Shown: positions 1 through 64,000 of the stretch, piece after piece | Position numbering within the stretch: position 1 is the stretch's first letter | How the letters are laid out: each line of letters opens with the position of its first letter | Assembly: GCA_002305115.1 (NCBI GenBank) | Contig: DBQF01000001.1 | Location: 160,916-224,915 of the forward strand | Source of the DNA: a candidate division WWE3 bacterium UBA1401 | GTDB lineage: Bacteria; Patescibacteriota; WWE3; UBA101185; UBA10185 | DNA: 64,000 nucleotides | Direction of reading: 5' to 3' | The notes under the pieces: model-generated | Databases searched by the model: none | Told to the model about the DNA's origin: nothing | The model's input: the letters and a program-made list of their open reading frames with translations, nothing else | Program-made: the position numbers and the translations under genes

Positions 1-1146
1 GTTCCGAATAATAATCGCTCTATTGTAAGTTTTAAGTCTTTATTAACCTCCGAATCTATGAAAGCTGTAAAATCTAAGCTTGCTACAGTTATGGGTAAGG
101 ATGTAGGTGGCCAGACTGTTGTTTATGACATTGCGAAAATGCCACATATGTTAGTGGCAGGAGCAACCGGATCCGGCAAGTCTGTGTTTTTACACTCGCT
201 AATTTTTTCCATTTTGTACCGTGCGAGTCCTCAAGAATGTAAATTTATTTTTATAGACCCGAAAAGAGTCGAGTTAGTGCACTATAGAGATATTCCACAT
301 TTAATGTCTCCGGTGATAACCGAAATTGATAAAGCGGCTTCGGTATTTAAGTGGGCGGTTGTTGAAATGGAAAGAAGATATAAGTTGTTTGAAAGTGCCA
401 AGGCTCGAAATATTGATTCATACAATGAGAAATCCGGTTTCCAGGCGCTGCCTTATATTGTGATAGTTGTTGATGAGTTGGCGGAAATTATGGTGGCCGA
501 TCCGGCGGCTGTAGAAAAAAGTATTATCCGCATCGCTCAACTTGCTCGTGCTACTGGAATTCACTTAGTGCTATCTGTCCAAAGGCCCTCTACCAATGTT
601 ATTACAGGGTTAATAAAGGCTAATATACCATGCCGCGTGGCATTTAATGTGTCTAGCCAGGTTGATTCCAGAGTGATTATTGATCAGCCGGGTGCCGAAA
701 AGCTGTTAGGTAAAGGTGATATGTTATTTATGGCTCCTGATGCATCCAAACCTGTAAGACTTCAGGGATCTTATGTCTCAGATAAAGAAATTGCTAACTT
801 AGTTAGCTACTTGAAGGCCCAGGGTGTTTCACCAGAATATAAAGAAGAAGTGTTTGAAGCCGCTGAGAAGGCTGAGATGGCGGAAAAGAGTGTAGCTGCG
901 GGAGGTGAATCTGTTGACGATTTGTATGATGAAGCGGTGGAAGTAGTTGTTTCTGCCGGCAAGGCTTCTGCGTCTTTGCTGCAAAGAAGGTTGTCTATTG
1001 GCTATGCAAGGGCGGCGAGAATTTTAGATGAGCTAGAGGAGAATGGGGTTATTGGCGTAGCGCAAGGTAGTAAGCCTAGAGATGTGCTTATAAAGCCTGA
1101 AGATAATGGTTTTTCCTCTCCGATATCTGAGATTGATGGCTTTTAG
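1..1146 (+). CDS. ftsK: DNA translocase FtsK/SpoIIIE, C-terminal motor and gamma domains (5' end outside window)
   Basis: Frame 1 is open from base 1 into the 58..1146 ORF. Walker A GATGSGKS, Walker B IVVDELAE, LSVQRPS, and a C-terminal winged helix LLQRRLSIGYARAARILDELEENGVIG typical of the FtsK gamma domain. Confidence 0.9.
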   Translation, partial: VPNNNRSIVSFKSLLTSESMKAVKSKLATVMGKDVGGQTVVYDIAKMPHMLVAGATGSGKSVFLHSLIFSILYRASPQECKFIFIDPKRVELVHYRDIPHLMSPVITEIDKAASVFKWAVVEMERRYKLFESAKARNIDSYNEKSGFQALPYIVIVVDELAEIMVADPAAVEKSIIRIAQLARATGIHLVLSVQRPSTNVITGLIKANIPCRVAFNVSSQVDSRVIIDQPGAEKLLGKGDMLFMAPDASKPVRLQGSYVSDKEIANLVSYLKAQGVSPEYKEEVFEAAEKAEMAEKSVAAGGESVDDLYDEAVEVVVSAGKASASLLQRRLSIGYARAARILDELEENGVIGVAQGSKPRDVLIKPEDNGFSSPISEIDGF

Positions 1147-1173
1147 CAGCCAGTAGTCAGCAGTCATTTCCTG

Positions 1174-1182
1174 TGGTAAAAC
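1174..1182 (+). promoter_or_regulatory. extended -10 box for a leaderless transcript (RodZ-like gene)
   Basis: TGgTAAAAC ends 6 nt before ATG 1189. Confidence 0.45.
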
Positions 1183-1188
1183 CTACAT

Positions 1189-1881
1189 ATGAAAACAGTT
1201 GGCCAGACACTAAATCTGGAGCGTAAAAAAAGAAAACTAACTATAGAGAATATCCAAAAGGCAATTAAAATACATCCCAAATTTATAAAAGCCTTAGAAG
1301 AAGATGATTATACTGTTTTTGACGGTGAGGTTCACGCCAAAGGCTTCCTTAGAATCTATGCAGACTTTTTAGGTCTTCCTATTGATGAAATGCTTGCTCT
1401 ATGGCGCAGAGAGCATGCGCAACACTTCGAGACCACTGGGCTAAAAAAAGACCATAGTCGGTTTAGGGCTTTGCAGCCATCCAAAATTGTATTATCACCC
1501 ACACTACTTATCACCACACTTATAGGAGTTTTGTTATTAGTATTTTTTGGCTACCTTTACTATCAGTACAGACACTATGTGGGTGACCCTCAGCTTACTA
1601 TAACTCATCCTGACAATAACCAAATCGTAACCGATTCTGTAGTGGATATCACAGGTAAAACAGATATTGATGCGCAGATTTTTGTGAACAATCAGAAAGT
1701 ATTTCTTAACCCCGATGGCAGTTTCGCAGCTTCGGTTAATTTAAAAGAAGGCATTAATACATTAAGCATTCTTGCTGTAAATAAGCTTGAGAAACAAACT
1801 GAGGTAATTAGAACTATTATTCACCGTCCGCCCTCGCCAAGTGTTTCTGTGCCAGAATCTACTCCTTCTGTTGACGAGTAA
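1189..1881 (+). CDS. RodZ-like membrane protein (N-terminal HTH, one TM helix, C-terminal Ig-like domain)
   Basis: LTIENIQKAIKIHPKFIKALEEDDY and GFLRIYADFLGL match the RodZ/HTH_25 N-terminus. Hydrophobic LLITTLIGVLLLVFFGYLYY is followed by a beta-rich C-terminus. Confidence 0.65.
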   Translation: MKTVGQTLNLERKKRKLTIENIQKAIKIHPKFIKALEEDDYTVFDGEVHAKGFLRIYADFLGLPIDEMLALWRREHAQHFETTGLKKDHSRFRALQPSKIVLSPTLLITTLIGVLLLVFFGYLYYQYRHYVGDPQLTITHPDNNQIVTDSVVDITGKTDIDAQIFVNNQKVFLNPDGSFAASVNLKEGINTLSILAVNKLEKQTEVIRTIIHRPPSPSVSVPESTPSVDE

Positions 1882-1923
1882 AGCCATAGTTAGCTATACT
1901 TCTATCAGTTAGAAAAACTGCCC

Positions 1924-2202
1924 ATGGATTTACAAGTAATTCTTATTTTTATACTCGCCTTGCTTACTATCAATCTTCTTATTGTCAGTTTTTACATTTT
2001 AACTGTACTAAAAGAAGTTAAGACCTCCATGCGCAAGATAACCGGTGTGGTTGAGAGCATTTCGGAATTCGGCGCGAATGTATCGAGACCTTTGGGTAGC
2101 GTTGTTAGTTTAATTCTTAGTCTTGTTGAAGGTTATAAGACTGTGCAATCAATTAAGTCTTTGCATGAAGATGAAAGGGGGTTTAATGGCAAAAGAAGAT
2201 AA
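1924..2202 (+). CDS. small N-terminally anchored membrane protein (DUF948-like)
   Basis: 92-aa ORF with TM helix ILIFILALLTINLLIVSFYIL followed by an amphipathic region. It lies directly upstream of a YtxH-like gene, a pairing known from Firmicutes. Confidence 0.45.
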   Translation: MDLQVILIFILALLTINLLIVSFYILTVLKEVKTSMRKITGVVESISEFGANVSRPLGSVVSLILSLVEGYKTVQSIKSLHEDERGFNGKRR

Positions 2203-2542
2203 TCAATCTTCACATTTCTTACTTGGTGTTGGTATTGGTGCAATTCTAGGGCTTCTGTTTGCACCTGCGCCGGGTAGGGAGACACGAAAAAAGCTGAAAG
2301 ATCAGGCAACTTACTTATATGATAAGGGTAGTGACGTATGGGAAGAGGCAGCTCTTACTTACGAGGTGACAAAAGACAGGGTTGAGCCTGTGGTAAAAGA
2401 GTTTATAGACGAAGTCAGCCCTTATTTTGAGGAATTGGGTGAAAGGGCCGAGCCTTATAAGCGGGAGTTGGCAGTGAAGGTGAAGGAGTTTGTTAGGAAA
2501 GACTTGGGGAAGGAATTAGAGAAGTTGCGCAAGACAGTGTGA
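2186..2542 (+). CDS. YtxH domain protein
   Basis: MAKEDNQSSHFLLGVGIGAILGLLFAPAPGRETRKKLKDQ is the YtxH signature. A GGGGG SD precedes ATG 2186. The longer 2123 start overlaps the previous gene by 80 nt and was not used. Confidence 0.6.
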   Translation: MAKEDNQSSHFLLGVGIGAILGLLFAPAPGRETRKKLKDQATYLYDKGSDVWEEAALTYEVTKDRVEPVVKEFIDEVSPYFEELGERAEPYKRELAVKVKEFVRKDLGKELEKLRKTV

Positions 2543-2566
2543 GCCAAGCTATGCTAACATTTATCC

Positions 2567-2866
2567 ATGAGCGTAACCCTGCCTAAAGGCGAAGGAGCTG
2601 TGTCAGTTCCAGAAACTGGTTCTGGAACAATTATTCCTGAAGAGCCCTCTGAACAGGCTGTTGAAGCTATAGGTACTTCTGTTAGCAAAGCCGCAAATGT
2701 TAAAAATGATTCAGAAAGTTCTCCTAAAGAAGCCATTTCAGCACTTGTAGATCAAACAACAGAAGAAGTACCAGAAGACACCCCCGTTGAAGAAGGTGAC
2801 CCTTTCAACGAGGACAGTAACAAAAATGAGCAAATGTTTAGGGAACAAGTGATGCAAATTCACTAA
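2567..2866 (+). CDS. acidic, low-complexity hypothetical protein
   Basis: 99-codon ORF ending 1 nt before the ATPase ATG. It is Glu/Pro/Ser/Thr-rich and probably disordered. Coding status is uncertain. Confidence 0.35.
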   Translation: MSVTLPKGEGAVSVPETGSGTIIPEEPSEQAVEAIGTSVSKAANVKNDSESSPKEAISALVDQTTEEVPEDTPVEEGDPFNEDSNKNEQMFREQVMQIH

Positions 2867-2867
2867 A

Positions 2868-5279
2868 ATGAATCCGAGTAATTTTAGTCAAGTTGGATAT
2901 GTAGCCATGTGGCTCACCATCTATGGCATAATCCTAATTGCCTTCCTTGGAGGTATAATTGCTTTCATCATCTCCGGCTACCGCAAGCGCAACGAAAAAC
3001 TTCGCCAATACAACGTCACCTTTTTACACATCAAACTTCCCCCACAGAATGAAATAGAAATAAAAGCCGCCGAGCAATTCTTCGGAGGCCTAATGAGTAT
3101 CAAAAAAAGCTGGTGGCAAGCCTTATGGACAGGCAGAAACCGCGTATCATTTGAAATTGTTTCTAAGGCCGAAGGCATTGGTTTTTATGTAGTTGTGCCT
3201 GACGAACTTGCTTTACTTGTGGAAAAACAAATAAACGGAGCTTATCCTCAGGCCGAAATTGACATTATTAATCCAAATGAAATCTGGGATAGAGGTAAGT
3301 ATACCGCTATAGCGGAATTTAAGTTAAGCGGTGCCCCATATTATCCTATTAAGGTTTATGAAGACCTTCAGGCAGATCCACTAAGCGCGTTAACCTCTAC
3401 TTTAGGGAAATTAGGTGATAACGAGGTTGTGGCTATTCAATTTGTTATTCAGCCCGCTGATAATAGTTGGCGTAGATATGGCAGTAAATTTGTTTCCGAT
3501 GTTAAAGCAAAAGGCTCCGATCCAGAAAAGAAAGTTGCAATAGACACTTCGTTTCTGGAAGGGGTGGAAAAGAAAATTGCTAAACCGGGCTTTAATGTCC
3601 GTGTACGTGTAGTTTCTATTTCGGAGACATATATGCAAGCAGCTTCTCATATTGATAATGTGGCTTCAGCTTTTGAGCAGTTCACAGAGGTTAAATACAA
3701 TAGCTTTAAAAAAACCAAGCCCTTATCTTCCAAAAAATTTATACATGACTTTATTTATAGAAAAGTTGCTAATAAAGAAATATATATTCCGATTTTTGAA
3801 ATTCCTTTGTACCGGAATACTTCGGTGCTCAACATAGAAGAAATGGCCACAGTTTTCCATTTTCCAAATAAAGAAATTCAAACGCCCAACATTATCTGGC
3901 TTACCGCGCGGAAGTCCTCTGCTCCCACAGATTTACCCACTGCCGGGCTTTACTTAGGTAAAAATGAGTATAGAGGTGTTTCAAAAAAGATATTTATGCT
4001 GGAAAAAGATAGAAGCAGGCATCAGTATATCATTGGGCAGACAGGTACAGGAAAATCTGAATTCATGAAGTCTTTGGCAGTGCAAGATATATACAATGGT
4101 GAAGGTTTGGCTTTTATAGACCCGCACGGCAGTGATATAGATGACTTGCTGGAAAAAATTCCTGAATCCCGAATGGAAGATGTCATTTTGTTTGATGCCT
4201 CCGATAACCGAAGACCGCTGGGGCTTAATATTCTTGAAGCAAAGTCTGAAGAACAAAAGCACATGATCATTAATGCTTTTATAGCTTTGCTTTACAAGCT
4301 CTATGACCCAAATAGAACAGGCATTATGGGGCCGAAGCTTGAGCGTGCTATCAGAAACGTTATGCTTACAGCTATGGCAATAGAAGGAAGTACCTTAGTA
4401 GATGTACTTAGGCTTCTGATAGACCAAAAATATGTACAGACCTATTTACCTAAGGTAACAGACCCGCTAGTAAAGCGTTATTGGACGGATGAAGTTGCCC
4501 AGACCAGTGATTTCCATAAAAGCGAAACCATGGGCTACTTTGTGTCAAAATTCGACCGATTTGTAACCGACGCTACTATGCGCAGAATTTTAGGCCAGCC
4601 AAAAACTGCCTTTGATTTTGGCGATATCATGGCCACTAGAAAAATTTTGCTGGTGGATTTGTCCAAGGGTAAAATTGGGGAAGAAAACTCGAACTTTCTT
4701 GGATTGGTTTTAGTGCCCAAAATTCTTGCCGCCGCCTTAAGCAGAGCTACGCTTTTAGGTAAAGAAGAATTTCCGAATTTTTACTTGTACGTGGACGAAT
4801 TCCAAAACTTTGCCACACCAGATTTTGCCACTATTTTGTCTGAAGCCCGTAAGTATAAGCTAAACCTTATTGTGGCGCATCAGTTTATAGAACAGTTGTC
4901 GGAGGACATTCGTGATGCAGTGTTTGGTAACGTTGGCACGATAACTACTTTCAGGGTTGGTGCCGATGACGCGGAGTATCTGGAGCATCAGTTTGAGCCT
5001 ACGTTTACGGAAAGTGATTTGATCAACTTATCTGTTGGCAATTGTTATGCAAGACTATTGGTGAATGGCCAGCCGTCTGCGCCGTTTTCCCTAAGAGTAG
5101 ATTGGGAAAGCATTAATGCCACTGCTAAGAACCCGGATGTAGCAGCCAGGATCAGAGAATTGTCGAGGACAAAGTATGGAACTTCGGTGGAAGAAGTGGA
5201 AGAATATATTAATAAGCGTGCCGGGTTTGATGAGGTTCCCCAGCCAGTAAGTTTTCCTAAAAAGCCTCTACCTTTTTAA
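2868..5279 (+). CDS. VirD4/TraG/TraD-type coupling-protein-like ATPase (FtsK-HerA superfamily), membrane anchored
   Basis: N-terminal TM helix and an uncharacterised domain of about 330 aa. This is followed by Walker A GQTGTGKS, Walker B FYLYVDEFQNF and LIVAHQFIEQL, the layout of type IV coupling proteins. Confidence 0.7.
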   Translation: MNPSNFSQVGYVAMWLTIYGIILIAFLGGIIAFIISGYRKRNEKLRQYNVTFLHIKLPPQNEIEIKAAEQFFGGLMSIKKSWWQALWTGRNRVSFEIVSKAEGIGFYVVVPDELALLVEKQINGAYPQAEIDIINPNEIWDRGKYTAIAEFKLSGAPYYPIKVYEDLQADPLSALTSTLGKLGDNEVVAIQFVIQPADNSWRRYGSKFVSDVKAKGSDPEKKVAIDTSFLEGVEKKIAKPGFNVRVRVVSISETYMQAASHIDNVASAFEQFTEVKYNSFKKTKPLSSKKFIHDFIYRKVANKEIYIPIFEIPLYRNTSVLNIEEMATVFHFPNKEIQTPNIIWLTARKSSAPTDLPTAGLYLGKNEYRGVSKKIFMLEKDRSRHQYIIGQTGTGKSEFMKSLAVQDIYNGEGLAFIDPHGSDIDDLLEKIPESRMEDVILFDASDNRRPLGLNILEAKSEEQKHMIINAFIALLYKLYDPNRTGIMGPKLERAIRNVMLTAMAIEGSTLVDVLRLLIDQKYVQTYLPKVTDPLVKRYWTDEVAQTSDFHKSETMGYFVSKFDRFVTDATMRRILGQPKTAFDFGDIMATRKILLVDLSKGKIGEENSNFLGLVLVPKILAAALSRATLLGKEEFPNFYLYVDEFQNFATPDFATILSEARKYKLNLIVAHQFIEQLSEDIRDAVFGNVGTITTFRVGADDAEYLEHQFEPTFTESDLINLSVGNCYARLLVNGQPSAPFSLRVDWESINATAKNPDVAARIRELSRTKYGTSVEEVEEYINKRAGFDEVPQPVSFPKKPLPF

Positions 5280-5282
5280 CTT

Positions 5283-7931
5283 ATGTCTAATGAGGGTCTA
5301 CAAGATAATACCGGTAACGAACAAGCACATGCCCCTGAGGCATTTACGCCTGAGCCATTTAAGCCCGTGGAACACATTACTGTTTCTGAAGTAGCTGCCG
5401 CTTGTAAGGCCAGTTACGAAAAACTAGACAGGTATTTACCTGAAGGAGCTATAAAAGAAAGGTTATCAACACTTGTTGGTTCGTTAGAAGTCCGAATGGC
5501 TGATCTTAACCCATTTGCAGAAGCTGCTCGACATAAAGAAGTAGCACACGATCCTGTTGAGGGATATGTTTATCAAGGGTTTAAGGCTGAAACCAGAGAA
5601 ACTCTGGTACTCCTGCGTGCCATGGCTGAAGGTGTTTCAGAGGCTCAGAATCCTGAACATTCAGCAAAGTTAGCCATTCTAGCCATGGAAGCAGCGTGCA
5701 CCAGGAACTTGGTTGCCCGTGAAGCAGCCCGTGAATACGGTTTGGCTGAGCCAAGTGTGGAGCGTTTCCTGGATAATTTCGCACCCATGCAATTTCGCAG
5801 GTATGTGGATGGAAGAGATGGTCGCGCTAATAATGCTTATGCAGCTGAATTCTTAGAAAAAGGCAGGCATGTTAATAGAGTAGAGACAGTTAAGCGTGTG
5901 CAAGAAAGGGCTGTTGCCCGGGCAACTACTATTGGCAACTTACTTAAAGAATTTGATGTGACGCTAAAGGAGTTACCACCGGATAACTACAGATGGGAAA
6001 GATCAGTTACCGTAGAAGTAGATAACACACCCGAACCGGCAGCAGCACAGGTTGCTCCTGAGCAAGATGTTTCTGCCAACCCCTGGAGAGCGTGGGAAGC
6101 AGAAGTTCCTATGACTAGTGCTAATGTTATCGACGCTGCCGGACCAAGCCCTGATAGGGTTAGAACGCTCATTGGTGACAGGGGTCGAAGACCTAGCATT
6201 TATCTGGAAACTAGAAAGGCACGAGCTCGTAAAGATTTTCCAAACGGAGGTAGTGAAACTCGCAACGTTAAGGTAGTACAGTCAACGGTTAGGCAGTACG
6301 TGGCTTTAAGTAAACTTAGGGGTTTATCAGAAGGGGAGGCTTTTTTTGAAAGGGAACAGTTGGTTCCGGTAGCTGTTTTTGATGTCAATGCCCGTAATGT
6401 TGAAAAAGTTAATGACTTTTTGGAGCAATTGGACGCTGCAAGAGCTTCTGCAGACGGTCATTACTATTATATTCCTGTTGTTTCCGGGAGAGAAAAGAAA
6501 TGGCTGAAGGTAACAGATATTTATCGAAATAACTTAGTAAATTCCCTAAAAGAAAGCAGGAACAGTTTTGAACAGGCAGGGTTTAAAGATACTCGCAATA
6601 GAACTAGGCGTACTACATCCGCGCAAGCTGCTCAACCTGCACGTAGTAGTACGACAGTAACAAGTGGTTTTAATGAAATCGCATGTGATGAGAATAGCGC
6701 TATTGATATTTTGCGTATGGCAAATGATTTGTATGAAGGGTTTAATAGTTCGATGCGTTCATTGAGTTTGACTGGTAATGAAAAGGAACAGTTGAAAGAG
6801 CAGAGGGATGCTGCTGTGGCCGAACTACAAGAGCTTTCGGCCAGATACGGCAAGTTGAGTATGTACGAAGGCAAGGCAATCCAGTACCTAAATGACAATA
6901 AGAGTAATATTACTGAAGCAGCTATTAGGGCATTGGTAATAGAGTATATTGAGGAGGATAGCGCACGGTTGGCTGCGTATAGAATGTGTATGAAGGAGTT
7001 TTTGGAATTACTGCGCGATGTGGTGGGTGATGAAAAGATCAAACCAGAGCTTGAGAAACTTTTAAGTGTTTTTAAATCTACAGTAACTGAGAGATCTAGG
7101 CTGATTAAAAAAGGTACTGACCTAAATACTTCCCAAGATACCACTGGTTCAGATGAGTTACGCACTACTGAGCAGGAAGCTTTCCGAGATGAAGCCCTTG
7201 GTGTGTGCCAGAATGTTTTTGATGAGTTATCAGCAAAAATGTCGGCAGGAGTTAGAAACACCTTTGCCGATTCCCTCAAGAAGTATCTACTCTTTGGTAG
7301 AGTGAATACTGATCCGAGTTATGACCTTATCTCAGGTAGAGGTTCTTTTAGCTCTGTACAGGCAGGTGAGCGTAGTGTAAAAGAAATTTGGAGTGGTGGT
7401 GAAAGAACACTTGCACTGACGGATACAGGGCATGCAACTGTTATAGCCAGAGAAACTATGGGCGACTCAAATCAAGAAGTCATGTTTGAGTTTGATCCCT
7501 CAACTGGTGAATTTAGACAACGAACTGAATTCAACAACATACCATTTCATGCGAATGCTGTACCTGAGTGGGTAAGAGACGCTACATATAGTGTTTTTGG
7601 CGACCGTACTGTACCTGATCTTAAAATGCATGCAGATATATTCGTAATAGGAAGAAATTCTGAAGGTGCTGAGGCTAGTGCTACGTATGAGATTATTAAT
7701 AAACTAGAAGACCCCAAAGGTATCGTGAGATACCAAAAACTTACGTGTACAGATTCGATAGCTAGAAATGGAGTTGAAAAAAACATAGGATTTGTTGAAA
7801 GTGAAGATCTTGATGCAGCCCCAAATATGTGGTTTTCAAATATAGATACTAAACGAGGGTGGCTCAATGAGCTTGTTGAGCGAGTGACGCAAGAAGCAAA
7901 CGCTTATGTGCAAGAAGATGCGGCTTCTTGA
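5283..7931 (+). CDS. large orphan protein (882 aa), function unknown
   Basis: Uninterrupted ORF starting 3 nt after the ATPase stop. Ala/Glu/Arg-rich N-terminus, Ser/Thr/Arg-rich linker RNRTRRTTSAQAAQPARSSTTVTSG, coiled-coil-like middle, beta-rich C-terminus. I can assign no motif. Confidence 0.6.
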   Translation: MSNEGLQDNTGNEQAHAPEAFTPEPFKPVEHITVSEVAAACKASYEKLDRYLPEGAIKERLSTLVGSLEVRMADLNPFAEAARHKEVAHDPVEGYVYQGFKAETRETLVLLRAMAEGVSEAQNPEHSAKLAILAMEAACTRNLVAREAAREYGLAEPSVERFLDNFAPMQFRRYVDGRDGRANNAYAAEFLEKGRHVNRVETVKRVQERAVARATTIGNLLKEFDVTLKELPPDNYRWERSVTVEVDNTPEPAAAQVAPEQDVSANPWRAWEAEVPMTSANVIDAAGPSPDRVRTLIGDRGRRPSIYLETRKARARKDFPNGGSETRNVKVVQSTVRQYVALSKLRGLSEGEAFFEREQLVPVAVFDVNARNVEKVNDFLEQLDAARASADGHYYYIPVVSGREKKWLKVTDIYRNNLVNSLKESRNSFEQAGFKDTRNRTRRTTSAQAAQPARSSTTVTSGFNEIACDENSAIDILRMANDLYEGFNSSMRSLSLTGNEKEQLKEQRDAAVAELQELSARYGKLSMYEGKAIQYLNDNKSNITEAAIRALVIEYIEEDSARLAAYRMCMKEFLELLRDVVGDEKIKPELEKLLSVFKSTVTERSRLIKKGTDLNTSQDTTGSDELRTTEQEAFRDEALGVCQNVFDELSAKMSAGVRNTFADSLKKYLLFGRVNTDPSYDLISGRGSFSSVQAGERSVKEIWSGGERTLALTDTGHATVIARETMGDSNQEVMFEFDPSTGEFRQRTEFNNIPFHANAVPEWVRDATYSVFGDRTVPDLKMHADIFVIGRNSEGAEASATYEIINKLEDPKGIVRYQKLTCTDSIARNGVEKNIGFVESEDLDAAPNMWFSNIDTKRGWLNELVERVTQEANAYVQEDAAS

Positions 7932-7975
7932 GTAGACATAAATAAACCACGCCTATTTATTGTATAATCACCTAA

Positions 7976-9181
7976 ATGCCAATACTGCCATTTGGTAAAA
8001 AATCCAGACCTCTTGACCACTTTCTTGCCATAGAAACAGACACTGCCGGCGTAAAATGCGTTGCTTTCCAAGCTTATACCAACCTTGAAGACCTTCCCAC
8101 AGCCAAAATAGTTGGCATTAGCCATAAAGTTGCCACTACCCCTTTAGTAAATTCTGCTCAAACCCTAGATTTGCTAACCGACTGTGTTGCCGACTGCCTT
8201 ACCAATCTAGACAGGCCAACTAAAAAAGTATTGGTTGGGTTAAAGGGTGAACACAGCTTTGGTTTTACTACTAGAACCAGAGTAGGAAGAAACACTCAAA
8301 CCCCTGTAACAAGAAAAGAACTGGAGCACATGTTCCAAAAAACTTTAGATATAGCCTATACAAAAGCACAAGCAGAACTATTCCAGCAAACCGGAAAAGC
8401 CAATGACAAGTTGGAACTACTCAATTCTTCAGTTATTTATACGAAAGTTGACGGCAACCCTATACTTAATCCCATAGGTCAGGAAGCTTCCACTTTGGAA
8501 ATGGCAATTTTTACTTCTTACTGCCCAAAGTATATACTCAGAAAAATAAAAAAGCTTTTTGCTAAAGCCCACCTTTCTATAGAGCTTATTGGGCTAGATT
8601 TACATTCACTGTCTGGTTTACTGGAAAAATCAGATTTGGAAAACACAAATTACTTAATTATTGATATGGGCTCTGATTGTACATCTGTGGGAGTAGTTTT
8701 TGGTAAAGCTTTAGTCGCAACCAAATCACTGCCAATCGGCCGAAATCACTTTGTTAAAGAACTAAGCCAAAACTTAGGTATAACCTTTGAAGATGCCTCC
8801 ACTATGCTCAGGGACTATAGCCGCAGTAAACTTAGCGAGAGCGAAAATATGGTAATCCGCAATTTGTTGGAAACGGTTTTAGAACTTTGGCTTACTGGCA
8901 TGGAGCTTTTGTTTTCGGAATTTTCGGGCATAAAAACATTTGCGGCAAAGATTTATCTGGTGGGTGAGGGTTTTGATGTTTCAGACATTTATGAATTTAT
9001 TGTGACCGAGCCTTGGACTAAGTCCATTCCGTTTAAAGAACCACCGGAATTTAGCAAAATAGATTTAGCCGAACTTCCCGGTATATCCGACACTACTGGT
9101 AAAGCTTCAACTTTAAGTTGGTTGGCTATTGCTAGTTTGGCGCACTTAATTGTAGAGGACACATCTTATGACAAGGATTGA
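7976..9181 (+). CDS. actin-fold ATPase of the FtsA/PilM family
   Basis: IETDTAGVKCVAF (phosphate-1-like) and IIDMGSDCTSVGVVFGKALVATKSLPIGRNHFVKELSQNLGITFEDASTMLRDY resemble FtsA/PilM. TGTATAAT lies 7 nt upstream of the ATG. Confidence 0.6.
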   Translation: MPILPFGKKSRPLDHFLAIETDTAGVKCVAFQAYTNLEDLPTAKIVGISHKVATTPLVNSAQTLDLLTDCVADCLTNLDRPTKKVLVGLKGEHSFGFTTRTRVGRNTQTPVTRKELEHMFQKTLDIAYTKAQAELFQQTGKANDKLELLNSSVIYTKVDGNPILNPIGQEASTLEMAIFTSYCPKYILRKIKKLFAKAHLSIELIGLDLHSLSGLLEKSDLENTNYLIIDMGSDCTSVGVVFGKALVATKSLPIGRNHFVKELSQNLGITFEDASTMLRDYSRSKLSESENMVIRNLLETVLELWLTGMELLFSEFSGIKTFAAKIYLVGEGFDVSDIYEFIVTEPWTKSIPFKEPPEFSKIDLAELPGISDTTGKASTLSWLAIASLAHLIVEDTSYDKD

Positions 9182-10694
9182 ACTTGAACCGCACGATGAT
9201 GTGATTACGGCTATAAATAAACTACGTAATATTGATGATACCGGTGTAGAGATTTTTATTCCGGCAGATTCGGTGCTGCTGACGAATGGTTTGAATCTGA
9301 AGCTGCTTAAGCAGACAATTGAAGATTTAGGAAAAGTACTACACTTTGAAGTTGAAACCGAAGAGGGTCAAAACTTGCTAGATCTTCTGGAAGATCCCAG
9401 CCAGAATTTCGTGGAAGATAAACCAGGTGAACTTACGGAGGCCAAATCATTTTTTCTGAGTACCCTTTTCTCAACTATAAAAACTAAGCTTAGATTACCT
9501 TCTTTACATGTGAACTTTAACGCAAAACTTATTCTGATCTTAGGTATTTTTGGATTAATGGCGGCAGGTTTTGCGTATAAGCTAAAGGCAGACCATCGGG
9601 CGACTGTCAGAATTGTGGTGGATTCCCAGCCTTTAGCGCGAAGCGTTTCTATAAAAGTATTAGAAGGATCCAACACTAATGCTGATAGTCAGACTCTTAA
9701 AGGTATTAAGGTTGAAAAGCTGCTGACTTTGGAAAAAGAGATCGATACGACCGGTGAAAAGCTTGAAGGGGATACTGCCACCGGTACTATTACGGTTTAC
9801 AACAAAACAACGGGTTCCATAACCCTAAAGAAGGGTACAAAAGTTATTTACAAAGAAGGTGAGGATGATTTAACTTACAAGCTGGAAGATGAGTTAACTA
9901 TTCCTGCCATGGTGCCAAAGGATTCCAGTGATCCGGCTAGTGTACTAATTCCCGGTCAAGCTGATGCGCAAGTTGAAGCTGCAGATATTGGTTCTCACTA
10001 CAACATAGATGACTCTGAAACTTTAGAAATAGATGACTATAAAAAGACTGAGCTTGTTGCTTCTTCCAAAGAAAAATTTACCGGAGGAAAAAGCGAAACT
10101 GTAAAGGTAGTTGCCGAAGAAGATCTCACATCCTTATCTTCCGCGCTATTAACCGAAGCTACTAGTACTGCTGAAGAGGTATTGGCGGATTCTGTGCAAA
10201 AAAGCCAGGAATTTATAACAGGATCTACTTCGGTTGTTAAACAGAAGGAAGAATACAGTCATGATAAGGGTGAAGAAACAGAAAAAGTTAAATTAGTTGC
10301 CACTTATTTGGTCTATGGTTTAGCCTACAGTGATGATGATTTAGATAATTTAGTTAATTCTTTGGTTGATAAATATGTACCGGAGGAATTTGAAGTTTCT
10401 AAGAAAGACAGAGATGTAAAGGTAGAAATATTGGGTGCTACAGATAGCAGTGTACTATCTTCAACCGAGGCTGACCTTCAGGTTACTATCAAGACTTATG
10501 TAGTACCGCGTATTTCCGAAGATTCTCTGAAGAGTGACCTACAAGGCAAAAAACCGGAAGATGCTCAGAAAGTATTAGGTAGTTTGGGTAACATAAAAAC
10601 CTATGAGCTTAAGATTTCACCTGGTGTGCCCTTTTTACAGAAAGTGCCCGGAGACACAGATAAAATTTCTATTGATGTTGTGAAGGAGAATTAG
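9168..10694 (+). CDS. single-pass membrane protein with large acidic ectodomain, function unknown
   Basis: The start overlaps the upstream gene by 14 nt. N-terminus of about 115 aa, TM LILILGIFGLMAAGFAY, then about 370 aa of Thr/Lys/Glu-rich beta-type sequence. Confidence 0.6.
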   Translation: MTRIELEPHDDVITAINKLRNIDDTGVEIFIPADSVLLTNGLNLKLLKQTIEDLGKVLHFEVETEEGQNLLDLLEDPSQNFVEDKPGELTEAKSFFLSTLFSTIKTKLRLPSLHVNFNAKLILILGIFGLMAAGFAYKLKADHRATVRIVVDSQPLARSVSIKVLEGSNTNADSQTLKGIKVEKLLTLEKEIDTTGEKLEGDTATGTITVYNKTTGSITLKKGTKVIYKEGEDDLTYKLEDELTIPAMVPKDSSDPASVLIPGQADAQVEAADIGSHYNIDDSETLEIDDYKKTELVASSKEKFTGGKSETVKVVAEEDLTSLSSALLTEATSTAEEVLADSVQKSQEFITGSTSVVKQKEEYSHDKGEETEKVKLVATYLVYGLAYSDDDLDNLVNSLVDKYVPEEFEVSKKDRDVKVEILGATDSSVLSSTEADLQVTIKTYVVPRISEDSLKSDLQGKKPEDAQKVLGSLGNIKTYELKISPGVPFLQKVPGDTDKISIDVVKEN

Positions 10695-11101
10695 TGACTG
10701 CGGAAAAGGAAACTTTACTTGGCATAGATTATGGCAGTGCCAATATAGGTTTGGCATTTGGTAAAGAAGGGGTTGTGGCCCCTCTAAAAGTTGTGGACGG
10801 AAAGAATGCTGAAAGTGCTTTAGATGAACTAACCCGTATAATTCTTGAAAACGAAGTAGATAGACTGATAGTAGGGCTGCCACTTACTGTAGATGGCAAA
10901 GAAACACCTCAGTCTTTAGAAGTTAGGAAATTTGTAAAACTCCTGAAAATCAGGGTTAAAAAACCGGTAGTTTTTGTAAATGAATATGAATCTACCAAAG
11001 ATTCTGTACAGCACATGTTGCGAATGGGCTATTCAAAAAAGAGCAGGCGTGTTGCTGATGACTTTTCGGCAGCTGTAATACTAAAGCAGTACTATGGTTA
11101 G
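10694..11101 (+). CDS. ruvX: YqgF/RuvX family putative pre-16S rRNA nuclease / Holliday junction resolvase-like
   Basis: The GTG start overlaps the upstream TAG. LLGIDYGSANIGLAFG, VDRLIVGLPLTVDGKETPQS and DDFSAAVILKQYY form the YqgF signature. Confidence 0.85.
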   Translation: MTAEKETLLGIDYGSANIGLAFGKEGVVAPLKVVDGKNAESALDELTRIILENEVDRLIVGLPLTVDGKETPQSLEVRKFVKLLKIRVKKPVVFVNEYESTKDSVQHMLRMGYSKKSRRVADDFSAAVILKQYYG

Positions 11102-11125
11102 TGTTTTGCCTAAATATTTGGACTC

Positions 11126-11134
11126 TGTTAATCT
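11126..11134 (+). promoter_or_regulatory. extended -10 box for a leaderless transcript
   Basis: TGtTAATCT ends 6 nt before ATG 11141. Confidence 0.5.
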
Positions 11135-11140
11135 AACAGT

Positions 11141-11323
11141 ATGGTTTTACTTAAGATTTTAGGAATAATATATATTCTTATTGGAGTGGTTTACGCATCG
11201 TATCTTTTGGTTAAAGGTATAGACCCTTGGTATGCCTTTCCTATAAATGTTATAGGGTTTCCGTTTGCTCTTATCCATAATTATTTAAAAGTTAAGGAAA
11301 GCTTTAAGCGCGGCCGTGTATAA
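11141..11323 (+). CDS. small two-TM membrane protein
   Basis: 60-aa hydrophobic ORF. TGtTAATCT -10 box lies 6 nt upstream of the ATG. Confidence 0.4.
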   Translation: MVLLKILGIIYILIGVVYASYLLVKGIDPWYAFPINVIGFPFALIHNYLKVKESFKRGRV

Positions 11324-12041
11324 AAGTATTATTTCGGGAAAAAAAGCAGCTTCATTTGATCTTGATGGTACGCTCGTAGATACTAAGCCTTTGTGGTCTG
11401 ATGCTATTCAGGAGTTGTGTTTTTCCCAAACTCTACTGTGGCCAGGGTTTGGTAATAGATTTGGTTCAGACTTACACGTTGTTTGGGATCACATTTTTTA
11501 TTATAACGAAGTCAAGCCTGAAATTGCCATTCCGGACTTGGTTGCTAGAACCGAGCAGAAGTTTCTAGAACTATTGCCCTCTGCCGAGTTGGACGTTAGG
11601 GATGGTTTTTGGCAGTTTGCTTTTGAATTAAAAGAAGAAAAGGGGTTAAAGCTGTCACTTGCCTCTAATTCTAAGAAGAGCATTGTAGATGCAATCTTAA
11701 AAAAGATTGATATTACTTCTACCTTTGATGTTATATTAACAGGGAATGAAGTTTCTAAACCCAAGCCGGATCCTGCTATATACAAAACAGTGCTAAAGCA
11801 ACTTGGTCTTAGGCCAAGTGAACTGCTCGCGTTTGAAGATTCTCCTGCTGGTGTTATATCTTCCACTAAGGCGGGATGTACCACTGTTGTAGTACTAGAC
11901 ACAGACTTGGTTCCAAGTGATTATCCAAAAGAAGCTTCTTTAGTTATTGCCAGTTTTGATGACCTGGTTGGCAAACTAGACTATAGTTTAAGTGACGCGC
12001 TTAAAGAGCTTGCGCAAGAGCCGGAACCTCAGAACAGCTGA
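11316..12041 (+). CDS. HAD-superfamily hydrolase (beta-phosphoglucomutase-like subfamily)
   Basis: DLDGTLVDT (motif I), SNS (II), KPKPDPAIY and FEDSPAGV (III/IV). GTG start. Confidence 0.8.
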   Translation: MYKSIISGKKAASFDLDGTLVDTKPLWSDAIQELCFSQTLLWPGFGNRFGSDLHVVWDHIFYYNEVKPEIAIPDLVARTEQKFLELLPSAELDVRDGFWQFAFELKEEKGLKLSLASNSKKSIVDAILKKIDITSTFDVILTGNEVSKPKPDPAIYKTVLKQLGLRPSELLAFEDSPAGVISSTKAGCTTVVVLDTDLVPSDYPKEASLVIASFDDLVGKLDYSLSDALKELAQEPEPQNS

Positions 12042-12047
12042 TATAAT
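12039..12047 (+). promoter_or_regulatory. extended -10 box for leaderless miaB-miaA
   Basis: TGaTATAAT ends 6 nt before ATG 12054. Confidence 0.55.
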
Positions 12048-12053
12048 TCCAGC

Positions 12054-13193
12054 ATGCCAACATATTTTCTTCAGACTTATGGTTGCCAGGCCAATGAGGC
12101 TGATTCCGCAAAGGTAAAAGCTATGTTTAGAACCTTTGGATTTATAGAGGTTGGGGATCCTAGTGCCTGTGACGTGCTTATAATAAACAGTTGTAGTGTC
12201 AGGCAGAAAAGTGAAGACAAAGTGTATGGCATAGCTAGAAAGCTACCTTCACCTAAGCCCCTTGTTGTTTTGATGGGTTGTATGGTTGGATCAGTAGCAG
12301 GAAACAGGACTCGCTATAGTTTTGATGAGCTGAGAAAAAGAACCCCCTGGGTAGATGCCTATATTGAACCTTCACAGCTAGAGCAGCTTCCCTCAACTCT
12401 TTTTGCTAATAATTTAATTTCTAGAGCTCAGCTTGATAACTTTGATTGGAATAGGTGCACGGATTTAACCTTTAGCCATGGTATGGCTTTTGTAAACATA
12501 TCATACGGATGTGATAATTTCTGTACTTACTGTGTAGTACCTTATTCTCGAGGTCCTGAAATTTCCAGACCTAAAGAAGCTATTTTGGAAGATGTAAAGC
12601 ACCTGTTAGCTAATGGCTATACCAAAGTTACTCTATGCGGTCAGAACGTTAATTCCTGGCAGTTATCGAAAGATGAGAAGTTCAAACTTAGGACCCGTAG
12701 TGAACAAAAATTACCTTTTGCAGCTCTGTTGAGGGAAGTACACGATCTTACAGAGCTTGAGGAAGTTGCTTTTATGTCATCTAACCCGTTTGACTTTACT
12801 CAAGATTTGGTTGAGACTTTGGCACTTCCAAAAATTTCTTCTTATATACACATAGCTGTGCAGTCTGGTAATAACGAGATTTTAACAAAGATGCATAGGC
12901 GCCACACGGTAGAAGAATTTGTAAACTTGGTAGAACACATTAGGCATGTTAAACCTGCCGCTAGAATTAGTACAGATATTATTGTTGGGTTTTCCGGTGA
13001 AACCCGTGAGCAGTTTATGGATACGGTAGCGCTTTTTAAGACTGTTAAGTTTAGTATGGCATTTATTTCAATGTATTCTCCCAGAAAAGGTACTTATGCA
13101 GAACAACACTATGCCGATGATATTCCTTTGGAGGAAAAAAAGTGGCGGCATGCTTATTTAACCAAAATCTGGAAGGAAACACTTAATGACTAA
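12054..13193 (+). CDS. miaB: MiaB-like radical-SAM tRNA methylthiotransferase lacking a C-terminal TRAM domain
   Basis: N-terminal UPF0004 cysteine motifs (YGCQANEADS, NSCSVR, GCM) and radical-SAM CDNFCTYCVVPYSRG. The 379-aa protein ends right after the radical-SAM domain. Confidence 0.8.
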   Translation: MPTYFLQTYGCQANEADSAKVKAMFRTFGFIEVGDPSACDVLIINSCSVRQKSEDKVYGIARKLPSPKPLVVLMGCMVGSVAGNRTRYSFDELRKRTPWVDAYIEPSQLEQLPSTLFANNLISRAQLDNFDWNRCTDLTFSHGMAFVNISYGCDNFCTYCVVPYSRGPEISRPKEAILEDVKHLLANGYTKVTLCGQNVNSWQLSKDEKFKLRTRSEQKLPFAALLREVHDLTELEEVAFMSSNPFDFTQDLVETLALPKISSYIHIAVQSGNNEILTKMHRRHTVEEFVNLVEHIRHVKPAARISTDIIVGFSGETREQFMDTVALFKTVKFSMAFISMYSPRKGTYAEQHYADDIPLEEKKWRHAYLTKIWKETLND

Positions 13194-14109
13194 TATTGTA
13201 ATTTTGGCAGGTCCTACCTCTACAGGTAAGACTTCTTTAGCACTTGAACTTTGCAAAAAATATGATGGAGCAATTATTTCTGCAGATTCCAGGCAAGTGT
13301 ACAAATATATGGATATTGGTACAGGAAAGCAACCTTTGAGTACATCTGCTCACATCGAAAAAGCCGATAACAGATGGATTTTTAACGGCATTTCTGTGTG
13401 GGGTTATGATCTGGCTTTGCCCTCTGAACAGCTGTCAGCCTATGACTTTGTCAGGTTTGCCCTGGCTAAGGCAAGAGAACTATTAGCCGCGGGTAAGCAG
13501 GTGTTTGTAGTTGGTGGTACCGGTTTTTTCATCGATGCTTTTACAGGCAGAACTCCATTAGAGCCTGTGGAACCTAATCCGGAGCTTCGTGCTGAACTTG
13601 CAGAGCTAAGTACGCCCAAGCTTTACGCCAAGGCTGTAGAACTGCATATTGAAGTTCCAAATGTTTCTGAGCAATCAAACCGGCATAGATTAATTAGGCG
13701 TATCGAAAAAGCATTAACCTCATCAACAGCTCCTAAACTTAGTTACTTACCCGATGTGGCTTTCAGGTATATTGGCCTAACCGGGCCGCGCGAATTGTTA
13801 TATAGTAAAACTGATGACTGGGCAGATGCTGTGTGGCGACAAGGCTTAGTTTTGGAAGTTGAGAGGTTGCTTAGCCTTGGGTTTGGAGCTGCTCCACCAT
13901 TGCATGGGCTTGTTTATAAATCTGTTTTGCAGTACCTAGAAGGCGGCCTGATTGAAACTGACGCTTTGTCTACCATAAAGTCCGACTTACACGCCTATAT
14001 TAGAAGACAGCTTACATATTTTAAGAAAAACAAAGACATTGTCTGGTTTAGTACAGCAGATAGTTCGCACAAAGCAGCTATCCGGGAGTTTTTAGCAACA
14101 CATTTATAA
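13186..14109 (+). CDS. miaA: tRNA dimethylallyltransferase
   Basis: P-loop ILAGPTSTGKTSLALEL and IISADSRQVYKYMDIGTGK. The start overlaps miaB by 8 nt. Confidence 0.9.
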   Translation: MTNIVILAGPTSTGKTSLALELCKKYDGAIISADSRQVYKYMDIGTGKQPLSTSAHIEKADNRWIFNGISVWGYDLALPSEQLSAYDFVRFALAKARELLAAGKQVFVVGGTGFFIDAFTGRTPLEPVEPNPELRAELAELSTPKLYAKAVELHIEVPNVSEQSNRHRLIRRIEKALTSSTAPKLSYLPDVAFRYIGLTGPRELLYSKTDDWADAVWRQGLVLEVERLLSLGFGAAPPLHGLVYKSVLQYLEGGLIETDALSTIKSDLHAYIRRQLTYFKKNKDIVWFSTADSSHKAAIREFLATHL

Positions 14110-14140
14110 ATCAGACTAATTCTTGTAGAATAGCAATAGG

Positions 14141-15139
14141 ATGGATAAACAAATAATTGTTACTATACGAACGATACTTATTGCGTTTCTACTTGTATTA
14201 GGTGCCTATGTCTTATACAGACTTGGTCCGGTTATTGGTCTGTTTATTATTTCCCTGATCATTGTTATTTCAGTTGAACACGCCGTTAAAAAGTTGATGC
14301 AAGTCACTTTTTTAAATAAACCCTTAAATAGGGGTACTGCAGTGGTTTTAACTTATCTTCTGATAGTTTTAGTTCTCCTGGCAATATTTACTATAGGGTT
14401 GCCTCCGGTTTTAATGCAGGCGCAGAGTTTATTATCCAGCATTTCCACATTGCCCGAGACCTTACAGATCGGTAAAAATATTGAGATTTCATTAGTTGAT
14501 TTGGTCCCGCAATTCTCAGAATTATCCCGAAACCTGTTCTCGGCCACTTACTCGATATTTTCCCAGTTTACCGCTATTGTAAGTATTCTTGTTATCTCTA
14601 TCTACATGTCTATTGACTGGCTGAACCTAAAGAGTCTTTTTATAAATCTCTTTCCGGAATACTTAAGGGATGAGGTTGATGACATTATTTATTCTGTTGA
14701 ACAAAACGTTGGTCACTGGGTTAAAGGCCAGTTGGTACTCATGCTGCTTGTAGGTGCTATGAGCTTTGCAGCGTTAGTCTTACTTGGTATTAGGTATCCT
14801 TTGCCATTGGCTTTATTAGCAGGGTTGCTAGAAGTCATTCCAATTTTAGGCCCAGTAATTTCTGTGGTTTTGGCAAGTATTGTGGCTTTTGTGCAGGCAC
14901 CTGTTAAAGGGGTGTTAGTGTTTGCCGCCTTTGTGGTCATTCAGCAGATAGAAAACAATTTGCTTGTACCCAAAGTTATGCAAAAAGTTTCAGGCTTTAG
15001 CCCGTTAGTAATACTTTTTGCAGTACTTACAGGCACGAGGTTTTTTGGTGTGATTGGTGCCATTTTAGCAGTACCTGTAGTTATGATTGTTGTTGTAATT
15101 GTGAGAAGAATTTTAGGATATCCCAGAAACGATTCATAA
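14141..15139 (+). CDS. AI-2E family transporter (UPF0118, PerM/TqsA-like)
   Basis: Polytopic protein. LLEVIPILGPVISVV and QQIENNLLVPKVMQK are family signatures. Confidence 0.85.
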   Translation: MDKQIIVTIRTILIAFLLVLGAYVLYRLGPVIGLFIISLIIVISVEHAVKKLMQVTFLNKPLNRGTAVVLTYLLIVLVLLAIFTIGLPPVLMQAQSLLSSISTLPETLQIGKNIEISLVDLVPQFSELSRNLFSATYSIFSQFTAIVSILVISIYMSIDWLNLKSLFINLFPEYLRDEVDDIIYSVEQNVGHWVKGQLVLMLLVGAMSFAALVLLGIRYPLPLALLAGLLEVIPILGPVISVVLASIVAFVQAPVKGVLVFAAFVVIQQIENNLLVPKVMQKVSGFSPLVILFAVLTGTRFFGVIGAILAVPVVMIVVVIVRRILGYPRNDS

Positions 15140-15466
15140 GCAGGAAGCCGGTAAGCCAAATTCTGTTTTATACAGCCATCTGTCTAAGCTCCATCTTTAT
15201 ACCAATGCCGGGCCGGCTTTTTATGGTAAGTTCGTGGATTGCTGCAGGTGGGATTGCCCGTTTCACACTTTTTCCATGGCCAAGAGGCGTTAGGAAAAAG
15301 CTCGTCTCTGTTGCTCTCAGAGGGTGTTAATTCGCCCTCTGTTTCTAAGCCATTTCTAGCCTAAAACACCAGCACTTACGTGTCGGAAGTTGCCTTCCGT
15401 CCCTCTGCCCTATGCAGTTTGGACTTTCCTCGATCGCTAAGCGACCGCGGCTGTGTGGCTTCCTGC
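15140..15466 (-). ncRNA. rnpB: RNase P RNA, bacterial type A, compact (about 327 nt)
   Basis: The reverse complement reads GCAGGAAGCC...GAGGAAAGTCCAAACTGCATAGGGCAG...GAGAGCAACAGAGA...ACAGAATTTGGCTTACCGGCTTCCTGC. This is collinear with E. coli M1 RNA conserved regions. The P1 strands 15457-15466 and 15140-15149 are perfectly complementary. A TGcTAGAAT box ends 7 nt upstream of the 5' G. Confidence 0.88.
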
Positions 15467-15473
15467 AATCGTT

Positions 15474-15482
15474 ATTCTAGCA
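15474..15482 (-). promoter_or_regulatory. extended -10 box for rnpB
   Basis: TGcTAGAAT on the minus strand ends 7 nt before the first P1 nucleotide (15466). Confidence 0.55.
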
Positions 15483-15488
15483 TTTTTA

Positions 15489-15497
15489 TGCTAATAT
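15489..15497 (+). promoter_or_regulatory. extended -10 box for leaderless mltG
   Basis: TGcTAATAT ends 6 nt before ATG 15504. Confidence 0.55.
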
Positions 15498-15503
15498 TGC
15501 TGT

Positions 15504-16577
15504 ATGTCCGAACAACTTGATCCCCAGAAATATCACGTACTTACTAAAACACAAAAGAAATTACTATTTATTATACTAGCGCTCTTTCTCTTGGTTAGTG
15601 TTCCGCCTTTAGCCTATCTTTATTACAACTTCGCAGTTAATCGGCCTACACAGACTGCCAAAGAGCTTACGTTTAAGATTAAGGGGGGTGATTCTTTGTT
15701 TGAAATTGCCCAAAACCTATACGATGAGGAAGTATTAAACTCCAAAGTACTTTTCACGTTTTATGCTTTGGTTAGTGGCAAAGACAAGAACATTCAGGCG
15801 GGTACCTATAAGATTCCCGCCGGTACCTCTGTAAAGGGTTTAGTGGAGCTGTTTCAGCATGGTACCGATGATGTACAAATAACCTTTTTGGAAGGCTGGC
15901 GTATTGAGGAATATGCTCTGGCTGCAGCAGAACATTTAGATAATGTAGACTACGAAGATTTTATGGCCTTAGCCCAGGACTATGAAGGCTACTTATTTCC
16001 GGACACTTATAAATTCAATATTGATGTGACGGAAGAAAGTGTTATAGACATATTAAGACAAACCTTTGAAACGAAAACGGAGACTGTTTTATCGAAAGAA
16101 ACTCTCGCAGCTGCTGGAATTGATCGGGGTGAGGCGGTAATTTTGGCATCTATAGTAGAGCGGGAAGTTAGTAACGAGACTGATAGGCCTGTAGTAGCAG
16201 GTATATTGATTAAAAGGTGGCGTGAGGGTAAGACTTTAGGCGCGGATGCTACCACGCAGTATGTAGCTGCTTTAAACAGAGTAGGTTGCCTAGACGAAGC
16301 TGCACGCATCTGTCCGAGTGACAATATTGCCTTGGAGGTTGAGTGGTGGCCCAAGAGCCTGACTGCTTCGGAACTCGATCTGGATAATCCTTATAACACT
16401 AGAAAAGTTGTGGGTTTACCGCCAACGCCTATTTGCAACCCAAGCATATCCGCTTTGGAAGCAGTACTAGGTGCTGTTACAACAGATTATGAATATTATT
16501 TAACAGACTCCAATGGTGTTACTCACTATGCAAGAACACTTGATGAGCATGTAGCTAATATTCAACGTTATCTTTAG
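15504..16577 (+). CDS. mltG: endolytic murein transglycosylase MltG (YceG-like)
   Basis: N-terminal TM helix, GTYKIPAGTSVKGLVELF, ILASIVEREV and DNPYNTRKVVGLPPTPICNPS. Confidence 0.9.
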   Translation: MSEQLDPQKYHVLTKTQKKLLFIILALFLLVSVPPLAYLYYNFAVNRPTQTAKELTFKIKGGDSLFEIAQNLYDEEVLNSKVLFTFYALVSGKDKNIQAGTYKIPAGTSVKGLVELFQHGTDDVQITFLEGWRIEEYALAAAEHLDNVDYEDFMALAQDYEGYLFPDTYKFNIDVTEESVIDILRQTFETKTETVLSKETLAAAGIDRGEAVILASIVEREVSNETDRPVVAGILIKRWREGKTLGADATTQYVAALNRVGCLDEAARICPSDNIALEVEWWPKSLTASELDLDNPYNTRKVVGLPPTPICNPSISALEAVLGAVTTDYEYYLTDSNGVTHYARTLDEHVANIQRYL

Positions 16578-16989
16578 TTGGTGTGCCTACAAGTGCCTGT
16601 TCTATAAGTTCTTTCGTAATCTGAATTCCCTGGTGTTTTAGCAGCTTATCCTTAACATAAATGTCACTATTAAAGCAGTCTGATAGGCATAGCGCGTCTT
16701 CCAGAGATGTATTTATGTCATAGGTTTGTTTTTCTGACCTTATATTTACATACGCATAGAACTTTCCGGCTTTATATTTGTATATGATGACAGCAGGAAT
16801 AGAAAGCGCGGCAGCAGTCAGCATACGTTTTATGCTGTTAAATGTGCTGGGTTCGACAAAGTTATTTTTTTGAACTAGTTCTTTACTAATATCTTTATGT
16901 AAACTGATGGGCAATAAGTATTTAGTTTCTTTATTAAACAGATATGCAGTGTTGTCTATAGTGGCCAAAAGCTTGACAAGCTTTATCAT
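16555..16989 (-). CDS. hypothetical protein, weak resemblance to bifunctional nuclease (DUF151)
   Basis: FYAYVNIRSEKQTYDINTSLEDALCLSDCFNSDIYVKDKLL loosely follows the DUF151 pattern. TAGAAT lies 6 nt upstream of the ATG. Confidence 0.4.
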   Translation of the reverse strand: MIKLVKLLATIDNTAYLFNKETKYLLPISLHKDISKELVQKNNFVEPSTFNSIKRMLTAAALSIPAVIIYKYKAGKFYAYVNIRSEKQTYDINTSLEDALCLSDCFNSDIYVKDKLLKHQGIQITKELIEQALVGTPTKDNVEY

Positions 16990-17132
16990 AATTTCATTCT
17001 AGTCAGCAATTATTAAAAAATCATTAAATTTCGATAACATTGGGGTATGAAACATTTAAAAATATGTTTCTTTGGTTGATAGTGTATAAATTGGTATCCG
17101 CAGGCTTTAGTCTCGGGTAGGTTTTTGCTATT

Positions 17133-17843
17133 TTACTTCAATTCATAAGTAACAGTTAGGGTTACGGTGTCTTGCGATGTGCCGGGTACAATACCACCTC
17201 CGCCGCCCATCGGTCTGGATTCCATAAAGTTGTATGTTGGCACACTATACCCTTCCACAATATTCACAATTGCCCCAACACTTCTGCCTTCACTCTTTGC
17301 AATCATTACCGCCTTCTCTCTAGCATTTTCCAGTGCCTTATCGTAATAAACCTGCGCATTGGCTCCTTCCGCATCCTGATAAAAATTAGGTCCATTAACG
17401 CTACTTGCGTCAACCGTGCTTAATAGTTCTGATAATTCTGTTACTCTGTTTACATCCCGCAACGTAATTTCCAAACTATTTGTTACCTGCCAGTCACCTT
17501 TTCTAAATTTTTGCACGCCATTGTCATAGTAAGGTTCTTCTCTCTGATAAATATTGATGGATTGAGTTTGCAAATCCTCTTCCGGAATACCAAATTCTTT
17601 AACCCTGGCAATAATAGTTTCCATAGTTTGAGTGACACCTTCCACAGCCTGTGCTTTATCTGCGTTTGTGTCTTCTACGGATACTGAAAATCTAGCTATG
17701 TTATTACTTTCCAGCTGAGAGTATTCACCTACTACTGTAATTAGGTCTTTATTAAAGACTCGAAAGCCTTGCCACTTAAATACAACATAAAATGCTAAAA
17801 CTGTAAGAAATGCTATAAGGAATAGAGTAGTAAGTTTTTTCAT
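17133..17843 (-). CDS. SIMPL/DUF541 domain protein, membrane anchored
   Basis: N-terminal anchor LTTLFLIAFLTVLAFYVVF. DUF541-like pattern including the C-terminal TVTLTVTYEL. Confidence 0.75.
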   Translation of the reverse strand: MKKLTTLFLIAFLTVLAFYVVFKWQGFRVFNKDLITVVGEYSQLESNNIARFSVSVEDTNADKAQAVEGVTQTMETIIARVKEFGIPEEDLQTQSINIYQREEPYYDNGVQKFRKGDWQVTNSLEITLRDVNRVTELSELLSTVDASSVNGPNFYQDAEGANAQVYYDKALENAREKAVMIAKSEGRSVGAIVNIVEGYSVPTYNFMESRPMGGGGGIVPGTSQDTVTLTVTYELK

Positions 17844-17849
17844 ACTAAA

Positions 17850-17858
17850 AGTTTAGCA
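17850..17858 (-). promoter_or_regulatory. extended -10 box for the leaderless SIMPL gene
   Basis: TGcTAAACT on the minus strand ends 6 nt before ATG 17843. Confidence 0.5.
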
Positions 17859-17942
17859 TACATTTTTAGTTCTCCTGGCTTCTTATGTTTTTCTTACGGC
17901 TATCTAACCCGCTACTTAAGCGTGTTCACTAGCATCTTACTT

Positions 17943-18614
17943 ATGGAGCAAGTAAAAGCAGCTGTTCTAGATGAACTGAAACTGGATAGTAGGGTAAATG
18001 TAGACAATATAACGGTGACAGTAGAAGATGATGGCGCAGTTGTGCTAACTGGTACAGTTCCTTCTTTTGCTGCTAGGCATGCCGCAGAAGATGCCGCGTG
18101 GCGGGTATTAGGTGTTTCCTTTGTTGAAAATGATCTTGATGTTAAGTACCAAGACCACCTTGAATTACCATCAGACGAAGAATTGCAGGAAAGGATTGAA
18201 AAAGTATTAAGTTGGGATCCTGAAATGACTGCTGAGGATATTGCTGTTCAGGTTGTTGCGGGAAGGGTTATTCTAAAAGGTTCTGTTGACGCCTACTGGA
18301 AATTGCTTAGAGCAGAAAGAATAGCCACTAGTGTTATTGGTGTTATGGGTGTTGATAATTATCTTAGTGTAGTTCCCACGCATGACTTTGTTGATGAAGA
18401 AATAGCCGATGATATTGTTTCGGCTTTTGAACGGAATTTATATATCGATCCTGAAAGCGTGCATGTGACGGTTGCAAATGGCGTAGTAACTTTAGAAGGA
18501 AGTGTGCCCGATTTTGTAGCCTGGCGGGCAGCATATGATGCCGCAGCTGCCACTCATGGGGTACTAGACATTGTTGATAATCTCAATATTAGTTCTGAGT
18601 ATGGGGAAGACTAG
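17943..18614 (+). CDS. BON domain protein (three BON repeats)
   Basis: Three repeats: VTVEDDGAVVLTGTVPSFAARHAAEDAAWRVLGV, VVAGRVILKGSVDAYWKLLRAERIATSVIGV and VTVANGVVTLEGSVPDFVAWRAAYDAAAATHGV. ATG 17943 is preferred over GTG 17922 because TAGCAT lies 7 nt upstream. Confidence 0.75.
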   Translation: MEQVKAAVLDELKLDSRVNVDNITVTVEDDGAVVLTGTVPSFAARHAAEDAAWRVLGVSFVENDLDVKYQDHLELPSDEELQERIEKVLSWDPEMTAEDIAVQVVAGRVILKGSVDAYWKLLRAERIATSVIGVMGVDNYLSVVPTHDFVDEEIADDIVSAFERNLYIDPESVHVTVANGVVTLEGSVPDFVAWRAAYDAAAATHGVLDIVDNLNISSEYGED

Positions 18615-19332
18615 CCTTTAACTGTAGTGCATTCTCTATCGCAAAACCTTCTGTGTCATTATTAAAGTATATGTAAACACCCAACTGCGTTTTTTGCCAG
18701 CCTGTTATTTTTTGAGCCCACGCTTGGATTTGCTCTGCCGAATATTTTCCCGAGTAGTTGCCGCGCGTTCCGTGCAGTCTGACATACACGAAGTCTGCCG
18801 TTATAACTTCTGGAGGAGGCGCGTTAGTGTGATCGTGTATGCATAGGGCGCAGTTGTGTTTCTCCAATAATTCAAAAATTTGTTTTGTGTACCAGGTGCT
18901 GTTTCTAAATTCAAAGGCGTATTGATTGCTTTTTGGAAGTTTAGTTAGGAAATCTTTGAGTCTTTGGCGATTTATAGCCCATCTTGGTGGTAGTTGGAAC
19001 AGAATTGGCCCAAGTTTATTCTGTAAGCCCTGAAATCGTTCTGCTTGAATATATAAAGACTCGGGTGCTTTTAGATATTTTCTATGTGTTATATAACTGT
19101 TGGCTTTTACAGCAAACAGGAAATTGTCTGGTACTTTTTTGTACCAATTCTCAAAAGTTTCATTTCTGGGAAGCATATAGAAAGTGTTATTTAGTTCTAC
19201 TGTGTCAAAAGTTTGTGCGTAAAAGGATAGCCACTCTGATTGGTTAAGCTGAGGTGGATAGAATTTGTCTCTCCAGTGTTTATAAGTCCAACCGGAGGTT
19301 CCGATTCTCGGGCACATATGTGTAGAGTACAT
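18589..19332 (-). CDS. DUF72 (UPF0759) family protein
   Basis: GTSGWTYKHWRDKFYP N-terminus and the overall DUF72 pattern. ATG 19332 lies 6 nt after TACTAT; the track start is GTG 19335. Confidence 0.85.
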   Translation of the reverse strand: MYSTHMCPRIGTSGWTYKHWRDKFYPPQLNQSEWLSFYAQTFDTVELNNTFYMLPRNETFENWYKKVPDNFLFAVKANSYITHRKYLKAPESLYIQAERFQGLQNKLGPILFQLPPRWAINRQRLKDFLTKLPKSNQYAFEFRNSTWYTKQIFELLEKHNCALCIHDHTNAPPPEVITADFVYVRLHGTRGNYSGKYSAEQIQAWAQKITGWQKTQLGVYIYFNNDTEGFAIENALQLKASLPHTQN

Positions 19333-19755
19333 CACCCCATAGTACTTGACAATGCATACATCCTGTAGTATTATTAATGTATTGAAAATTGCATATATAG
19401 TTTGCGAGCAGAATTCTGCCTGTAAGGTACGGAAATACGGTGTCCACCTACCTTGGAAGAATCTTATTTTCTGTCCATAACCGGAGAAGAGACAGCGGTC
19501 CTACCGGCCATTACAGACAGGCTTTTGCTTGTAAATACAAAGTTTATAGAAAGGAGACTTATTTTAAAAAATCGTTTTAAGACAGGATGAGGCTGTCTGT
19601 AACCTACCTTTATAGATGGCTTCATCTGTTTGTAAATGATTTTCTGCCACCAGAAAGATGCCTGTATACGCCAAAGAGTAGAAGGTAGGACTACTTTTGT
19701 ATGCAGGCGTCTTTTTGGTTCTATAACTTTTTTTCACCCATGTACCCATCTTGAA

Positions 19756-19784
19756 TTGTTTTCCTATACCTTATAGTATATAAT
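19756..19784 (+). promoter_or_regulatory. sigma70-type promoter, island cassette 1
   Basis: TTGTTT, 17-nt spacer, TATAAT (19779-19784), with TAGT just upstream of the -10 box. Confidence 0.55.
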
Positions 19785-19846
19785 GCACGTCAGTGTGGGC
19801 ATTCCTCATGCCCTAAAAATCCAATCTACCTAAGGAGGTCTGAGAC

Positions 19847-20317
19847 ATGTTTCGAAAAATTTATCTAGTTTTGGTTATTTTGCTGGTGCTTTTGTTTGTT
19901 GGGTGTGAGGCCGATTCGTCAAGCGGCGACGCTGCCCCGGCGGAGGATTCCTCTGGCGGAGCGCAACCTGTCCGCGCCGAAGCCACCCCCACCCCAACTT
20001 CGGAAGGCAGATGGCTTGATCCCATACATTTACATAACCAATATGGGGATTTCACTGTCAAAGTTAAGGTTGATAAACATGATTATGTGGAGCTGGTTGA
20101 AGTACGTACCGAAAAGCTGGTGGACGGGTTCAATCTCCGCCGCATATCATACTATCCTGAGGAAGATGATCTGAATCCCATACACGCCGATGGTGACCGC
20201 TTCTACGCGGTATGGCCGTGGCCGGAAAGCACAAATGGGTTTTTCAGATTTACTTTTGAAAGGGTGTCGGATGGAGTGGAATTACAGCTAAACGTCATAG
20301 TTGATTTGGTCCGCTGA
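19847..20317 (+). CDS. orphan lipoprotein (156 aa)
   Basis: AGGAGG SD at 19833-19838. Signal peptide with lipobox LLFVGC, a Ser/Ala/Pro-rich linker, then a beta-rich domain. Confidence 0.7.
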   Translation: MFRKIYLVLVILLVLLFVGCEADSSSGDAAPAEDSSGGAQPVRAEATPTPTSEGRWLDPIHLHNQYGDFTVKVKVDKHDYVELVEVRTEKLVDGFNLRRISYYPEEDDLNPIHADGDRFYAVWPWPESTNGFFRFTFERVSDGVELQLNVIVDLVR

Positions 20318-20329
20318 GGATTATCGAGT

Positions 20330-20376
20330 GCCTGGTGGCTTTGGATTTTATCCATGGTTGCCAGGCCTTTATTTTT
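20330..20376 (+). terminator. intrinsic terminator, cassette 1
   Basis: GCCTGG...CCAGGC extended imperfect hairpin followed by CTTTATTTTT. Confidence 0.55.
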
Positions 20377-20377
20377 C

Positions 20378-20406
20378 TTGACTTTAACAGCCCCATAGTA
20401 TATAAT
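20378..20406 (+). promoter_or_regulatory. sigma70-type promoter, island cassette 2
   Basis: TTGACT, 17-nt spacer, TATAAT (20401-20406), with TAGT upstream of the -10 box. Confidence 0.6.
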
Positions 20407-20464
20407 CCACAATATCACAATCAGGGCACCACAAGTGCCCCAATTTTTTTCATGGGAGAAGACA

Positions 20465-20866
20465 ATGAAGAATTTCCGATGGCTTTTGGTATTGCTGACT
20501 GGTGTAGTTTTGTTTGCCGGCTGCATTGGTGATTTCACAGAATTTGTGCCGGCGAGTGGGTCTTGGGATTTCGAAAAGTCTCTTGATTCGATTAACGACA
20601 TCAAGTTGTTGGTCGAGTCCGATGGTGTCGGTAACCTGACTGTCGAGGTACTGACCCCGGGTCAGGAATTCAAGTCTTGCACCATCAGTCTGCGCGATGG
20701 GGACACTGTGCTCCAAGAGGTTAGTCTGGGAAGTTTTACTGACAGCACAAGCTGCACGTTAGCTTACTCAGATGAGGAGTGTACAATCTGTGTTTCCTTG
20801 GAGGATGACGAGAATGGTGGAACTTCCACTTTCTCTGTAGCCCTCTATCCACGCGAGAACCAGTAG
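20465..20866 (+). CDS. orphan lipoprotein (133 aa)
   Basis: MKNFRWLLVLLTGVVLFAGC signal peptide with lipobox. GGGAGAAG lies upstream of ATG 20465. The GTG 20435 start lies inside the leader hairpin and was rejected. Confidence 0.7.
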   Translation: MKNFRWLLVLLTGVVLFAGCIGDFTEFVPASGSWDFEKSLDSINDIKLLVESDGVGNLTVEVLTPGQEFKSCTISLRDGDTVLQEVSLGSFTDSTSCTLAYSDEECTICVSLEDDENGGTSTFSVALYPRENQ

Positions 20867-20873
20867 CTATCAA

Positions 20874-20923
20874 GCGCCGAAAAGGCATTGGACACTGTCC
20901 TCCTTTTTGGCGCTTTTCTTTTT
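20874..20923 (+). terminator. intrinsic terminator, cassette 2
   Basis: 12-bp stem GCGCCGAAAAGG/CCTTTTTGGCGC followed by a TTTTCTTTTT run. Confidence 0.65.
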
Positions 20924-20943
20924 CCCAGAATTACCACTCCCAT

Positions 20944-20972
20944 TTGTACCCTTACCCCCATAGTGCTATTAT
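20944..20972 (+). promoter_or_regulatory. sigma70-type promoter, island cassette 3
   Basis: TTGTAC, 17-nt spacer, TATTAT (20967-20972), with TAGT upstream of the -10 box. Confidence 0.5.
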
Positions 20973-21006
20973 GTGTTTTACCCATAGGACCTATAGGAGG
21001 TGACAT

Positions 21007-21348
21007 ATGCCATATGCACAAGCTTATTGTGACAGGTGTGGCAGGAGAGTTCTTCGCCAAGTGACAAAGGGTAGTGTCACTATACCGTGTGACAAGTGTG
21101 GCGCGGATGCGACAATTGATTGGAGTACAGATATCTCCAAAAGAAAGATGCATGTGAGGGCAAACAATGTCAAGCACAGACAGGCAAATGTTCGATGCCC
21201 TTACTGTGGTAATTATGCGTTACTTTGGATAAGAGAAGGCGCATCCACTGTACGGTGTAATAATCCCCCGCCCTTTTGCGGCAGGGAGATTCTGGTATGT
21301 CCAAAGTATGTGCAGTATTTGGATGAGGATGATGGAGAGTTAATTTAG
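21007..21348 (+). CDS. orphan cytoplasmic zinc-ribbon protein (113 aa)
   Basis: AGGAGG SD. Three CxxC pairs (CDRC, CDKC, CPYC) plus two further Cys (RCNNPPPFC). No signal peptide. Confidence 0.65.
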   Translation: MPYAQAYCDRCGRRVLRQVTKGSVTIPCDKCGADATIDWSTDISKRKMHVRANNVKHRQANVRCPYCGNYALLWIREGASTVRCNNPPPFCGREILVCPKYVQYLDEDDGELI

Positions 21349-21400
21349 CGCCGGAGTGGCAATAGACACTGTTTGTTACCAACCCGGCGCTTTGAACTTT
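21348..21400 (+). terminator. intrinsic terminator, cassette 3
   Basis: GCGCCGG...CCGGCGC stem followed by TTTGAACTTTTATT. Confidence 0.55.
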
Positions 21401-21402
21401 TA

Positions 21403-21431
21403 TTGCCTTAATTACCCTGTAGTTGTATTAT
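21403..21431 (+). promoter_or_regulatory. sigma70-type promoter, island cassette 4
   Basis: TTGCCT, 17-nt spacer, TATTAT (21426-21431), with TAGT upstream. A second TATAAT at 21453-21458 is an alternative. Confidence 0.45.
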
Positions 21432-21475
21432 ACAAGCTAACTGTTCCCCAAATATAATATAGAAAGGTTGAGATC

Positions 21476-21910
21476 ATGAAGAAAACCGTTGTTGGTTTGG
21501 TGCTAGCAGCAGTGTTGCTGCTGGCAGGCTGTGCTGTGGCAGGAGACCCTATCCATGACACAGTTGCCTTTTCTCCTGAGGATGGGGAATCTTGGACAGT
21601 ACAGTCCGAAAAATCCCACGCGGATATTGAGTTCACACGCGCTGGTGACAAATTGACTGTTACTGTCACCCCCGCTGAAGACCCACCGAGCATGGTGACG
21701 GTGGATGACGCGGATGCTCAGGTGGCACCGAAGGCGTGGATCATCAAGATCTACGTGGATGGTAGCTTGGCTTACGAATCGGGGGTCACAGGGGAGACGG
21801 TTTCTTATACACTCCCAATTGTGGACAAGGATACGGAAGTAGTTGTATCACTATGGCAGGGAAACAAGGAACATTCGTACTCCTATGTTCTCAAGCCACA
21901 AGTGCCCTAA
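21476..21910 (+). CDS. orphan lipoprotein (144 aa)
   Basis: MKKTVVGLVLAAVLLLAGC signal peptide with a canonical LAGC lipobox, then a beta-rich domain. Confidence 0.7.
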   Translation: MKKTVVGLVLAAVLLLAGCAVAGDPIHDTVAFSPEDGESWTVQSEKSHADIEFTRAGDKLTVTVTPAEDPPSMVTVDDADAQVAPKAWIIKIYVDGSLAYESGVTGETVSYTLPIVDKDTEVVVSLWQGNKEHSYSYVLKPQVP

Positions 21911-21925
21911 CAGAGAAGGAGAAAG

Positions 21926-22513
21926 ATGGCACCACTTAACAAGAACGGTAAAAAGGCTCTCATTTCTAGTTGCATACTCCTGTTGTTTGTGCTGGGGGCA
22001 GTTCTATATAAAGGTGGCTCAAGGCTTGTTTCCAATTTTGGAGCAAGCTCTTCTGGCCCGGTGAGAAACCTGCCGGTTGAACTGCCTACTGATGACTCTG
22101 TAGTATCCCAGCCAACGCTGGCGCCGCTTCCTACACAGGAGAACCCAACCCCCGAACCCACTGAGGTTGTTTTTAACAAAGCAGCCTGGGCAGAGGGTTC
22201 TACGGCGATAACTCTTCCGAATGGTAAGGCTGTTACTCTGGAGTGTGTCTACAACGGGGAAATAGGCATGCTTCGCATAAACAAGCCCAACCTTCCCGGT
22301 CTTCGGGAAGTAAGAGTGAACATTGGCCAGATGTTGCATCAGGACAATTATACGTCCTGGGTTGCTCCTGACAGCATAATCTGGAACTCTACTGACTTGT
22401 CCTGGATGCAAAACTTGCGTATGGATGGCGTAAACATCCATGTTGGAAGTAGTATCGAGGTTATTGCCTTCTATGCCAATGGCTCCATTTCTTTGCATTG
22501 TACTGCCCAATGA
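21926..22513 (+). CDS. orphan signal-anchored protein with Pro/Thr linker (195 aa)
   Basis: AAGGAG SD 15 nt after the previous stop, so it is co-transcribed. TM ALISSCILLLFVLGAVLY, linker PTLAPLPTQENPTPEPTE, beta-rich C-terminal domain. Confidence 0.65.
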   Translation: MAPLNKNGKKALISSCILLLFVLGAVLYKGGSRLVSNFGASSSGPVRNLPVELPTDDSVVSQPTLAPLPTQENPTPEPTEVVFNKAAWAEGSTAITLPNGKAVTLECVYNGEIGMLRINKPNLPGLREVRVNIGQMLHQDNYTSWVAPDSIIWNSTDLSWMQNLRMDGVNIHVGSSIEVIAFYANGSISLHCTAQ

Positions 22514-22521
22514 CCACTTGC

Positions 22522-22569
22522 GCGGGGAGGGAGAGATCTCCTGCCGTCTTTTCCTCCCTTCCGCTTTTT
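22522..22569 (+). terminator. intrinsic terminator, cassette 4
   Basis: GC-rich stem GCGGGGAGGGAG.../...CTCCCTTCCGC followed by TTTTT. It is homologous to the terminator at 23232-23281. Confidence 0.55.
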
Positions 22570-22596
22570 GCAAATATAGCCCTATAGTTATATAAT
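22568..22596 (+). promoter_or_regulatory. sigma70-type promoter, island cassette 5
   Basis: TTGCAA, 17-nt spacer, TATAAT (22591-22596), with TAGT upstream of the -10 box. Confidence 0.6.
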
Positions 22597-22634
22597 GTTG
22601 CAAATTCTACACAATGTGTTCCAGAGGAGGAACA

Positions 22635-23225
22635 ATGGATAACACAGGACGCGCGCTTTTTTTTACCCTTGTTGCTTTGTTTTTTTTATGGCTTGCCGTT
22701 GTTTATGGGGGTCTATCCGTACCAGCATCCGAAGGTGTTTCCAGCTATGCCAATGAGGCTGTTGGTGAGAGTTCTCAGCCTATAGTTGTTCCTACGCAAA
22801 TTCCAACTGCTAGGCCTACCAAGGAACCCGTCTTCCTCCTCACCATAGGAGATGATGAAGACACGGCAACTCCTACCACAGTGCCCCTACCGACCCCCCT
22901 GCCCCCCACGGTGTTGCCTCAAGAAGACACTGATGTACAGACCTGGCAGGCTTTACACATCGTAGGGGAATACAAGGTGACATATGAGTACTGGGGGGGT
23001 TGGTTTATAGTAACAATCAAAACTAACAACCCTGCGCGTATTCGAGTCACCTTTGACGGGTCTGATCCTTGCACCAACTGGGCCATGGCGTCGATGAACA
23101 TGCTCCAGTTTGGTACCTATAGCACTGCCAGTTATGAGAAGAAGGTAATGCCTCGTGGTACAGTTGTGCGGGTATGTATTCAGTTCGATGACCAAAAAAT
23201 CGAAGACACTATGGTCATCGAATAG
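22635..23225 (+). CDS. orphan signal-anchored protein with Pro/Thr linker (196 aa)
   Basis: GAGGAGG SD precedes ATG 22635; ATG 22614 has no SD. TM ALFFTLVALFFLWLAVVY, linker PTQIPTARPTKEP...PTTVPLPTPLPPTVLP, beta-rich C-terminal domain. Confidence 0.65.
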   Translation: MDNTGRALFFTLVALFFLWLAVVYGGLSVPASEGVSSYANEAVGESSQPIVVPTQIPTARPTKEPVFLLTIGDDEDTATPTTVPLPTPLPPTVLPQEDTDVQTWQALHIVGEYKVTYEYWGGWFIVTIKTNNPARIRVTFDGSDPCTNWAMASMNMLQFGTYSTASYEKKVMPRGTVVRVCIQFDDQKIEDTMVIE

Positions 23226-23231
23226 CCTGCT

Positions 23232-23281
23232 GCGCGGGAAGAGAGGTGTCCTACACATCCCTTTTCCCGCCGCTTTGTTTT
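23232..23281. terminator. intrinsic terminator, cassette 5; possibly bidirectional
   Basis: Long stem GCGCGGGAAGAGAGG/CCCTTTTCCCGCCGC followed by TTTGTTTT. It lies 6 nt from the stop of the convergent 23287..24309 gene. Confidence 0.55.
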
Positions 23282-23286
23282 AGAGC

Positions 23287-24309
23287 TTAATCCAAGACCT
23301 CAAACCTAACCCCATAACGGGACAAAAACCCCTTCATCCCTTCCCAGCCCTCACTCTCACTAAACCTAGTTTCCTTACTCTTAATATCAAACCAACACTT
23401 ACCAGTTACATCCAGTGCCTTTCTAGTTTCTTCACTAATACCTTCAAGTACCACATAAACATTCCCTTCAAACTCTGTCATACCTTCCAAAGACTTCTTA
23501 TACATATATCTTGTTGAATTTACTGACACAGTAATACCCTTCTCCACGTCACTAATTGCTGCGGGCTCGCCTTTGAATTCACAAAACTCTGCAAATGATC
23601 TGAAAATTGTTAGTAACATCTCATGCTTTTTCTCTGCCGAAGGCTCCCTAATAAACTGTCTGCCCCTTAATAACACCTTTGCTGGAAACCCCGATGCCAA
23701 TGAGTGATCTGGAATATTTGCAGTTACCACCGAATTAGCCCCAATAACACTACCTTCCCCAATTTCCACATTAGGCAAAATAAACACCCGCCAAGGCAGC
23801 CACACTTTTTTCCTGATTGTAACCGGGCCAAACGTTACAGGATAACCATCCAGCATAGATAACCACGAACTATGTGTAAAAATATAACTGCCACCGCCAA
23901 CTCCAACGTCATCTTCCAAAATAATTGGCTCAGTGGGGTTAATAAAACTAAAAGAAAAAATTTTGGCCCGCTTTCCCATACTAAGCTTTGATCTGGGTGT
24001 TAACATACCGCCAATAGTTACCTGATCTAAAATAATTGAGTCATCATCCATTTCAAGCTCTGCCAGTTCTGCCGCCACCATCATCTTAATACTCACCCGT
24101 TTGCCCAGTTTTATCTTGTGGGCATCGATATAACAAATATGCCCAATTTTTGTATAATCGCCGATTTCTATTTCTTTAGCATTTAGTATGGAAAAAAAGC
24201 CAAACGAAACATGCTTTCCTATCTTGGCTCCTTTTGCTTTGTAATACAGCTTTTTTAATGGAGACGGCAACAAACCGATGGTTGCCATCTTGATAACCGG
24301 AACGGCCAT
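23287..24309 (-). CDS. left-handed beta-helix (hexapeptide-repeat) acyltransferase with extra C-terminal domain
   Basis: Hexapeptide stretches GAKIGKHVSFGFFSILNAKEIEIGDYTKIG and PNVEIGEGSVIGANSVVTANIP, plus a non-LbH C-terminus of about 100 aa. Confidence 0.75.
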   Translation of the reverse strand: MAVPVIKMATIGLLPSPLKKLYYKAKGAKIGKHVSFGFFSILNAKEIEIGDYTKIGHICYIDAHKIKLGKRVSIKMMVAAELAELEMDDDSIILDQVTIGGMLTPRSKLSMGKRAKIFSFSFINPTEPIILEDDVGVGGGSYIFTHSSWLSMLDGYPVTFGPVTIRKKVWLPWRVFILPNVEIGEGSVIGANSVVTANIPDHSLASGFPAKVLLRGRQFIREPSAEKKHEMLLTIFRSFAEFCEFKGEPAAISDVEKGITVSVNSTRYMYKKSLEGMTEFEGNVYVVLEGISEETRKALDVTGKCWFDIKSKETRFSESEGWEGMKGFLSRYGVRFEVLD

Positions 24310-24310
24310 A

Positions 24311-24679
24311 TTAATCCTTTCTAACCACTACAGCTACAGCCACACACATGCCTGCAGCGTGAGTTAAACTAACTTGTGTAACGTACTTAGAGGCTAACTG
24401 TTCAGGCAAATGTGCAAATGGTACGCCAGATTCATTATTAGTTATTTCTACCCCCTTACAATGAATATTAAACTCATCCAGAGAGTTCAAGGCTTTAATA
24501 ACAGCTTCCTTGCAGCAAAACCTCACGCCTAAATGCTGAGCAGGTTCTTTTTTTCCAAAACAATAAGCAAGTTCTTTTTTCGTGAAGATTTTGTCTAGGA
24601 AAGTCTGGTTAGGCCTATCCTCAGTTTCGCTAAATTTTTGACTGTCCTGAATATCTATGCCAATGCCAAATGTATTCAT
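24311..24679 (-). CDS. acpS: holo-ACP synthase (4'-phosphopantetheinyl transferase)
   Basis: GIGIDIQD, FTKKELAYC, CKEAVIKAL and VSLTHAAGMCVAVAVV. ATG 24679 overlaps the upstream stop as ATGA. Confidence 0.8.
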   Translation of the reverse strand: MNTFGIGIDIQDSQKFSETEDRPNQTFLDKIFTKKELAYCFGKKEPAQHLGVRFCCKEAVIKALNSLDEFNIHCKGVEITNNESGVPFAHLPEQLASKYVTQVSLTHAAGMCVAVAVVVRKD

Positions 24680-25902
24680 ACAACAAGCTCTACTTTGCGG
24701 GCAAAAGTTGCTAATAAATCTAGTCCGTCCCAATAATTAGAAAACGTAAGTGCTTGGCCGAAGGGCACTACCCTACAAATCCCTCTGGGCTTATTTTCCT
24801 TAATAAACGTGCTCAACTGTTCCTTAGTGATACCAAAGGCGCTAAGTGTCTGATCTTTGGTTTTAAGAAAGTTACCCAGTTCTGCTAATTCACTAATAGT
24901 TGTTTCATAAAAAAGCCCACCTCCACAATGGGCATCTCTGGAAATATCTTCAAAAGACTCAATGAAAACTCGGTTAATAGCATTAGAGGCGCTTTGTTCT
25001 ACCGTAACCTGACTTTTAGCATTGAATATGGTTTGCACTTCAGCAGTTAGCTTTTGTACTGCTACAGCCGGTTGGACTGGTACATTCTTTGTTGTTATAT
25101 ATTCTTCCAGTAACTGCCAGAAAATGTTTCTTGCCGGTGTAATGTCTTTTTCCGCACCACACCATACCACAAGTCTTGGTGATGAACAGGCATTTTGATC
25201 AAACCAGAATGCGTCGTTATAAAAATATGCAATTGTTTCCTCCTTATTTGTATGGGCTAACCACTGTTGAGCATCAATTACTGCATAAGAAAATCTGTCT
25301 GGAAAAACTACTTCTAGTGCTGTAGGGTTAAGTTCTAGTGCCCTAATACTTTTGATAGTTGCGTCGCCACCCCAGATAATACGTAAATCACATTGCTTAG
25401 AGAAAAACTCTGTTACTTCCGTATCGTGCCCATACCTTAGTAAGGCAGTTGTGTTTCTAAGTTGCTCAAATTGTTCTTGAGCTAGTATATTATTCAAAAT
25501 TGCCAGTAAGGTCTCAAGCTGGTCACTGGTTTTAGAAGAGAGTCTTACAATGTTAGTGTTACCTACCAGCAAGGAGATAAACCAGGAGTACACAAAAATT
25601 GTGTCTACGTTTGCCGGGGCTATATGAAAAGCCAAGCCTCTAGGTACTTGAATGTAATCTGCGTTACTGTTTATAAACTGTTCTTGTAGTTGCTTTATGT
25701 GTGCTGATCGCATCCAATAGGCTAAGGCAATAAGTTCAGGATATTTTCTTAAACTGTGGTCTTTCAAAATTGTTTCCGAAACGATATTTATAAACTGCAG
25801 GGTAATTTTTTCAAAAGGCTCTAGCGGTTGTGCCGCCACTACTTTGGCAAGATCACCTGTGAGTGGGCATATAAGTTTGACTTTATCCTTAAATATATCC
25901 AT
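24676..25902 (-). CDS. LuxC-family acyl-CoA/acyl-protein reductase
   Basis: HIAPANVDTIFVYSWFISLLVGNTNIVRLSSK and DQNACSSPRLVVW (catalytic Cys region). ATG 25902 lies 1 nt after the upstream stop. The 25989 start would overlap the previous gene by 86 nt. Confidence 0.8.
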   Translation of the reverse strand: MDIFKDKVKLICPLTGDLAKVVAAQPLEPFEKITLQFINIVSETILKDHSLRKYPELIALAYWMRSAHIKQLQEQFINSNADYIQVPRGLAFHIAPANVDTIFVYSWFISLLVGNTNIVRLSSKTSDQLETLLAILNNILAQEQFEQLRNTTALLRYGHDTEVTEFFSKQCDLRIIWGGDATIKSIRALELNPTALEVVFPDRFSYAVIDAQQWLAHTNKEETIAYFYNDAFWFDQNACSSPRLVVWCGAEKDITPARNIFWQLLEEYITTKNVPVQPAVAVQKLTAEVQTIFNAKSQVTVEQSASNAINRVFIESFEDISRDAHCGGGLFYETTISELAELGNFLKTKDQTLSAFGITKEQLSTFIKENKPRGICRVVPFGQALTFSNYWDGLDLLATFARKVELVV

Positions 25903-25903
25903 G

Positions 25904-26971
25904 CTAAACAGCGGCTGTATCACTACAGCCCCTAAGTTCCGCTTTGGGAATGCGGCCGGCGACCCTGAAATATTTGCCGTATCTGCCACAAGGGCAAGTA
26001 TCTTCCCCCATTATAGTACCAAAGTCTTCGGTAAGAAGTATGTGGCCGGGATAACTGTGTGGCAACACGGAAAGTATTTCGATGATGCCTTGGGTACCAT
26101 GCGGGAGTATTTGCCAATTGGCAGGATCCCTTATAAGTATGTCCGAAAAAACGGAAGTGTGGAAGTTGCCTTCTTCACATTCCATAAAAACAGAACCTAC
26201 CTGTTCGGCCATGCCGTAAAAATTATATACATGTTTAATACTCAATTGTTCTTTTAAGTGCGCTTTAAATGTGCCATTATCCACGCTTTGTTCTATTAGC
26301 TTTTTCCACCCGCCACTATGAACTAAGATGGCATTTGATAAATCTAATTTGATGTTTTTAGCAGTCAACTCTTTATACAAATATAGCCAAACCAGATAGG
26401 TAAACCCAAAAATCAAATTTGGCTCATTTTTGTACTTTTCTGCAAACTCCAGTAGTCCCTCGATATCCATGTTCATGTCTTCGTCTAGCAGGTAAAAGTG
26501 ATTTTTTCCAAAAGTAGCAAACCCTAAAACACCAGCACCTCTGGCGGAAAAGCTTTCTTTATCTTTAAAGACCGCTTTTGTATCTACAAATATGGTGGGT
26601 AGCCGTTCTTTGCCTATAAAATCTTGCACAATATGGGCCAGCGCCTTGGTTTGTCTTTCTGAGGTTAGCTTGTCTAAATAAATAGCCGAGGGGGTTTGCC
26701 CGGTAGTGCCTGAGGATTTAAGTATTTTAATAACGGCACTTTCGTTAACGCTTGTTAGCTTGTTTGTCTTAAAGACCGTTACCGGCAAGAACGGGAAGTC
26801 CTCGACTGCCGTTAAGTTGCTTGGATCACAAAAAGCTTTTGCAAACTTACTATATTCAGGGCAATTTGCTATGTGATGTTGGGTTACCGCTGTTAAGGCT
26901 TCCAAAAACAACGGTTTTTTCTGCGCTGCTTTTAAGCTAAATGGTGGATAGCCAAATAAATCTTCTATCAT
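25904..26971 (-). CDS. LuxE-family acyl-protein synthetase
   Basis: SSGTTGQTPSAIYLD and the overall LuxE pattern. 4-nt overlap with the upstream ligase gene. Confidence 0.8.
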   Translation of the reverse strand: MIEDLFGYPPFSLKAAQKKPLFLEALTAVTQHHIANCPEYSKFAKAFCDPSNLTAVEDFPFLPVTVFKTNKLTSVNESAVIKILKSSGTTGQTPSAIYLDKLTSERQTKALAHIVQDFIGKERLPTIFVDTKAVFKDKESFSARGAGVLGFATFGKNHFYLLDEDMNMDIEGLLEFAEKYKNEPNLIFGFTYLVWLYLYKELTAKNIKLDLSNAILVHSGGWKKLIEQSVDNGTFKAHLKEQLSIKHVYNFYGMAEQVGSVFMECEEGNFHTSVFSDILIRDPANWQILPHGTQGIIEILSVLPHSYPGHILLTEDFGTIMGEDTCPCGRYGKYFRVAGRIPKAELRGCSDTAAV

Positions 26972-28380
26972 ACTGTTACATTCCTAAATATCTGTTCGTA
27001 AGCCATTTTTCCGGTACCGGTTCGTGCTAGTTCCTCTACATAAACGATGGTAATTACGTTGGGGTTTAGCTTATATTTTTGCTGCAGTTGCCTTTTTAGT
27101 TCTTTTTCCGGTACTTGTTTAGTGAAAGCAATACATAAGGCGTCATCTTTACCTCCACAAGCGCATTCGTAGCCCTGTTGTTTCAAAAAATTTTCTAGGT
27201 CATCAAGGTTAAATAAAACGCCCATCATTTTCAAAAAGCGCTTACGTCTGCCAGTAATATAGCAAAAGCCATCTTCATCAAAATGTGCAATATCTCCGGT
27301 AAGAAGTGTGCCATTTTGCTCATCTCCTTTAGCTAAATCTGTTCGGGAAGTTGCATAGCCCATCATGACATTTACACCTCTGTATACTAGTTCCCCGTCA
27401 ATAAATGGTTTGGTTATAGTGTTGCCATTGGTGTTTATTATGCTCAGGTTGCCCCCCGGAATGGCTTTTCCTACACTTGTAGGTTTTACCAAAGTATACT
27501 CTGGTGGTAAGTAAGCTATGCGGGCAGTAGCCTCTGTCTGTCCGTACATAACATAAAACTTTATACCTTTTGTTTGGGCATAGCTTCCAAAGTCTTGCAC
27601 GAGCTGCGCGTTAAGTTTACCTCCTGCTTGAGTCATATATCTTAGACTAGGAAGTTCCATATCTAGAAAGCCTATTCTTTTTAGTAGTTCGTAAGTGTAT
27701 GGAACTCCGCTAAAAGAAGTAGCTTGCTGGTCTTTAAAAAATTGCCAGAAATCTTTGGTGATAACTGAGTGGTCTGTTAACAGCATAGTAGCCCCGGCTA
27801 ACAAGTGGCTATTTAAAATTGACAAACCGTAGGTATAGTTTAGCGGAAGCGTAGTTATAGCTTTTTCCGAACGGGTAATTGCTAAATAAGCTACTATGGC
27901 TTGCGCATTAGCTAGCACACTTTCACCTTTAAGCCTTACCAGCTTAGGGTTGCCTGTACTTCCGGAAGTTGATAGTAACAAGTTTAGGTCCGGGTTCAGT
28001 TGTTCTTCACTAGGCTTAGGGTTTTGAACTAGTTGATAGTTTGCGTGAGTATAGATAGCCTTGTCACCAAATGTATTGGTGTTTTTCGGTTCCCAAATGT
28101 AATCCGGCTGATATGTATCTACCAAATTAGCCAACAGCTGTACATCTATATCAGCAGCAAGTAGCAAGGCCACATTATCTGATCTTAGCGTGCCAAGATA
28201 TCCGGCTATAGCTACTACAGTATTTGTGCAAAGGATAAACACTAAATTCTTTGGTTTTGCTGTAAGTTGCCTGGCGAAGGTGTCTGCAAGTGTGGCAAGT
28301 TTGCTGTACGAAATACTTTCTAAACCGGTAACTAACGCAGTACTTTCTGCAAATTTTTCAATGGAATCAAAAACTTTCAC
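26968..28380 (-). CDS. AMP-dependent synthetase/ligase (adenylate-forming, acyl or aminoacyl loading)
   Basis: LLSTSGSTGNPKLVRL, YGQTEAT, TGDIAHFDEDGFCYITGRRKRFLK and C-terminal GTGKMAY. Confidence 0.85.
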   Translation of the reverse strand: MKVFDSIEKFAESTALVTGLESISYSKLATLADTFARQLTAKPKNLVFILCTNTVVAIAGYLGTLRSDNVALLLAADIDVQLLANLVDTYQPDYIWEPKNTNTFGDKAIYTHANYQLVQNPKPSEEQLNPDLNLLLSTSGSTGNPKLVRLKGESVLANAQAIVAYLAITRSEKAITTLPLNYTYGLSILNSHLLAGATMLLTDHSVITKDFWQFFKDQQATSFSGVPYTYELLKRIGFLDMELPSLRYMTQAGGKLNAQLVQDFGSYAQTKGIKFYVMYGQTEATARIAYLPPEYTLVKPTSVGKAIPGGNLSIINTNGNTITKPFIDGELVYRGVNVMMGYATSRTDLAKGDEQNGTLLTGDIAHFDEDGFCYITGRRKRFLKMMGVLFNLDDLENFLKQQGYECACGGKDDALCIAFTKQVPEKELKRQLQQKYKLNPNVITIVYVEELARTGTGKMAYEQIFRNVTV

Positions 28381-29135
28381 ACAAGCATCCCCCCGTTAAC
28401 ACCTATTACCTGCCCGGTAACATAGGATGCTAAGTCGGAGGCTAGATATAAAGCACCGCCCGCAATATCTTCCGGAGTACCTATCCTGCCAAGTTTGATG
28501 GCGTTAAGTTTTTCGGTAAAAGCTTGTTCCGGAATTGATCTGGCCATAGCTGTGTCGATAAAGCCCGGAGCTATGGCATTTACACGTACATTGTATCTAG
28601 CCAGTTCTTTTGCCGCAGATTTAGTGAGCCCAACTACTGCCGCCTTGGTTCCGCTATATGCTACTTGTCCAATATTACCTTCTACCCCCACAATAGACGC
28701 CAGATTGATAATGCTCCCTTGTTTTTGCTTCATCATTATTCTGGAAGCATATTGCATGCAGTAAATTGTGCCAAAGACATTAACTGAAAATAGCTTGGTA
28801 AGAATATCCGGGGAAATCATTGGCAATAGTGCATCTATCATAATGCCAGCATTATTTACTAAAACGTCCAGTTTCTCAGAATGTGCTTTAACCTTGTCAA
28901 ATGCTTGCTTAACTTGCTCACTATTGGAAACATCAAAGTATAGGGGAGTTATTTCCACTTGATATTTGTCTGTTAATGCTGTGGCTATACTATCCAAGCT
29001 GCCTTCCACTACATCATTGGCAAATACCGCAGCACCATTTTGAGCAAACATTTCCAGAATACCCTTACCAATACCTTGTGAGCAGCCAGTTATTAGTGCT
29101 ACTTTACCTGCAAGTAACTTAGAAGTTAACACCAT
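28377..29135 (-). CDS. short-chain dehydrogenase, 3-oxoacyl-ACP reductase (FabG)-like
   Basis: GKVALITGCSQGIGKG, NNAG and YSGTKAAVVGLTK (YxxxK). ATG 29135 overlaps the ACP gene by 17 nt; the track start 29165 would overlap by 47 nt. Confidence 0.85.
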   Translation of the reverse strand: MVLTSKLLAGKVALITGCSQGIGKGILEMFAQNGAAVFANDVVEGSLDSIATALTDKYQVEITPLYFDVSNSEQVKQAFDKVKAHSEKLDVLVNNAGIMIDALLPMISPDILTKLFSVNVFGTIYCMQYASRIMMKQKQGSIINLASIVGVEGNIGQVAYSGTKAAVVGLTKSAAKELARYNVRVNAIAPGFIDTAMARSIPEQAFTEKLNAIKLGRIGTPEDIAGGALYLASDLASYVTGQVIGVNGGMLV

Positions 29136-29358
29136 ACTTAGTAAGAATTTCTTTAGCGGCAGCAAAAGAGCTAAGGTTGATTACGTCGTCTGTACTTAAA
29201 GTGATACTAAAAGTGTCATCAATAGCAGCAACTAAGCTCATGTGGGCAATGGAATCCCATTCGGGTAGTGAGTGATATTTTAAGTCATCGGTAATTTGCT
29301 CTAATGGCAAGCCAAGTGAATCGGCAAAAACTTGTTTTAGTTTAGAAGTAGAGTCCAT
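29119..29358 (-). CDS. acyl carrier protein
   Basis: 79 aa. LPEWDSIAHMSLV carries the DS(L/I) phosphopantetheine-attachment serine. Confidence 0.8.
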   Translation of the reverse strand: MDSTSKLKQVFADSLGLPLEQITDDLKYHSLPEWDSIAHMSLVAAIDDTFSITLSTDDVINLSSFAAAKEILTKYGVNF

Positions 29359-29375
29359 TGTTTGAGTTTATAGGA

Positions 29376-31502
29376 TTACATTTTAGTTTGCAAGGTGAGT
29401 GAATCTAGTTCGTAAAAATAAAATGGCATACTACGTGTGTAGTAATGGGTGGGGGGCACCATGCATTTTATGGCATCAGGTAAATTGATACCTGTTACAC
29501 TTGTGATAGGTAAGAATTCATAAGTGTGGGGGCTGCAATCCGGAGCCAGATTGTAGTGGCTATAATAGTGAGTTAGTTTTTGTTCATTAGTTAACACACC
29601 CTCAAGTTGTAATGGCCTGTCTGATAGTAAATAAGTCTTAGCGTAGTGAGTTGTCAGCTCTGCAATTTGGGGAAGTTGTAGCTGCTGGGGGGTGTCTAGA
29701 ATAAAGGTATTTAAGTCATAATAGTATTTAAAGGGCCCCATAGTAAAGGTACTGAAGTTATCAAAATAGCGTTGCGGTTTGGATTCATCCGAATGACCAC
29801 GATACAGTAATAGCAAGTCATTAGCTGTTACTGAGGCATTAAGCTTGTTGTAAACTTCACCGTAACCCATTTCTGGTCCTTGAAGTAGTGCGCCAGTAAA
29901 CACGCTAAAATAACCTATTATAAGAACCAAACAGCTTAATAACACCACTCTAGTTTTTTTAGCGTGTGCTAAAGCTATTCCTAAATAAGTACCGGCAAGG
30001 GCGATGATATAGGGAATAAGCTCACTAAAAAAATATCGAAAATCGTAGTAATAATATCTGATAGTCCATATGTATTCCGTATTCACAGCGAAAAAGAAGA
30101 GAATGAATAGCCATAGATACATGAATTTTGGTTTTAATTTGTCTGGTAATTTTAGTAACGGCAAGATGGCAAAGATGCCAAGTAACAATGGGCCTACTTG
30201 TGCAAACATTGTATATGCCAGTATGTATTTAACTTTCTCCCAGGCGAATCTGTAAACGTACCACTGCCTCTCCAAGACAAAGTCTGGGAAGTTTGCAGGT
30301 GTGAAGCTTTGTTCAGCAAGTTTGTAAAAATTAAGCCCTATAACGGCGAGTAGCCCTAGAACAAAAAAATACCTGTAATATTGCAGAATATTGGTCTTTA
30401 ATTTTGTGAGTCTATTTTGGTTACTCAAATAATATAATATTCCCAAGCTAGCGATCGTAAGGATTGTGTATGCTGTAACTCTTGTTACCGGTTCCTGGCC
30501 TAGTATCTTTTGCAATGTGCCTGAGTAAACAAGATGAAACAGTGGTGGGATCTGATAATAGTAGAACGCAAGAGAATTTCCAACCATCCCTATTAGTGCA
30601 ACAAAATACAGCAATAATGCCTTTTTCAATCTGAATTCTTGCGTAAATAGTATAGTACAGGCGGCTAATAAGATAACAATTGGGATATATAGAAATGAAC
30701 TCATGCGGGTATAGCAAAAGCAATTAAACAAAGCTGCAGACAAAACCAAATTCCGCGTGTTAGCGCCTTTATCTTCAATAAATCTATATAGATAGTACGC
30801 AGTAAACACTATAAAATACACTGCTAACATTTCGCTTACCGGTAGTTTAGAAAAAAAGACGTGGCTTGGGGAAATGGCTACAAGCAATGCTGCAAGATAC
30901 CCGGGTAGCTTTTTTCTACCTGCAATTTCATAGCCTAGCAAATAAAAACCGATAATAGACAGTATGGAAAAGAAGGTAAGTGCTAAGGTTGACAAGTTTT
31001 TACCCACAAAAGCTTCAAACATGGCCAGCCATGCTGGATGAAGCGGATAGAATTCCATGGTATATTCTGAAGCTGCTCTGTCCCAGTACTTTATACTTGG
31101 CATTAAGTATGGATTGTGCTTGTCGTAGAGTTCTTTTTGCTCAGGAGTCAGGCCTTCCCTGAAAGCGTCTTTATACTTTAGCTGGCCGTTTCTTATGTAC
31201 TGATGGGCAATATTTACATAAGTGCCCTGATCCTGGCCGCCCATAATGTATTGATAAGGTCTAAATCGTAGTATAAGGGCTAGTGCTATAAGCAGCCAGA
31301 TATGCCAGCTGAATCGACTATCGCGCAGTTCTAACTTAAAATTGCAAACCCTAACAATAAGTAACTGTAGAGCTAAACTTAGCAGGACTGTAGTTACAGG
31401 GTTAAATATTTTCAGAATAAGTAGACTAATTGCCACAGTACTGACGATTACAGTAAAAACACAGATATTATCGATTATGTAAATTGGTTTTTTGCTTTGC
31501 AC
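29376..31502 (-). CDS. polytopic membrane protein, GT-C-type (ArnT/PMT-like) glycosyltransferase candidate
   Basis: At least 12 hydrophobic segments. The first loop GGQDQGTYVNIAHQY resembles the acidic-x-x-Y loop of ArnT/PMT enzymes. Soluble C-terminal domain of about 150 aa. Confidence 0.55.
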   Translation of the reverse strand: MQSKKPIYIIDNICVFTVIVSTVAISLLILKIFNPVTTVLLSLALQLLIVRVCNFKLELRDSRFSWHIWLLIALALILRFRPYQYIMGGQDQGTYVNIAHQYIRNGQLKYKDAFREGLTPEQKELYDKHNPYLMPSIKYWDRAASEYTMEFYPLHPAWLAMFEAFVGKNLSTLALTFFSILSIIGFYLLGYEIAGRKKLPGYLAALLVAISPSHVFFSKLPVSEMLAVYFIVFTAYYLYRFIEDKGANTRNLVLSAALFNCFCYTRMSSFLYIPIVILLAACTILFTQEFRLKKALLLYFVALIGMVGNSLAFYYYQIPPLFHLVYSGTLQKILGQEPVTRVTAYTILTIASLGILYYLSNQNRLTKLKTNILQYYRYFFVLGLLAVIGLNFYKLAEQSFTPANFPDFVLERQWYVYRFAWEKVKYILAYTMFAQVGPLLLGIFAILPLLKLPDKLKPKFMYLWLFILFFFAVNTEYIWTIRYYYYDFRYFFSELIPYIIALAGTYLGIALAHAKKTRVVLLSCLVLIIGYFSVFTGALLQGPEMGYGEVYNKLNASVTANDLLLLYRGHSDESKPQRYFDNFSTFTMGPFKYYYDLNTFILDTPQQLQLPQIAELTTHYAKTYLLSDRPLQLEGVLTNEQKLTHYYSHYNLAPDCSPHTYEFLPITSVTGINLPDAIKCMVPPTHYYTRSMPFYFYELDSLTLQTKM

Positions 31503-31507
31503 GTTAG

Positions 31508-33412
31508 TTAGTAAAGCTTTGACGCGGCATTAATTTGCTCTATTACATACTTAAATGGTACCTCGGCAGTATTACAGTACCACATAAGTGATTCAATCCT
31601 AGGCTTGTTTTCCTCTTCAATTTTTACCATGCCTTCTTCTCTTGTCAAAATGCCTTGCCTGATTTGGGTACTTCTGAAGGTATCATTTTCTGTAAAGCCT
31701 GCCATAGTGTAATAAATATAGTTATAAAAAGAGGCAGTACCATCGCCGATACGCCAGGTACACTTAGTATCCGGTGAGGTTTCCCAGTCAAACTTTGTTA
31801 TAAGTGTGTTCTCAATTTCCTGTTCATTCCAGGGAATAAAATCGTACAGCAGATAGAAATCATTTCTAGGCTCAAAGTAATAAGAGAAGAAAGCCCATGC
31901 AGTGTCCAGTAGTGACGCGTTTAAGTATGCAGGGTTGGCTACAAAGTTTTTCGCATAAAACATGGCTAATTTAATTTTATTAACAGTAGCCAAGCTTTCG
32001 ATATATTTTTTGTTAAAGTCGGGCTTTATGCCGCAAAAGCCGCTTTTGAAATTAGTTTCTTCCAGCCGGTTGGCCATCCAGACATTTAGTTTAATGTTGT
32101 AATCACGCTTTAATTTATTAACATAATAGAAGAATTGCTTATCTCCTGCCATGAATAAAGGTACAGTACCAAGGCATGGCTTCTTGCTCCAGGCCATAAC
32201 ATTTTTCCTAACATTTTCTCTTTTCTTCCTGATGTCCGCAGAAATTAAGATGTTTTCAACTCCAAGTTGGCCGCACATTCTGGCAATGTTTCTTCGCGCA
32301 AGGTCTGTGATCATGCCCCAGTCGTAGGTAAAGGTAACGGGGGTTAAACCTAGTTTGTTTTTCATATAGTACAAGCCATAGCTGCTGTCTCTTCCGCCGC
32401 TAAAGGGTACTAATACATCAGGCATGCCGTTGTGTTTGCTATAGCTGGTGGCCAATTGCTCAAGCGCCTGTTCCCCCTTGTAAGTTATTGTCTTGGAATC
32501 CTTGCAAAAGCTACATACACCTTCATCATCAAAGGTTATATAAGGGATGGTTTCGGGGAGCAAACATCTGGTGCATCTTTTTAGGTTTTGGATTTTTTGC
32601 TTATTGGTCGCGTATTCCCTATCTATCAGTTTTATAGTGGCGGCAATGTCTGCTTCGGAAGTATAGACTTTGCGAGGTTGAAGTTTATCTGTCATATCAG
32701 ACACTAGTTTTACAGTACGGTTTGCGGTTGGTAGGGGATATAACGCTATACTTCCCGGAGTAACTTGTTTTATCCGGGCATGTTCGGTGACCTCCGGTAT
32801 GAGTGCTTGTAAAAAGCCTCTTTCTGAAGCAAACATAGCTAAGTTATCTGAACCGTCCGGTGTGTATGTATATAAAGATCCGGTATTGGAAGCCAGGACT
32901 AAGTAGTTATAATCTTCAAATACTACTGCCACAGAGTAAGCTCCTTGCAGTTGACCTAAAGCTTTTTCCACTGCCGGTTGAAGCTGCTCACCGGCTGTTA
33001 AATAATGTCTGATCAGGGTATTAATTATCTCAGTATCGACTTCATAGTCACGGTGTAAAAAAGAATTAGTTTCCCATAAAGCCTTGTCGTTAACAATTAT
33101 GCCGTTATGAATGGTCACAATGCCATCTTTGATCACCGGTTGATTATTGAAGCCTTTTGAATAGGAGCCATTTGTTTCCATTCTGGCATGGCCTATAACA
33201 ATGGATGCTTCACCAAATGACTTAGCGAAAGCTCTGTACTCTTGCGATCTGACGAAATCCTTAACTCCTAAAGGTGATTTAAGTACTTTAATTTCGGAAT
33301 CTGTTACTGTGCAAACTCCAGAAGCATCTTTGCCCCGAGATTCCGATAAAGTTAACGCTTTTGTCACAAGATCAGTTGAGGGCTTATTTACTATTCCGAA
33401 TATTCCACACAT
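31508..33412 (-). CDS. fusion of class-II glutamine amidotransferase and PP-loop N-acetyl-sugar amidotransferase (WbuX/WbpG/PseA type)
   Basis: MCGIFGIV N-terminal nucleophile, HARMETNGS and NGIIVND. These are followed by zinc ribbon CTRCLLPETIPYITFDDEGVCSFC and PP-loop VLVPFSGGRDSSY. ATG 33412 gives Cys2; the track start is GTG 33418. Confidence 0.75.
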   Translation of the reverse strand: MCGIFGIVNKPSTDLVTKALTLSESRGKDASGVCTVTDSEIKVLKSPLGVKDFVRSQEYRAFAKSFGEASIVIGHARMETNGSYSKGFNNQPVIKDGIVTIHNGIIVNDKALWETNSFLHRDYEVDTEIINTLIRHYLTAGEQLQPAVEKALGQLQGAYSVAVVFEDYNYLVLASNTGSLYTYTPDGSDNLAMFASERGFLQALIPEVTEHARIKQVTPGSIALYPLPTANRTVKLVSDMTDKLQPRKVYTSEADIAATIKLIDREYATNKQKIQNLKRCTRCLLPETIPYITFDDEGVCSFCKDSKTITYKGEQALEQLATSYSKHNGMPDVLVPFSGGRDSSYGLYYMKNKLGLTPVTFTYDWGMITDLARRNIARMCGQLGVENILISADIRKKRENVRKNVMAWSKKPCLGTVPLFMAGDKQFFYYVNKLKRDYNIKLNVWMANRLEETNFKSGFCGIKPDFNKKYIESLATVNKIKLAMFYAKNFVANPAYLNASLLDTAWAFFSYYFEPRNDFYLLYDFIPWNEQEIENTLITKFDWETSPDTKCTWRIGDGTASFYNYIYYTMAGFTENDTFRSTQIRQGILTREEGMVKIEEENKPRIESLMWYCNTAEVPFKYVIEQINAASKLY

Positions 33413-33472
33413 ACTCACATATCATACTAGTAAGGGGTTTATATCTGCAAACTGAGGGGTTATTATTATGTT

Positions 33473-34834
33473 ATGAGTTGTGACAACTTGTTCAAATCAC
33501 TGTCTGCCAATATTGCGAAATTGTCATATCATTTAGGAGATTTCGCTAAAGGTACCGGTATGTTTGCTGCTATGCATGAGCTGGAAAAGCTACAGTATGT
33601 TCCCCGTGAAGAAATGAGGCTAGTTCAATTGACTTACTTAAAAAAGTTACTGGAACATGCTTACAGCCACACTAAGTTTTATAAAGAATATTATGACCAG
33701 CACGGCGTAAATATCTCACAAATTAATAGTGTGGCAGACCTTTCTAAATTACCTATTCTTACAAAAGAACATGTAAAGGAGCACTGCAGGGAATTATTGG
33801 CCAACACTAACCCCGTAGGAAAGTACATTCATATTACAAGCAGCGGTTCTACCGGCCAGCCTAAGCACCTATATCTTGATAGGAACTCTTATGGTTGGCG
33901 AATGGCCAGTACCTTTCTAGCTTGGAAATATGCTGGCTTTAAGTTTGGGGATTCTTATCTTCGGTTAACCTTAACTCCCAGAAAAGGTTGGCTGCCAAAG
34001 GCAGTTGATTGGTCGACTAGGTGTACCTATGAGGATCTTTACCATTTTGATGAGCTTAAACTAGAGACAATTGAGAAGCTCCTAGATACCAAAAATTTTG
34101 ACTTTATTTATTCTTATGCCAGCTCCGCTTATTTGTTGGCGCAATATTTGAAGAGCAAGAACAAAAGCTACCACCATCTAAAGGGTATTATTACTCAGGG
34201 AGAACTACTTTTTCCTCATTACCGCGCTCTTATAGAAGAGGTATTTAATACCCGCGTAACAGATCTATATGGTGGAGACGGTACTTCTATTTCCGGTCAG
34301 TGCTCTTACGGTAATTACCATATTATTGATCCAGAGGTAATTATAGAAATTGTAGATGATTCAGGTAATTTGATGCCTGGGGGGGTTATAGGCAGGTTAC
34401 TAGTGACCGACCTGCATAACTATCCCATGCCCTTAATCAGGTACGAACTAGGTGATCTGGCCGCATTATTGGATGTAACTTGCCCATGTGGGCAAACATT
34501 TAGTGTTATGAGTCAACCTTATGGTAGAGATACAGATATAATAAAATTATCTAACGGAACCCGTCTAATAGTGCATGTCTTTACTGTTTTATTTTCAAAA
34601 TACTCTGAAGTTAAACAGTTTCAAGTAGTTGAACTGGCGCAGGATACTTTGCAGCTTAACTTGGTGGTTACCCAAGAGTATGGATCTGAGACTCTTACCC
34701 GTATCAAGTCCGATATCTTAGCACATACTAAAGGTGTAGGTACAATATTAGAAAATCTTGTAGATGAAATACCATTGACACAGTCTAATAAGCGTAGGTT
34801 TGTTATTGCTAAAACGCCCCCATTTGCCCATTAG
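33473..34834 (+). CDS. PaaK/CapK/F390-synthetase family adenylate-forming ligase
   Basis: ITSSGSTGQPKHLY and LIRYELGDLA. TATTAT lies 6 nt upstream of the ATG. Confidence 0.75.
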   Translation: MSCDNLFKSLSANIAKLSYHLGDFAKGTGMFAAMHELEKLQYVPREEMRLVQLTYLKKLLEHAYSHTKFYKEYYDQHGVNISQINSVADLSKLPILTKEHVKEHCRELLANTNPVGKYIHITSSGSTGQPKHLYLDRNSYGWRMASTFLAWKYAGFKFGDSYLRLTLTPRKGWLPKAVDWSTRCTYEDLYHFDELKLETIEKLLDTKNFDFIYSYASSAYLLAQYLKSKNKSYHHLKGIITQGELLFPHYRALIEEVFNTRVTDLYGGDGTSISGQCSYGNYHIIDPEVIIEIVDDSGNLMPGGVIGRLLVTDLHNYPMPLIRYELGDLAALLDVTCPCGQTFSVMSQPYGRDTDIIKLSNGTRLIVHVFTVLFSKYSEVKQFQVVELAQDTLQLNLVVTQEYGSETLTRIKSDILAHTKGVGTILENLVDEIPLTQSNKRRFVIAKTPPFAH

Positions 34835-35499
34835 CTTAGTTTTACAATTAGCGCTTGATTGGTTGCCAGCGCGAGTGGCGCTTCTTTTTTGTCTGCACAA
34901 AATTCCATAAAAGCTTTGCGCACACCTGCAGAAAATCTGTAATCGTGGGTTAAGATAATGCCCCCCTGAGCCATTTTCGGATAAAAGAACTTTAGCGCAT
35001 CAAGTGTACTTGCATATAAGTCTACATCTAGGTGCACAAAAGAGAACTTTTCTATTATGCCTTCTGCTGTAGCCGGAAATAAGCCAACATGCCAGTGTAT
35101 CTGTTCATACTTTTTAAGTAGTTGCTGCGTATTTTCCATACTAGCTTTGTATTGGTTTTTCTTAAAATATGTACCATACGCATCATTTTCAGGTAGGCCT
35201 TCGAAAGTATCAAATAGATGTAGCGTATTTGTACCTTTTCTTTGTGCGATAAGTAATGCGCTGCCCCCATTAGAAACACCTACTTCTGCCATGCCGCCGG
35301 GAATTGTTGTGCAGCGCGCTACACACTCGCATAACTGAATGGCTTCCGAAACAGTCAGTAGCATGAGCTGCTTTTTTCGTAATTTGTCTATTTCATCTAG
35401 TAAATTGGGATCCGTACTATAGTGATAGAATAGTTCTAGCTTGAGTTTAGTTAGTAGTGAGTCAAATGCACTATATAGTTTAGTCTTCAGGCTGGTCAT
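34831..35499 (-). CDS. TylF/MycF-family SAM-dependent O-methyltransferase
   Basis: EVGVSNGGSALLIA, LHLFDTFEGLPE, FVHLDVDLYASTLDAL and IILTHDY. Confidence 0.8.
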   Translation of the reverse strand: MTSLKTKLYSAFDSLLTKLKLELFYHYSTDPNLLDEIDKLRKKQLMLLTVSEAIQLCECVARCTTIPGGMAEVGVSNGGSALLIAQRKGTNTLHLFDTFEGLPENDAYGTYFKKNQYKASMENTQQLLKKYEQIHWHVGLFPATAEGIIEKFSFVHLDVDLYASTLDALKFFYPKMAQGGIILTHDYRFSAGVRKAFMEFCADKKEAPLALATNQALIVKLS

Positions 35500-35504
35500 T
35501 CACT

Positions 35505-36584
35505 ATGAACTATAGCACAGAACAATTCGTTTATAATTCGAGCATGTTGAGTTTTAGTACTAACATCTTGGTAAGTTACATTCTCACCCCCCTTATTATT
35601 TATAGGATCCTGTACCGAACTTGTTATAGGACAGCAGATGGCGCTAAGCCATTTTTTGTTCTAGCAGCTTTTGGTATAGGACCTTTAGTGCCTAGTTTGC
35701 TGTTATATTACTTATTTTTATTAGTGCCCGGCAGGCCTGTCCTCTTTTACTTGATAAATGTATTTTTGGTGTTGGCAATGCTGTACGTTACTGTAAGAGT
35801 ATCTCCTAGGGATATTCTTGCAGCTATAAAAACTACATTTGTGAATGATTATGGTAGGTTAGTTCGTTGGGCATTGATGGTAGCTATTGCTGTTTTTTGT
35901 GTTGTTTGGTTATGCTTGGTAGTTGAAACACCCATAATCAGGCACGATGTCTTTGAGTATGCGACTTTAGCCAAGCTTTTTGCTAGAGACAGGAAAATCG
36001 TTTATTCGGAGCATTTATTTGATCCAGTTACGCAATTTTATTATGTGGGCAGGCACGGCTTCTTTTTTCCGCTTATTGCTTCTTGGGAAAGACTAGTTAA
36101 CTCCGCTTTACATATAGACAGTGACTTGTTTTTTAAAAGTATCTCGGGTTATTACCTTTTGTTAATAGTTTTAGGGCAACTGCTAGTATTTCACAAAAAA
36201 CGCCCTTTGCTTGCTTTGTTTGTGCCCATGAACACGCTTTTGGTAACAGCTCTTGTTTCAAATTTAGTTTATTTCCATCTAGATACTGTTAGGCTATTTT
36301 TTATAGGCCTATGTACGTTGTTTGTGTACTACTTTATGTACACCAAAAGCCCCCCCATCTTGTATCTGTTGGGAGTTTGTTTGGGTTTAGGCCTTAATAT
36401 ACATGCAACAGCTTTGATGTTTGCTGCAGTTATGTTTCCTATTGTTGTGTTTATTCCACAGGGTTTTTTAGCTGAGAAGCTTAAGAGGGCTTTGGCACTA
36501 GGTGGCTTGATTATTATGTTTGGGGGTATTCACTACATACTGGATTTATTTATTGGCAGAGGTTTGCACATATGGATTTCTTGA
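35505..36584 (+). CDS. polytopic membrane protein, function unknown (Wzy-like polymerase or GT-C candidate)
   Basis: 359 aa with about 10 hydrophobic segments. No motif could be assigned. Confidence 0.5.
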   Translation: MNYSTEQFVYNSSMLSFSTNILVSYILTPLIIYRILYRTCYRTADGAKPFFVLAAFGIGPLVPSLLLYYLFLLVPGRPVLFYLINVFLVLAMLYVTVRVSPRDILAAIKTTFVNDYGRLVRWALMVAIAVFCVVWLCLVVETPIIRHDVFEYATLAKLFARDRKIVYSEHLFDPVTQFYYVGRHGFFFPLIASWERLVNSALHIDSDLFFKSISGYYLLLIVLGQLLVFHKKRPLLALFVPMNTLLVTALVSNLVYFHLDTVRLFFIGLCTLFVYYFMYTKSPPILYLLGVCLGLGLNIHATALMFAAVMFPIVVFIPQGFLAEKLKRALALGGLIIMFGGIHYILDLFIGRGLHIWIS

Positions 36585-37735
36585 AGAAGCATAGCTTAGT
36601 TTTTTTACTTTTGGTTTTTACCGTCACTGTCATTTACAGTGTATATTGGTTACTTGATAAGGATTCTGTAGCGGACTTAATTATACCCAACAATCTCAGC
36701 CTGCATAGCTACAGTACATACATTGCTGACCGGTTGCCCACAGCACAGGATAAGGAGTTTGTTTCAGAACTGTACGACTATTTCCCATCCAAAAAGGTTT
36801 ATAAGCTCAAAAGCTCTATTACAGATGCAGAAATAAGCAAGTTTAAGTCTTTATTAATAGCTAGCGGTTACTACGTAGATTTCAGTACTATAGACAGGGA
36901 TTTACATACGCATGCAAAACGCGTGTTGAATGGTTATTTAGGCCAGTTTTTTAGGTTTAGGCTCTTAGGAGTACTAAACTGGTTGTTTATTCCTGCAGTT
37001 ACCTATTACTTATTTGTGGACCGTAAGTTTAGCGCTAGTTCTAAGATACTGCTTGCTGCAGTCTTAGTCTGCATATGCATTGTTACTGTTTATGGGTATA
37101 ACTATAGATATCAGCTGACATTTGTTCCGGTTATTCTCTCAATGGCACTGCTATTTATTGATGACTTATTGGAATTATGGGATTGCGCCAGATTAAAACT
37201 TGCGGTTTATTGCTTTTTATCAGGTCTTATGGTCATAAATATTTTAAAGTATTTCGGTAGCTTAACTGCTGAGTCTGTGTTAGTAAGTTCAACTGTTTTG
37301 ACTTCATCAAAGAATACGGAAAACTGGTCCTCCGAATCATCTAGTATGCTGAAGATGGCAAACTTTATTAATAGTTTATCTACAGGTTCAACGGCTAACT
37401 TTTTGATTAATAATCTGCCTTTTTTCTACTACTACACTGATAAATCAGGTATCTATTATTGGGCATATGATGACATTTTATTCTATGCCTCTCGTAGAGA
37501 GTTGCTTTTTACACACAGGAGCGTAGGGGATGTTTATACTATCCTTTTTGAGGAACTAAACTGCAGATACATTTTGTCTTCGCATTCTTACAACTCTTAT
37601 AATCCGCGGTTTGATGACTTCTTGCGGTTATATACTATCCCAATTTTCCAAACAGGAGACTATGTGCTTTACGAAGTTCTTGTGCCCAGTGATCTTGATG
37701 ATTTTTCGCAAACGCCCCTACAAGTAGCCCAATGA
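36572..37735 (+). CDS. membrane protein, function unknown
   Basis: 387 aa with an N-terminal TM and a central TM cluster. The start overlaps the upstream gene by 13 nt. The 3' end overlaps the convergent flippase gene by 101 nt. Confidence 0.5.
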   Translation: MDFLKKHSLVFLLLVFTVTVIYSVYWLLDKDSVADLIIPNNLSLHSYSTYIADRLPTAQDKEFVSELYDYFPSKKVYKLKSSITDAEISKFKSLLIASGYYVDFSTIDRDLHTHAKRVLNGYLGQFFRFRLLGVLNWLFIPAVTYYLFVDRKFSASSKILLAAVLVCICIVTVYGYNYRYQLTFVPVILSMALLFIDDLLELWDCARLKLAVYCFLSGLMVINILKYFGSLTAESVLVSSTVLTSSKNTENWSSESSSMLKMANFINSLSTGSTANFLINNLPFFYYYTDKSGIYYWAYDDILFYASRRELLFTHRSVGDVYTILFEELNCRYILSSHSYNSYNPRFDDFLRLYTIPIFQTGDYVLYEVLVPSDLDDFSQTPLQVAQ

Positions 37736-38954
37736 TAACTAGAACGGCAATTATGTTGCCTATTATAATGTTATGTAAATTCTCATGAGCTAACGTTATG
37801 TATATGTATTGGAAAGCCATTGCCGGCAAAAATAGTCCAAAAACTTTTGTTTTTTCCACTGCCAGTAGGTAAAGTGAAAAAAAGTTCATTATTATAAACA
37901 GTGCTATGAATATGGCATAAGTTCTAATGTAAGGAACGGAAGCGTCAAATGCAGCACCAAAAAAAACTTGGGAAATAAGTTCAGGAAAAGTCAGATACAC
38001 AAATAAACAGGTAAGAATTAAGCCAAACTGGATCTTAAATAACTGAACAAAAACCTTTACAGGGTTTTTCTTTCGGGCATGTTCTGCTACAACTTGTGGG
38101 TACATAACCGTTGCTACAGATGTACATCCGAACAAAAACAGCTTGCCCAGCGTGACAGCCCCTGCATAGTATCCGGTAAGTTGTGGATCAAAATATCTTC
38201 TTACCAGGACAATATCCATATTCGTTAAGTAAGTTTGGGTGATTGCTAGCAGTGCTGCTGGTAGCCCGAAAATAAAAAGCTTTTTATAGTCTCGTTTTAT
38301 GTTTTTAAAGTCTGCTTTGTTTATTGCTACATTAACAAGTACTATGGCTAGCGTAAATGAAATAACTAGTGCTACAGACATGCCGCTAAAAATACTTACC
38401 AGGCCTAGGCCCATATATAAAGGTATTAGAGCGAATGTCATACGCAAAGAGCTAAAAACCATGTTATATACAGCAGAAGCCGTGTATTTGGTTAAGCCCT
38501 TTAAACTTGCTGTAAATATACCTGAGGGAAAGGTAAGTCCCGTCAGGACTGCAAATACTGTGATAATGGTCGAGTCTGCAATTTGCAATTTGGTCTGTAT
38601 AAAAGGCCCTGCAAGATTAATCCCTGTAAACAAGATGATGCTTATTAGTAACGCAAAGCCAATTAGGGAATAGAAGAAACCTGCGAATCTATTCAATTCT
38701 TTGGTTGCTGCCAGTTCTGAAGTTCTTTTGATTATTGATATGCCCAAAATTTCTGTAGGAATAACCAACAGAGTAGATAGAGAGATTAGGCTGCTATATA
38801 AACCATAGGTTTGTACGTCCAGTTTTCTGCCCAGGAAAAAAAGCAATAAATAGCTGAAAAAACTTCCGATAATACCTCCCAAAGCAATAGTCAGAGTGTT
38901 TTTTATGTTTTGATTCGTAACTATTTTATGTACTATTGCTTTAAATGACTTCAT
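37635..38954 (-). CDS. MOP-superfamily oligosaccharide flippase (Wzx-like)
   Basis: 439 aa with 12-14 hydrophobic segments and a Wzx-like N-terminus KNTLTIALGGIIGSFFSYLLLFFLGRKL. Confidence 0.7.
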   Translation of the reverse strand: MKSFKAIVHKIVTNQNIKNTLTIALGGIIGSFFSYLLLFFLGRKLDVQTYGLYSSLISLSTLLVIPTEILGISIIKRTSELAATKELNRFAGFFYSLIGFALLISIILFTGINLAGPFIQTKLQIADSTIITVFAVLTGLTFPSGIFTASLKGLTKYTASAVYNMVFSSLRMTFALIPLYMGLGLVSIFSGMSVALVISFTLAIVLVNVAINKADFKNIKRDYKKLFIFGLPAALLAITQTYLTNMDIVLVRRYFDPQLTGYYAGAVTLGKLFLFGCTSVATVMYPQVVAEHARKKNPVKVFVQLFKIQFGLILTCLFVYLTFPELISQVFFGAAFDASVPYIRTYAIFIALFIIMNFFSLYLLAVEKTKVFGLFLPAMAFQYIYITLAHENLHNIIIGNIIAVLVIIGLLVGAFAKNHQDHWAQELRKAHSLLFGKLG

Positions 38955-39012
38955 GTGATAACTAATTATACAGTTTCTTAGTTTGCAGGTGTGTTAGAAT
39001 TCATACAATTGT

Positions 39013-40107
39013 ATGCAAGTTCCCTTTGTAGACCTTAAGATGCAATATCAGATGCTAAAAGCCGAATTAGATGAGGCCGTCTTTAACATATTGACGGAAG
39101 GTACGTTTATTATGGGGGAGCCTGTTACAGCTTTTGAAGAACAAGTTTCCCGGTATTTAGGCACTAAGGCTTTGGGATGTGCCTCCGGCAGTGACGCTTT
39201 GTTGCTTGCTTTAATGGCTTCGGATATTCAGCCCGGAGATGAAGTTATTACTACACCTTTTACTTTTTTTGCTACAGCCGGTGCTATAGCTCGGTTGGGG
39301 GCTAAGCCTGTTTTTGTTGATATAGACCCTCAGACTTTTAACCTGGATCCTGTACAGACTGAGCGGGCTATTACGGAAAAAACCAAAGCAATTATTCCTG
39401 TCCATATTTTTGGGCAAGTAGCAGACATGGATATGGTTACGGCCTTGGCCAAAAAATACGCCCTGAAAATTATAGAAGACGCTTGCCAAGCTATTGGTGC
39501 TGAGTACAAAGGTAAAAAGGCGGGAACTTTAGGTGATTATGGTTGCTTTTCCTTTTTTCCCACTAAAAATTTAGGTGGAGCCGGTGATGGAGGCCTACTT
39601 TCCTGTACCAGTGTAGAAGGTTACGATCGGGTTAAGTACCTTAGAGTGCATGGTGCCAAGGTCAAGTACTTCCATGATACTGTAGGTATCAATTCCAGGC
39701 TTGATAGTCTTCAGGCTGCTATTTTGGGTGTTAAATTAAAGTACCTGGATGACTGGAATGCCAAAAGGCAAGCTATTGCCGATCTTTATACACAAGCACT
39801 AAGCTCTTATCTGACTACGCCATATGTATCTTCTGAGACAAAACATGTTTTCCATCAGTATGTGGTTTTAGCAGACAATCGGGATGAGTTTATGAACTAT
39901 TTAAATGAGCGTGGTATAGCTACCGGAGTGTACTATCCTTTACCTTTGCACCTACAAAAGTGTTTTACCCATCTTGGTTACAGTGAAGGTGATTTACCTG
40001 TAAGCGAAAGTGTGTCCAAAAAGATTCTAAGTTTACCCGTTTATCCGGAAATGACTGATGAGCAAGTTAATTATGTGATTAGTACAATAAGCGGATTTTT
40101 TGCCTAA
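39013..40107 (+). CDS. DegT/DnrJ/EryC1/StrS-family PLP-dependent sugar aminotransferase (WbpE/ArnB-like)
   Basis: CASGSDALLLAL, DACQAIGAEYKGKKAG and FSFFPTKNLGGAGDGG (PLP lysine). Confidence 0.9.
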   Translation: MQVPFVDLKMQYQMLKAELDEAVFNILTEGTFIMGEPVTAFEEQVSRYLGTKALGCASGSDALLLALMASDIQPGDEVITTPFTFFATAGAIARLGAKPVFVDIDPQTFNLDPVQTERAITEKTKAIIPVHIFGQVADMDMVTALAKKYALKIIEDACQAIGAEYKGKKAGTLGDYGCFSFFPTKNLGGAGDGGLLSCTSVEGYDRVKYLRVHGAKVKYFHDTVGINSRLDSLQAAILGVKLKYLDDWNAKRQAIADLYTQALSSYLTTPYVSSETKHVFHQYVVLADNRDEFMNYLNERGIATGVYYPLPLHLQKCFTHLGYSEGDLPVSESVSKKILSLPVYPEMTDEQVNYVISTISGFFA

Positions 40108-41201
40108 TTACTTTTGTAAAGCCTCTCGTTATCCATCATATCCATCCACATAGCAAAAAATAAAGACTGGAACCCAGCAATAGTTAGGAAGATAAAGGCC
40201 ATCGTACTCTGGTCTGAAACATAAGTGCCTAGTATTAGTGCAGTTATTATTCTTACAGCAAAGATGACGTCTATTAGTAATAAGATAAAGCCCAAGTGAT
40301 ACAGCAAAAATAGCGGATGGAAATCTCGAAAAAAGTATTTTGTGTATAGCCTTTTGAAAAAGAGTTTTAGCAACAAAAAAGAAATTTTAGGCACCGTCTT
40401 TAATACTTTCATTTTAGACTTTTCCCCAACGTTATAAACCGGTTTACTAGGCAGCTCTTTAAGAGTGCAATTCACCATATTAAGTTTTACCAGAATGTCA
40501 TTGGGGCAGCCATAGTATGGATAAATATCGTATATTTTTATAGACTTAAGCGCTTTTCTATTTACGGCAGTATAGCTGGTCTGGGTATCGGAAATACGCC
40601 AGTAACCGCTGGCAATTTTTGTTAATAAAGACAAAATGGAGTTACCTATAAATCTTACTCTGGGAATAAAAACTGCGGCTGCAGGGTGGCATAGCCTGTT
40701 AACTTTGGTGGTATCCACTTGCCCTGTTACTACAGGCATACATACGCCTTCCAGTTCTGCAGGATCCATTTGGCCGTCCCCATCCATTATAGCGGTGCAA
40801 TCTACGCCATTATCTCTGCACCATCTATAGCCGGAGGCGTACGCCCTTCCCACATAGCCATTTACCAGGTGGTCTATTAACACTATTCGGGAGTTTGGCA
40901 GAGAAATAATATCTGCGGGAGTGTATTTATCAGCTTCATTCTTTATCATTTCCTGGGCTACAACCTCTGCTTGGTTGAAGGGTGTATTTTTGATTTCCAT
41001 ATCCGAATTAATCAGGGATGTTACTTGCCTATTATCTTTGCGCATGTATTCAAGCACGACTTCTTTGGTTTTGTCTTTTGAATGGTCGTTAATGATTACA
41101 ATTCTATCTACAAAATCAGGCATAGTTTCAATAACGTTGCCGATTTGTGTTTCTTCATTATATGCAGGAACTACTACTGCTATGGTTTTGCCATTTAACA
41201 T
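40104..41201 (-). CDS. family-2 glycosyltransferase with C-terminal TM helices (ArnC/GtrB/DPM1-like polyprenyl-phosphate glycosyltransferase candidate)
   Basis: VVVPAYNEETQIGNVIETM, INDHSKDKT and MDGDGQMDP, with hydrophobic helices at the C-terminus. Confidence 0.8.
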   Translation of the reverse strand: MLNGKTIAVVVPAYNEETQIGNVIETMPDFVDRIVIINDHSKDKTKEVVLEYMRKDNRQVTSLINSDMEIKNTPFNQAEVVAQEMIKNEADKYTPADIISLPNSRIVLIDHLVNGYVGRAYASGYRWCRDNGVDCTAIMDGDGQMDPAELEGVCMPVVTGQVDTTKVNRLCHPAAAVFIPRVRFIGNSILSLLTKIASGYWRISDTQTSYTAVNRKALKSIKIYDIYPYYGCPNDILVKLNMVNCTLKELPSKPVYNVGEKSKMKVLKTVPKISFLLLKLFFKRLYTKYFFRDFHPLFLLYHLGFILLLIDVIFAVRIITALILGTYVSDQSTMAFIFLTIAGFQSLFFAMWMDMMDNERLYKSN

Positions 41202-41271
41202 ATGCTTTCCAGAAGCTTATAGCCTCATAATCTTATCATGAGTTACCAGCTTTGTAATGTGCCGGATTAAT

Positions 41272-41279
41272 TGTATCAT
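41272..41279 (+). promoter_or_regulatory. -10 box for the leaderless AsnB-like gene
   Basis: TGTATCAT ends 6 nt before ATG 41286, the start that yields MCGIAG. Confidence 0.5.
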
Positions 41280-41285
41280 TGGCGT

Positions 41286-43175
41286 ATGTGTGGCATTGCA
41301 GGAAAATTTGTGTTTAGCGGTACTGAGGAAATTAGCCCAACCCTACTGCAAAAAATGTGTGCGGCAATAAGGCATCGGGGACCGGATGACGAAGGTATCT
41401 TTTGTGACGGGTATTTTGGATTTGGCATGCGTAGGTTAAGCATTATTGATCTAGCCGGAGGGCACCAACCAATTTTCAATGAAGATAAATCACTGGCAAT
41501 AGTTTTTAATGGCGAAATCTATAATTACCAAGCCATTATGGCGGAACTACTTACAAAAGGCCATACATTTACTACCCGCAGCGATACCGAAACAATTCTT
41601 CATGCTTATGAAGAATATGGCCCAAGGTGTCTGGACTACTTTAACGGTATGTTTGCTTTCGCTATCTGGGATAGCGCAAAAAAAGAACTGTTTATAGCTA
41701 GAGACAGAATAGGTATTAAGCCCTTGTTCTACTATGCTGACAATGCCAAGTTGGTATTTGGTTCGGAATTAAAAGCCATTTTGCAAGACTCTACACTAAA
41801 GCGCGAACTAAATCCTGAAGCATTAGATTTGTTTTTAAGTTATGCCTTTATACCAGCACCTTATTGCATATTCAAAAATATGTTCAAGTTAGCTCCTGGG
41901 CACTATCTGGTGGCAAATAGTAAAGGTGTTACAGTGAAACGTTACTGGGAAGTTTACTTTAAACCTGATCAAACAAAATCACTTGATCAATTTAAGTATG
42001 AGTTTAATGAGTTATTTGAGGATGCAGTTAAGCTTAGACTGCTAAGTGAAGTGCCGTTAGGGGTGTTTCTGAGCGGTGGTATTGATTCAAGTGCCATTGT
42101 GGCTGCAGTTTCCAAAGTTAGTTCATCGAAGCTCAAGACCTTTTCAATTGGTTTTGCGGATGGTGGCTACTATGATGAAACATCTTATGCCAAACAAATA
42201 GCCCAAACTTTTGATACGGATCACACCGCTTTCAAAGTAGGGGCAGAGATACTAAACTTATTGCCTAAGTTTAGCCATCATTTTGATGAACCCTTTGCGG
42301 ACTATGCAGCCTTCCCAACATTTGTTTTGTCTGAGTTGACCAGGAAATATGTGACCGTGGCACTTAGTGGTGATGGTGGCGATGAGCTTTTTGCTGGTTA
42401 TAGGAGATATCTTACGGAAAGTTTCTTAAACTACTATCAACGTGTACCAGCCATAATTCGTTCAAAGCTTTTATCCCCGTTACTTTATCAAGCTAAACAT
42501 ATATATCCGAAAGCTGCGCGCTTCCATACGTATTTAGATTCTGCACACAGATTGGCTACTTTTGCCCAGGTAGATACAGACACACGCTATATCAGAAGTT
42601 TTTTCAAATTTTATCCTACTAAAAATGCTGAATTACTAGTTACAAATCTAGTTGACCCGGATTTTTCGGAAAGTGTGTATAGAGCTTATATTGATGACAA
42701 AAAAGACTACGATACTTTAGCAAAGCAGTTGTACTTAGATATAAAGACTTCTTTATCTGAAGATATGCTTACCAAAATTGATCGCACATCTATGGCACAT
42801 TCTTTGGAAGTTAGAGTGCCTTTTTTAGATTATCGTATTGTAGAGCTGGCTGCGACTATCCCCTCGGAGTATAAAATCAGAGGCCCTAATCTGAAAGTTT
42901 TCCTTAAAGAAGCCTTTGCCGATACTCTGCCTAAAGACATCTTGTATCGGCCAAAACATGGTTTTACAACCCCGATTCACACTTGGTTGCGTAATGATAT
43001 GCAAGAACTGGTATACGATGTGTTAAGCGAGGACACTATCAAACAGGTTGGTGTGTTCGAGCCAGGTGCAGTTACTAAACTTGTAGCCGATCATATGACT
43101 GGCAGGGAGAATAACGGTATTCAAGTCTTTATGCTGCTTTCTTTCCATATGTGGTATGTCGAGTATATGGCTTAG
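41286..43175 (+). CDS. asparagine synthase (glutamine-hydrolysing) family amidotransferase (AsnB/WbpS-like)
   Basis: MCGIAGKF N-terminal nucleophile and PP-loop FLSGGIDSS. ATG 41286 lies 6 nt after TGTATCAT; the track start is TTG 41271. Confidence 0.9.
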   Translation: MCGIAGKFVFSGTEEISPTLLQKMCAAIRHRGPDDEGIFCDGYFGFGMRRLSIIDLAGGHQPIFNEDKSLAIVFNGEIYNYQAIMAELLTKGHTFTTRSDTETILHAYEEYGPRCLDYFNGMFAFAIWDSAKKELFIARDRIGIKPLFYYADNAKLVFGSELKAILQDSTLKRELNPEALDLFLSYAFIPAPYCIFKNMFKLAPGHYLVANSKGVTVKRYWEVYFKPDQTKSLDQFKYEFNELFEDAVKLRLLSEVPLGVFLSGGIDSSAIVAAVSKVSSSKLKTFSIGFADGGYYDETSYAKQIAQTFDTDHTAFKVGAEILNLLPKFSHHFDEPFADYAAFPTFVLSELTRKYVTVALSGDGGDELFAGYRRYLTESFLNYYQRVPAIIRSKLLSPLLYQAKHIYPKAARFHTYLDSAHRLATFAQVDTDTRYIRSFFKFYPTKNAELLVTNLVDPDFSESVYRAYIDDKKDYDTLAKQLYLDIKTSLSEDMLTKIDRTSMAHSLEVRVPFLDYRIVELAATIPSEYKIRGPNLKVFLKEAFADTLPKDILYRPKHGFTTPIHTWLRNDMQELVYDVLSEDTIKQVGVFEPGAVTKLVADHMTGRENNGIQVFMLLSFHMWYVEYMA

Positions 43176-44253
43176 CCAATACAGTATCGAGTATAGTATT
43201 AAACGCTGCTAGTGCCCTGTCTGCAGAAAAGGCATCTAATATGGCCGAGGTATTGTTTTCAAGTTGGTGTAACTGTTCGGCGTTGGTTTTAAGTTTTGTT
43301 ATGATATTTGCTAATATATGATAATCTCCTATTCCTATAAGATAGCCATTTATTCCATTTTGGATTAGCGTATCCGTACCTCCCCCGGTTGTGGCAACTA
43401 CAGGTGTTCCCACAGCAAGTGACTCTAATACAGCATTAGGCATGCCTTCTCCGTTAGTGGAGCACAGTACTGAAAGATCACTCGCCTTTAGAATTGCGCT
43501 TATATCTGGCCGTTTGCCAAGTAGCATTACGTTAGTAAGTTTCCATTCTTTTACCCACTGCTCTATAGCTGTTCGGGTGGGACCTTCTCCGGCCAAGTAG
43601 GCAACTATATCTGGGTTTAGTTTTGTACATTCTCTGATTGCTTGCAAAAACGTTTTGTGATCTTTGGTAGATTTTAGGCCTGCAACCATAGTAATAATAA
43701 ATTTATCCTCTGGAAACCCCAGAGCTGCTCTGTACTCTTTTTTAGTTTTTTCTAGATTAGGTGGTGTTAGACTATTAGGCAAAATAAATCTACCTGGTTT
43801 GTCCCATTGGTCAAAAGCTTTTAGTCCTGCCTCTCCGTTTGCCACAACATAAGGATATAAGTTGTAGAGTAGGGAACTTAGTTTTGTTTGTAAGTTCTTA
43901 TGAACTGGAGCGCTTCTTATACTAGCGTTGATTATTGCAAAGCTAAATTTACCCAGGTGCTTAATAATAAGTGTTAGATAAGCAGTAGGTCTTGACCAAC
44001 AGAATACCACATCGGGTTGAAATTGCTTCAGCAATTGGTAATAGCCAATAATATTCCACCCTTGGATTTGCTTATTGGTGCTAAAACATGTTGCTACTTG
44101 AGCTTTGTACTCGTTTCCAATACCCCAATGAACAAGCCCTAAAATTGGTGTAACATGCTCGCGCAGTAGTTCACCCAATCTGAGCAACTGAGTTTCTTTG
44201 CCTCCCATTATCAGAGCTCCTATAGTGAAGAGTATACGGGGATCTTTAATCAT
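43129..44253 (-). CDS. GT-B fold glycosyltransferase, family 4
   Basis: GEGMPNAVLESLAVGTPVVAT (EX7E region). Paralog of 47100..48197. Confidence 0.85.
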   Translation of the reverse strand: MIKDPRILFTIGALIMGGKETQLLRLGELLREHVTPILGLVHWGIGNEYKAQVATCFSTNKQIQGWNIIGYYQLLKQFQPDVVFCWSRPTAYLTLIIKHLGKFSFAIINASIRSAPVHKNLQTKLSSLLYNLYPYVVANGEAGLKAFDQWDKPGRFILPNSLTPPNLEKTKKEYRAALGFPEDKFIITMVAGLKSTKDHKTFLQAIRECTKLNPDIVAYLAGEGPTRTAIEQWVKEWKLTNVMLLGKRPDISAILKASDLSVLCSTNGEGMPNAVLESLAVGTPVVATTGGGTDTLIQNGINGYLIGIGDYHILANIITKLKTNAEQLHQLENNTSAILDAFSADRALAAFNTILDTVLAKPYTRHTTYGKKAA

Positions 44254-44298
44254 TGGTTACAGCTATCATACCACTATGCTGAAAATGATATATAATTT

Positions 44299-45009
44299 AT
44301 GCGTATGAATAGCCTCATTAAGCTTATTAAAAATTATGCAGTGGGTATCTATCTTAAGGTATACTACTTTATTGGTGAACGCCAGTTTAGGTGGGATGAC
44401 ACCACCATTACCGGTGTAGCTATTAAGAAGAAAAAATATAAGTCTTACGATCAATATGTGAAGCACCAAGGCTCCAAGCTTGAAAAAATCAAAGGCGTTT
44501 TCTTTGACGAATATGATAAAAAATACCATCAGGCATTGTTGGAGAGGTTACGTGACGCTAACGTTGTGAAATCAGGTTCCACGGTTTTATGCTTAGCTGC
44601 TAGGATTGGTACCGAAGTAAAGTCTTTTTTAGATTTAGGCTGCTTTGCAATAGGTATAGATCTTAATCCTGGGGACAATAATAGATACGTGTTGCATGGG
44701 GATTTTCATGCTTTACAGTTTACAGATCATACTGTTGATGTCATTTTTTGCAATTCTATTGATCATGCTTATGACTATGACAAACTGATCAGTGAAATTA
44801 AGCGAGTGTTAAAACCAAATGGTATTTTGATTTTGGAAATATCAAAGGGTGAACAAGAGGGTAGACACGCAGGTCTATATGAAGTGTTTTCTTGGGAAAA
44901 AACAGAGGATGTTGTAGCAATTTTTCTTAAACATAATATGGTAAAAGTCTATCAGAGTGAGTTTGACTATCCGTGGCTGGGCTATCATATTTGCCTAAAG
45001 GCTAACTAA
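44299..45009 (+). CDS. class I SAM-dependent methyltransferase
   Basis: VLCLAARIGTEVKSFLDLGCFAIGIDLNP and VLKPNGILILE. An alternative start is ATG 44305. Confidence 0.7.
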   Translation: MRMNSLIKLIKNYAVGIYLKVYYFIGERQFRWDDTTITGVAIKKKKYKSYDQYVKHQGSKLEKIKGVFFDEYDKKYHQALLERLRDANVVKSGSTVLCLAARIGTEVKSFLDLGCFAIGIDLNPGDNNRYVLHGDFHALQFTDHTVDVIFCNSIDHAYDYDKLISEIKRVLKPNGILILEISKGEQEGRHAGLYEVFSWEKTEDVVAIFLKHNMVKVYQSEFDYPWLGYHICLKAN

Positions 45010-45012
45010 ACT

Positions 45013-45822
45013 ATGAACTTAATCAGATTGCTTAGTTCTATTGATTCTTTTTTTGCACTGGTGAAGAACAAGTTGACTCCAAAATATATTGAACGCATAA
45101 CGGATCCGGAAAGAGCAAGTATCAGCAAGTTTATTGAGGAGGTGGCGCAGTTAATTGAACCCGGGGCCAAAGTTCTTGATGCGGGAGCTGGGAGGTGTCC
45201 CTACAAAAGCTATTTTTCCCACGCAGTATACGAGTCTACGGATTTTTCGGCTACAGTAGAAGCGGGAGCTATGGATTTGCATACATTTGAATGTGATCTA
45301 CATAACATACCTCGGGAAGTTGCCACCTATGATGCTGTTATTTGTACTCAGGTACTGGAGCACGTTGAATATCCGCAAAAGGTTGTGCAAGAGCTTAGTA
45401 GGGTTCTTAAACCTGGCGGCATTTTGGCTCTAACTGCCCCTCAGCAGTGGAAAGTACACGGAGAGCCTTATCATTACTTTAATTTTACAAAGTATGGTTT
45501 GGCATCTTTATTTAAAAATGCTGGATTAACAGTAAAGTATATTAGTCCTAGGGGTGGGGTTTTTTGGTACATCAGCAAAGTCTTGAAGTCCTTACATTAC
45601 TATATTTTGTACCAGTATATGTTCCAAGAACAAGCCGGTAAAAAGACATTTGCCCCAAGTGCTGCGGCAATTATTCTTATACCACTATATTTAGTGGCTA
45701 TTCCATTATTTGAGTATATTATCCCAATAGGGTTTTATTACCTGGATGCTATTGATAAAAAGCAGGCACATACACTTGGATATGCCTGCTGCTGTATAAA
45801 GGACTTTCCTAGTAATGCTTAA
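45013..45822 (+). CDS. class I SAM-dependent methyltransferase with C-terminal hydrophobic tail
   Basis: VLDAGAGRCPY (GxGxG) and LKPGGILALTAP. Confidence 0.75.
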   Translation: MNLIRLLSSIDSFFALVKNKLTPKYIERITDPERASISKFIEEVAQLIEPGAKVLDAGAGRCPYKSYFSHAVYESTDFSATVEAGAMDLHTFECDLHNIPREVATYDAVICTQVLEHVEYPQKVVQELSRVLKPGGILALTAPQQWKVHGEPYHYFNFTKYGLASLFKNAGLTVKYISPRGGVFWYISKVLKSLHYYILYQYMFQEQAGKKTFAPSAAAIILIPLYLVAIPLFEYIIPIGFYYLDAIDKKQAHTLGYACCCIKDFPSNA

Positions 45823-47113
45823 GACTCGGATTGTAAAACGCATCTATCATAGTCCTGTAGCTAGAAATACAGCATGGGTATTTATAGTGTCTTCACTGGC
45901 AAGTGTGCCCATGTTTTTTCTCCCCTCACTAATTGCCTACTACTATCAAGTATCAGCTGCCACAGATAATTTCTTTTTTGCTTATGCCATTGTGTACTAT
46001 TTAGCTAACCTCCTTCGTGGGGCGGTGTCTACCTTGGTTGTACCTTTTACGGTAGAGCGCTTAGCAGATAAACCCAGACTAGAAACCTTTATAAGCGGTG
46101 CCTTTTCTCTTGTTTCTGTTGCAAGTGTTGTATTAACTATTGTTTGTTATGCCGTGCTTCTATTAGTGAAAAGCTTTATTAACCCAGGACTTGCCCAGGC
46201 AACTGCACTATTTCTACCAATAATCTATTTTCTGGTGCTCAACAGCCTGTTTGGGGGGATCCTAAACTCTTTTAAAAAATATACTGTTTATTCTTTAATG
46301 CCTTTGATATCAGGTTTATATGTCTATGTAGTGACCATAGTTTTTAACCAGACTTTAGGCATCTATAGCGTAATGGTTGGATTTTTGTTAGGAGAAGCTG
46401 TACTTTTCCTTTTTTGTCTATATTATCTTCGGAAAATTTTACAGATAGTTATAAAGCCAAATCTGAACAACATTTATGGTATGAAAGACTTTGCTAAAGG
46501 CAGTACTGAGCAGTTTATAGGCTCGGGATTGGCAGGCGGCAGCCCCTTAGTAGATAAAGCCGTTGCTTCCAGGATAGCCCTTGGTTCTATATCCCTCCTT
46601 GATTATGGTCAAAAGCTTTTTTCGGGCTTTAATGCAATCTTGAGTAGTTTCTTCGTTGTTATGCTACCTGTTTGGGCAGAAAACATCGGTAAAGAAGAAG
46701 ACCATCGCAGTATGATAAAGTTTAATATTCGGGCAGTAACAGCAATATCTGCAGTTATTGTATTTGTGGGTCTGATTGCTGCTAGGCCATTGCTTAGGGT
46801 TATGTACCCAACAGTAGCTGACTATGACTTCCAGCTGATTGTTTCTATAGTAAAGATAAACATCATTGCTCTTTTATTTATTTCACCTATGCAGGTTGTT
46901 AATCGATTTGTCATTATATTTAAGTACACCCACCTGATTGTTAGGATTTCAATTGTTAAATTCATTCTGAACGTTGTGTTTGATATTGTGTTTACGCTAA
47001 AATTTGGTCTGCTCGGATTACCCTTGGCAACATTGCTAAATCAAGGTATTGGCTACCTGCTGATGGCAATTTGGTTTTACAAGGAATTTGACACTCGCTA
47101 TGCGAAAACGTAG
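45815..47113 (+). CDS. MOP-superfamily flippase (MurJ/MviN- or Wzx-like)
   Basis: 432 aa with about 12 hydrophobic segments. The start overlaps the upstream gene by 8 nt. Confidence 0.65.
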   Translation: MLKTRIVKRIYHSPVARNTAWVFIVSSLASVPMFFLPSLIAYYYQVSAATDNFFFAYAIVYYLANLLRGAVSTLVVPFTVERLADKPRLETFISGAFSLVSVASVVLTIVCYAVLLLVKSFINPGLAQATALFLPIIYFLVLNSLFGGILNSFKKYTVYSLMPLISGLYVYVVTIVFNQTLGIYSVMVGFLLGEAVLFLFCLYYLRKILQIVIKPNLNNIYGMKDFAKGSTEQFIGSGLAGGSPLVDKAVASRIALGSISLLDYGQKLFSGFNAILSSFFVVMLPVWAENIGKEEDHRSMIKFNIRAVTAISAVIVFVGLIAARPLLRVMYPTVADYDFQLIVSIVKINIIALLFISPMQVVNRFVIIFKYTHLIVRISIVKFILNVVFDIVFTLKFGLLGLPLATLLNQGIGYLLMAIWFYKEFDTRYAKT

Positions 47114-48197
47114 ATTACTATTTTTTACAGGTTATTTTGGTGTAGGTGGCAAGGAAAGGCAGCTTACTGAATTAATAAAGCACCTTCCGGATGCTTATGA
47201 AGCATATCTTGGGGTGAAAAGTGCAGATGCTTATTATCTGGATGAGCTAAAGGGTAAACTTGCCGGGCACTATTCCCTAAACAAACAACGGTTTGTCCTA
47301 TCCGACATTTGTTGGGTTAGCAAGGTACTTAAGGAAGTACAACCGGATGTTGTACTATGCTGGTCTGATGTACTTGCCCATTTTTGCTATGTTCTAAACA
47401 AGCTCTCGAGTACAAACTATCAGCTGATCAACTGTACTGTAAGAGATGCGCCGGTTTTTCCCACACTTGGGCACAGATTAGAAGCGCTTTTGCTAAATTT
47501 GTATCCTGTGGTAGTAGGTAACTCTGTAGCGGGTTTGCACGCCTATGGCCAATGGGGTAAACCCGGCAGGTATGTTATTTATAATGGTTTTGATGCTAAG
47601 CGTATTCCAGAGGCAACTAAGCTTGATGCAAGGTTGCAGTGTGGATTTGCAAAAGAGCCCTTTAGTATTTGCATGGTTAGTGCTATGCGGGAGGCCAAAG
47701 ATCACCTTACTCTACTGTTGGCAGCTAATGAATGTATGCACAAAGACCCTAGTATCAAGTTTTACATTACCGGTGATGGCCCTACAAAGGAGTATGTTCA
47801 GGCAAAGGTTTTACAGCTAAAGCTTCCTAATGTGCAGCTTCTGGGTAATAGAAAAGACGTTGAATATATTATGCGCGCGTGTGACATATCTGTATTATGC
47901 TCAGCCAGATGGCACGGTGAGGGCATATCGAACGCCATTCTAGAGTCTTTGGCTTGCGGAACCCCTGTTATTGCAACAGATAATGGTGGGACTAAAGAAA
48001 TTGTACTGCACGGAGAAAATGGTTACATAATTAAAAATGGTGATTTTATAGATTTGGCTGAGAAGATACTTTATCTTAAAAACAATCCAAGCATTCTTGA
48101 TGCCCTCGCGCAATCTGCCCCAAACGTACTTACTAAATTTACTATGAAAACAATGGTTGCGGGGTTTTTAAACCTTATCAACGAACAAGTTGCCTAA
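47100..48197 (+). CDS. GT-B fold glycosyltransferase, family 4
   Basis: GEGISNAILESLACGTPVIAT. ATG 47100 (MRKRRLLFFTGYFGVGGKERQL) aligns with the paralog N-terminus; the track start is TTG 47088. Confidence 0.85.
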   Translation: MRKRRLLFFTGYFGVGGKERQLTELIKHLPDAYEAYLGVKSADAYYLDELKGKLAGHYSLNKQRFVLSDICWVSKVLKEVQPDVVLCWSDVLAHFCYVLNKLSSTNYQLINCTVRDAPVFPTLGHRLEALLLNLYPVVVGNSVAGLHAYGQWGKPGRYVIYNGFDAKRIPEATKLDARLQCGFAKEPFSICMVSAMREAKDHLTLLLAANECMHKDPSIKFYITGDGPTKEYVQAKVLQLKLPNVQLLGNRKDVEYIMRACDISVLCSARWHGEGISNAILESLACGTPVIATDNGGTKEIVLHGENGYIIKNGDFIDLAEKILYLKNNPSILDALAQSAPNVLTKFTMKTMVAGFLNLINEQVA

Positions 48198-48205
48198 TTG
48201 CTAGA

Positions 48206-50101
48206 TCAATTAAAATTTAGAATGTACACACGTTTATTTTGCATGGGAACTGTAATAGCTCCCCTTTCATCATAAGCGCAGTTTTTGGCAAACGTGGCAG
48301 TTTCCTCATAGCCTTCTAGATCTACGAAAACTAGTGCGTCGTATTCGGGGGGATCAAAAGTTTTCTCACACGTATAGTGTTTAGGTTTTATAAAGAGGGT
48401 TTTATTGTCCGTTAACGCTTTTTGATGTTTTTTAGCTGGTACCCAGTCTTTTAGGCCCCAAAATGTTTCACTGGTTGTGCTTGTGTCTTCCCGAAAAACT
48501 GCTAATAACTCTGCGGACATATTAGTTGGCACAATGATCTTGCTACTAGTATCTATGAGTTTGGCGATGCTGTCATATTCAAGGAGATAACCGTATCTGT
48601 CTGCAAGATATGCCTGGCCATACACACTTGGCCCTGGAGACCACAAGTATTTGTAGGTAATAGCTAGCGAAACCACGCAATAAAGCACCGTAAACATTGC
48701 AGAGGAGCCATTTCTTGCTAGAGTGTTTCTTGCAAATAATATGATTACAAGTAGACCGGCTAATACTAAAGTAACTGCTATTTTTACAGTCACAAATGTA
48801 TCGTCAAAACGAAGCTGTATAGCTGATGTTATTAGTATAAGCGCTAATAGTATTGTAGCTTTTGTTCGAGAAACCGCGCTTTTGAAGAACAAGATAAGAA
48901 ACATAAAAGTTGTAGGATATAACGGTATAAGATATCTATTCGTGTGATGGAGTATTGAATAAAAGATGAGGTAGCTTAACTGGAAGACAGACATAAGCTT
49001 AATCAGTTTGCTGTATCCGGATTTTCTAGATAAGACCACTAAGGCATAATATGTTGATGGGATAATGACGATAAAGGGAAGAGACATCCATCCGAATGTG
49101 TCTGTGTGCAGCAGTATTAGCAAATAGTCATAGCCTGTTTTCACAAGTTTAGCTGTTATTGTTCCTAATGTGTTGTTTACCGAAACAAGCTTGTTTGATT
49201 GAATTGCCGCTACTATGTCACCATTCCCTTGTTGGGCTAGATCATTAGTTATAGCTGTCACTCCCCCCGCCAAAGAGTTTTGTGTATAAGTTAAGAGGTT
49301 TTTATTTCGAGTTAACATAGTAGCGTAAGCAAGGTAGATATTTAGGGGGATAAGATTAGTAACAAACATTACTACTGTGAATAAAATAGGCAGACTAAAA
49401 GTAAGTAGTATTTTTTTGATGAAGGTCAAGATGTTAGCTAGACGGACTGATCCACGGGTCTGAATAAGTTCAATTAGTTCATAAATTACAATTGCAAAAG
49501 CAAATGCTATAAATACGTACTCTTTGGCGTCCAGTAGCACTGTTAACCATATAGACACTATAAACCTGTTTTTTACGTTAAAGTAAATATATAGACTTAC
49601 TATAAGTGCCAGCAATAAGGGTATTTCCCGAAGAAATGTTGGTGTAACCAGCAAGAACCGCTGGCTCGTAGCAAATAACGCCAAGCAAGCAATACTCCAC
49701 CATCCCAGCTTTAGCCTATTTCTTAGCAGTAGAAAGTATAGACTACATGTCAGTACTGCCAGCACAACATTATATAAAGTTGCTGCCTCTATTGATGGTC
49801 CGGTGAAAAAGTAGATCAACGCTGCCGGTAGTTTGAATAGAAAACCATGCATTCCAACCCCATAAGATCCAATCCACTTTCCCGCAAGCAGGGCTTTGTG
49901 CATAACTACAGATTCAAGCAAATAAAAAGCCTCATCAGATATAGGCGCTCTGTAAAAGGCAGTAATGACTGATCCGTACAGTGCCACATGAATGCAGATT
50001 GCTACTGCGGCAATAGCAATATTACTTTCCTTGGCCAGGTAGTTACACAAATTTTTGGTATGTTTAGTTATCTTAGTTATTAAGTCTGTTAGTAGTGGCA
50101 T
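48206..50101 (-). CDS. polytopic membrane protein, GT-C-type glycosyltransferase candidate
   Basis: 631 aa with at least 12 hydrophobic segments. First loop PISDEAFYLLES (DExxY-like). Soluble C-terminal domain. Confidence 0.55.
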   Translation of the reverse strand: MPLLTDLITKITKHTKNLCNYLAKESNIAIAAVAICIHVALYGSVITAFYRAPISDEAFYLLESVVMHKALLAGKWIGSYGVGMHGFLFKLPAALIYFFTGPSIEAATLYNVVLAVLTCSLYFLLLRNRLKLGWWSIACLALFATSQRFLLVTPTFLREIPLLLALIVSLYIYFNVKNRFIVSIWLTVLLDAKEYVFIAFAFAIVIYELIELIQTRGSVRLANILTFIKKILLTFSLPILFTVVMFVTNLIPLNIYLAYATMLTRNKNLLTYTQNSLAGGVTAITNDLAQQGNGDIVAAIQSNKLVSVNNTLGTITAKLVKTGYDYLLILLHTDTFGWMSLPFIVIIPSTYYALVVLSRKSGYSKLIKLMSVFQLSYLIFYSILHHTNRYLIPLYPTTFMFLILFFKSAVSRTKATILLALILITSAIQLRFDDTFVTVKIAVTLVLAGLLVIILFARNTLARNGSSAMFTVLYCVVSLAITYKYLWSPGPSVYGQAYLADRYGYLLEYDSIAKLIDTSSKIIVPTNMSAELLAVFREDTSTTSETFWGLKDWVPAKKHQKALTDNKTLFIKPKHYTCEKTFDPPEYDALVFVDLEGYEETATFAKNCAYDERGAITVPMQNKRVYILNFN

Positions 50102-51274
50102 TTAACTTAGTAGTAGTTTAAATATATCTAGAAAAGTCGCATTTGAGGTTTCTTTGCTTAAGTGCTGTATCGCATATTCACGCGCTTGCTTTGCTGATTG
50201 CTGTAAGAATTCTGGCTGTCTAGAGATTTCCGCCATAGCCTTAGCCAACGCCTCAGCACTGCCTGTTTTGCATGTTTTTATAAAGTCAGCGTGTGTTTCC
50301 AGCTGGGCGAACACCGGAATATCCGAAGTTATGCAGTATAGACCACAGCTTAGGGCCTCTGCTAGGGTTACCGGAAAGCCCTCAGCATGTGAGGGTAAAA
50401 TAAAAACGTCATTATTATTGTATTGGTCTGGCATCTGGTCATTTGGAATAACTCCCCGTAAGCTAATGTTTGACGCCATAGAGTGATCCATAATCTGCTG
50501 TTTGATATAGCTTTTTAGGGGGCCATTCCCCACCATATCAAGATGTATATTTGGTAGCTGGGCTTTGCTTAGCCTAATTGCTTCGACAAGCTCAATAACT
50601 CCCTTGCTCTCAATTAGAGATCCTACGTATATAAATCTTGGCTGTTTATAATCTTTATCCGAATTTGGGGTAAATTTATCTGTGTAAACGCCTGTTGGTA
50701 TGACATATACTTTTTTTGCATAGCCTAGTTTTTCTACTTTGGCTTTTAGTATTTCACTTACAACGGTTGCTTCATCTACGTGGCTTAAGATAAATTTCTT
50801 AAGGGTAGTAGAGATGGGGTCATTAAAACTGTTAATGTCACTTCCCCGCATGGTTAACAGAATTTTCATGTTAGCCCTTGTTAATAGTTTTACAACTACT
50901 GCAACTAACCCAGAGGGTAGAATCCAGTTGGCGTGTATAACACGTATTTTGTTTGTCTTGATGGTTTTTAGTGTGGTTATACACTGGGCCAAAAAGTAAA
51001 AAGGCACGAGCAAGAGTAGTGCCTTATTACGCATTATATTAGCAAATATTCCTTCCCCTGTGTTTAATCCGAAGTCCCCAAATGGTAGGATCATATGCCG
51101 ATATACTTCAATATTATTCAGTTTTTCATGGGGCAAGCTATTGGCACATCTGTGTGTTACTACAACCACATCATACCTCTGGCTTACATACTTAATAAGA
51201 TCAAGTAGGAAGTGTTGGCCAGTTTGCAAAGCGTTAGGGAAAGACGTTGTTAAGTAAAGTATCTTTTCGCTCAT
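50102..51274 (-). CDS. GT-B fold glycosyltransferase, family 4
   Basis: ILPSHAEGFPVTLAEALSCGLYCITSD. Abuts the downstream gene with 0 nt spacing. Confidence 0.85.
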   Translation of the reverse strand: MSEKILYLTTSFPNALQTGQHFLLDLIKYVSQRYDVVVVTHRCANSLPHEKLNNIEVYRHMILPFGDFGLNTGEGIFANIMRNKALLLLVPFYFLAQCITTLKTIKTNKIRVIHANWILPSGLVAVVVKLLTRANMKILLTMRGSDINSFNDPISTTLKKFILSHVDEATVVSEILKAKVEKLGYAKKVYVIPTGVYTDKFTPNSDKDYKQPRFIYVGSLIESKGVIELVEAIRLSKAQLPNIHLDMVGNGPLKSYIKQQIMDHSMASNISLRGVIPNDQMPDQYNNNDVFILPSHAEGFPVTLAEALSCGLYCITSDIPVFAQLETHADFIKTCKTGSAEALAKAMAEISRQPEFLQQSAKQAREYAIQHLSKETSNATFLDIFKLLLS

Positions 51275-51357
51275 ACATTAGTGATTAACACCTATTTTGC
51301 AAAAAAAGCAGTACATATGCTAATACTATCACATTAGAACTTAATAGCTATATGCAC

Positions 51358-51363
51358 TATAAT
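51358..51363 (+). promoter_or_regulatory. -10 box for the leaderless wbpB-like gene
   Basis: TATAAT ends 6 nt before ATG 51370. Confidence 0.5.
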
Positions 51364-51369
51364 AACTTT

Positions 51370-52347
51370 ATGATTCAAAACACATCTTGTAACTTTGCAC
51401 TTATTGGAGCTGGTGGTTATATTGCTCCCCGTCACTTAAAGGCTATCAAGGATACAGGTAACAAACTTGTTGCAGCTGTAGATCCTAAGGATTCAGTTGG
51501 TATTTTGGATGGTTATTTCTTTGATGCCGAGTTTTTTACCGAATTTGAAAGATATGAATCTTTTGCAGAAAACCTACGCAAGCAGGGTGATGCCCATAAA
51601 ATTCAGTATGTAAGCATTTGCACCCCTAATTATTTGCACGAGCACCACATGTTATCTGCACTTAGGCTTGGTGCCAATGTTATTTGCGAAAAACCATTAG
51701 TATTAAATACTGCAGGGCTAGATAGAATTATTGGCTATGAAAAGACCTATGCTGAAGGCAAAATAAATACGGTCTTACAGCTCCGGCTTCATCCGGCAAT
51801 CCAAGAACTAAAAGCCAAAGTCGATGCAGATACTTCTGGTTCTATTTACGATGTGGATTTAACTTACATAACTCCTAGAGGTAAATGGTATTTTGAGTCT
51901 TGGAAAGGCTATGAATACAAATCCGGCGGTCTCGCCCTAAATATTGGTATTCATTTTTTTGATATGCTGATTTGGATTTTTGGTAGTGTGAAAAACGTGG
52001 TTGTGCACAAGAGTACACCGTCTATGATGTCGGGGAGACTAGATTTAGCGAAAGCTTCAATTAGGTGGTATTTGTCACTTGATCAGGCAGATCTTCCTGA
52101 AGAGAACAAAGCTCAAAATAAGGCATTCAGAAGTTTATCGCTTAATGGTGAAGAGTTTGCCTTTTCCGAAGGTTTCACAGATTTACATACTGAGGTTTAT
52201 AAGAAAGTATTGGAAGGTAAAGGGTTTACGCCTGAAGATGTGAGGTCTGCTATTGAGTGTGTTGAAACGATGCGAACTGCCCCATTTGTTGAAGCTGATA
52301 TTGACAGTAAGCATCCATACCTTGTTGACAGCTTTGATCGTCACTAA
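51370..52347 (+). CDS. wbpB: Gfo/Idh/MocA oxidoreductase, WbpB/WlbA-like UDP-N-acetylglucosaminuronate 3-dehydrogenase candidate
   Basis: NFALIGAGGYIAPRHLKAIKDTGNKLVAAVDP closely matches the WbpB N-terminus as I remember it. ATG 51370 lies 6 nt after TATAAT; the track start is 51352. Confidence 0.75.
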   Translation: MIQNTSCNFALIGAGGYIAPRHLKAIKDTGNKLVAAVDPKDSVGILDGYFFDAEFFTEFERYESFAENLRKQGDAHKIQYVSICTPNYLHEHHMLSALRLGANVICEKPLVLNTAGLDRIIGYEKTYAEGKINTVLQLRLHPAIQELKAKVDADTSGSIYDVDLTYITPRGKWYFESWKGYEYKSGGLALNIGIHFFDMLIWIFGSVKNVVVHKSTPSMMSGRLDLAKASIRWYLSLDQADLPEENKAQNKAFRSLSLNGEEFAFSEGFTDLHTEVYKKVLEGKGFTPEDVRSAIECVETMRTAPFVEADIDSKHPYLVDSFDRH

Positions 52348-52363
52348 CCAAATTTGTAAGCTA

Positions 52364-53911
52364 ATGAAAAAGACTTGTATATACTGTGCACTAATTTTAG
52401 TAACTGCTTCTGCGTTTTTTACTTATAGGTATATCAAGGATTCGACTTATAAACCTTTGGATTTAACATTGAAGGTGGATTTTGGTAAAGACTTGGGTCA
52501 GTCTGTTGGTACCTTACTTACAATAAAAGACAAGAGCTTAACTCCTGTTATTGGTGTCGGATTTCCTGATACGTACAGTACTTCAATAAGGCATAATAAC
52601 AGACTATTAACACTATATTATAAAGGCAACTGGTTTCCTGTCTATACTAAAAAGCGCTTAGCTAAGCCTTTTCCTGATAAAGCCGGAGTAAGAACACTTA
52701 ATCTTGGTAACAAATTATGGGCGTTTCCAGAAATTTCCAGAACTACCTATAGAGAACTAGATGTTGTAACTGACGAGTGGTTGGCACCCCAGGCAACAGA
52801 AACTCAATTTATGGGTATTCAATATGTTAACAATTTGCCCTTGGTATTTGCGGACAGGCAGGTTTTATATAATGGCAAAAACCTTATACCTAACCTAGAG
52901 CAAGACACCATTAAAGAATTTTACTATGTTGATGGCAAGTTGTTTATTTTTGTACGTTCCGAAAATTCCCAGTTATATGTTTGTACTTGGGATAGTTATG
53001 TGTCAGATCAGATTGACATAACTAGATGTGAGTCCTTTGGTTTACATGGTTATCATGCAGCAGTATTTGCTTTTGGCAATTTGGATGGTGATGTGATTAT
53101 GGCTTTGAACACTGGTAATATCTTCAGGTATCGCAATGGGGAGTTGAGCTATTTATTTGAAAACACAGAAAAGCTTAGCAACCAAATGTATTCTTCGGTA
53201 GTTTATTACGATAACTTGTTTTTTGGCCACTATCCTACTGGAAATTTGCATGTATATGATGGCGAGACTTTGCATAATTTCGACTCAGCCACGTTTCCGG
53301 GTGCCCCAGAAGTTCCCAAACGGGGAAATGAACTGCAGTCTTTGGCGCTGTATGGTGGTGATTTGTATGCGGGGCTTTGGCCCTTTGGAAGACTATGGAA
53401 GTACAATTATCATAGTAACTCCTGGAGTTTGGTAGACAGATTCTTTACAGCTCCCCCGGTTTTTAGCGGCAGAGTTGGTTTTGAACCTTATGCCGATGAT
53501 GTACTTGCAAGAGATTTAGCTATAGAAAACAATGCCTGGGGCCAAAGAATCTTGTCGCTCACGCCATTCATGGATTCCTTATATGTTAGTACCTGTAATA
53601 AAAGAGGCGAATATCTAAATGCTGCTGAAGACCAGTTTATAGAATCTGAAGTGCTTGAGGAGTACGGGTTGGTTTGGCAGATCAAAAACGGTTATAACAT
53701 GACGTGCCCCTTTGAATGGCCTCAGGAAGAATTGGAGCTAACAATTAGTGTTAAAGAAGATGCTTTGGAAGTATATAGCGGTGTAACTTTGCTTTGTAGT
53801 TTGCCCATTGATTCTGCACACACACTGTCCAAGCCCGAGCTTGGCGAAGTTGTGGTTGGTAAGGGCTCCTTCGGTGACTTTAATGGCGAAAGTATTAGCT
53901 TAGTAGACTAG
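52364..53911 (+). CDS. signal-anchored orphan protein (515 aa), beta-rich, function unknown
   Basis: MKKTCIYCALILVTASAFFTY anchor at ATG 52364; the 52253 start would overlap the previous gene by 95 nt. It has repeated aromatic/Gly-rich beta-like segments. Confidence 0.55.
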   Translation: MKKTCIYCALILVTASAFFTYRYIKDSTYKPLDLTLKVDFGKDLGQSVGTLLTIKDKSLTPVIGVGFPDTYSTSIRHNNRLLTLYYKGNWFPVYTKKRLAKPFPDKAGVRTLNLGNKLWAFPEISRTTYRELDVVTDEWLAPQATETQFMGIQYVNNLPLVFADRQVLYNGKNLIPNLEQDTIKEFYYVDGKLFIFVRSENSQLYVCTWDSYVSDQIDITRCESFGLHGYHAAVFAFGNLDGDVIMALNTGNIFRYRNGELSYLFENTEKLSNQMYSSVVYYDNLFFGHYPTGNLHVYDGETLHNFDSATFPGAPEVPKRGNELQSLALYGGDLYAGLWPFGRLWKYNYHSNSWSLVDRFFTAPPVFSGRVGFEPYADDVLARDLAIENNAWGQRILSLTPFMDSLYVSTCNKRGEYLNAAEDQFIESEVLEEYGLVWQIKNGYNMTCPFEWPQEELELTISVKEDALEVYSGVTLLCSLPIDSAHTLSKPELGEVVVGKGSFGDFNGESISLVD

Positions 53912-55419
53912 CTAACATTCAGTTGCTCCAAGTTATAAGCTGCTGGCCCGTGTATAACCTTTCCATCAACACTAAACCTAGACCCATGACATGGGCAGTC
54001 CCAACTAACTTCAGCAGTATTAAAACTAATAGTGCAGCCCAAGTGTGTACAAGTTGGCTTTATAGCGTGTATGTTACCTGCGGGATCCCTATAAACTGCT
54101 ATCTTTTCACCTTCCCACTCAATAATATGGCCTTCTCCTTGTTTAATACTGTCTAGTTTTTCCTTTGGTACACTTTTAAGTTTGTCTTTCACGTAAGTTT
54201 CTGCTACGCGCAGATTTTTCTTAACAAAACTTCCTGCTTTCTTGAATTGTTCAGATCTTGCCGGATTAAAAACCTCTGCCCATGAGTTGCCTTTTTTTGC
54301 AATAAGATCAGCCAGCAGCATACCCGAGACAACTCCATTAGTCATGCCCCAACCACCAAAACCCGTAGCTGTGTAAATATGTTCGGTTGAGGGTGTGATT
54401 TTACCAATATAGGGTACATCATCTAGCGTATGGTTATCCTGAGTAGCCCAGAAATATTCAATACTTGTTACATTGAACGTAGTTTTCACCTTGTCGGCTA
54501 GATTTTGGTAGTACTTATTTGTATTAATTTCATGCCCTGGTTTGTGCCTGAATCCGGTAAAGATATGTAAAGGGCCTTTATCTGTTGGTTGTGGCCTAAT
54601 TGAAAAAAGTGGCTCTTCGCTGTTTATGTACATGCCTTTTATGGGATTATCTTTTAAGTATGCCGCAATCACATAAGACCTGTATGGCGTCAGCCTGGTA
54701 AAAAACATACCCTTATTTAAAATTGGGTAATGGGTAGCCAGTACTAAGTCTTGTGCCTTAAATTCGCCTCTACTGGTTTTAATTATGCAGGGCTGCCCAT
54801 CTTCAAAATCTTGTACAATTGTGTTTTCCAAGATGCTAACATTCTGCTTTATAAGCTGTTGCACAATACCCAGTAAGAATTTTCTGGGGTGAAAGTGTGC
54901 CTGGTTTGAAAACTCAATAGCTCCTTTAACCGCAAATGGTAACTCGGTTTGTACTGTAAAGCTGGCAGGCAAACCTAATTCCTGTGCAGTGGCTACTTCT
55001 TCTTTTATAAGTTGTAGATTTTCTTTTTTTTGCGTATATGTAACTGCCGGGGCTTTAACAAAATCACATTCAATTTCATGTTTTTTCGCAATTTTCTCAA
55101 CTGTATCTATAGCTTGTTGCTGTGCTTGCCCGTATAGTTTCGCAAAGTCTTTGTCGAAAGCTTTAGCTAGTTTTGCGTAAATTAGTGTGTGCAGGGAAGT
55201 AAGCTTGGCTGTAGTATGTCCGGTAACATCCTGAAGTACCTGATCTCGTTCAATTATCAAAATACTTTTGCCTAAGGTGCTAAGAAAATAAGCGGTCATT
55301 ATGCCTGCAATGCCTGCCCCTGCAATAATGACGTCGTATGTTTTTGAGTTGTTAAAGTATATTTCAGGATTAGTAGTTGTAGCCAACCAATAGGATGTAT
55401 GTTTGCCTTCCAGCTCCAT
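53908..55419 (-). CDS. FAD-dependent oxidoreductase fused to a C-terminal Rieske [2Fe-2S] domain
   Basis: DVIIAGAGIAGIMTAYFL (GxGxxG) and CTHLGCTISFNTAEVSWDCPCHGSRF (CxH...CxxH). Confidence 0.85.
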   Translation of the reverse strand: MELEGKHTSYWLATTTNPEIYFNNSKTYDVIIAGAGIAGIMTAYFLSTLGKSILIIERDQVLQDVTGHTTAKLTSLHTLIYAKLAKAFDKDFAKLYGQAQQQAIDTVEKIAKKHEIECDFVKAPAVTYTQKKENLQLIKEEVATAQELGLPASFTVQTELPFAVKGAIEFSNQAHFHPRKFLLGIVQQLIKQNVSILENTIVQDFEDGQPCIIKTSRGEFKAQDLVLATHYPILNKGMFFTRLTPYRSYVIAAYLKDNPIKGMYINSEEPLFSIRPQPTDKGPLHIFTGFRHKPGHEINTNKYYQNLADKVKTTFNVTSIEYFWATQDNHTLDDVPYIGKITPSTEHIYTATGFGGWGMTNGVVSGMLLADLIAKKGNSWAEVFNPARSEQFKKAGSFVKKNLRVAETYVKDKLKSVPKEKLDSIKQGEGHIIEWEGEKIAVYRDPAGNIHAIKPTCTHLGCTISFNTAEVSWDCPCHGSRFSVDGKVIHGPAAYNLEQLNVS

Positions 55420-55519
55420 GCCAGCAACTGTACTAAGTTTTATTCAAGACCAAATTAAGATTATGTAATAGAGCTGTAAGCAGTTTGACGCACCCCATTT
55501 CAACTCGCATAATATAACT

Positions 55520-56107
55520 ATGCCTAGAAGGAACTTTTTTATTCTCATATGTTTTCTAGTACTTGCTTTATGTGTACGGCCTACAGTTTCTGCTTTATCG
55601 CTTGAATCAGTGGGTAGTCGGGTTAAGAAAGTTGTTTCCACTAAAGAGCAGCGTAAGGAAGTAGTTAAAGAACAAATTCAACAGCGCAAGTGTGAAGTGG
55701 TTGGCAATCTTATTCATAACAGAGTTAATAGGTTTAGTGAAAATAAGAGCGTGCATGTGGAAAATTACACTCGCGTAAAAGAAAAGTTAACAGAAATTAT
55801 GGAGAAATTGGGAAATGAAGGGCTTGATGTTTCTGACTTGCGCGCAGATCTTGTAACGTTTGATGAAATGTTAAAAGAATATACCCAGCTTTATACAAGT
55901 TTTATTGCTGAACTTGAGGCGTCTGGTGAAGTAGTTTGTGGTGATTCAAATCAGCCATTTAGAGATTTGCTCTCCCGTTCCAAGGATAGCTTAGAAGAAT
56001 TACGGGCCAAGAGGCAAGAAATCAGGCAATTTTATGCACACACGCTTCGAGAAGATATTAAAGAGTTAAGGGAACAAGCACAAGCCCTTAGTACGGAGGA
56101 AGAATAG
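55520..56107 (+). CDS. secreted or anchored coiled-coil-like protein, function unknown
   Basis: Signal-like N-terminus FFILICFLVLALCVRPTVSA, then Lys/Glu-rich helical sequence. Confidence 0.5.
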   Translation: MPRRNFFILICFLVLALCVRPTVSALSLESVGSRVKKVVSTKEQRKEVVKEQIQQRKCEVVGNLIHNRVNRFSENKSVHVENYTRVKEKLTEIMEKLGNEGLDVSDLRADLVTFDEMLKEYTQLYTSFIAELEASGEVVCGDSNQPFRDLLSRSKDSLEELRAKRQEIRQFYAHTLREDIKELREQAQALSTEEE

Positions 56108-56371
56108 ATGACTAAGCAAAAAGGTTTTGTGAAAATTATTGTTTTGGCCTTGATCTTATTTGCAGTGGCAGCCTTCTTGTTGCTAAGGACGCAAGAGCCC
56201 GTTTTAACAGGTCTTATGTCCAGTGTTCAAGAGCAGGTTTCTTTTGAGAAATTGGAAGAGGATACCTCTGTGCCGGAAGTTATTGATAATAGTGCTGTTG
56301 AAGAGCTTGATGCTCTGATGGAAGAAATCGACGCCATGCCTACCGAAGATTTGTCTGATTTGGATTTGTAG
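56108..56371 (+). CDS. small membrane-anchored acidic protein
   Basis: The ATG abuts the upstream TAG. TM IIVLALILFAVAAFLLL is followed by an acidic tail. Confidence 0.45.
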   Translation: MTKQKGFVKIIVLALILFAVAAFLLLRTQEPVLTGLMSSVQEQVSFEKLEEDTSVPEVIDNSAVEELDALMEEIDAMPTEDLSDLDL

Positions 56372-56381
56372 ACGTAAGTTT

Positions 56382-56870
56382 TTATTCTGGCTGTTCTAGA
56401 TCTTCAGTATTTTTCTGGTTTTTATTTTCGTAGTATTTCTTAACCAAAACTATTGTTGAGACTATTGGAACGGCAAGAATTGCACCTAGTGGCCCGAAAA
56501 TTATAGATCCCAGGATAACGCTTGCTATAGTAACTAGCGGGCTTAGGCCTACAGCTTTTTTCATAATAAGTGGATGCAGCACGTAGCTTTCCAGCAGTTG
56601 AATTGCGATATAAACCACTATTGTTAGTATAACTGCCTGTAGGGAGGTAGTTATTGCTACAATAAATGCCGGAATGAACCCGATAACTGGTCCTATGTAG
56701 GGCAAAAATTCCAAAAAGAAAACAAATATAGCTAGAGGTATGTAGTAGGGAAGACCAATAAAGTAGAAAGCTGTTCCGGAGAGTATGGCTACAATTAGGG
56801 CTAAAAGAACTTGCCCTTTAAGCCAGTTAATCCAGTTGTTTTTTATTTTTTTACTTAGTTCTTTTTCCAT
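56382..56870 (-). CDS. half-size AI-2E family paralog (C-terminal half only)
   Basis: 162 aa aligning with residues of about 190-330 of the 14141..15139 protein. FLEFLPYIGPVIGFIP matches LLEVIPILGPVISVV, and QLLESYVLHPLIMKK matches QQIENNLLVPKVMQK. Confidence 0.7.
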   Translation of the reverse strand: MEKELSKKIKNNWINWLKGQVLLALIVAILSGTAFYFIGLPYYIPLAIFVFFLEFLPYIGPVIGFIPAFIVAITTSLQAVILTIVVYIAIQLLESYVLHPLIMKKAVGLSPLVTIASVILGSIIFGPLGAILAVPIVSTIVLVKKYYENKNQKNTEDLEQPE

Positions 56871-56912
56871 TGTTGCTACAGTTTATCACAGCCTCTAGTA
56901 TACTAACTAAGT

Positions 56913-57230
56913 ATGAGTAAATTTTCTGAAGACGTACTTACAATCGTTAAGCAGATCCCTTCAGGCAAAGTAGTTAGCTACGGCCAAGTAGCACTGTTGG
57001 CAGGGCATCCGAGGGCTGCACGGCAAGTTGGTTGCATACTCCATTTTCATGGAGAAGAAGTTCCTTGGTGGCGGGTTATAAATAATGCAGGCAGAATAAG
57101 CACTAAGTGTATAGAGCATAATGCTGATTTGCAGCGGGAGTTTTTGCGGGAAGAAGAGGTTGAGGTTGGCGAAGATCTTTCTGTGGATATAGCATTTTAT
57201 CGCTGGTACTTTCCTGAAACAGGGAGTTAA
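56913..57230 (+). CDS. alkyltransferase-like protein (MGMT DNA-binding domain without catalytic Cys)
   Basis: IPSGKVVSYGQVALLAGHPRAARQVG and VPWWRVINNAGRIS. The PCHRV cysteine is replaced by Trp, as in ATL/YbaZ proteins. FYRW lies near the C-terminus. Confidence 0.8.
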   Translation: MSKFSEDVLTIVKQIPSGKVVSYGQVALLAGHPRAARQVGCILHFHGEEVPWWRVINNAGRISTKCIEHNADLQREFLREEEVEVGEDLSVDIAFYRWYFPETGS

Positions 57231-58579
57231 GAAAATCTTTTTTTGTTAGTTCCAAATCTTTGTGCAAGAGCTTGTGTAAGTTTTGCTAAAACTCCACGTT
57301 CTGGTTCTTCTTTGCTTTCATCTTGCTTATAAGCTGAGTATCTGGCAACTGCTTTTACTATTGTTGGCCAATCTTCTAGTGGAAAAGGATAGAGCACTGC
57401 TGCTGCCATATTTCTCGTATATTCACCGTATCCGAACTGTTTACCGTAAAAGGCCCACAGTTTTCCTACTGCCCCCTGGCTCTCTCTAACTAACAGCATA
57501 AATTTCTCTGTTGCAGATTGGAGTTCTTTTTCGGGGGCTCCCCCTGCTTGCATTTTTCTGAGCTGTACACTCAGTGCTTTATCTCTGGCGCTTTTTATTT
57601 CTTCTTCCGGTAAACTAAGTATGTCTTCATAGTTATATTTTTCAGTTAAAATAATGTAGGGGCTTTCAGCTTCTGGGTCGTAGGGATCCCAATCAGTGCT
57701 TTCGTATGCCAGTACTTCGCTCTTCAAACAGAATGCAGTGTCAGTCTGTAAGATCCAGTCTGTTTCTTTTTTCCTACTTCTATTATGTGTCGTTCTTTCT
57801 TTGTCTAAATCTGATGCTACCATAAAATCAAACAAGTGCTCGTTTTCGTGTTTGGCATTTCTTCTATTTACTATAACTTGATTATCTATCTCTCCCTTAC
57901 TTAGAAGAAAACACACCCCCAAATCATGATCTTCTATAGTCCCAAGTTCCGATGGTAAGCCATATTTGGTTGGTACAAAAAACCCACTTACTTCGGTTAC
58001 TTGATCGGCACTATTTGCTATTCTCATGGACTTGATAGTATCGAAGATTTTCACTAATGCTTCCCTATTTTTTGTAGTAAAGAGAACGCCTTGCTCAATT
58101 TCTGTGTAGTGCAAATCTTCAGGTTTTTCTATGTCTGGAAAGAGCACAGCAAACATCTTTCCTGCTATTAATCTGTTCCTTTCCAAATTATCCTGGTCAG
58201 GAGAACTTGGAGTATTTTGCTCAAAACCGTCTACAAATTGTCTCTTACTTCTAGTGATATCTATAAATCTATTTATCTCTGGTAATAAGGTTTCCTTGAT
58301 TGTATCTTCTACTGGCAGTTCTTCTAGTTGGCGCAAACTCACGATAAATACTTCGTCTGCTGCCGCCACCAGGCCTTCATTAAAGGGACCTAGCTCTTGA
58401 ACCAAATTATAGCCTTCGGTTTTAATTCTGCCTCTTGTTTCCAGTACGTGTTCTAGTTTTGCAGAATAATCTGCCTTAGCTTTTGCCACTTCTTCAATTG
58501 TTCTGATGAACTGTTCCGGTCTTGGTCCTTCTTTGGATTCAACTTGTTTTTGTAGTGTTACTTCTGGTTGTTCACTCAC
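57227..58579 (-). CDS. orphan protein (450 aa) with an HExxH motif
   Basis: Uninterrupted ORF with a GTG start 6 nt after TATCAT. It contains AKHENEHLFDF (HExxH). No other motif could be assigned. Confidence 0.55.
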   Translation of the reverse strand: MSEQPEVTLQKQVESKEGPRPEQFIRTIEEVAKAKADYSAKLEHVLETRGRIKTEGYNLVQELGPFNEGLVAAADEVFIVSLRQLEELPVEDTIKETLLPEINRFIDITRSKRQFVDGFEQNTPSSPDQDNLERNRLIAGKMFAVLFPDIEKPEDLHYTEIEQGVLFTTKNREALVKIFDTIKSMRIANSADQVTEVSGFFVPTKYGLPSELGTIEDHDLGVCFLLSKGEIDNQVIVNRRNAKHENEHLFDFMVASDLDKERTTHNRSRKKETDWILQTDTAFCLKSEVLAYESTDWDPYDPEAESPYIILTEKYNYEDILSLPEEEIKSARDKALSVQLRKMQAGGAPEKELQSATEKFMLLVRESQGAVGKLWAFYGKQFGYGEYTRNMAAAVLYPFPLEDWPTIVKAVARYSAYKQDESKEEPERGVLAKLTQALAQRFGTNKKRFS

Positions 58580-58746
58580 ACTCTAATGATAGCAAATGTA
58601 GGATTTTGGAAGTGTGTGCTGTTACCTTGACCTTTTTTGATTACAGGGTTTTTGTTTTGGTTATTAATAAATAAAGGAATCTACACAGTCAGGAATTTTG
58701 GCGGCCTTATCCTGTCTGCACAGCGTGTAATTCTTATTGCCAGTCT

Positions 58747-59787
58747 TCACCTTGTACTCGTATTGATTTCTGTTTGTTGTTTAGCCCTTACTGCTTGATA
58801 TTGCGCTGGCAGAGTATTACCCAGGTGAATAAGTGCGTATGCAATGCCACATACCACCAGAATGCCAAACGCACCAATCAGTAAATAGGGCAATTTCTGG
58901 CTTTTGGTTGGATTAAAGTCAAATGCTCCTTTGTGGGCTTTAAGATAGGTATACATTAAATAAACATAAACTAACATGAATGGTGTAAGTAAAAGGTTTA
59001 TTGCAGTAGTAAGTAACTGAGACTCTGTAACACTTGCTGCAATTCCGCCAATAACCATCGAAGCTAATCCCACAAGCAATATCCTGCCGTAAATATAACC
59101 AAACTTACCTCTCACATATTCCTTACTTTTTAGTAAGGCATTCATACCCTTGATGTCCTCCGCAACTAATATATACAGCGCCATACTAAACCAGAAGCCC
59201 AAAATAATACCCGGAATAATGAGTAGAAAGACGCCGCCCATTGTTATGAATCCTGCAAGTAGCGCAATGCCCCAATAAGCCCATACTTTTGGCCATGCTC
59301 TTTTAAATGCCTCTTTAATGCCGATTTTTTCATGCGGGTCTTTGATAACGTATATAAGTGCCAGTTGGCTCCATGCTTGTACTACAACAGTTACAATGAC
59401 TAGAATCAGACCAACAATGACCATTAATATCAAATTTCTTGTCTCCGGGAGCTGACCACTAAGCAATATAGCTGTTATGCTTCCACCGAATAAGACTGCA
59501 AAGAGAACACTCATTGCAAGTGTAGGTAGTATGTGTATGGCAAGCAAAGTACCAAATCGATTTTTGTATATCTGCCATGCGTGTGCAAAATGTTCTGAAA
59601 CAGAAGGTAGGGAAATACGGGCTTGGGGTGGTTGCGGTACTGTTTGTGGATTTTCTATAAAAGCAAAGGCTTCATCAACAGCTTTTTCCTGCCAATTGTT
59701 GGCAAAAAGCGTGTTTCTGATTTGGTCTCTACTAACACCTTGTTCCAGCTGTTTTTTAATATAGTCTAGTAATTGTTGATCTATCAT
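58747..59787 (-). CDS. polytopic membrane protein with small N-terminal soluble domain
   Basis: N-terminal LLDYIKKQLEQGVSRDQIRNTLFANNWQEKAVDEAFAFI, a Pro/Gln linker, then about 6 TM helices. Confidence 0.6.
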   Translation of the reverse strand: MIDQQLLDYIKKQLEQGVSRDQIRNTLFANNWQEKAVDEAFAFIENPQTVPQPPQARISLPSVSEHFAHAWQIYKNRFGTLLAIHILPTLAMSVLFAVLFGGSITAILLSGQLPETRNLILMVIVGLILVIVTVVVQAWSQLALIYVIKDPHEKIGIKEAFKRAWPKVWAYWGIALLAGFITMGGVFLLIIPGIILGFWFSMALYILVAEDIKGMNALLKSKEYVRGKFGYIYGRILLVGLASMVIGGIAASVTESQLLTTAINLLLTPFMLVYVYLMYTYLKAHKGAFDFNPTKSQKLPYLLIGAFGILVVCGIAYALIHLGNTLPAQYQAVRAKQQTEINTSTR

Positions 59788-59822
59788 GGCTATAATAATA
59801 ACAACCTAGGCCTACAAAGTCT

Positions 59823-61553
59823 ATGAATATACTGCGCAGACAATTAAAACTACTTGCTCATCCTTACGTACTGGTTGTAGCTGTTTTTTTACTGGCTGTA
59901 TTACTTATTAATCCTTGGGGTGAGCACGCGGTTAATGATGACTGGGCTTATTTTATTTCCACTAAGTTTTTTTTAAACGGTCATTTTGCCAAAGATGCCA
60001 TAATAGATGCCAACTTTGTGCTACAGGCACTTGCAGGCATGGGATGGGCTAAGGTGTTTGGCGTAAGTTTTGTTAGTTTTAGGGTTCTTACTTTGCTGGT
60101 AAGTTTAGTAGGGCTATATGGTATTTATAAAATCCTGGCGGTTTTAGAGGTGGAAAGGAAAATAATTATCCTAGCTTTACTGTCGATTGTTTTTAACACT
60201 TTATTTTTTACTTCCGCACTTTCGTACATGACAGAAAATTATTTTTTAACCTGTGTGGTATGGAGTTTGTACTTTTTTGTCAGGTATGTTCATACAATTA
60301 GAGTTAACTCTCACCTAATTTTTTCAGCCTTGTTTGCAGGTGCCAGTTTGTTACTAAGGCAATATGGCTTAGTTTTGTTTGTAGCTTATGGTCTGACCTT
60401 AGGTTTTTGTTATTGGAAAAACCGAGAGATTAACCCCTTAGCTGTTACTGTTCTTATCGGTATTTTAGGTTTATTTTCTGTGATTTTTGCTTGGTGGCCA
60501 AAAACATCTGGTTACGAATCTGTGACTTTTCTTGGTGTGGATCCAACTGCTTATACAAAAATATATGAATTTGGTCCTTATGTATTAAGCTATTTAGTAC
60601 TGTTTTTATCGCCTTTTATTCTGGGGAAGTTTAAGGGGTTTCAGAAGACTCCATTAGTTTTGTGTGCCTTAGTTGCCGGATTAGTAGCCTGGCAGTTATA
60701 CAGAGCGGATATTTTTCCAATGGGAAATGTATTTTATTTGGAAAAACTTTACGGCAAGAGCCATTTTGCTCATTTCCTTCATCTGTTTGATAACATACCT
60801 TTCAAAGTATTTATGGCGTATTACGTTTCCTTCTTGTTAGTAGTTAGTAGTTATTATGTTACTAGATGGTTTAGATCTGGTGTGGTTAATCTAAAGGTTG
60901 TTTCGCCATCAACTTTTTTATTAGCGTTAGTTACTCTTGGTATGTTTGCGGTGGTCTATGCCGGAATATTTTTCATAGGAGATTTTTATGACAGGTATTT
61001 CCTTAACGGTTTTGTACTGTTGATTATTTTATGTGCGGTATCTTTGCCCAAAGTTTCTACTTATAGTTACGGGCTAGCAGTTGGGGGTTTAGTCTTTATA
61101 GCTTTTATAACTGTCTTGTTGACATGGGATTTCTATGCCTCAGAAAAGACACGCTGGCAAATGGGTAGAAAGTTACAGGAAGAACAGGGGCTGCAGACTT
61201 CTGTGTTTGTGAACGGATCTTTTTTACGGTTCACGCACTATAGTGGCTTTGTTACTCCTGAAGAGTTAGCTAGAGTGCCACAGGGCTCTGTAACATATAA
61301 GTGTTTTATAGATTTTTATACAAAGACTGATAATGCTAATCTGCTTTATAAGGTGCTGAATAGGTTTGAGAATAGTAGGACTCTAAATAAATACATTACA
61401 AACCCTGTTATCTATGGCAGTAAACCCGCAGCAGGTGTTGAGCCCTTAGGCTGGCATTGGAATGATATCTTTTACGAAGAAAGCTATTATTCGCCTATCT
61501 ATGCTTTATTAGGTGTTAAGCCCGTATTGGCAGCGTACTGTAGAGATAAGTAG
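59823..61553 (+). CDS. polytopic membrane protein, GT-C-type (family 39-like) glycosyltransferase candidate
   Basis: First loop GEHAVNDDWAYFIS (DDxxY-like), about 12 hydrophobic segments and a soluble C-terminal domain. Confidence 0.55.
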   Translation: MNILRRQLKLLAHPYVLVVAVFLLAVLLINPWGEHAVNDDWAYFISTKFFLNGHFAKDAIIDANFVLQALAGMGWAKVFGVSFVSFRVLTLLVSLVGLYGIYKILAVLEVERKIIILALLSIVFNTLFFTSALSYMTENYFLTCVVWSLYFFVRYVHTIRVNSHLIFSALFAGASLLLRQYGLVLFVAYGLTLGFCYWKNREINPLAVTVLIGILGLFSVIFAWWPKTSGYESVTFLGVDPTAYTKIYEFGPYVLSYLVLFLSPFILGKFKGFQKTPLVLCALVAGLVAWQLYRADIFPMGNVFYLEKLYGKSHFAHFLHLFDNIPFKVFMAYYVSFLLVVSSYYVTRWFRSGVVNLKVVSPSTFLLALVTLGMFAVVYAGIFFIGDFYDRYFLNGFVLLIILCAVSLPKVSTYSYGLAVGGLVFIAFITVLLTWDFYASEKTRWQMGRKLQEEQGLQTSVFVNGSFLRFTHYSGFVTPEELARVPQGSVTYKCFIDFYTKTDNANLLYKVLNRFENSRTLNKYITNPVIYGSKPAAGVEPLGWHWNDIFYEESYYSPIYALLGVKPVLAAYCRDK

Positions 61554-61711
61554 GTTTTATCTTATCGGTTAACGAGTTATACTTGTGAATCCAACATAGA
61601 TTGAGCTTCTTCATACCTTTTTTGCTCCTTTAGAACCTTGTATTCTTCGAATTGCTCAGGTGGCATAAAGTATCTTTTTGTTCAGGTACTTTACTAATAT
61701 ATAATATCTAT

Positions 61712-63610
61712 GTGGATGGTAAATCCCTAGGACGAGAAGAAATATATGGAATAGTTGCAGCATATAAAGGAAATGGAGAAGGTATCTCTGGGGGTGAGGG
61801 TGAAGTAAGCAGAATGGAGATAATTGAATCTGTTGCAGATACTCTTACTAGAGAATATGAACTTATAGGTAAATTGAGCACAGCCAGAGGACAAGATAGC
61901 CCCTTCAGAAGAGAGTTGGACTATGATTTCACTGAAGCAATCTCCCCCGCATTTGTAGAGCAACTGACTCCTGTAGAGCAACGCATTAAACGTAGTGATT
62001 CTCTAGCACTACATTATGCAATAGCTACTGGTGGTGTAGATCACGTGCTAGAGACTTATTTAGATAGTCTAACCCCGGAGGAATTAGCTGAAGTTAAAAA
62101 AGATGACGATAAACTCCTAGGGGTCACTGCAGAAGTTGTGGCTAAGTTTGTAGTAAAGCAGCGAGAAAAAAGCGGAGAAGATGAATTAGTTGAAAAATTT
62201 CCTGATGCTCCAACAACAGGTTTTGAATTTGAATATACTGATCCCTTAAGAGCTCTTACAAATGAGCTTTATCATTGCCCCAGACGTTTGGCCATTTTAC
62301 GTGCTTTGCTTAATAATGATGAAGCCCAATTGCGGCAATCCATTATTGATAAGGAAGATGTGGCGTACTTTGATGAACTAAAGGCTGCTGCGTTAAAGGC
62401 AATTACAGCGGATAATCCCAATGGGGATCGTGCCTATGTTGAACAAGAAGTTAGGAGTCAGGAAGCTTATCAAGCTTATTTACTTAAACATACTAGGGCC
62501 TACCAAGGGATGGATTTACAAACAAGACTTGAGTGTGGTATGAGGTATACTCTCCAGACTGCGGCAGCTGCTCAAATTGCTGCTGAAGTAAAACAGCTTT
62601 CACAACTGAGAAATTCTGCTGAGGAACCTTCAGATTCTGAGAGAGCTATCCTTGAAAGACCTCTGCATCTTGTTTTAGGCAATTTGCAGGTTTCTCAAGG
62701 TGAGGATCTGACTATTCGGGATGTTAATGCTATTAGGTTACTAGTCCCCAGCCCAGCTAAGCGGCTGGAGGCTTTTGCCCCTTTTAGAGTTAAGGATGAG
62801 CTATTTTCCCAGGAGGAGCTAATAACTGATCCTTCTGTGTCAGTTAGAATGCAATTAAGAGATTTTGTCTATGCGGCGAGAGCTGGTGCTTTTAGTGATA
62901 GGCTTAGTGTTCATCAGACTATTGGGGGCGTTGAACTTAACCCTGAAAGGACAGACTTTATGGAAGTAACAGCTATCCTAGACGCGGCAGACTATAATTC
63001 TCCTGGTAGAGATGTTTCAGAAACTCTTCTAGAAGTGATTGAAGCTGGGCACAGCGCATTCTCTGATCCTTATAGGAAAATTTCCACTTGTGTTGATGGT
63101 GGCAAATACTATTTTCCATATCACAAAGTTAGGAGTGAGAATGCCGCAGTAGCTTACCCTCAAGATAAAAGGCCTCTAGTAGAACTACGTGCAAAAAGGG
63201 CGTTCTATCCACAGGTGTCTTTTGCTGCACACGTTAGAGCCAGTACTTTTACCTGGTTAGCTGCCTGGGGAGAACAAGCTGCAAATATTGAAGATGCAAG
63301 TAGAACTCCTCAACAGCGCGACCTGGCAGATGCGTGGACAACCTTGCTATCTGATTGGTCTCACGTTTTGAAAACAAAGGACATTTATCAACCTCAAGGA
63401 TCTGAAAGGTATCAGGATGTAAAAGAGTCTGAAGGGCACGTGGCAATTGTAGGTGAGGAAAAGTATTCATTATATATAGACCGTATTGTTGCTCGAAGGA
63501 TAAGAGAACAACAGCAGCAGATTTCTAACAATTCTGATTCACTTCAATATCAGGCTAGAAGGCTTATAACAGAATATGACAAGAAGGTAAAGGCTATTAT
63601 TGGTTATTAA
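61712..63610 (+). CDS. orphan protein (about 632 aa); possible glutamine-synthetase-like carboxylate-amine ligase core
   Basis: Long ORF. GTG 61712 lies 6 nt after TATAAT (61700-61705). Alternative starts are TTG 61652 and ATG 61814. GFEFEY, SVHQTIGG and LVELRAKR are spaced like the GxExE, H and ExR motifs of GS-like amidoligases; the match is weak. Confidence 0.5.
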   Translation: MDGKSLGREEIYGIVAAYKGNGEGISGGEGEVSRMEIIESVADTLTREYELIGKLSTARGQDSPFRRELDYDFTEAISPAFVEQLTPVEQRIKRSDSLALHYAIATGGVDHVLETYLDSLTPEELAEVKKDDDKLLGVTAEVVAKFVVKQREKSGEDELVEKFPDAPTTGFEFEYTDPLRALTNELYHCPRRLAILRALLNNDEAQLRQSIIDKEDVAYFDELKAAALKAITADNPNGDRAYVEQEVRSQEAYQAYLLKHTRAYQGMDLQTRLECGMRYTLQTAAAAQIAAEVKQLSQLRNSAEEPSDSERAILERPLHLVLGNLQVSQGEDLTIRDVNAIRLLVPSPAKRLEAFAPFRVKDELFSQEELITDPSVSVRMQLRDFVYAARAGAFSDRLSVHQTIGGVELNPERTDFMEVTAILDAADYNSPGRDVSETLLEVIEAGHSAFSDPYRKISTCVDGGKYYFPYHKVRSENAAVAYPQDKRPLVELRAKRAFYPQVSFAAHVRASTFTWLAAWGEQAANIEDASRTPQQRDLADAWTTLLSDWSHVLKTKDIYQPQGSERYQDVKESEGHVAIVGEEKYSLYIDRIVARRIREQQQQISNNSDSLQYQARRLITEYDKKVKAIIGY

Positions 63611-63629
63611 CTATACTATTCCGCGCTCG

Positions 63630-64000
63630 TTATATTTCTTTTAGTAAGTAGCTACCCCAAACAAGGCTGTGGGCGGTACACCTTCTACTCTGTTTCCAAA
63701 AAAATGTGCTGGGAATAAGAATTGCCCAAACAGAAACACCTTGTAGAAGCCAAAATTGAAGAAATTTCCGCCAGATTTCTCTTATGCCGTAAAACCTTTT
63801 GTCTTTCTTAATCTTTTTGATTCGGATAGAAAGATAGCCCTCTAGTCTAATAGCCCAGATAGAGATCATTGTTACTAGTATTAGAGCAAGAAGGGTTATT
63901 CCTGTCTTTAACAAAGCATAAAGTGAAACAATTATGAATGTTAAAGCATAAGAAACGTCTGTAAGTTTGTCTGTTTTGCGCAGGTATGTGGGTATGAACA
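63630..64000 (-). CDS. membrane protein, 5' end outside window (possible CDP-alcohol phosphatidyltransferase C-terminal part)
   Basis: The frame stays open from TTG 63914 to the window edge. There are 3-4 hydrophobic segments. DKLTD (DxxxD) near the edge is only weak support for the family call. Confidence 0.45.
   Translation of the reverse strand, partial: FIPTYLRKTDKLTDVSYALTFIIVSLYALLKTGITLLALILVTMISIWAIRLEGYLSIRIKKIKKDKRFYGIREIWRKFLQFWLLQGVSVWAILIPSTFFWKQSRRCTAHSLVWGSYLLKEI

Follow-up and report, generated by a model that had tools for sequence, protein, structure and literature searches.

A probably acquired genomic islet of five autonomous moron-like cassettes beside an envelope-glycan cluster in a WWE3 bacterium

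Morons are genes with their own promoter and terminator and with a G+C content unlike that of their neighbours (Cumby et al. 2012, PMC3594210). Here, a block of similar design was analysed within a 64-kb window, i.e. the whole stretch of DNA under study, of a WWE3 bacterium. Positions 19756-23286 hold six genes in five predicted transcription units (P1; P2; P3; P4-P5; P6). The block is probably a horizontally acquired islet of five autonomous moron-like cassettes, possibly with a sixth, non-coding unit ahead of them. As neither a donor nor a close relative is available, we infer acquisition from composition and design only. The observation made in an earlier sequence-only reading, namely a compositionally odd block of self-contained units encoding six proteins, was confirmed.

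All units lie on the + strand, and each comprises a predicted promoter of the type TTG-17 nt-TATAAT/TATTAT, a leader of 28-56 nt and a strong hairpin followed by a T-run. The 17-nt spacing, the -10 box and the leader lengths proposed for every unit hold throughout, but a near-consensus promoter was found for P2 (11/12 matches) and P6 (10/12) only; P4 reaches 9/12, and the -35 regions of P1 and P3 share just TTG with the consensus. Likewise, the strong GGAGG-type Shine-Dalgarno (SD) site claimed for each unit is present as AGGAG(G) in four of the six genes, whereas those of P2 (GGAG) and P4 (AAAGG) are weak. The unit-specific hairpins with T-runs were recovered as five folds of -24 to -31 kcal/mol (z -3.5 to -6.3), and when both strands of the entire window were scanned, no comparable hairpin appeared in host intergenic DNA. 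An SD core of at least 5 nt precedes 4/6 island genes vs 3/48 host ORFs, and in 16 of the 48 host ORFs a -10 hexamer stands 4-12 nt ahead of the start codon, the leaderless pattern. The host flanks are, as described before, mostly leaderless or overlapping, with almost no SD sites and no comparable terminators. Leaderless design was also found in three WWE3 relatives; GGAGG nonetheless occurs at internal genes, e.g. ftsX. The regulatory design of the five self-contained units is thus unlike that of the host. Moreover, the cassettes share parts: the -10 block of P1, ATAGTATATAAT, recurs in the P2 promoter (15/16 identical), and the left terminator arm of P2 is 81% identical to that of P3. Parts common to several cassettes fit one donor background. 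The ATAGT-N-TATAAT flavour of the island promoters is also seen at a few host promoters, which could reflect host adaptation or a related donor.

The first promoter (TTGTTT-17-TATAAT, 19756..19784, direct reading) precedes P1 (19847..20317), a predicted lipoprotein of 156 aa with the lipobox LFVGC (lipid Cys20), an acidic Ser/Ala/Pro linker and a C-terminal domain of about 100 aa. Its SD site, AGGAGG, lies 8 nt upstream of the start codon, and its terminator spans 20330..20376 (-30.7 kcal/mol, z -6.3). The P2 promoter (TTGACT-17-TATAAT, 20378..20406) is followed by a leader with a small attenuator-like GC hairpin and T7 run (20424..20450, z -2.2), by P2 itself (20465..20866), an acidic predicted lipoprotein of 133 aa with LFAGC (Cys20) and four more cysteines, whose start codon agrees with the database record, and by a terminator at 20872..20925 (-25.1 kcal/mol, z -5.6). 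P4 (21476..21910), an acidic predicted lipoprotein of 144 aa with LLAGC (Cys19), is served by TTGCCT-17-TATTAT at 21403..21431 or alternatively by TATACA-18-TATAAT at 21429-21458. The three lipoproteins of the sequence-only reading were thereby upheld, with a signal peptide and a lipobox with the invariant cysteine (PROSITE PS51257 type) in P1, P2 and P4, which are the only lipobox ORFs in the 64 kb. P5 (21926..22513), a signal-anchored protein of 195 aa whose C-terminal domain of 112 aa follows a Pro/Thr stalk, starts 15 nt past the P4 stop codon behind an AGGAG SD site and is therefore bicistronic with P4; the common terminator lies at 22520..22569 (-26.8 kcal/mol, z -3.5). The last unit consists of the promoter TTGCAA-17-TATAAT (22568..22596), P6 (22635..23225, 196 aa, AGGAGG SD site) and a terminator at 23232..23282 (-24.2 kcal/mol, z -3.7). 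In P6, the Pro/Thr stalk measures 80 aa and the beta-rich C-terminal domain 90 aa; in its AF2 model residues 3-25 form a confident helix, the stalk is disordered and the beta strands are of low confidence. Two signal-anchored proteins with Pro/Thr stalks, P5 and P6, were thus found as described. Type IV pilin-like proteins were considered for both and rejected, as there was no N_methyl match and the prepilin motif (G at -1, F/M at +1, E at +5) is absent.

The remaining product, P3 (21007..21348, promoter TTGTAC-17-TATTAT at 20944..20972 by direct reading, AGGAGG SD site, terminator at 21347..21405 with -25.2 kcal/mol and z -5.3), is a basic, predicted cytoplasmic protein of 113 aa with an acidic tail. 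The expected Cys-rich zinc-ribbon protein was found here as a tandem ribbon, CxxC-x16-CxxC followed by CxxC-x16-C-x6-C (internal repeat z 6.7). An assignment to Lar_restr_allev was rejected, since PF14354 scored 23.4 bits, below its cut-off of 28.6, and TIGR03655 scored 13.4 against 39.6.

None of the six proteins gave a match above the family thresholds in Pfam, PHROGs, NCBIfam, PADLOC or PDB, in agreement with the earlier statement that no motif was recognised. Nor was any relative of the six detected, with sensitive searches covering P1 and P5: P1 matched only itself among 1.84 billion representatives and P5 only itself in 5.8 billion clusters, while no relative was obtained for P2 and P4 in IMG/VR, for P3 in database searches or for P6 in JGI metagenomes. 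Single-sequence AlphaFold models (pLDDT 45 and 53) were too poor for fold comparison. Concerning mobility, the absence of an integrase, tRNA or flanking direct repeat was borne out: Pfam indicated no integrase or mobility gene among most ORFs of at least 110 aa, which were scanned, ARAGORN found no tRNA or tmRNA in the 64 kb, and only short, low-identity repeats at unrelated positions were observed. An integron cassette array was rejected because the units have their own promoters, the hairpins are terminators lacking a GTTRRRY core and no integrase is present. A diversity-generating retroelement target was rejected as well, since long repeats are missing from the island and its surroundings and no RT domain was seen among the proteins scanned.

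These results bear on the best-surviving alternative, a decayed temperate phage or plasmid whose cassettes are true morons for lysogenic conversion or superinfection exclusion, the carrier having been deleted and the host-beneficial block left. The moron description of own promoter, own terminator and G+C unlike the neighbours fits (PMC3594210), morons typically encode small lipoproteins and membrane proteins, and P3 has sub-threshold Lar-like phage zinc-ribbon matches (PF14354 as above, phrog_6422 and phrog_8736). Against this, the roughly 20 kb on each flank contain no phage gene of the structural, integrase, repressor or replication type, a PHROG family is missing for five of the six proteins, searches of 50,697 phage records, of IMG/VR and of plasmids matched neither DNA nor protein of the island, and att repeats are lacking. 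Such a remnant appears unlikely, though worth bearing in mind.

The island composition is foreign, and four independent statistics agree on this. The G+C content is 48.0% vs 39.8% for the remainder of the 64 kb, the top value among 3.5-kb windows (non-overlapping host windows: 39.8 +/- 1.1%, maximum 42.7%). The 60-nt hand counts underlying the initial suspicion (44, 30, 15 and 18 G+C) were all exact on recount. GC3 of the six genes ranges from 0.43 to 0.55, compared with 0.352 +/- 0.031 (maximum 0.443) in 49 host ORFs, and GC1 and GC2 likewise exceed those of host ORFs. The island lies at a tetranucleotide distance of 0.34-0.36 from the rest of the window vs 0.165 +/- 0.021 (maximum 0.208), and still at 0.25-0.27 vs 0.175 +/- 0.018 after removal of the base-composition effect. 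The pooled codon bias of the six genes (B = 0.304) was compared with 2000 same-size pools of host genes (0.168 +/- 0.027, maximum 0.269). Synonymous-site G+C, tetranucleotide and codon usage are each about 5-9 SD off the host, so that in windowed G+C, tetranucleotide and codon usage analyses, the checks put forward with the sequence-only reading, the island is an outlier throughout.

A native, fast-evolving surface locus could be envisaged instead, whose odd composition and signals would stem not from transfer but from selection for a high level of independent expression and for proteins rich in Pro, Ala, Gly and Val. Its amino-acid composition does lean to V, P, D, T and G, host-dependent bacteria have quickly evolving surface proteins, the island promoters resemble some host promoters and orphans are expected in so poorly sampled a lineage. 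However, synonymous sites are shifted too (GC3 0.50 vs 0.35; codon fractions AAG 0.68 vs 0.36 and CGC 0.30 vs 0.08), the GC-normalised tetranucleotide usage deviates by about 5 SD, the pattern occurs in no other gene of 60 kb, envelope-glycan genes included, and the compositional boundary is sharp at both the left and the right end. A native origin is accordingly regarded as distinctly unlikely.

The start of the island at 19756 stood as the start of the P1 promoter, but the array begins at about 19346 with an extra, putative non-coding unit. A promoter-like site TTGACA-17-TATTAT (19346..19374, +, 11/12 matches), whose -10 region is similar to the P4 one in a repeat search, stands back-to-back with the -10 of the divergent DUF72 gene. 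It is followed by a candidate structured RNA of 346 nt (19380..19725, +) with three long hairpins, the last of which is terminator-like (A-tract, stem, GTCTTTTTGG). The RNA has a minimum free energy of -128 kcal/mol (z -8.4, repeat run -8.0), and G.U accounts for 14% of the pairs; the reverse strand reaches just -89 kcal/mol (z -3.5), so the folding is strand-specific. Covariance models gave no Rfam match at E<=1 for 19380-19725, while the same method recovered the divergent RNase P RNA of the window, and no SD-led ORF was seen by visual inspection. That 19346-23286 represents a new compact surface-remodelling module of CPR bacteria, taken up without integrase, e.g. by natural transformation, with SD-led terminated cassettes insulated from the leaderless regime and the 346-nt RNA as a new regulatory class of the module, is considered very unlikely.

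The host belongs to a WWE3 lineage which lacks a close relative in any collection searched: FtsK is 80% identical to its counterpart in WWE3 UBA1379, the matches of MltG carry WWE3 names at no more than 60% identity, and the best identity of the DUF72 protein was at most 56% in the collections searched. Several large host proteins of the window are also without a Pfam match. In so distant a lineage, whose own proteins are often unmatched, the orphan status of the island is thus less remarkable than it may seem. The MiaB-MiaA-AI2E-MltG-BFN block is conserved and continues with ftsEX-pcsB in two of three WWE3 relatives, with unrelated genes in the third and with SIMPL-BON-DUF72-island in this genome. 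Due to these differing downstream genes, the islet is assigned to an accessory part of the chromosome that has been rearranged; a 30-kb envelope-glycan cluster adjoins it. The island genes are missing from WWE3 relatives, but with MltG at 55-60% identity these genomes are only distantly related, and the locus is rearranged; both of the closest contigs break off just past MltG. An assembly chimera or contamination, i.e. a 3.5-kb piece of another organism misjoined into the MAG contig, would suit the apparently metagenome-derived source and the abrupt switch in composition and gene signals, yet it is hardly credible, as it needs two false joins within one 544-kb contig, the junctions are tight and functional-looking (the island-side promoter back-to-back with the divergent DUF72 promoter on the left, the end of the P6 terminator 5 nt from the stop codon of the convergent LbH acyltransferase gene on the right) and two sources, NCBI and Logan, both list the proteins.

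For the acquired islet, each cassette would be transcribed from its own sigma-70-type promoter up to its own intrinsic terminator, and the resulting mRNAs with 28-56 nt leaders would be translated by SD-directed initiation. The host should be capable of this because, for all its leaderless first genes, it makes use of SD sites inside operons. P1, P2 and P4 would be exported and lipid-anchored at the lipobox cysteine, whereas P5 and P6 would be anchored by their N-terminal helices, the Pro/Thr stalk holding a small beta-rich domain off the membrane. P3, as a cytoplasmic basic tandem zinc ribbon, is possibly a nucleic-acid-binding regulator. As a net result, the cell membrane would present an outer face altered in a strain-specific way. 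In the original interpretation, the foreign composition, the self-contained units and the protein classes held up, while its functional part, a role in host-cell contact, exclusion or receptor masking, may be suggested by predicted localisation only. The islet might likewise serve partner-cell contact or the masking or exclusion of phage.

Since a life attached to other cells is assumed for CPR bacteria, strain-specific surface proteins likely determine partner choice and phage sensitivity; to our knowledge, almost none of these proteins has been characterised. The islet offers six small candidate proteins, clearly delimited and probably well expressed. Moreover, it is a clean case of foreign DNA marked by its mode of initiation (SD leader vs leaderless) besides its composition, and this criterion could serve genome-wide in leaderless lineages. 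As one unmatched islet in one genome, it is of limited general significance on present evidence.

Compared with known systems, the cassettes resemble morons such as HK97 gene 15, lambda bor and lom in having one or two genes per unit, a sigma-70 promoter, a factor-independent terminator and deviant G+C, and in products that are often small lipoproteins or membrane proteins (PMC3594210). They differ in lying outside any detectable phage or prophage, between chromosomal housekeeping and glycan genes, as five tandem units in a CPR host without sequence relation to moron products. The superinfection-exclusion lipoproteins Cor, Llp and Ltp are, like P1, P2 and P4 by prediction, small, acidic, surface-exposed and encoded in independent units, but the matches are sub-threshold (phrog_1119 Cor vs P4 residues 1-59, E 0.005), N-terminal and mainly to the signal peptide, with no mature-domain homology. 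P3 resembles Lar-type proteins (PF14354) in its CxxC...CxxC ribbons of similar spacing and in a weak profile match on both halves; as a 113-aa tandem ribbon with an acidic tail that scores below the cut-off, it is different from them. With genomic islets and ORFan islands the block shares the short deviant sequence, genes without detected homologues, a synteny breakpoint and an adjoining variable envelope-glycan cluster; it has no integrase, tRNA target or direct repeats and is set apart by SD-led translation initiation in a leaderless host. The sequence-only reading had called this the stretch least explained by known feature types, which was overstated, since the unit design is that of a textbook phage moron, though no prophage is present, and the island, well documented as it is, remains an ordinary kind of genomic islet.

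On the best-supported reading, the island at 19756-23286 is a series of autonomous cassettes, acquired by horizontal transfer, for envelope proteins and one cytoplasmic zinc-ribbon protein. It contains six open reading frames, every one on the + strand: P1 (19847-20317), P2 (20465-20866), P3 (21007-21348), P4 (21476-21910), P5 (21926-22513) and P6 (22635-23225). The start codons of P1, P2, P4, P5 and P6 agree with a public protein collection, which lacks our reading of the P3 sequence. Hairpins of -24 to -31 kcal/mol (z -3.5 to -6.3) followed by a T-run are located 3′ of P1, P2, P3, P5 and P6 (n = 5), and a 50-nt hairpin scan on both strands of the 64 kb revealed no comparable intergenic hairpin with T-run outside 19.3-23.3 kb. 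Since the stop codon of P4 and the start codon of P5 are separated by 15 nt with no hairpin in between, the genes were assigned to the units P1, P2, P3, P4-P5 and P6.

All five predicted promoters possess a -35 region with TTG and a spacer of 17 nt, followed by the -10 hexamer TATAAT (P1, P2 and P6) or TATTAT (P3 and P4). Near-consensus promoters precede P2 (11/12) and P6 (10/12), the P4 promoter reaches 9/12, and for P1 and P3 the TTG is the sole -35 match. The implied leaders of the five units are, in order, 56, 52, 28, 38 and 32 nt long. Shine-Dalgarno (SD) sites are AGGAGG at P1, P3 and P6 and AGGAG at P5, with weak sites at P2 (GGAG) and P4 (AAAGG). Some of these elements resemble each other: the -10 blocks of P1 and P2 are identical at 15/16 positions, the terminator left arms of P2 and P3 at 21/26 and the terminator arms of P5 and P6 at 13/15. 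The 12-mer CCACAAGTGCCC, which occurs in the leader of P2 and also at the 3′ end of P4, was discarded as a further link, its sharing being within chance expectation. The P2 5′ leader also holds a short GC hairpin (20424-20450, + strand) with a T7 run 15 nt 5′ of the start codon, a possible transcription attenuator; a similar hairpin without T-run is found in the P1 leader at about 19797-19812.

PROSITE-type lipoboxes were identified in P1 (FVGC, Cys20), P2 (FAGC, Cys20) and P4 (LAGC, Cys19), the only lipobox ORFs within the 64 kb, and the mature parts of these three proteins are acidic (pI 4.0-4.5). P5 and P6 share a layout of N-terminal hydrophobic helix, Pro/Thr/Ser-rich stalk of 54-80 aa and C-terminal domain of 90-112 aa with two Cys each. 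Single-sequence AlphaFold models are of low confidence (pLDDT 45 for P6, 53 for P3); in P6, residues 3-25 were modelled as a helix with pLDDT 82-92 and the C-terminal domain as beta strands with low confidence. The N-terminal regions of P5 and P6 are alike at z 8.8, a value inflated by membrane-helix and Pro/Thr composition, and paralogy among the five extracellular domains was not detectable (Smith-Waterman z ≤2.1). P3 is basic (pI 8.8) and without any hydrophobic segment, and is built from a pair of related zinc ribbons (internal repeat z 6.7); its family matches are all sub-threshold, the best being Lar_restr_allev with 23.4 bits vs a cut-off of 28.6. The lipobox, helix, stalk and ribbon features thus agree with the sequence-only reading, which had predicted three lipoproteins, two anchored stalk proteins and one zinc-ribbon protein.

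The island had also been described as compositionally foreign, from hand counts of G+C in four 60-nt lines, all of which were exact on recount, and it proved to be outlying vs the host, i.e. the rest of the window, in G+C, GC3, tetranucleotide and codon usage. Its G+C content is 48.0% vs 39.8% for the remaining 60 kb, the maximum among all 3.5-kb windows of the 64 kb (non-overlapping host windows: 39.8 ± 1.1%, maximum 42.7%). GC3 ranges from 0.43 to 0.55 in the six island genes vs 0.352 ± 0.031 (maximum 0.443) in 49 host ORFs. The tetranucleotide distance is 0.34-0.36 vs 0.165 ± 0.021 for the host, and tetranucleotide usage is still about 5 SD off after normalisation for base composition. Pooled codon bias against the host amounts to 0.304 (2000 host resamplings: 0.168 ± 0.027, maximum 0.269), with island and host usage of 0.68 and 0.36 for AAG, 0.30 and 0.08 for CGC and 0.09 and 0.25 for TTA. 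Because GC3, tetranucleotides and codon bias deviate too, the shift is not merely an amino-acid effect.

The window is bacterial chromosome, with genes for FtsK, a RodZ-like protein, RuvX, MiaB, MiaA, an AI-2E transporter, MltG, a bifunctional-nuclease-domain protein (BFN), SIMPL, BON and DUF72. FtsK shares 80% identity with candidate division WWE3 bacterium UBA1379, and the best MltG matches (55-60% identical) include proteins source-named candidate division WWE3, so the host lineage was assigned to WWE3. SD cores of 5 nt or more precede 3/48 host ORFs, whereas a -10-like hexamer ends 4-12 nt 5′ of the start codon at 16/48; a -10 hexamer that close to the start codon is the hallmark of leaderless mRNAs. 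Among the remaining host ORFs, many overlap the preceding gene. The same leaderless design was found in three WWE3 relatives, where internal genes such as ftsX retain GGAGG, as ruvX in the window has AGGAG. WWE3 genes at these loci are largely leaderless, with a TATAAT-like hexamer that ends 4-12 nt 5′ of first-gene start codons, and SD sites are almost confined to internal operon genes; host genes of the window are without intrinsic terminators. Literature searches retrieved no published report on leaderless gene organisation in WWE3. Island genes are built unlike host first-in-operon genes. From the ftsX and ruvX sites the ribosomes of the lineage are inferred to be SD-capable, and the island genes would therefore be translatable in this host.

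In WWE3 UBA1379 and one Logan contig the gene order is MiaB-MiaA-AI2E-(RNase P RNA)-MltG-BFN, then ftsE-ftsX-pcsB-tsaE-tsaB; in a third WWE3 genome it departs directly after MltG, and each of the two closest relatives by MltG lies on a contig that ends just behind this gene. In the window, BFN is followed by SIMPL, BON and DUF72 (17133-19335, in place of the ftsEX-pcsB block of two WWE3 relatives), the island and a glycan cluster, which places the island in an accessory, rearranged stretch. The closest DUF72 homologues (54-56% identical) belong to Bacteroidota, Acidobacteriota and other non-CPR phyla in unrelated, non-syntenic contexts, and a genome-collection scan with this neighbour as query gave no match. 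SIMPL, BON and DUF72 are host-like in composition and look like older residents or an older acquisition, while the genes at 19.8-23.3 kb look recent.

An envelope-glycan cluster of about 30 kb adjoins the island on the right and is headed by an operon (23287-29165, - strand) for an LbH acyltransferase, a 4′-phosphopantetheinyl transferase (ACPS), a LuxC-like acyl-CoA reductase, a LuxE-like acyl-protein synthetase, an AMP-binding enzyme (acyl-AMP ligase) and a FabG-like reductase, by annotation an acyl-activation/reduction set. CPR bacteria are understood to have limited lipid biosynthesis. Elsewhere in the window, RNase P RNA (RF00010) was located at 15136-15466 (- strand); it was missed by the default Rfam scan because its 91.8 bits are just below the gathering score of 100, and across five WWE3 genomes this intergenic region shows conservation, including many compensatory pairs. 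For a 162-aa ORF at 56382-57226 (- strand), with a 356-nt gap upstream, similarity to the AI-2E transporter family is confined to the C-terminal half of the profile (positions 182-323 of 327); this ORF probably represents a paralogue of the intact 14141-15139 gene that has suffered truncation or a frameshift.

The 510-nt gap from the DUF72 start to P1 is occupied by a predicted promoter (TTGACA-17-TATTAT, 19346-19374, + strand) and a folded stretch of 346 nt (19380-19725, + strand), a structured RNA candidate with three long hairpins, the last terminator-like. Its minimum free energy is -128 kcal/mol (z -8.4; own control run z -8.0), compared with z -5.5 for the RNase P RNA of the window and -2.4 to +1.7 for other intergenic regions. 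The reverse strand folds much more weakly (-89 kcal/mol, z -3.5), which together with a G.U share of 14% of pairs suggests a + strand RNA. The stretch has host-like G+C (about 40%), no obvious ORF, no Rfam match at E ≤1 and no second copy in the window or the retrieved loci; known RNA families were rejected. An antisense role on island mRNAs is unsupported, as complementarity to the island leaders is unremarkable (z -0.6 to +1.6).

The six proteins had been called orphans, and no relative was found in the databases searched. A full phmmer search of 1.84 billion representatives with P1 and a search of 5.8 billion clusters with P5 each returned only the query itself, no contig record was retrieved with the exact P1 or P5 sequence, JGI metagenome contigs held no relative of P6 or P3, and PDB, NCBIfam and PADLOC no significant match to any of the six. 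This status is to be read with the caveat that the flanking genes are also poorly matched (DUF72 ≤56%, MltG ≤60% identical). This genome belongs to a sparsely sampled lineage and has many unmatched proteins besides those of the island; several large host ORFs (346-882 aa) at 2868-7931, 9168-10694, 29376-31502, 48206-50101, 57227-59787 and 61652-63610 are without a Pfam match at E ≤1e-5.

Among the rival explanations, a phage or plasmid remnant is opposed by searches in which the island DNA and P3 had no match in phage and plasmid collections, P2, P3 and P4 had no relative in IMG/VR, and neither an integrase among the Pfam-scanned ORFs nor a tRNA or flanking repeat was found, in line with the earlier reading. 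Against a native, fast-evolving locus stand the shifted synonymous sites and tetranucleotide usage; in its favour, orphans are to be expected in so sparsely sampled a lineage. An assembly chimera would concern a single contig of 544 kb, from which the singleton 90%-identity clusters of P1, P2, P4, P5 and P6 all derive. Integron attC sites, a DGR, pilin identity and defence systems (PADLOC) were considered and rejected.

Of the earlier interpretation, the foreign composition, the self-contained units and the product types stand, but the proposed role in contact, exclusion or masking was drawn from predicted localisation only. On the same basis we infer that the islet alters the outer membrane face in a strain-specific manner, plausibly with a role in partner-cell contact or phage exclusion in an organism for which an attached life on other cells is expected. 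Greater significance would follow only if the islet or its RNA were found to recur as a module.

Phage morons carry their own promoter and their own terminator and have a G+C content unlike their neighbours (PMC3594210). The island differs in that no phage genes, integrase, tRNA or att-like repeats were found around it, and because this phage context is missing it is likened to a moron set but not classed as one. The likeness lies in units with their own promoter and terminator and a neighbour-deviant G+C content, and the moron-like islet, well delimited and probably recent, carries genes for unmatched envelope proteins on a WWE3 chromosome.

Follow-up and report, generated by a model that had tools for sequence, protein, structure and literature searches.

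A putative composite cell-surface glycan island, with a recurring core and genome-specific tailoring genes, in a CPR/Patescibacteria bacterium

Positions 23287-55419 of the window, the 64,000-nucleotide stretch of DNA analysed here, hold 27 genes (ORF map) that follow one another with hardly any gap and change strand about 12 times; the GC3 of the region is uniform and matches that of its housekeeping flanks. The 32-kb glycan locus that a preliminary description had placed over half of the window is real. The relatives of its FtsK indicate that the host is a Microgenomates-like member of the CPR/Patescibacteria which, with a contig of 544 kb, fits the earlier guess of a small genome. The genes are as follows.

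G1, 23287..24309 (-), left-handed beta-helix (hexapeptide) acyltransferase, 340 aa (Pfam Hexapep 8e-11)
G2, 24311..24733 (-), 4'-phosphopantetheinyl transferase, AcpS type (Pfam ACPS 2e-14; NCBIfam holo-ACP synthase matches)
G3, 24676..25989 (-), LuxC-family acyl-CoA/acyl-protein reductase (Pfam LuxC 7e-28)
G4, 25904..26971 (-), LuxE-family acyl-protein synthetase (Pfam LuxE 2e-61)
G5, 26968..28380 (-), AMP-forming ligase, 470 aa (Pfam AMP-binding 4e-42)
G6, 28377..29165 (-), FabG-like short-chain dehydrogenase (adh_short_C2 2e-62)
ACP, 29119..29358 (-), acyl carrier protein, 79 aa (NCBIfam ACP 8e-6)
G7, 29376..31502 (-), multi-pass membrane protein, 708 aa, with a conserved GGQDQG loop
G8, 31508..33418 (-), class-II Ntn (MCGIFG) glutamine amidotransferase fused to a WbuX/WbpG-type PP-loop N-acetyl-sugar amidotransferase
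G9, 33473..34834 (+), PaaK/CapK-like adenylate-forming carboxylate ligase (NCBIfam DVU1553-family, FlxY and PaaK matches)
G10, 34831..35499 (-), TylF-type O-methyltransferase (Pfam TylF 1e-20)
G11, 35505..36584 (+), multi-pass membrane protein, 359 aa, about 9-11 hydrophobic segments
G12, 36572..37735 (+), 387-aa membrane protein whose C-terminal part is soluble; overlaps G11
G13, 37635..38954 (-), Wzx-type MOP flippase (Pfam Polysacc_synt 2e-10, Polysacc_synt_3)
G14, 39013..40107 (+), DegT-family sugar 3-aminotransferase, WbpE/QdtB clade (Pfam DegT 3e-121)
G15, 40104..41201 (-), GT2, 365 aa, with two C-terminal transmembrane helices
G16, 41271..43175 (+), WbpS-type (eps_aminotran_1) AsnB amidotransferase (Asn_synthase 7e-98)
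G17, 43129..44253 (-), GT4 glycosyltransferase (Glycos_transf_1 2e-30)
G18, 44299..45009 (+), class-I SAM methyltransferase (Methyltransf_11 1e-11)
G19, 45013..45822 (+), class-I SAM methyltransferase (Methyltransf_11 1e-13)
G20, 45815..47113 (+), MurJ-family MOP flippase paralogue (Pfam MurJ 2e-27)
G21, 47088..48197 (+), GT4 glycosyltransferase (Glycos_transf_1 4e-31)
G22, 48206..50101 (-), predicted GT-C-fold glycosyltransferase, 631 aa
G23, 50102..51274 (-), GT4 glycosyltransferase abutting G22 (Glycos_transf_1 4e-31)
G24, 51352..52347 (+), WbpB/WlbA-type UDP-sugar 3-dehydrogenase
G25, 52364..53911 (+), predicted N-terminally anchored extracytoplasmic beta-propeller protein, 515 aa
G26, 53908..55419 (-), FAD (DAO) and Rieske oxidoreductase, boundary gene (DAO 1e-41, Rieske 3e-15)

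Nearly all of the domain calls made beforehand were reproduced with Pfam and NCBIfam: Hexapep, PPTase, LuxC, LuxE, AMP-ligase, FabG-type SDR and ACP; Ntn-GATase with WbuX, the PaaK/CapK-like ligase, the TylF methyltransferase and both class-I methyltransferases; the flippases (Polysacc_synt, MurJ family), DegT, AsnB, the single GT2 and the three GT4; and GFO_IDH_MocA (G24) and DAO with Rieske (G26). The WbpB/WbpE-type pair for C3 oxidation and amination is borne out by PDB matches. G24 retrieves 3oa2 (WbpB) at 6e-98 and 3o9z at 4e-93, the next unrelated oxidoreductase lying at 4e-13, while G14 retrieves 7b0d (4e-117), QdtB (2e-97) and WbpE (5e-88), with ArnB at only 3e-48. Counterparts of G24 are found in L054, L081 and L086 (57-59% identity), and of G14 in L054 and L081 (64-65%). 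Relatives carry WbpD-like genes between WbpB and DegT; the window has no WbpD-like acetyltransferase apart from G1, the sole LbH enzyme of the locus, which shares 31% identity over 176 aa with the protein so placed in L054.

The ACP acyl module is likewise real, as judged by its Pfam and NCBIfam matches, and the carrier has its DSI serine motif at residue 35. G3 scores far under the LuxC equivalog cut-off of NCBIfam, and G6 reaches 265 bits against the FabG models, again below cut-off. The gene cassette of the module is that of the flagellin glycosylation islands of Aeromonas, namely ACP, FabG, ligase, LuxE and LuxC (PMC7874193). G5, which presumably loads the ACP, is about as long as WbeL of V. 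cholerae (471 aa); a tetronate set of five genes has been described in that species (PMC3441752).

Both amidotransferases, of the WbpS and WbpG/WbuX types, were upheld by NCBIfam, PDB and motif evidence. G8 has an SGGRDS motif at residue 340 and matches TIGR03573 (1e-40), the GlmS N-domain (NCBIfam) and PDB 8wex (4e-14), and a full-length homologue (50% identity) adjoins a G15-like gene in L094. G16 matches TIGR03108 at 1e-192, with a score below cut-off; WbpS, a member of eps_aminotran_1, makes a uronamide (PMC7468200). Homologues of the G9 ligase occur in four G22-type loci.

The label 'GT-C-like', given earlier to at least two proteins, is backed by structure only for G22 and indirectly for G7; G11 and G12 stay unassigned. 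No Pfam match is found in any of the 12 members of the G22 family, in which R51, D56, E57 and Y60, directly past TM1, are invariant. Using the AF2 model of G22 (pLDDT 79.5, pTM 0.83), the best 31 PDB matches in Foldseek are all GT-C proteins (ArnT 3e-6, STT3, ALG9/12, PglB, PMT), so that G22 models as a GT-C glycosyltransferase whose family Pfam does not cover. G7 has no Pfam, NCBIfam or PDB sequence match; it is probably a PMT_2-like GT-C, by homology to a full-length homologue in L089 (25% identity, 6e-45) that itself matches PMT_2 weakly, and it has counterparts in 12 of 36 related loci. G25 had been described as an anchored orphan, yet its family comprises at least 309 representative clusters at E<=1e-3. 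Its AF2 model (pLDDT 90.8, pTM 0.90) has beta-propellers as best Foldseek matches, and in two proteins of other organisms (P0147, P0148) a G22-like GT-C is fused to a G25-like domain. The anchored beta-propeller is a probable partner of G22.

G15 is a candidate polyprenyl-phosphate sugar synthase of the AglJ/ArnC/GtrB kind, a proposal that draws on profile matches and on membrane topology. Pfam GT2 covers its N-terminus only, and the alignments in PDB sequence searches are confined to the N-terminal nucleotide-binding part. The best NCBIfam matches include AglJ (6e-15), PpgS (1e-8) and dolichyl-P hexose transferase (4e-4), all sub-threshold, and hhalign gives a probability of 94% to the N-termini of ArnC and GtrB versus 0.3% to WcaA. 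Counterparts with 55-62% identity are present in 16 related loci, in seven of which the G15-like gene lies directly upstream of a G22-like gene, at most 150 bp away. Among the GT4 enzymes, G17 has counterparts in L081 and L086 (42-43% identity), G23 (37-38%) has them in L081, L086 and L087, where a G15- or G22-like gene is adjacent, and G21-related GT4s are found in 21 of 36 loci. The G20 flippase is no housekeeping MurJ (TIGR01695 89 bits, cut-off 236). G11, a candidate polymerase or ligase, and G12 have no family match in Pfam or NCBIfam. Homologues of this conserved two-gene pair co-occur in L127 and L163, in the former as two overlapping ORFs laid out like G11-G12. For a kinship of G12 with the C-terminus of G22 only weak pairwise similarity speaks, and hhalign lends it no support.

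What recurs in relatives is only a core of about seven genes (G14, G24, G15, the GT4s, G22 and G7), syntenic in L054, L081, L086, L087, L089, L109, L111, L155 and L164, whereas none of the 86 related loci contains a counterpart of the ACP/LuxCE module, G10, G18, G20 or G26. The locus is thus partly split in relatives, and while the earlier enzyme assignments stand, the picture of a single conserved unit does not. At the heart of the island is an ordinary Wbp-type sugar pathway together with a membrane glycosyltransferase pair that family databases do not describe. The reading to which we give somewhat over an even chance is that of a composite cell-surface glycan island, in which a conserved core is combined with lineage-variable tailoring and the G15-G22 pair follows a polyprenyl-monophosphate route.

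From homology, folds, gene neighbourhood and conservation we infer the substrates, order of steps, acyl group, lipid carrier and acceptor as follows. G24 would oxidise C3 of UDP-GlcNAc or UDP-GlcNAcA, and G14 would aminate it to give a UDP-2-acetamido-3-amino sugar. ACP, G5, G4, G3, G6 and G2 would make an unusual, probably hydroxylated, short acyl-ACP, the acyl of which G1 would place on the 3-amino group instead of the acetyl that WbpD adds in relatives. G8 would turn an acetamido into an acetamidino group, G16 would amidate a C6 carboxylate, G9 would adenylate a carboxylate to form an amide or ester, and G10, G18 and G19 would methylate; this tailoring set (the ACP cassette, G1, G8, G16, G9, G10, G18 and G19) is viewed as specific to this genome. 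The membrane-anchored G15 with G17, G21 and G23 would build lipid-linked intermediates at the inner membrane face, G13 and G20 would move them across, and G22, probably also G7, would attach the sugar or glycan to an acceptor outside the cytoplasm. As the strand changes about 12 times and the ACP module is missing from all 86 related loci, several products are possible; the one 'highly decorated' product proposed before was an interpretation only. A uronic acid is plausible, as two enzymes of the island seem to require a carboxylate and 16 of 36 large related loci encode a UDP-sugar 6-dehydrogenase and seven a 2-epimerase, yet WbpA is missing from the window.

Polyprenyl-phosphate synthases and their GT-C partners are known for tight gene adjacency, and the G15-G22 pairing would form an ArnC/ArnT- or AglJ-like route via a polyprenyl monophosphate sugar. 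If this holds, no phosphoglycosyl transferase would be expected to accompany the system. The reported absences of wbpA, wbpI, a phosphoglycosyl transferase, Wzz and Wzy were confirmed for the window: the scanned ORFs of at least 90 aa gave no match to Bac_transf, Glycos_transf_4, UDPG_MGDP_dh, Epimerase_2, Wzz or Wzy, and tblastn with UDP-sugar 6-dehydrogenase, 2-epimerase and PglC/WecA seeds retrieved nothing. Glycan loci commonly lack their own initiating transferase, as many O-antigen loci do, those of E. coli relying on a distant wecA. A classical Wzx/Wzy-type heteropolysaccharide locus, with the initiating enzyme, WbpA and WbpI encoded elsewhere in the genome, is a serious though less probable alternative. 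G15 would then be a standard GT2 whose substrate is an undecaprenyl-diphosphate-linked oligosaccharide, and G11, G7 or G22 the polymerase and/or ligase. Repeat-unit assembly would suit the two MOP flippases alongside the three GT4 and the single GT2, G11 with about 10 transmembrane segments is Wzy-sized, and in L153 and L157 a PglC- or WecA-type transferase adjoins a G22-like gene, so that a route over undecaprenyl diphosphate, its initiating enzyme encoded at a distance, is possible. However, the phosphoglycosyl transferase seeds, which find 13 and 4 of 80 control loci, find none of the 36 large related loci; wbpA or wbpI is frequent in relatives, this transferase nearly absent. The close G15-G22 adjacency also favours the monophosphate route, the lack of Wzz and Wzy family matches counts against a Wzx/Wzy-type locus, and CPR bacteria are not known to have an LPS that could receive an O-antigen.

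It is unlikely that at least two independent systems merely lie side by side, with a Wbp/G15/G22 core and an ACP/LuxCE module, amidotransferases and methyltransferases serving other products, such as a lipid or modified cell-wall component. The alternating strands (about 12 transcription units) and the genes without counterparts in relatives fit such an arrangement, but homologues of G8, G9 and G16 recur beside G15-, G22- or G7-like genes (L094, L108, L091, L114, L164), packing is continuous with uniform GC3, and the window's only WbpD-like candidate, G1, is the final gene of the ACP operon, a cassette that is glycan-associated in Aeromonas (PMC7874193). Least credible is protein glycosylation, with G22 and/or G7 as oligosaccharyl- or O-glycosyl-transferases on secreted or lipid-anchored proteins, for example the small Pro/Thr-rich proteins whose genes lie immediately upstream (19847-23225): the G22 model fits STT3, PglB, PMT and DPY19 as well as ArnT, AglJ of archaeal S-layer N-glycosylation is the top profile match of G15 and six small secreted or lipoprotein-like ORFs adjoin the locus, but a fold match cannot tell acceptor types apart, the block of small ORFs deviates in GC (0.46-0.52) and was not found in the relatives inspected, and the proposal differs from the favoured island reading solely in the acceptor.

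The FAD-Rieske oxidoreductase G26 had been counted as part of the locus; as it has no homologue in the related loci, nothing ties it to the glycan genes. The neighbouring G25 is 529 aa long in the public gene call, and the true start of G16 is probably the MCGIAG lying five codons downstream.

The glycan locus (window 23287-55419) holds 27 genes in the ORF map, numbered G1-G26 along the window and joined by a separate gene for a 79-aa ACP, which are packed with practically no intergenic gaps and switch strand about 12 times. Nearly all of the domain calls made from the sequence alone in the preliminary description were reproduced by Pfam and NCBIfam. These collections assign G13 to the Polysacc_synt flippases, G20 to the MurJ family (far under the MurJ equivalog cut-off), G17, G21 and G23 to GT4, G10 to the TylF methyltransferases, G18 and G19 to the class-I methyltransferases, G9 to the PaaK/CapK-like ligases, G24 to GFO_IDH_MocA and G26 to DAO plus Rieske, and give no family match for G7, G11, G12, G22 or G25.

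Comparison with 86 related loci in other genomes, selected with members of the G22 family as anchors and including 36 of at least 12 kb ('large' loci), separates these genes into two groups. The genes that recur are listed below.

Genes recurring in the large loci related to the glycan locus
G23-like GT4: 24/36 large loci
G21-like GT4: 21/36 large loci
UDP-sugar 6-dehydrogenase: 16/36 large loci
G15-like GT2: 13/36 large loci
G7-like gene: 12/36 large loci
DegT aminotransferase: 12/36 large loci
WbpD-like gene: 9/36 large loci
WbpB: 7/36 large loci
2-epimerase: 7/36 large loci
AsnB: 5/36 large loci

Four loci (L089, L109, L111 and L155) preserve the gene order WbpB-WbpD-DegT-(WbpA)-G7-G15-G22. 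Homologues of the amidotransferases G8 and G16 and of the ligase G9 are sporadic (L094, L108, L091, L114, L164), and the ACP/LuxCE module, G10, G18, G20 and G26 have counterparts in none of the 86. A recurring core accompanied by sporadic or absent accessory genes indicates that the island consists of a conserved core and variable tailoring. The earlier interpretation of the locus holds in part: for the WbpB/WbpE pair, the amidotransferases of WbpS and probable WbuX type and the ACP cassette, but it is the core only, not the whole locus, that is conserved in relatives.

At the centre of the core are a membrane GT2, G15, and a large membrane protein, G22; a G15-like gene lies at most 150 bp upstream of a G22-like gene in 7/16 loci. 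G15 has two C-terminal transmembrane helices and matches the NCBIfam models for AglJ (6e-15), PpgS (1e-8) and a dolichyl-P hexose transferase, all under the curated cut-off. In hhalign it scores 94% to both ArnC and GtrB, for the N-terminus only, and 0.3% to WcaA, and when it is aligned by sequence with the solved GtrB, DPMS and ArnC structures no more than the first ~50-60 residues align. The G22 family, for which a word-index search gave 11 matches, has no Pfam match in any of its 12 aligned members; one source labels a member 'RgtA/B/C/D-like', but current Pfam models do not match that protein. An AF2 model of G22 built from the 12-sequence alignment (pLDDT 79.5, pTM 0.83) finds exclusively GT-C proteins as its 31 best Foldseek PDB matches, with ArnT first, followed by STT3, ALG9/12, PglB, PMT, DPY19, AftB and Emb; the TM-scores of the first 20 range from 0.29 to 0.50. 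Residues R51, D56, E57 and Y60 are invariant in the family directly after TM1, and by their position in the sequence D56 and E57 would occupy the usual place of the GT-C catalytic acid. The model thus predicts that G22 is a GT-C-fold glycosyltransferase outside the Pfam GT-C families.

Three further membrane proteins of the locus are without a direct family match. G7, without a PDB or Pfam match, is a full-length homologue (6e-45) of a protein of L089 that bears a weak PMT_2 annotation; a relationship with G22 is not supported, as hhalign returns a probability of 5%. G11 and G12 (35505-37735, forward strand) are read in different frames and share 13 nt, and the same arrangement, at 29% identity, is found in L127 (13952-15939) and L163. 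They could be read as a frameshifted paralogue of G22, for which pairwise BLAST gives E=0.004, yet hhalign gives 7% and the overlapping two-ORF layout is conserved in both of these loci, which makes them a genuine gene pair and not a broken gene.

G25 (likely start 52364) had been described as a 515-aa anchored orphan. A word-index search returns two relatives only, and exhaustive HMMER searching recovers 309 representative clusters at E<=1e-3, 83 of them at E<=1e-30, so the protein is no orphan. Its model (pLDDT 90.8) comprises an N-terminal membrane helix and an all-beta domain whose best structural matches are beta-propellers. Two proteins, P0147 and P0148, combine a G22-like GT-C (residues 25-521 against G22, 1e-56) with a G25-like domain (residues 613-1072 against G25, 6e-78) in one fused chain, and these fusions connect the two genes of the window in Rosetta-stone fashion. 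One stand-alone G25 homologue sits in an unrelated context, and in P0146, P0150, P0168, P0188 and P0192 a G25-type propeller is fused to N-terminal domains that by eye are peptidase-, esterase-, glycoside-hydrolase- or beta-helix-like. Together, the stand-alone homologue and the hydrolase-like fusions mark the G25 domain as a general extracytoplasmic module, and suggest that it is carbohydrate- or envelope-directed.

The question of how the glycan is assembled turns on the initiating enzyme. The window contains no phosphoglycosyl transferase of the Bac_transf or WecA/MraY type by Pfam and no tblastn match to PglC or WecA. The seed sequences work as probes, since they matched 13 and 4 of 80 unrelated DegT control loci. 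Among the related loci a phosphoglycosyl transferase adjoins a G22-like gene in 2/86 and in 0/36 of the large ones. Wzx flippases are represented by G13 (Polysacc_synt) and G20 (MurJ family). Wzy and Wzz have no family match in the window (Pfam, NCBIfam); Wzy proteins are notoriously divergent, and G11, with ~10 transmembrane segments, is a candidate Wzy.

The assembly route that we favour is one in which G15 would charge polyprenyl phosphate, a role preferred because of the AglJ, PpgS and dolichyl-P profile matches, the C-terminal helices and an N-terminus that is ArnC/GtrB-like and not WcaA-like. The GT4s would build an oligosaccharide, a MOP flippase would move the charged product across the membrane, and G22, perhaps with G7, would carry out transfer outside it, G25 being the putative acceptor-side partner. 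Such a scheme would work on the principle known from ArnC/ArnT, GtrB/GtrX and the Haloferax Agl pathway. With the three-component systems (ArnB/ArnC/ArnT; GtrA/GtrB/GtrX; PpgS plus a GT-C) and the Agl pathway (AglJ, GT4s, the AglR flippase and the GT-C AglB/AglS), the locus shares several features: its GT2 is a membrane protein with transmembrane helices at the C-terminus, the GT2 gene is closely linked with a GT-C gene and with a sugar pathway that includes an aminotransferase, the flippases are of MOP type, and a phosphoglycosyl transferase is lacking. It differs from them in that G15 falls under every curated cut-off and has an insertion of ~50 aa, that neither G22 nor G7 falls into a described GT-C family, and that three GT4s point to an oligosaccharide rather than a single sugar. 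Moreover, the flippases of the locus are of the MOP family only; there is no small flippase of the GtrA/ArnE-F (ArnEF) type, because no intergenic space or small ORF remains that could encode one.

The main alternative is a classical undecaprenyl-diphosphate route whose initiating enzyme is encoded at a distance. wecA is commonly encoded elsewhere than the glycan locus, and this route is kept alive by L153 (6589-7152) and L157 (1941-2735), where a transferase of PglC or WecA type lies beside the G22-family GT-C, so that at least some members of the family may work with diphosphate-linked glycans. A monophosphate carrier, on the other hand, would account for the fact that nearly all related loci are without a phosphoglycosyl transferase. 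Candidate acceptors are the cell wall, a lipid and a protein. The most far-reaching proposal, put forward tentatively and with rather less than even confidence, is that G15, G22, G7 and G25 form an undescribed glycosylation machine widespread in CPR bacteria. It would comprise an AglJ/ArnC-like GT2, two GT-C families that lack Pfam models and, as a partner, a beta-propeller that in some proteins forms one chain with the GT-C, and would install Wbp-type 2,3-diamino (uronic) surface sugars via polyprenyl monophosphate carriers without a phosphoglycosyl transferase. If true, this would represent archaeal-style logic in bacteria without an outer membrane.

The sugar that would be installed can be approached through the Wbp/Wlb scheme, in which UDP-ManNAc3NAcA is made by five enzymes, WbpA, B, E, D and I (PMC10622841). 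G24 matches the WbpB/WlbA structures at 6e-98 (WbpB, PDB 3oa2, residues 14-324) and 4e-93, against 4e-13 for the next, unrelated oxidoreductase family, so that its assignment as WbpB is solid. The DegT protein G14 groups with the sugar 3-aminotransferases (7b0d, 4e-117; QdtB, 2e-97; WbpE, 5e-88), ArnB being much weaker (3e-48). G1, the sole LbH enzyme of the locus, is a hexapeptide acyltransferase encoded inside the ACP operon. It shares 31% identity across 176 aa with the WbpD-like gene of L054, which it exceeds in length by 100 aa. No UDPG_MGDP_dh match, which would mark the UDP-GlcNAc 6-dehydrogenase WbpA, occurs in the window ORFs, and tblastn with the dehydrogenase of L081 gave no window match; for the 2-epimerase WbpI there is no Epimerase_2 match in the window, and tblastn with the epimerase of relatives, which is found in L054, L088, L089, L111 and L164, was likewise empty. 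The preliminary description had not found a UDP-sugar 6-dehydrogenase, a 2-epimerase, a phosphoglycosyl transferase, Wzz or a recognisable Wzy, and none of the scanned ORFs of at least 90 aa matches one. The pathway would lead from UDP-GlcNAc or UDP-GlcNAcA to a 3-amino sugar, and the three methyltransferases (G10, G18, G19) would decorate the product.

With the P. aeruginosa O5 wbp and Bordetella wlb clusters the locus has in common a 3-dehydrogenase of WbpB type, an aminotransferase of the WbpE clade and a probable amidotransferase of WbpG/WbuX type, and complete WbpA-B-D-E (+I) sets occur in related CPR loci. Unlike them, it is without WbpA, WbpI, a close WbpD, a WbpL-type initiating enzyme and a recognisable Wzy or Wzz. 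The host differs too: to our knowledge CPR bacteria have no LPS, so the glycan is not an O-antigen. Another difference concerns the amidotransferase G8 (31508-33418, reverse strand), in which an N-terminal class-II (Ntn) glutaminase domain (MCGIFG) is fused to a WbuX/WbpG PP-loop domain (TIGR03573, 1e-40 over residues 280-612, with 140 bits against a cut-off of 203; SGGRDS at residue 340; PDB 8wex, 4e-14). The glutamine/ammonia source is here the fused Ntn domain, as opposed to separate HisH/HisF-type partners. Separate HisH/HisF paralogues are present in the P. aeruginosa O5 cluster, and His_biosynth and GATase are separate genes in L088; a full-length homologue of G8 (50% identity) adjoins a G15-like GT2 in L094 (789-2654).

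The second amidotransferase, G16, is an AsnB protein whose best family is eps_aminotran_1, to which WbpS belongs (PMC7468200). In Porphyromonas gingivalis the Wbp/Vim linking sugar that modifies surface proteins is 2-N-seryl-3-N-acetylglucuronamide (PMC7468200), a Wbp-pathway diamino uronic acid that is amidated by WbpS and hence by a member of the same family. The resemblance ends there: the locus encodes no Vim proteins and no type IX secretion system, and the envelope and transferases are unlike. G8 would introduce an acetamidino group and G16 a uronamide, and G9 would activate a carboxylate.

A further decoration is predicted from the ACP module, in which the 79-aa ACP (DSI motif) is accompanied by a PPTase (G2), LuxC (G3), LuxE (G4), an AMP-ligase (G5) and a FabG-like SDR (G6). 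The Aeromonas group II flagellin-glycosylation cassette, composed of ACP, 3-oxoacyl-ACP reductase, AMP-dependent synthetase, LuxE and LuxC (PMC7874193), has the same protein families in the same gene order. In function, the module can be compared with VC0248-VC0252, the tetronate genes of V. cholerae O1, a five-gene set that acylates an amino sugar and includes a ligase of 471 aa (PMC3441752). Unlike the Vibrio and Aeromonas cassettes, the module has a PPTase of its own and an LbH transferase of 340 aa attached to it. We take the V. cholerae tetronate proteins to be alike in family and domain composition as well; among these cassettes the acyl product is established only for V. cholerae. G3 reaches 37 bits against the LuxC equivalog (cut-off 750) and G4 74 against LuxE (cut-off 550), and the locus has no LuxD acyl-transferase; judged on these scores, the two are family-level relatives only of the LuxCDE fatty-acid reductase complex. 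The acyl group would probably be a reduced, hydroxylated short acid, produced through loading by the ligase and reductions by LuxE/LuxC and the SDR, and G1 would place it from the ACP onto the 3-amino group.

The host belongs to the CPR bacteria, and the island is a resident part of its genome, not a recent import. The proteins of the window, which has a GC content of ~40% and no feature in tRNA and Rfam scans across its whole length, are singletons that all lie on one 544,424-bp contig (NCBI, Logan), and the upstream flank is made up of housekeeping genes (FtsK, RuvX, MiaA, MiaB-like, YceG). Recent horizontal transfer of the island has no compositional signal in its favour, since GC3 is equal in the locus (0.31-0.41) and its housekeeping flanks (0.28-0.39). 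Cyanobacterial affinity, which names such as b6f-Rieske and Hps among the NCBIfam matches might evoke, is ruled out by the relatives of both flank and locus. The named relatives of the FtsK fragment, at 59-62% identity, are Curtissbacteria, Daviesbacteria, Woesebacteria, Gottesmanbacteria and 'Patescibacteria group', with metagenomic relatives reaching 80%; the closest DegT locus among species-representative genomes belongs to a Candidatus Saccharibacteria MAG, and one G22 relative is located in a WS6 genome.

The CPR/Patescibacteria, whose genomes are tiny, are for the most part epibionts that have not been cultured, and their surfaces mediate attachment to hosts and phages. As the island of ~32 kb takes up as much as 5.9% of the 544-kb contig, its glycan probably matters to the cell. 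The product is predicted to be a 2,3-diamino sugar decorated with acyl, amidino and amide groups, and this chemistry is an extension of modules of well-known kinds (Wbp, WbpS, WbuX, tetronate-type), which makes the degree of surprise moderate. What is new is the host lineage, the G22 and G7 GT-C families without a detected Pfam model, the link between GT-C and beta-propeller, the glutaminase-WbuX fusion and an apparent independence from a phosphoglycosyl transferase. Testable handles are offered by the conserved GT2 and GT-C pair, which is missing from family-database annotation, by the Rosetta-stone connection and by the predicted sugar.

Several features lie outside the locus. Directly abutting G1, at 19847-23225, are six small ORFs (113-203 aa) with a GC content of 0.46-0.52 against a background of 0.40, which have neither a Pfam match nor mutual similarity; three have lipobox-like signal peptides, two a membrane anchor and a Pro/Thr-rich linker, and one is Cys-rich. 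This block could represent acceptor glycoproteins or a small acquired island. Another GT-C (Pfam PMT_2, 4e-6) is encoded at 59823-61553 on the forward strand, which brings the window to at least three, possibly five, GT-C-like membrane proteins, and is followed at 61652-63610 by a 652-aa soluble protein without a family match. On the reverse strand at 56382-56870, an ORF of 162 aa covers the C-terminal half only of the AI-2E transporter profile (positions 182-323 of 327) and looks like a gene remnant, a full-length paralogue being present at 14141-15139. Finally, upstream of the housekeeping genes, 2868-9181 on the forward strand encodes a TraG-D_C/DUF87 ATPase (803 aa), an 882-aa protein without a family match and an FtsA-like protein, a possible secretion, DNA-transfer or division cluster.
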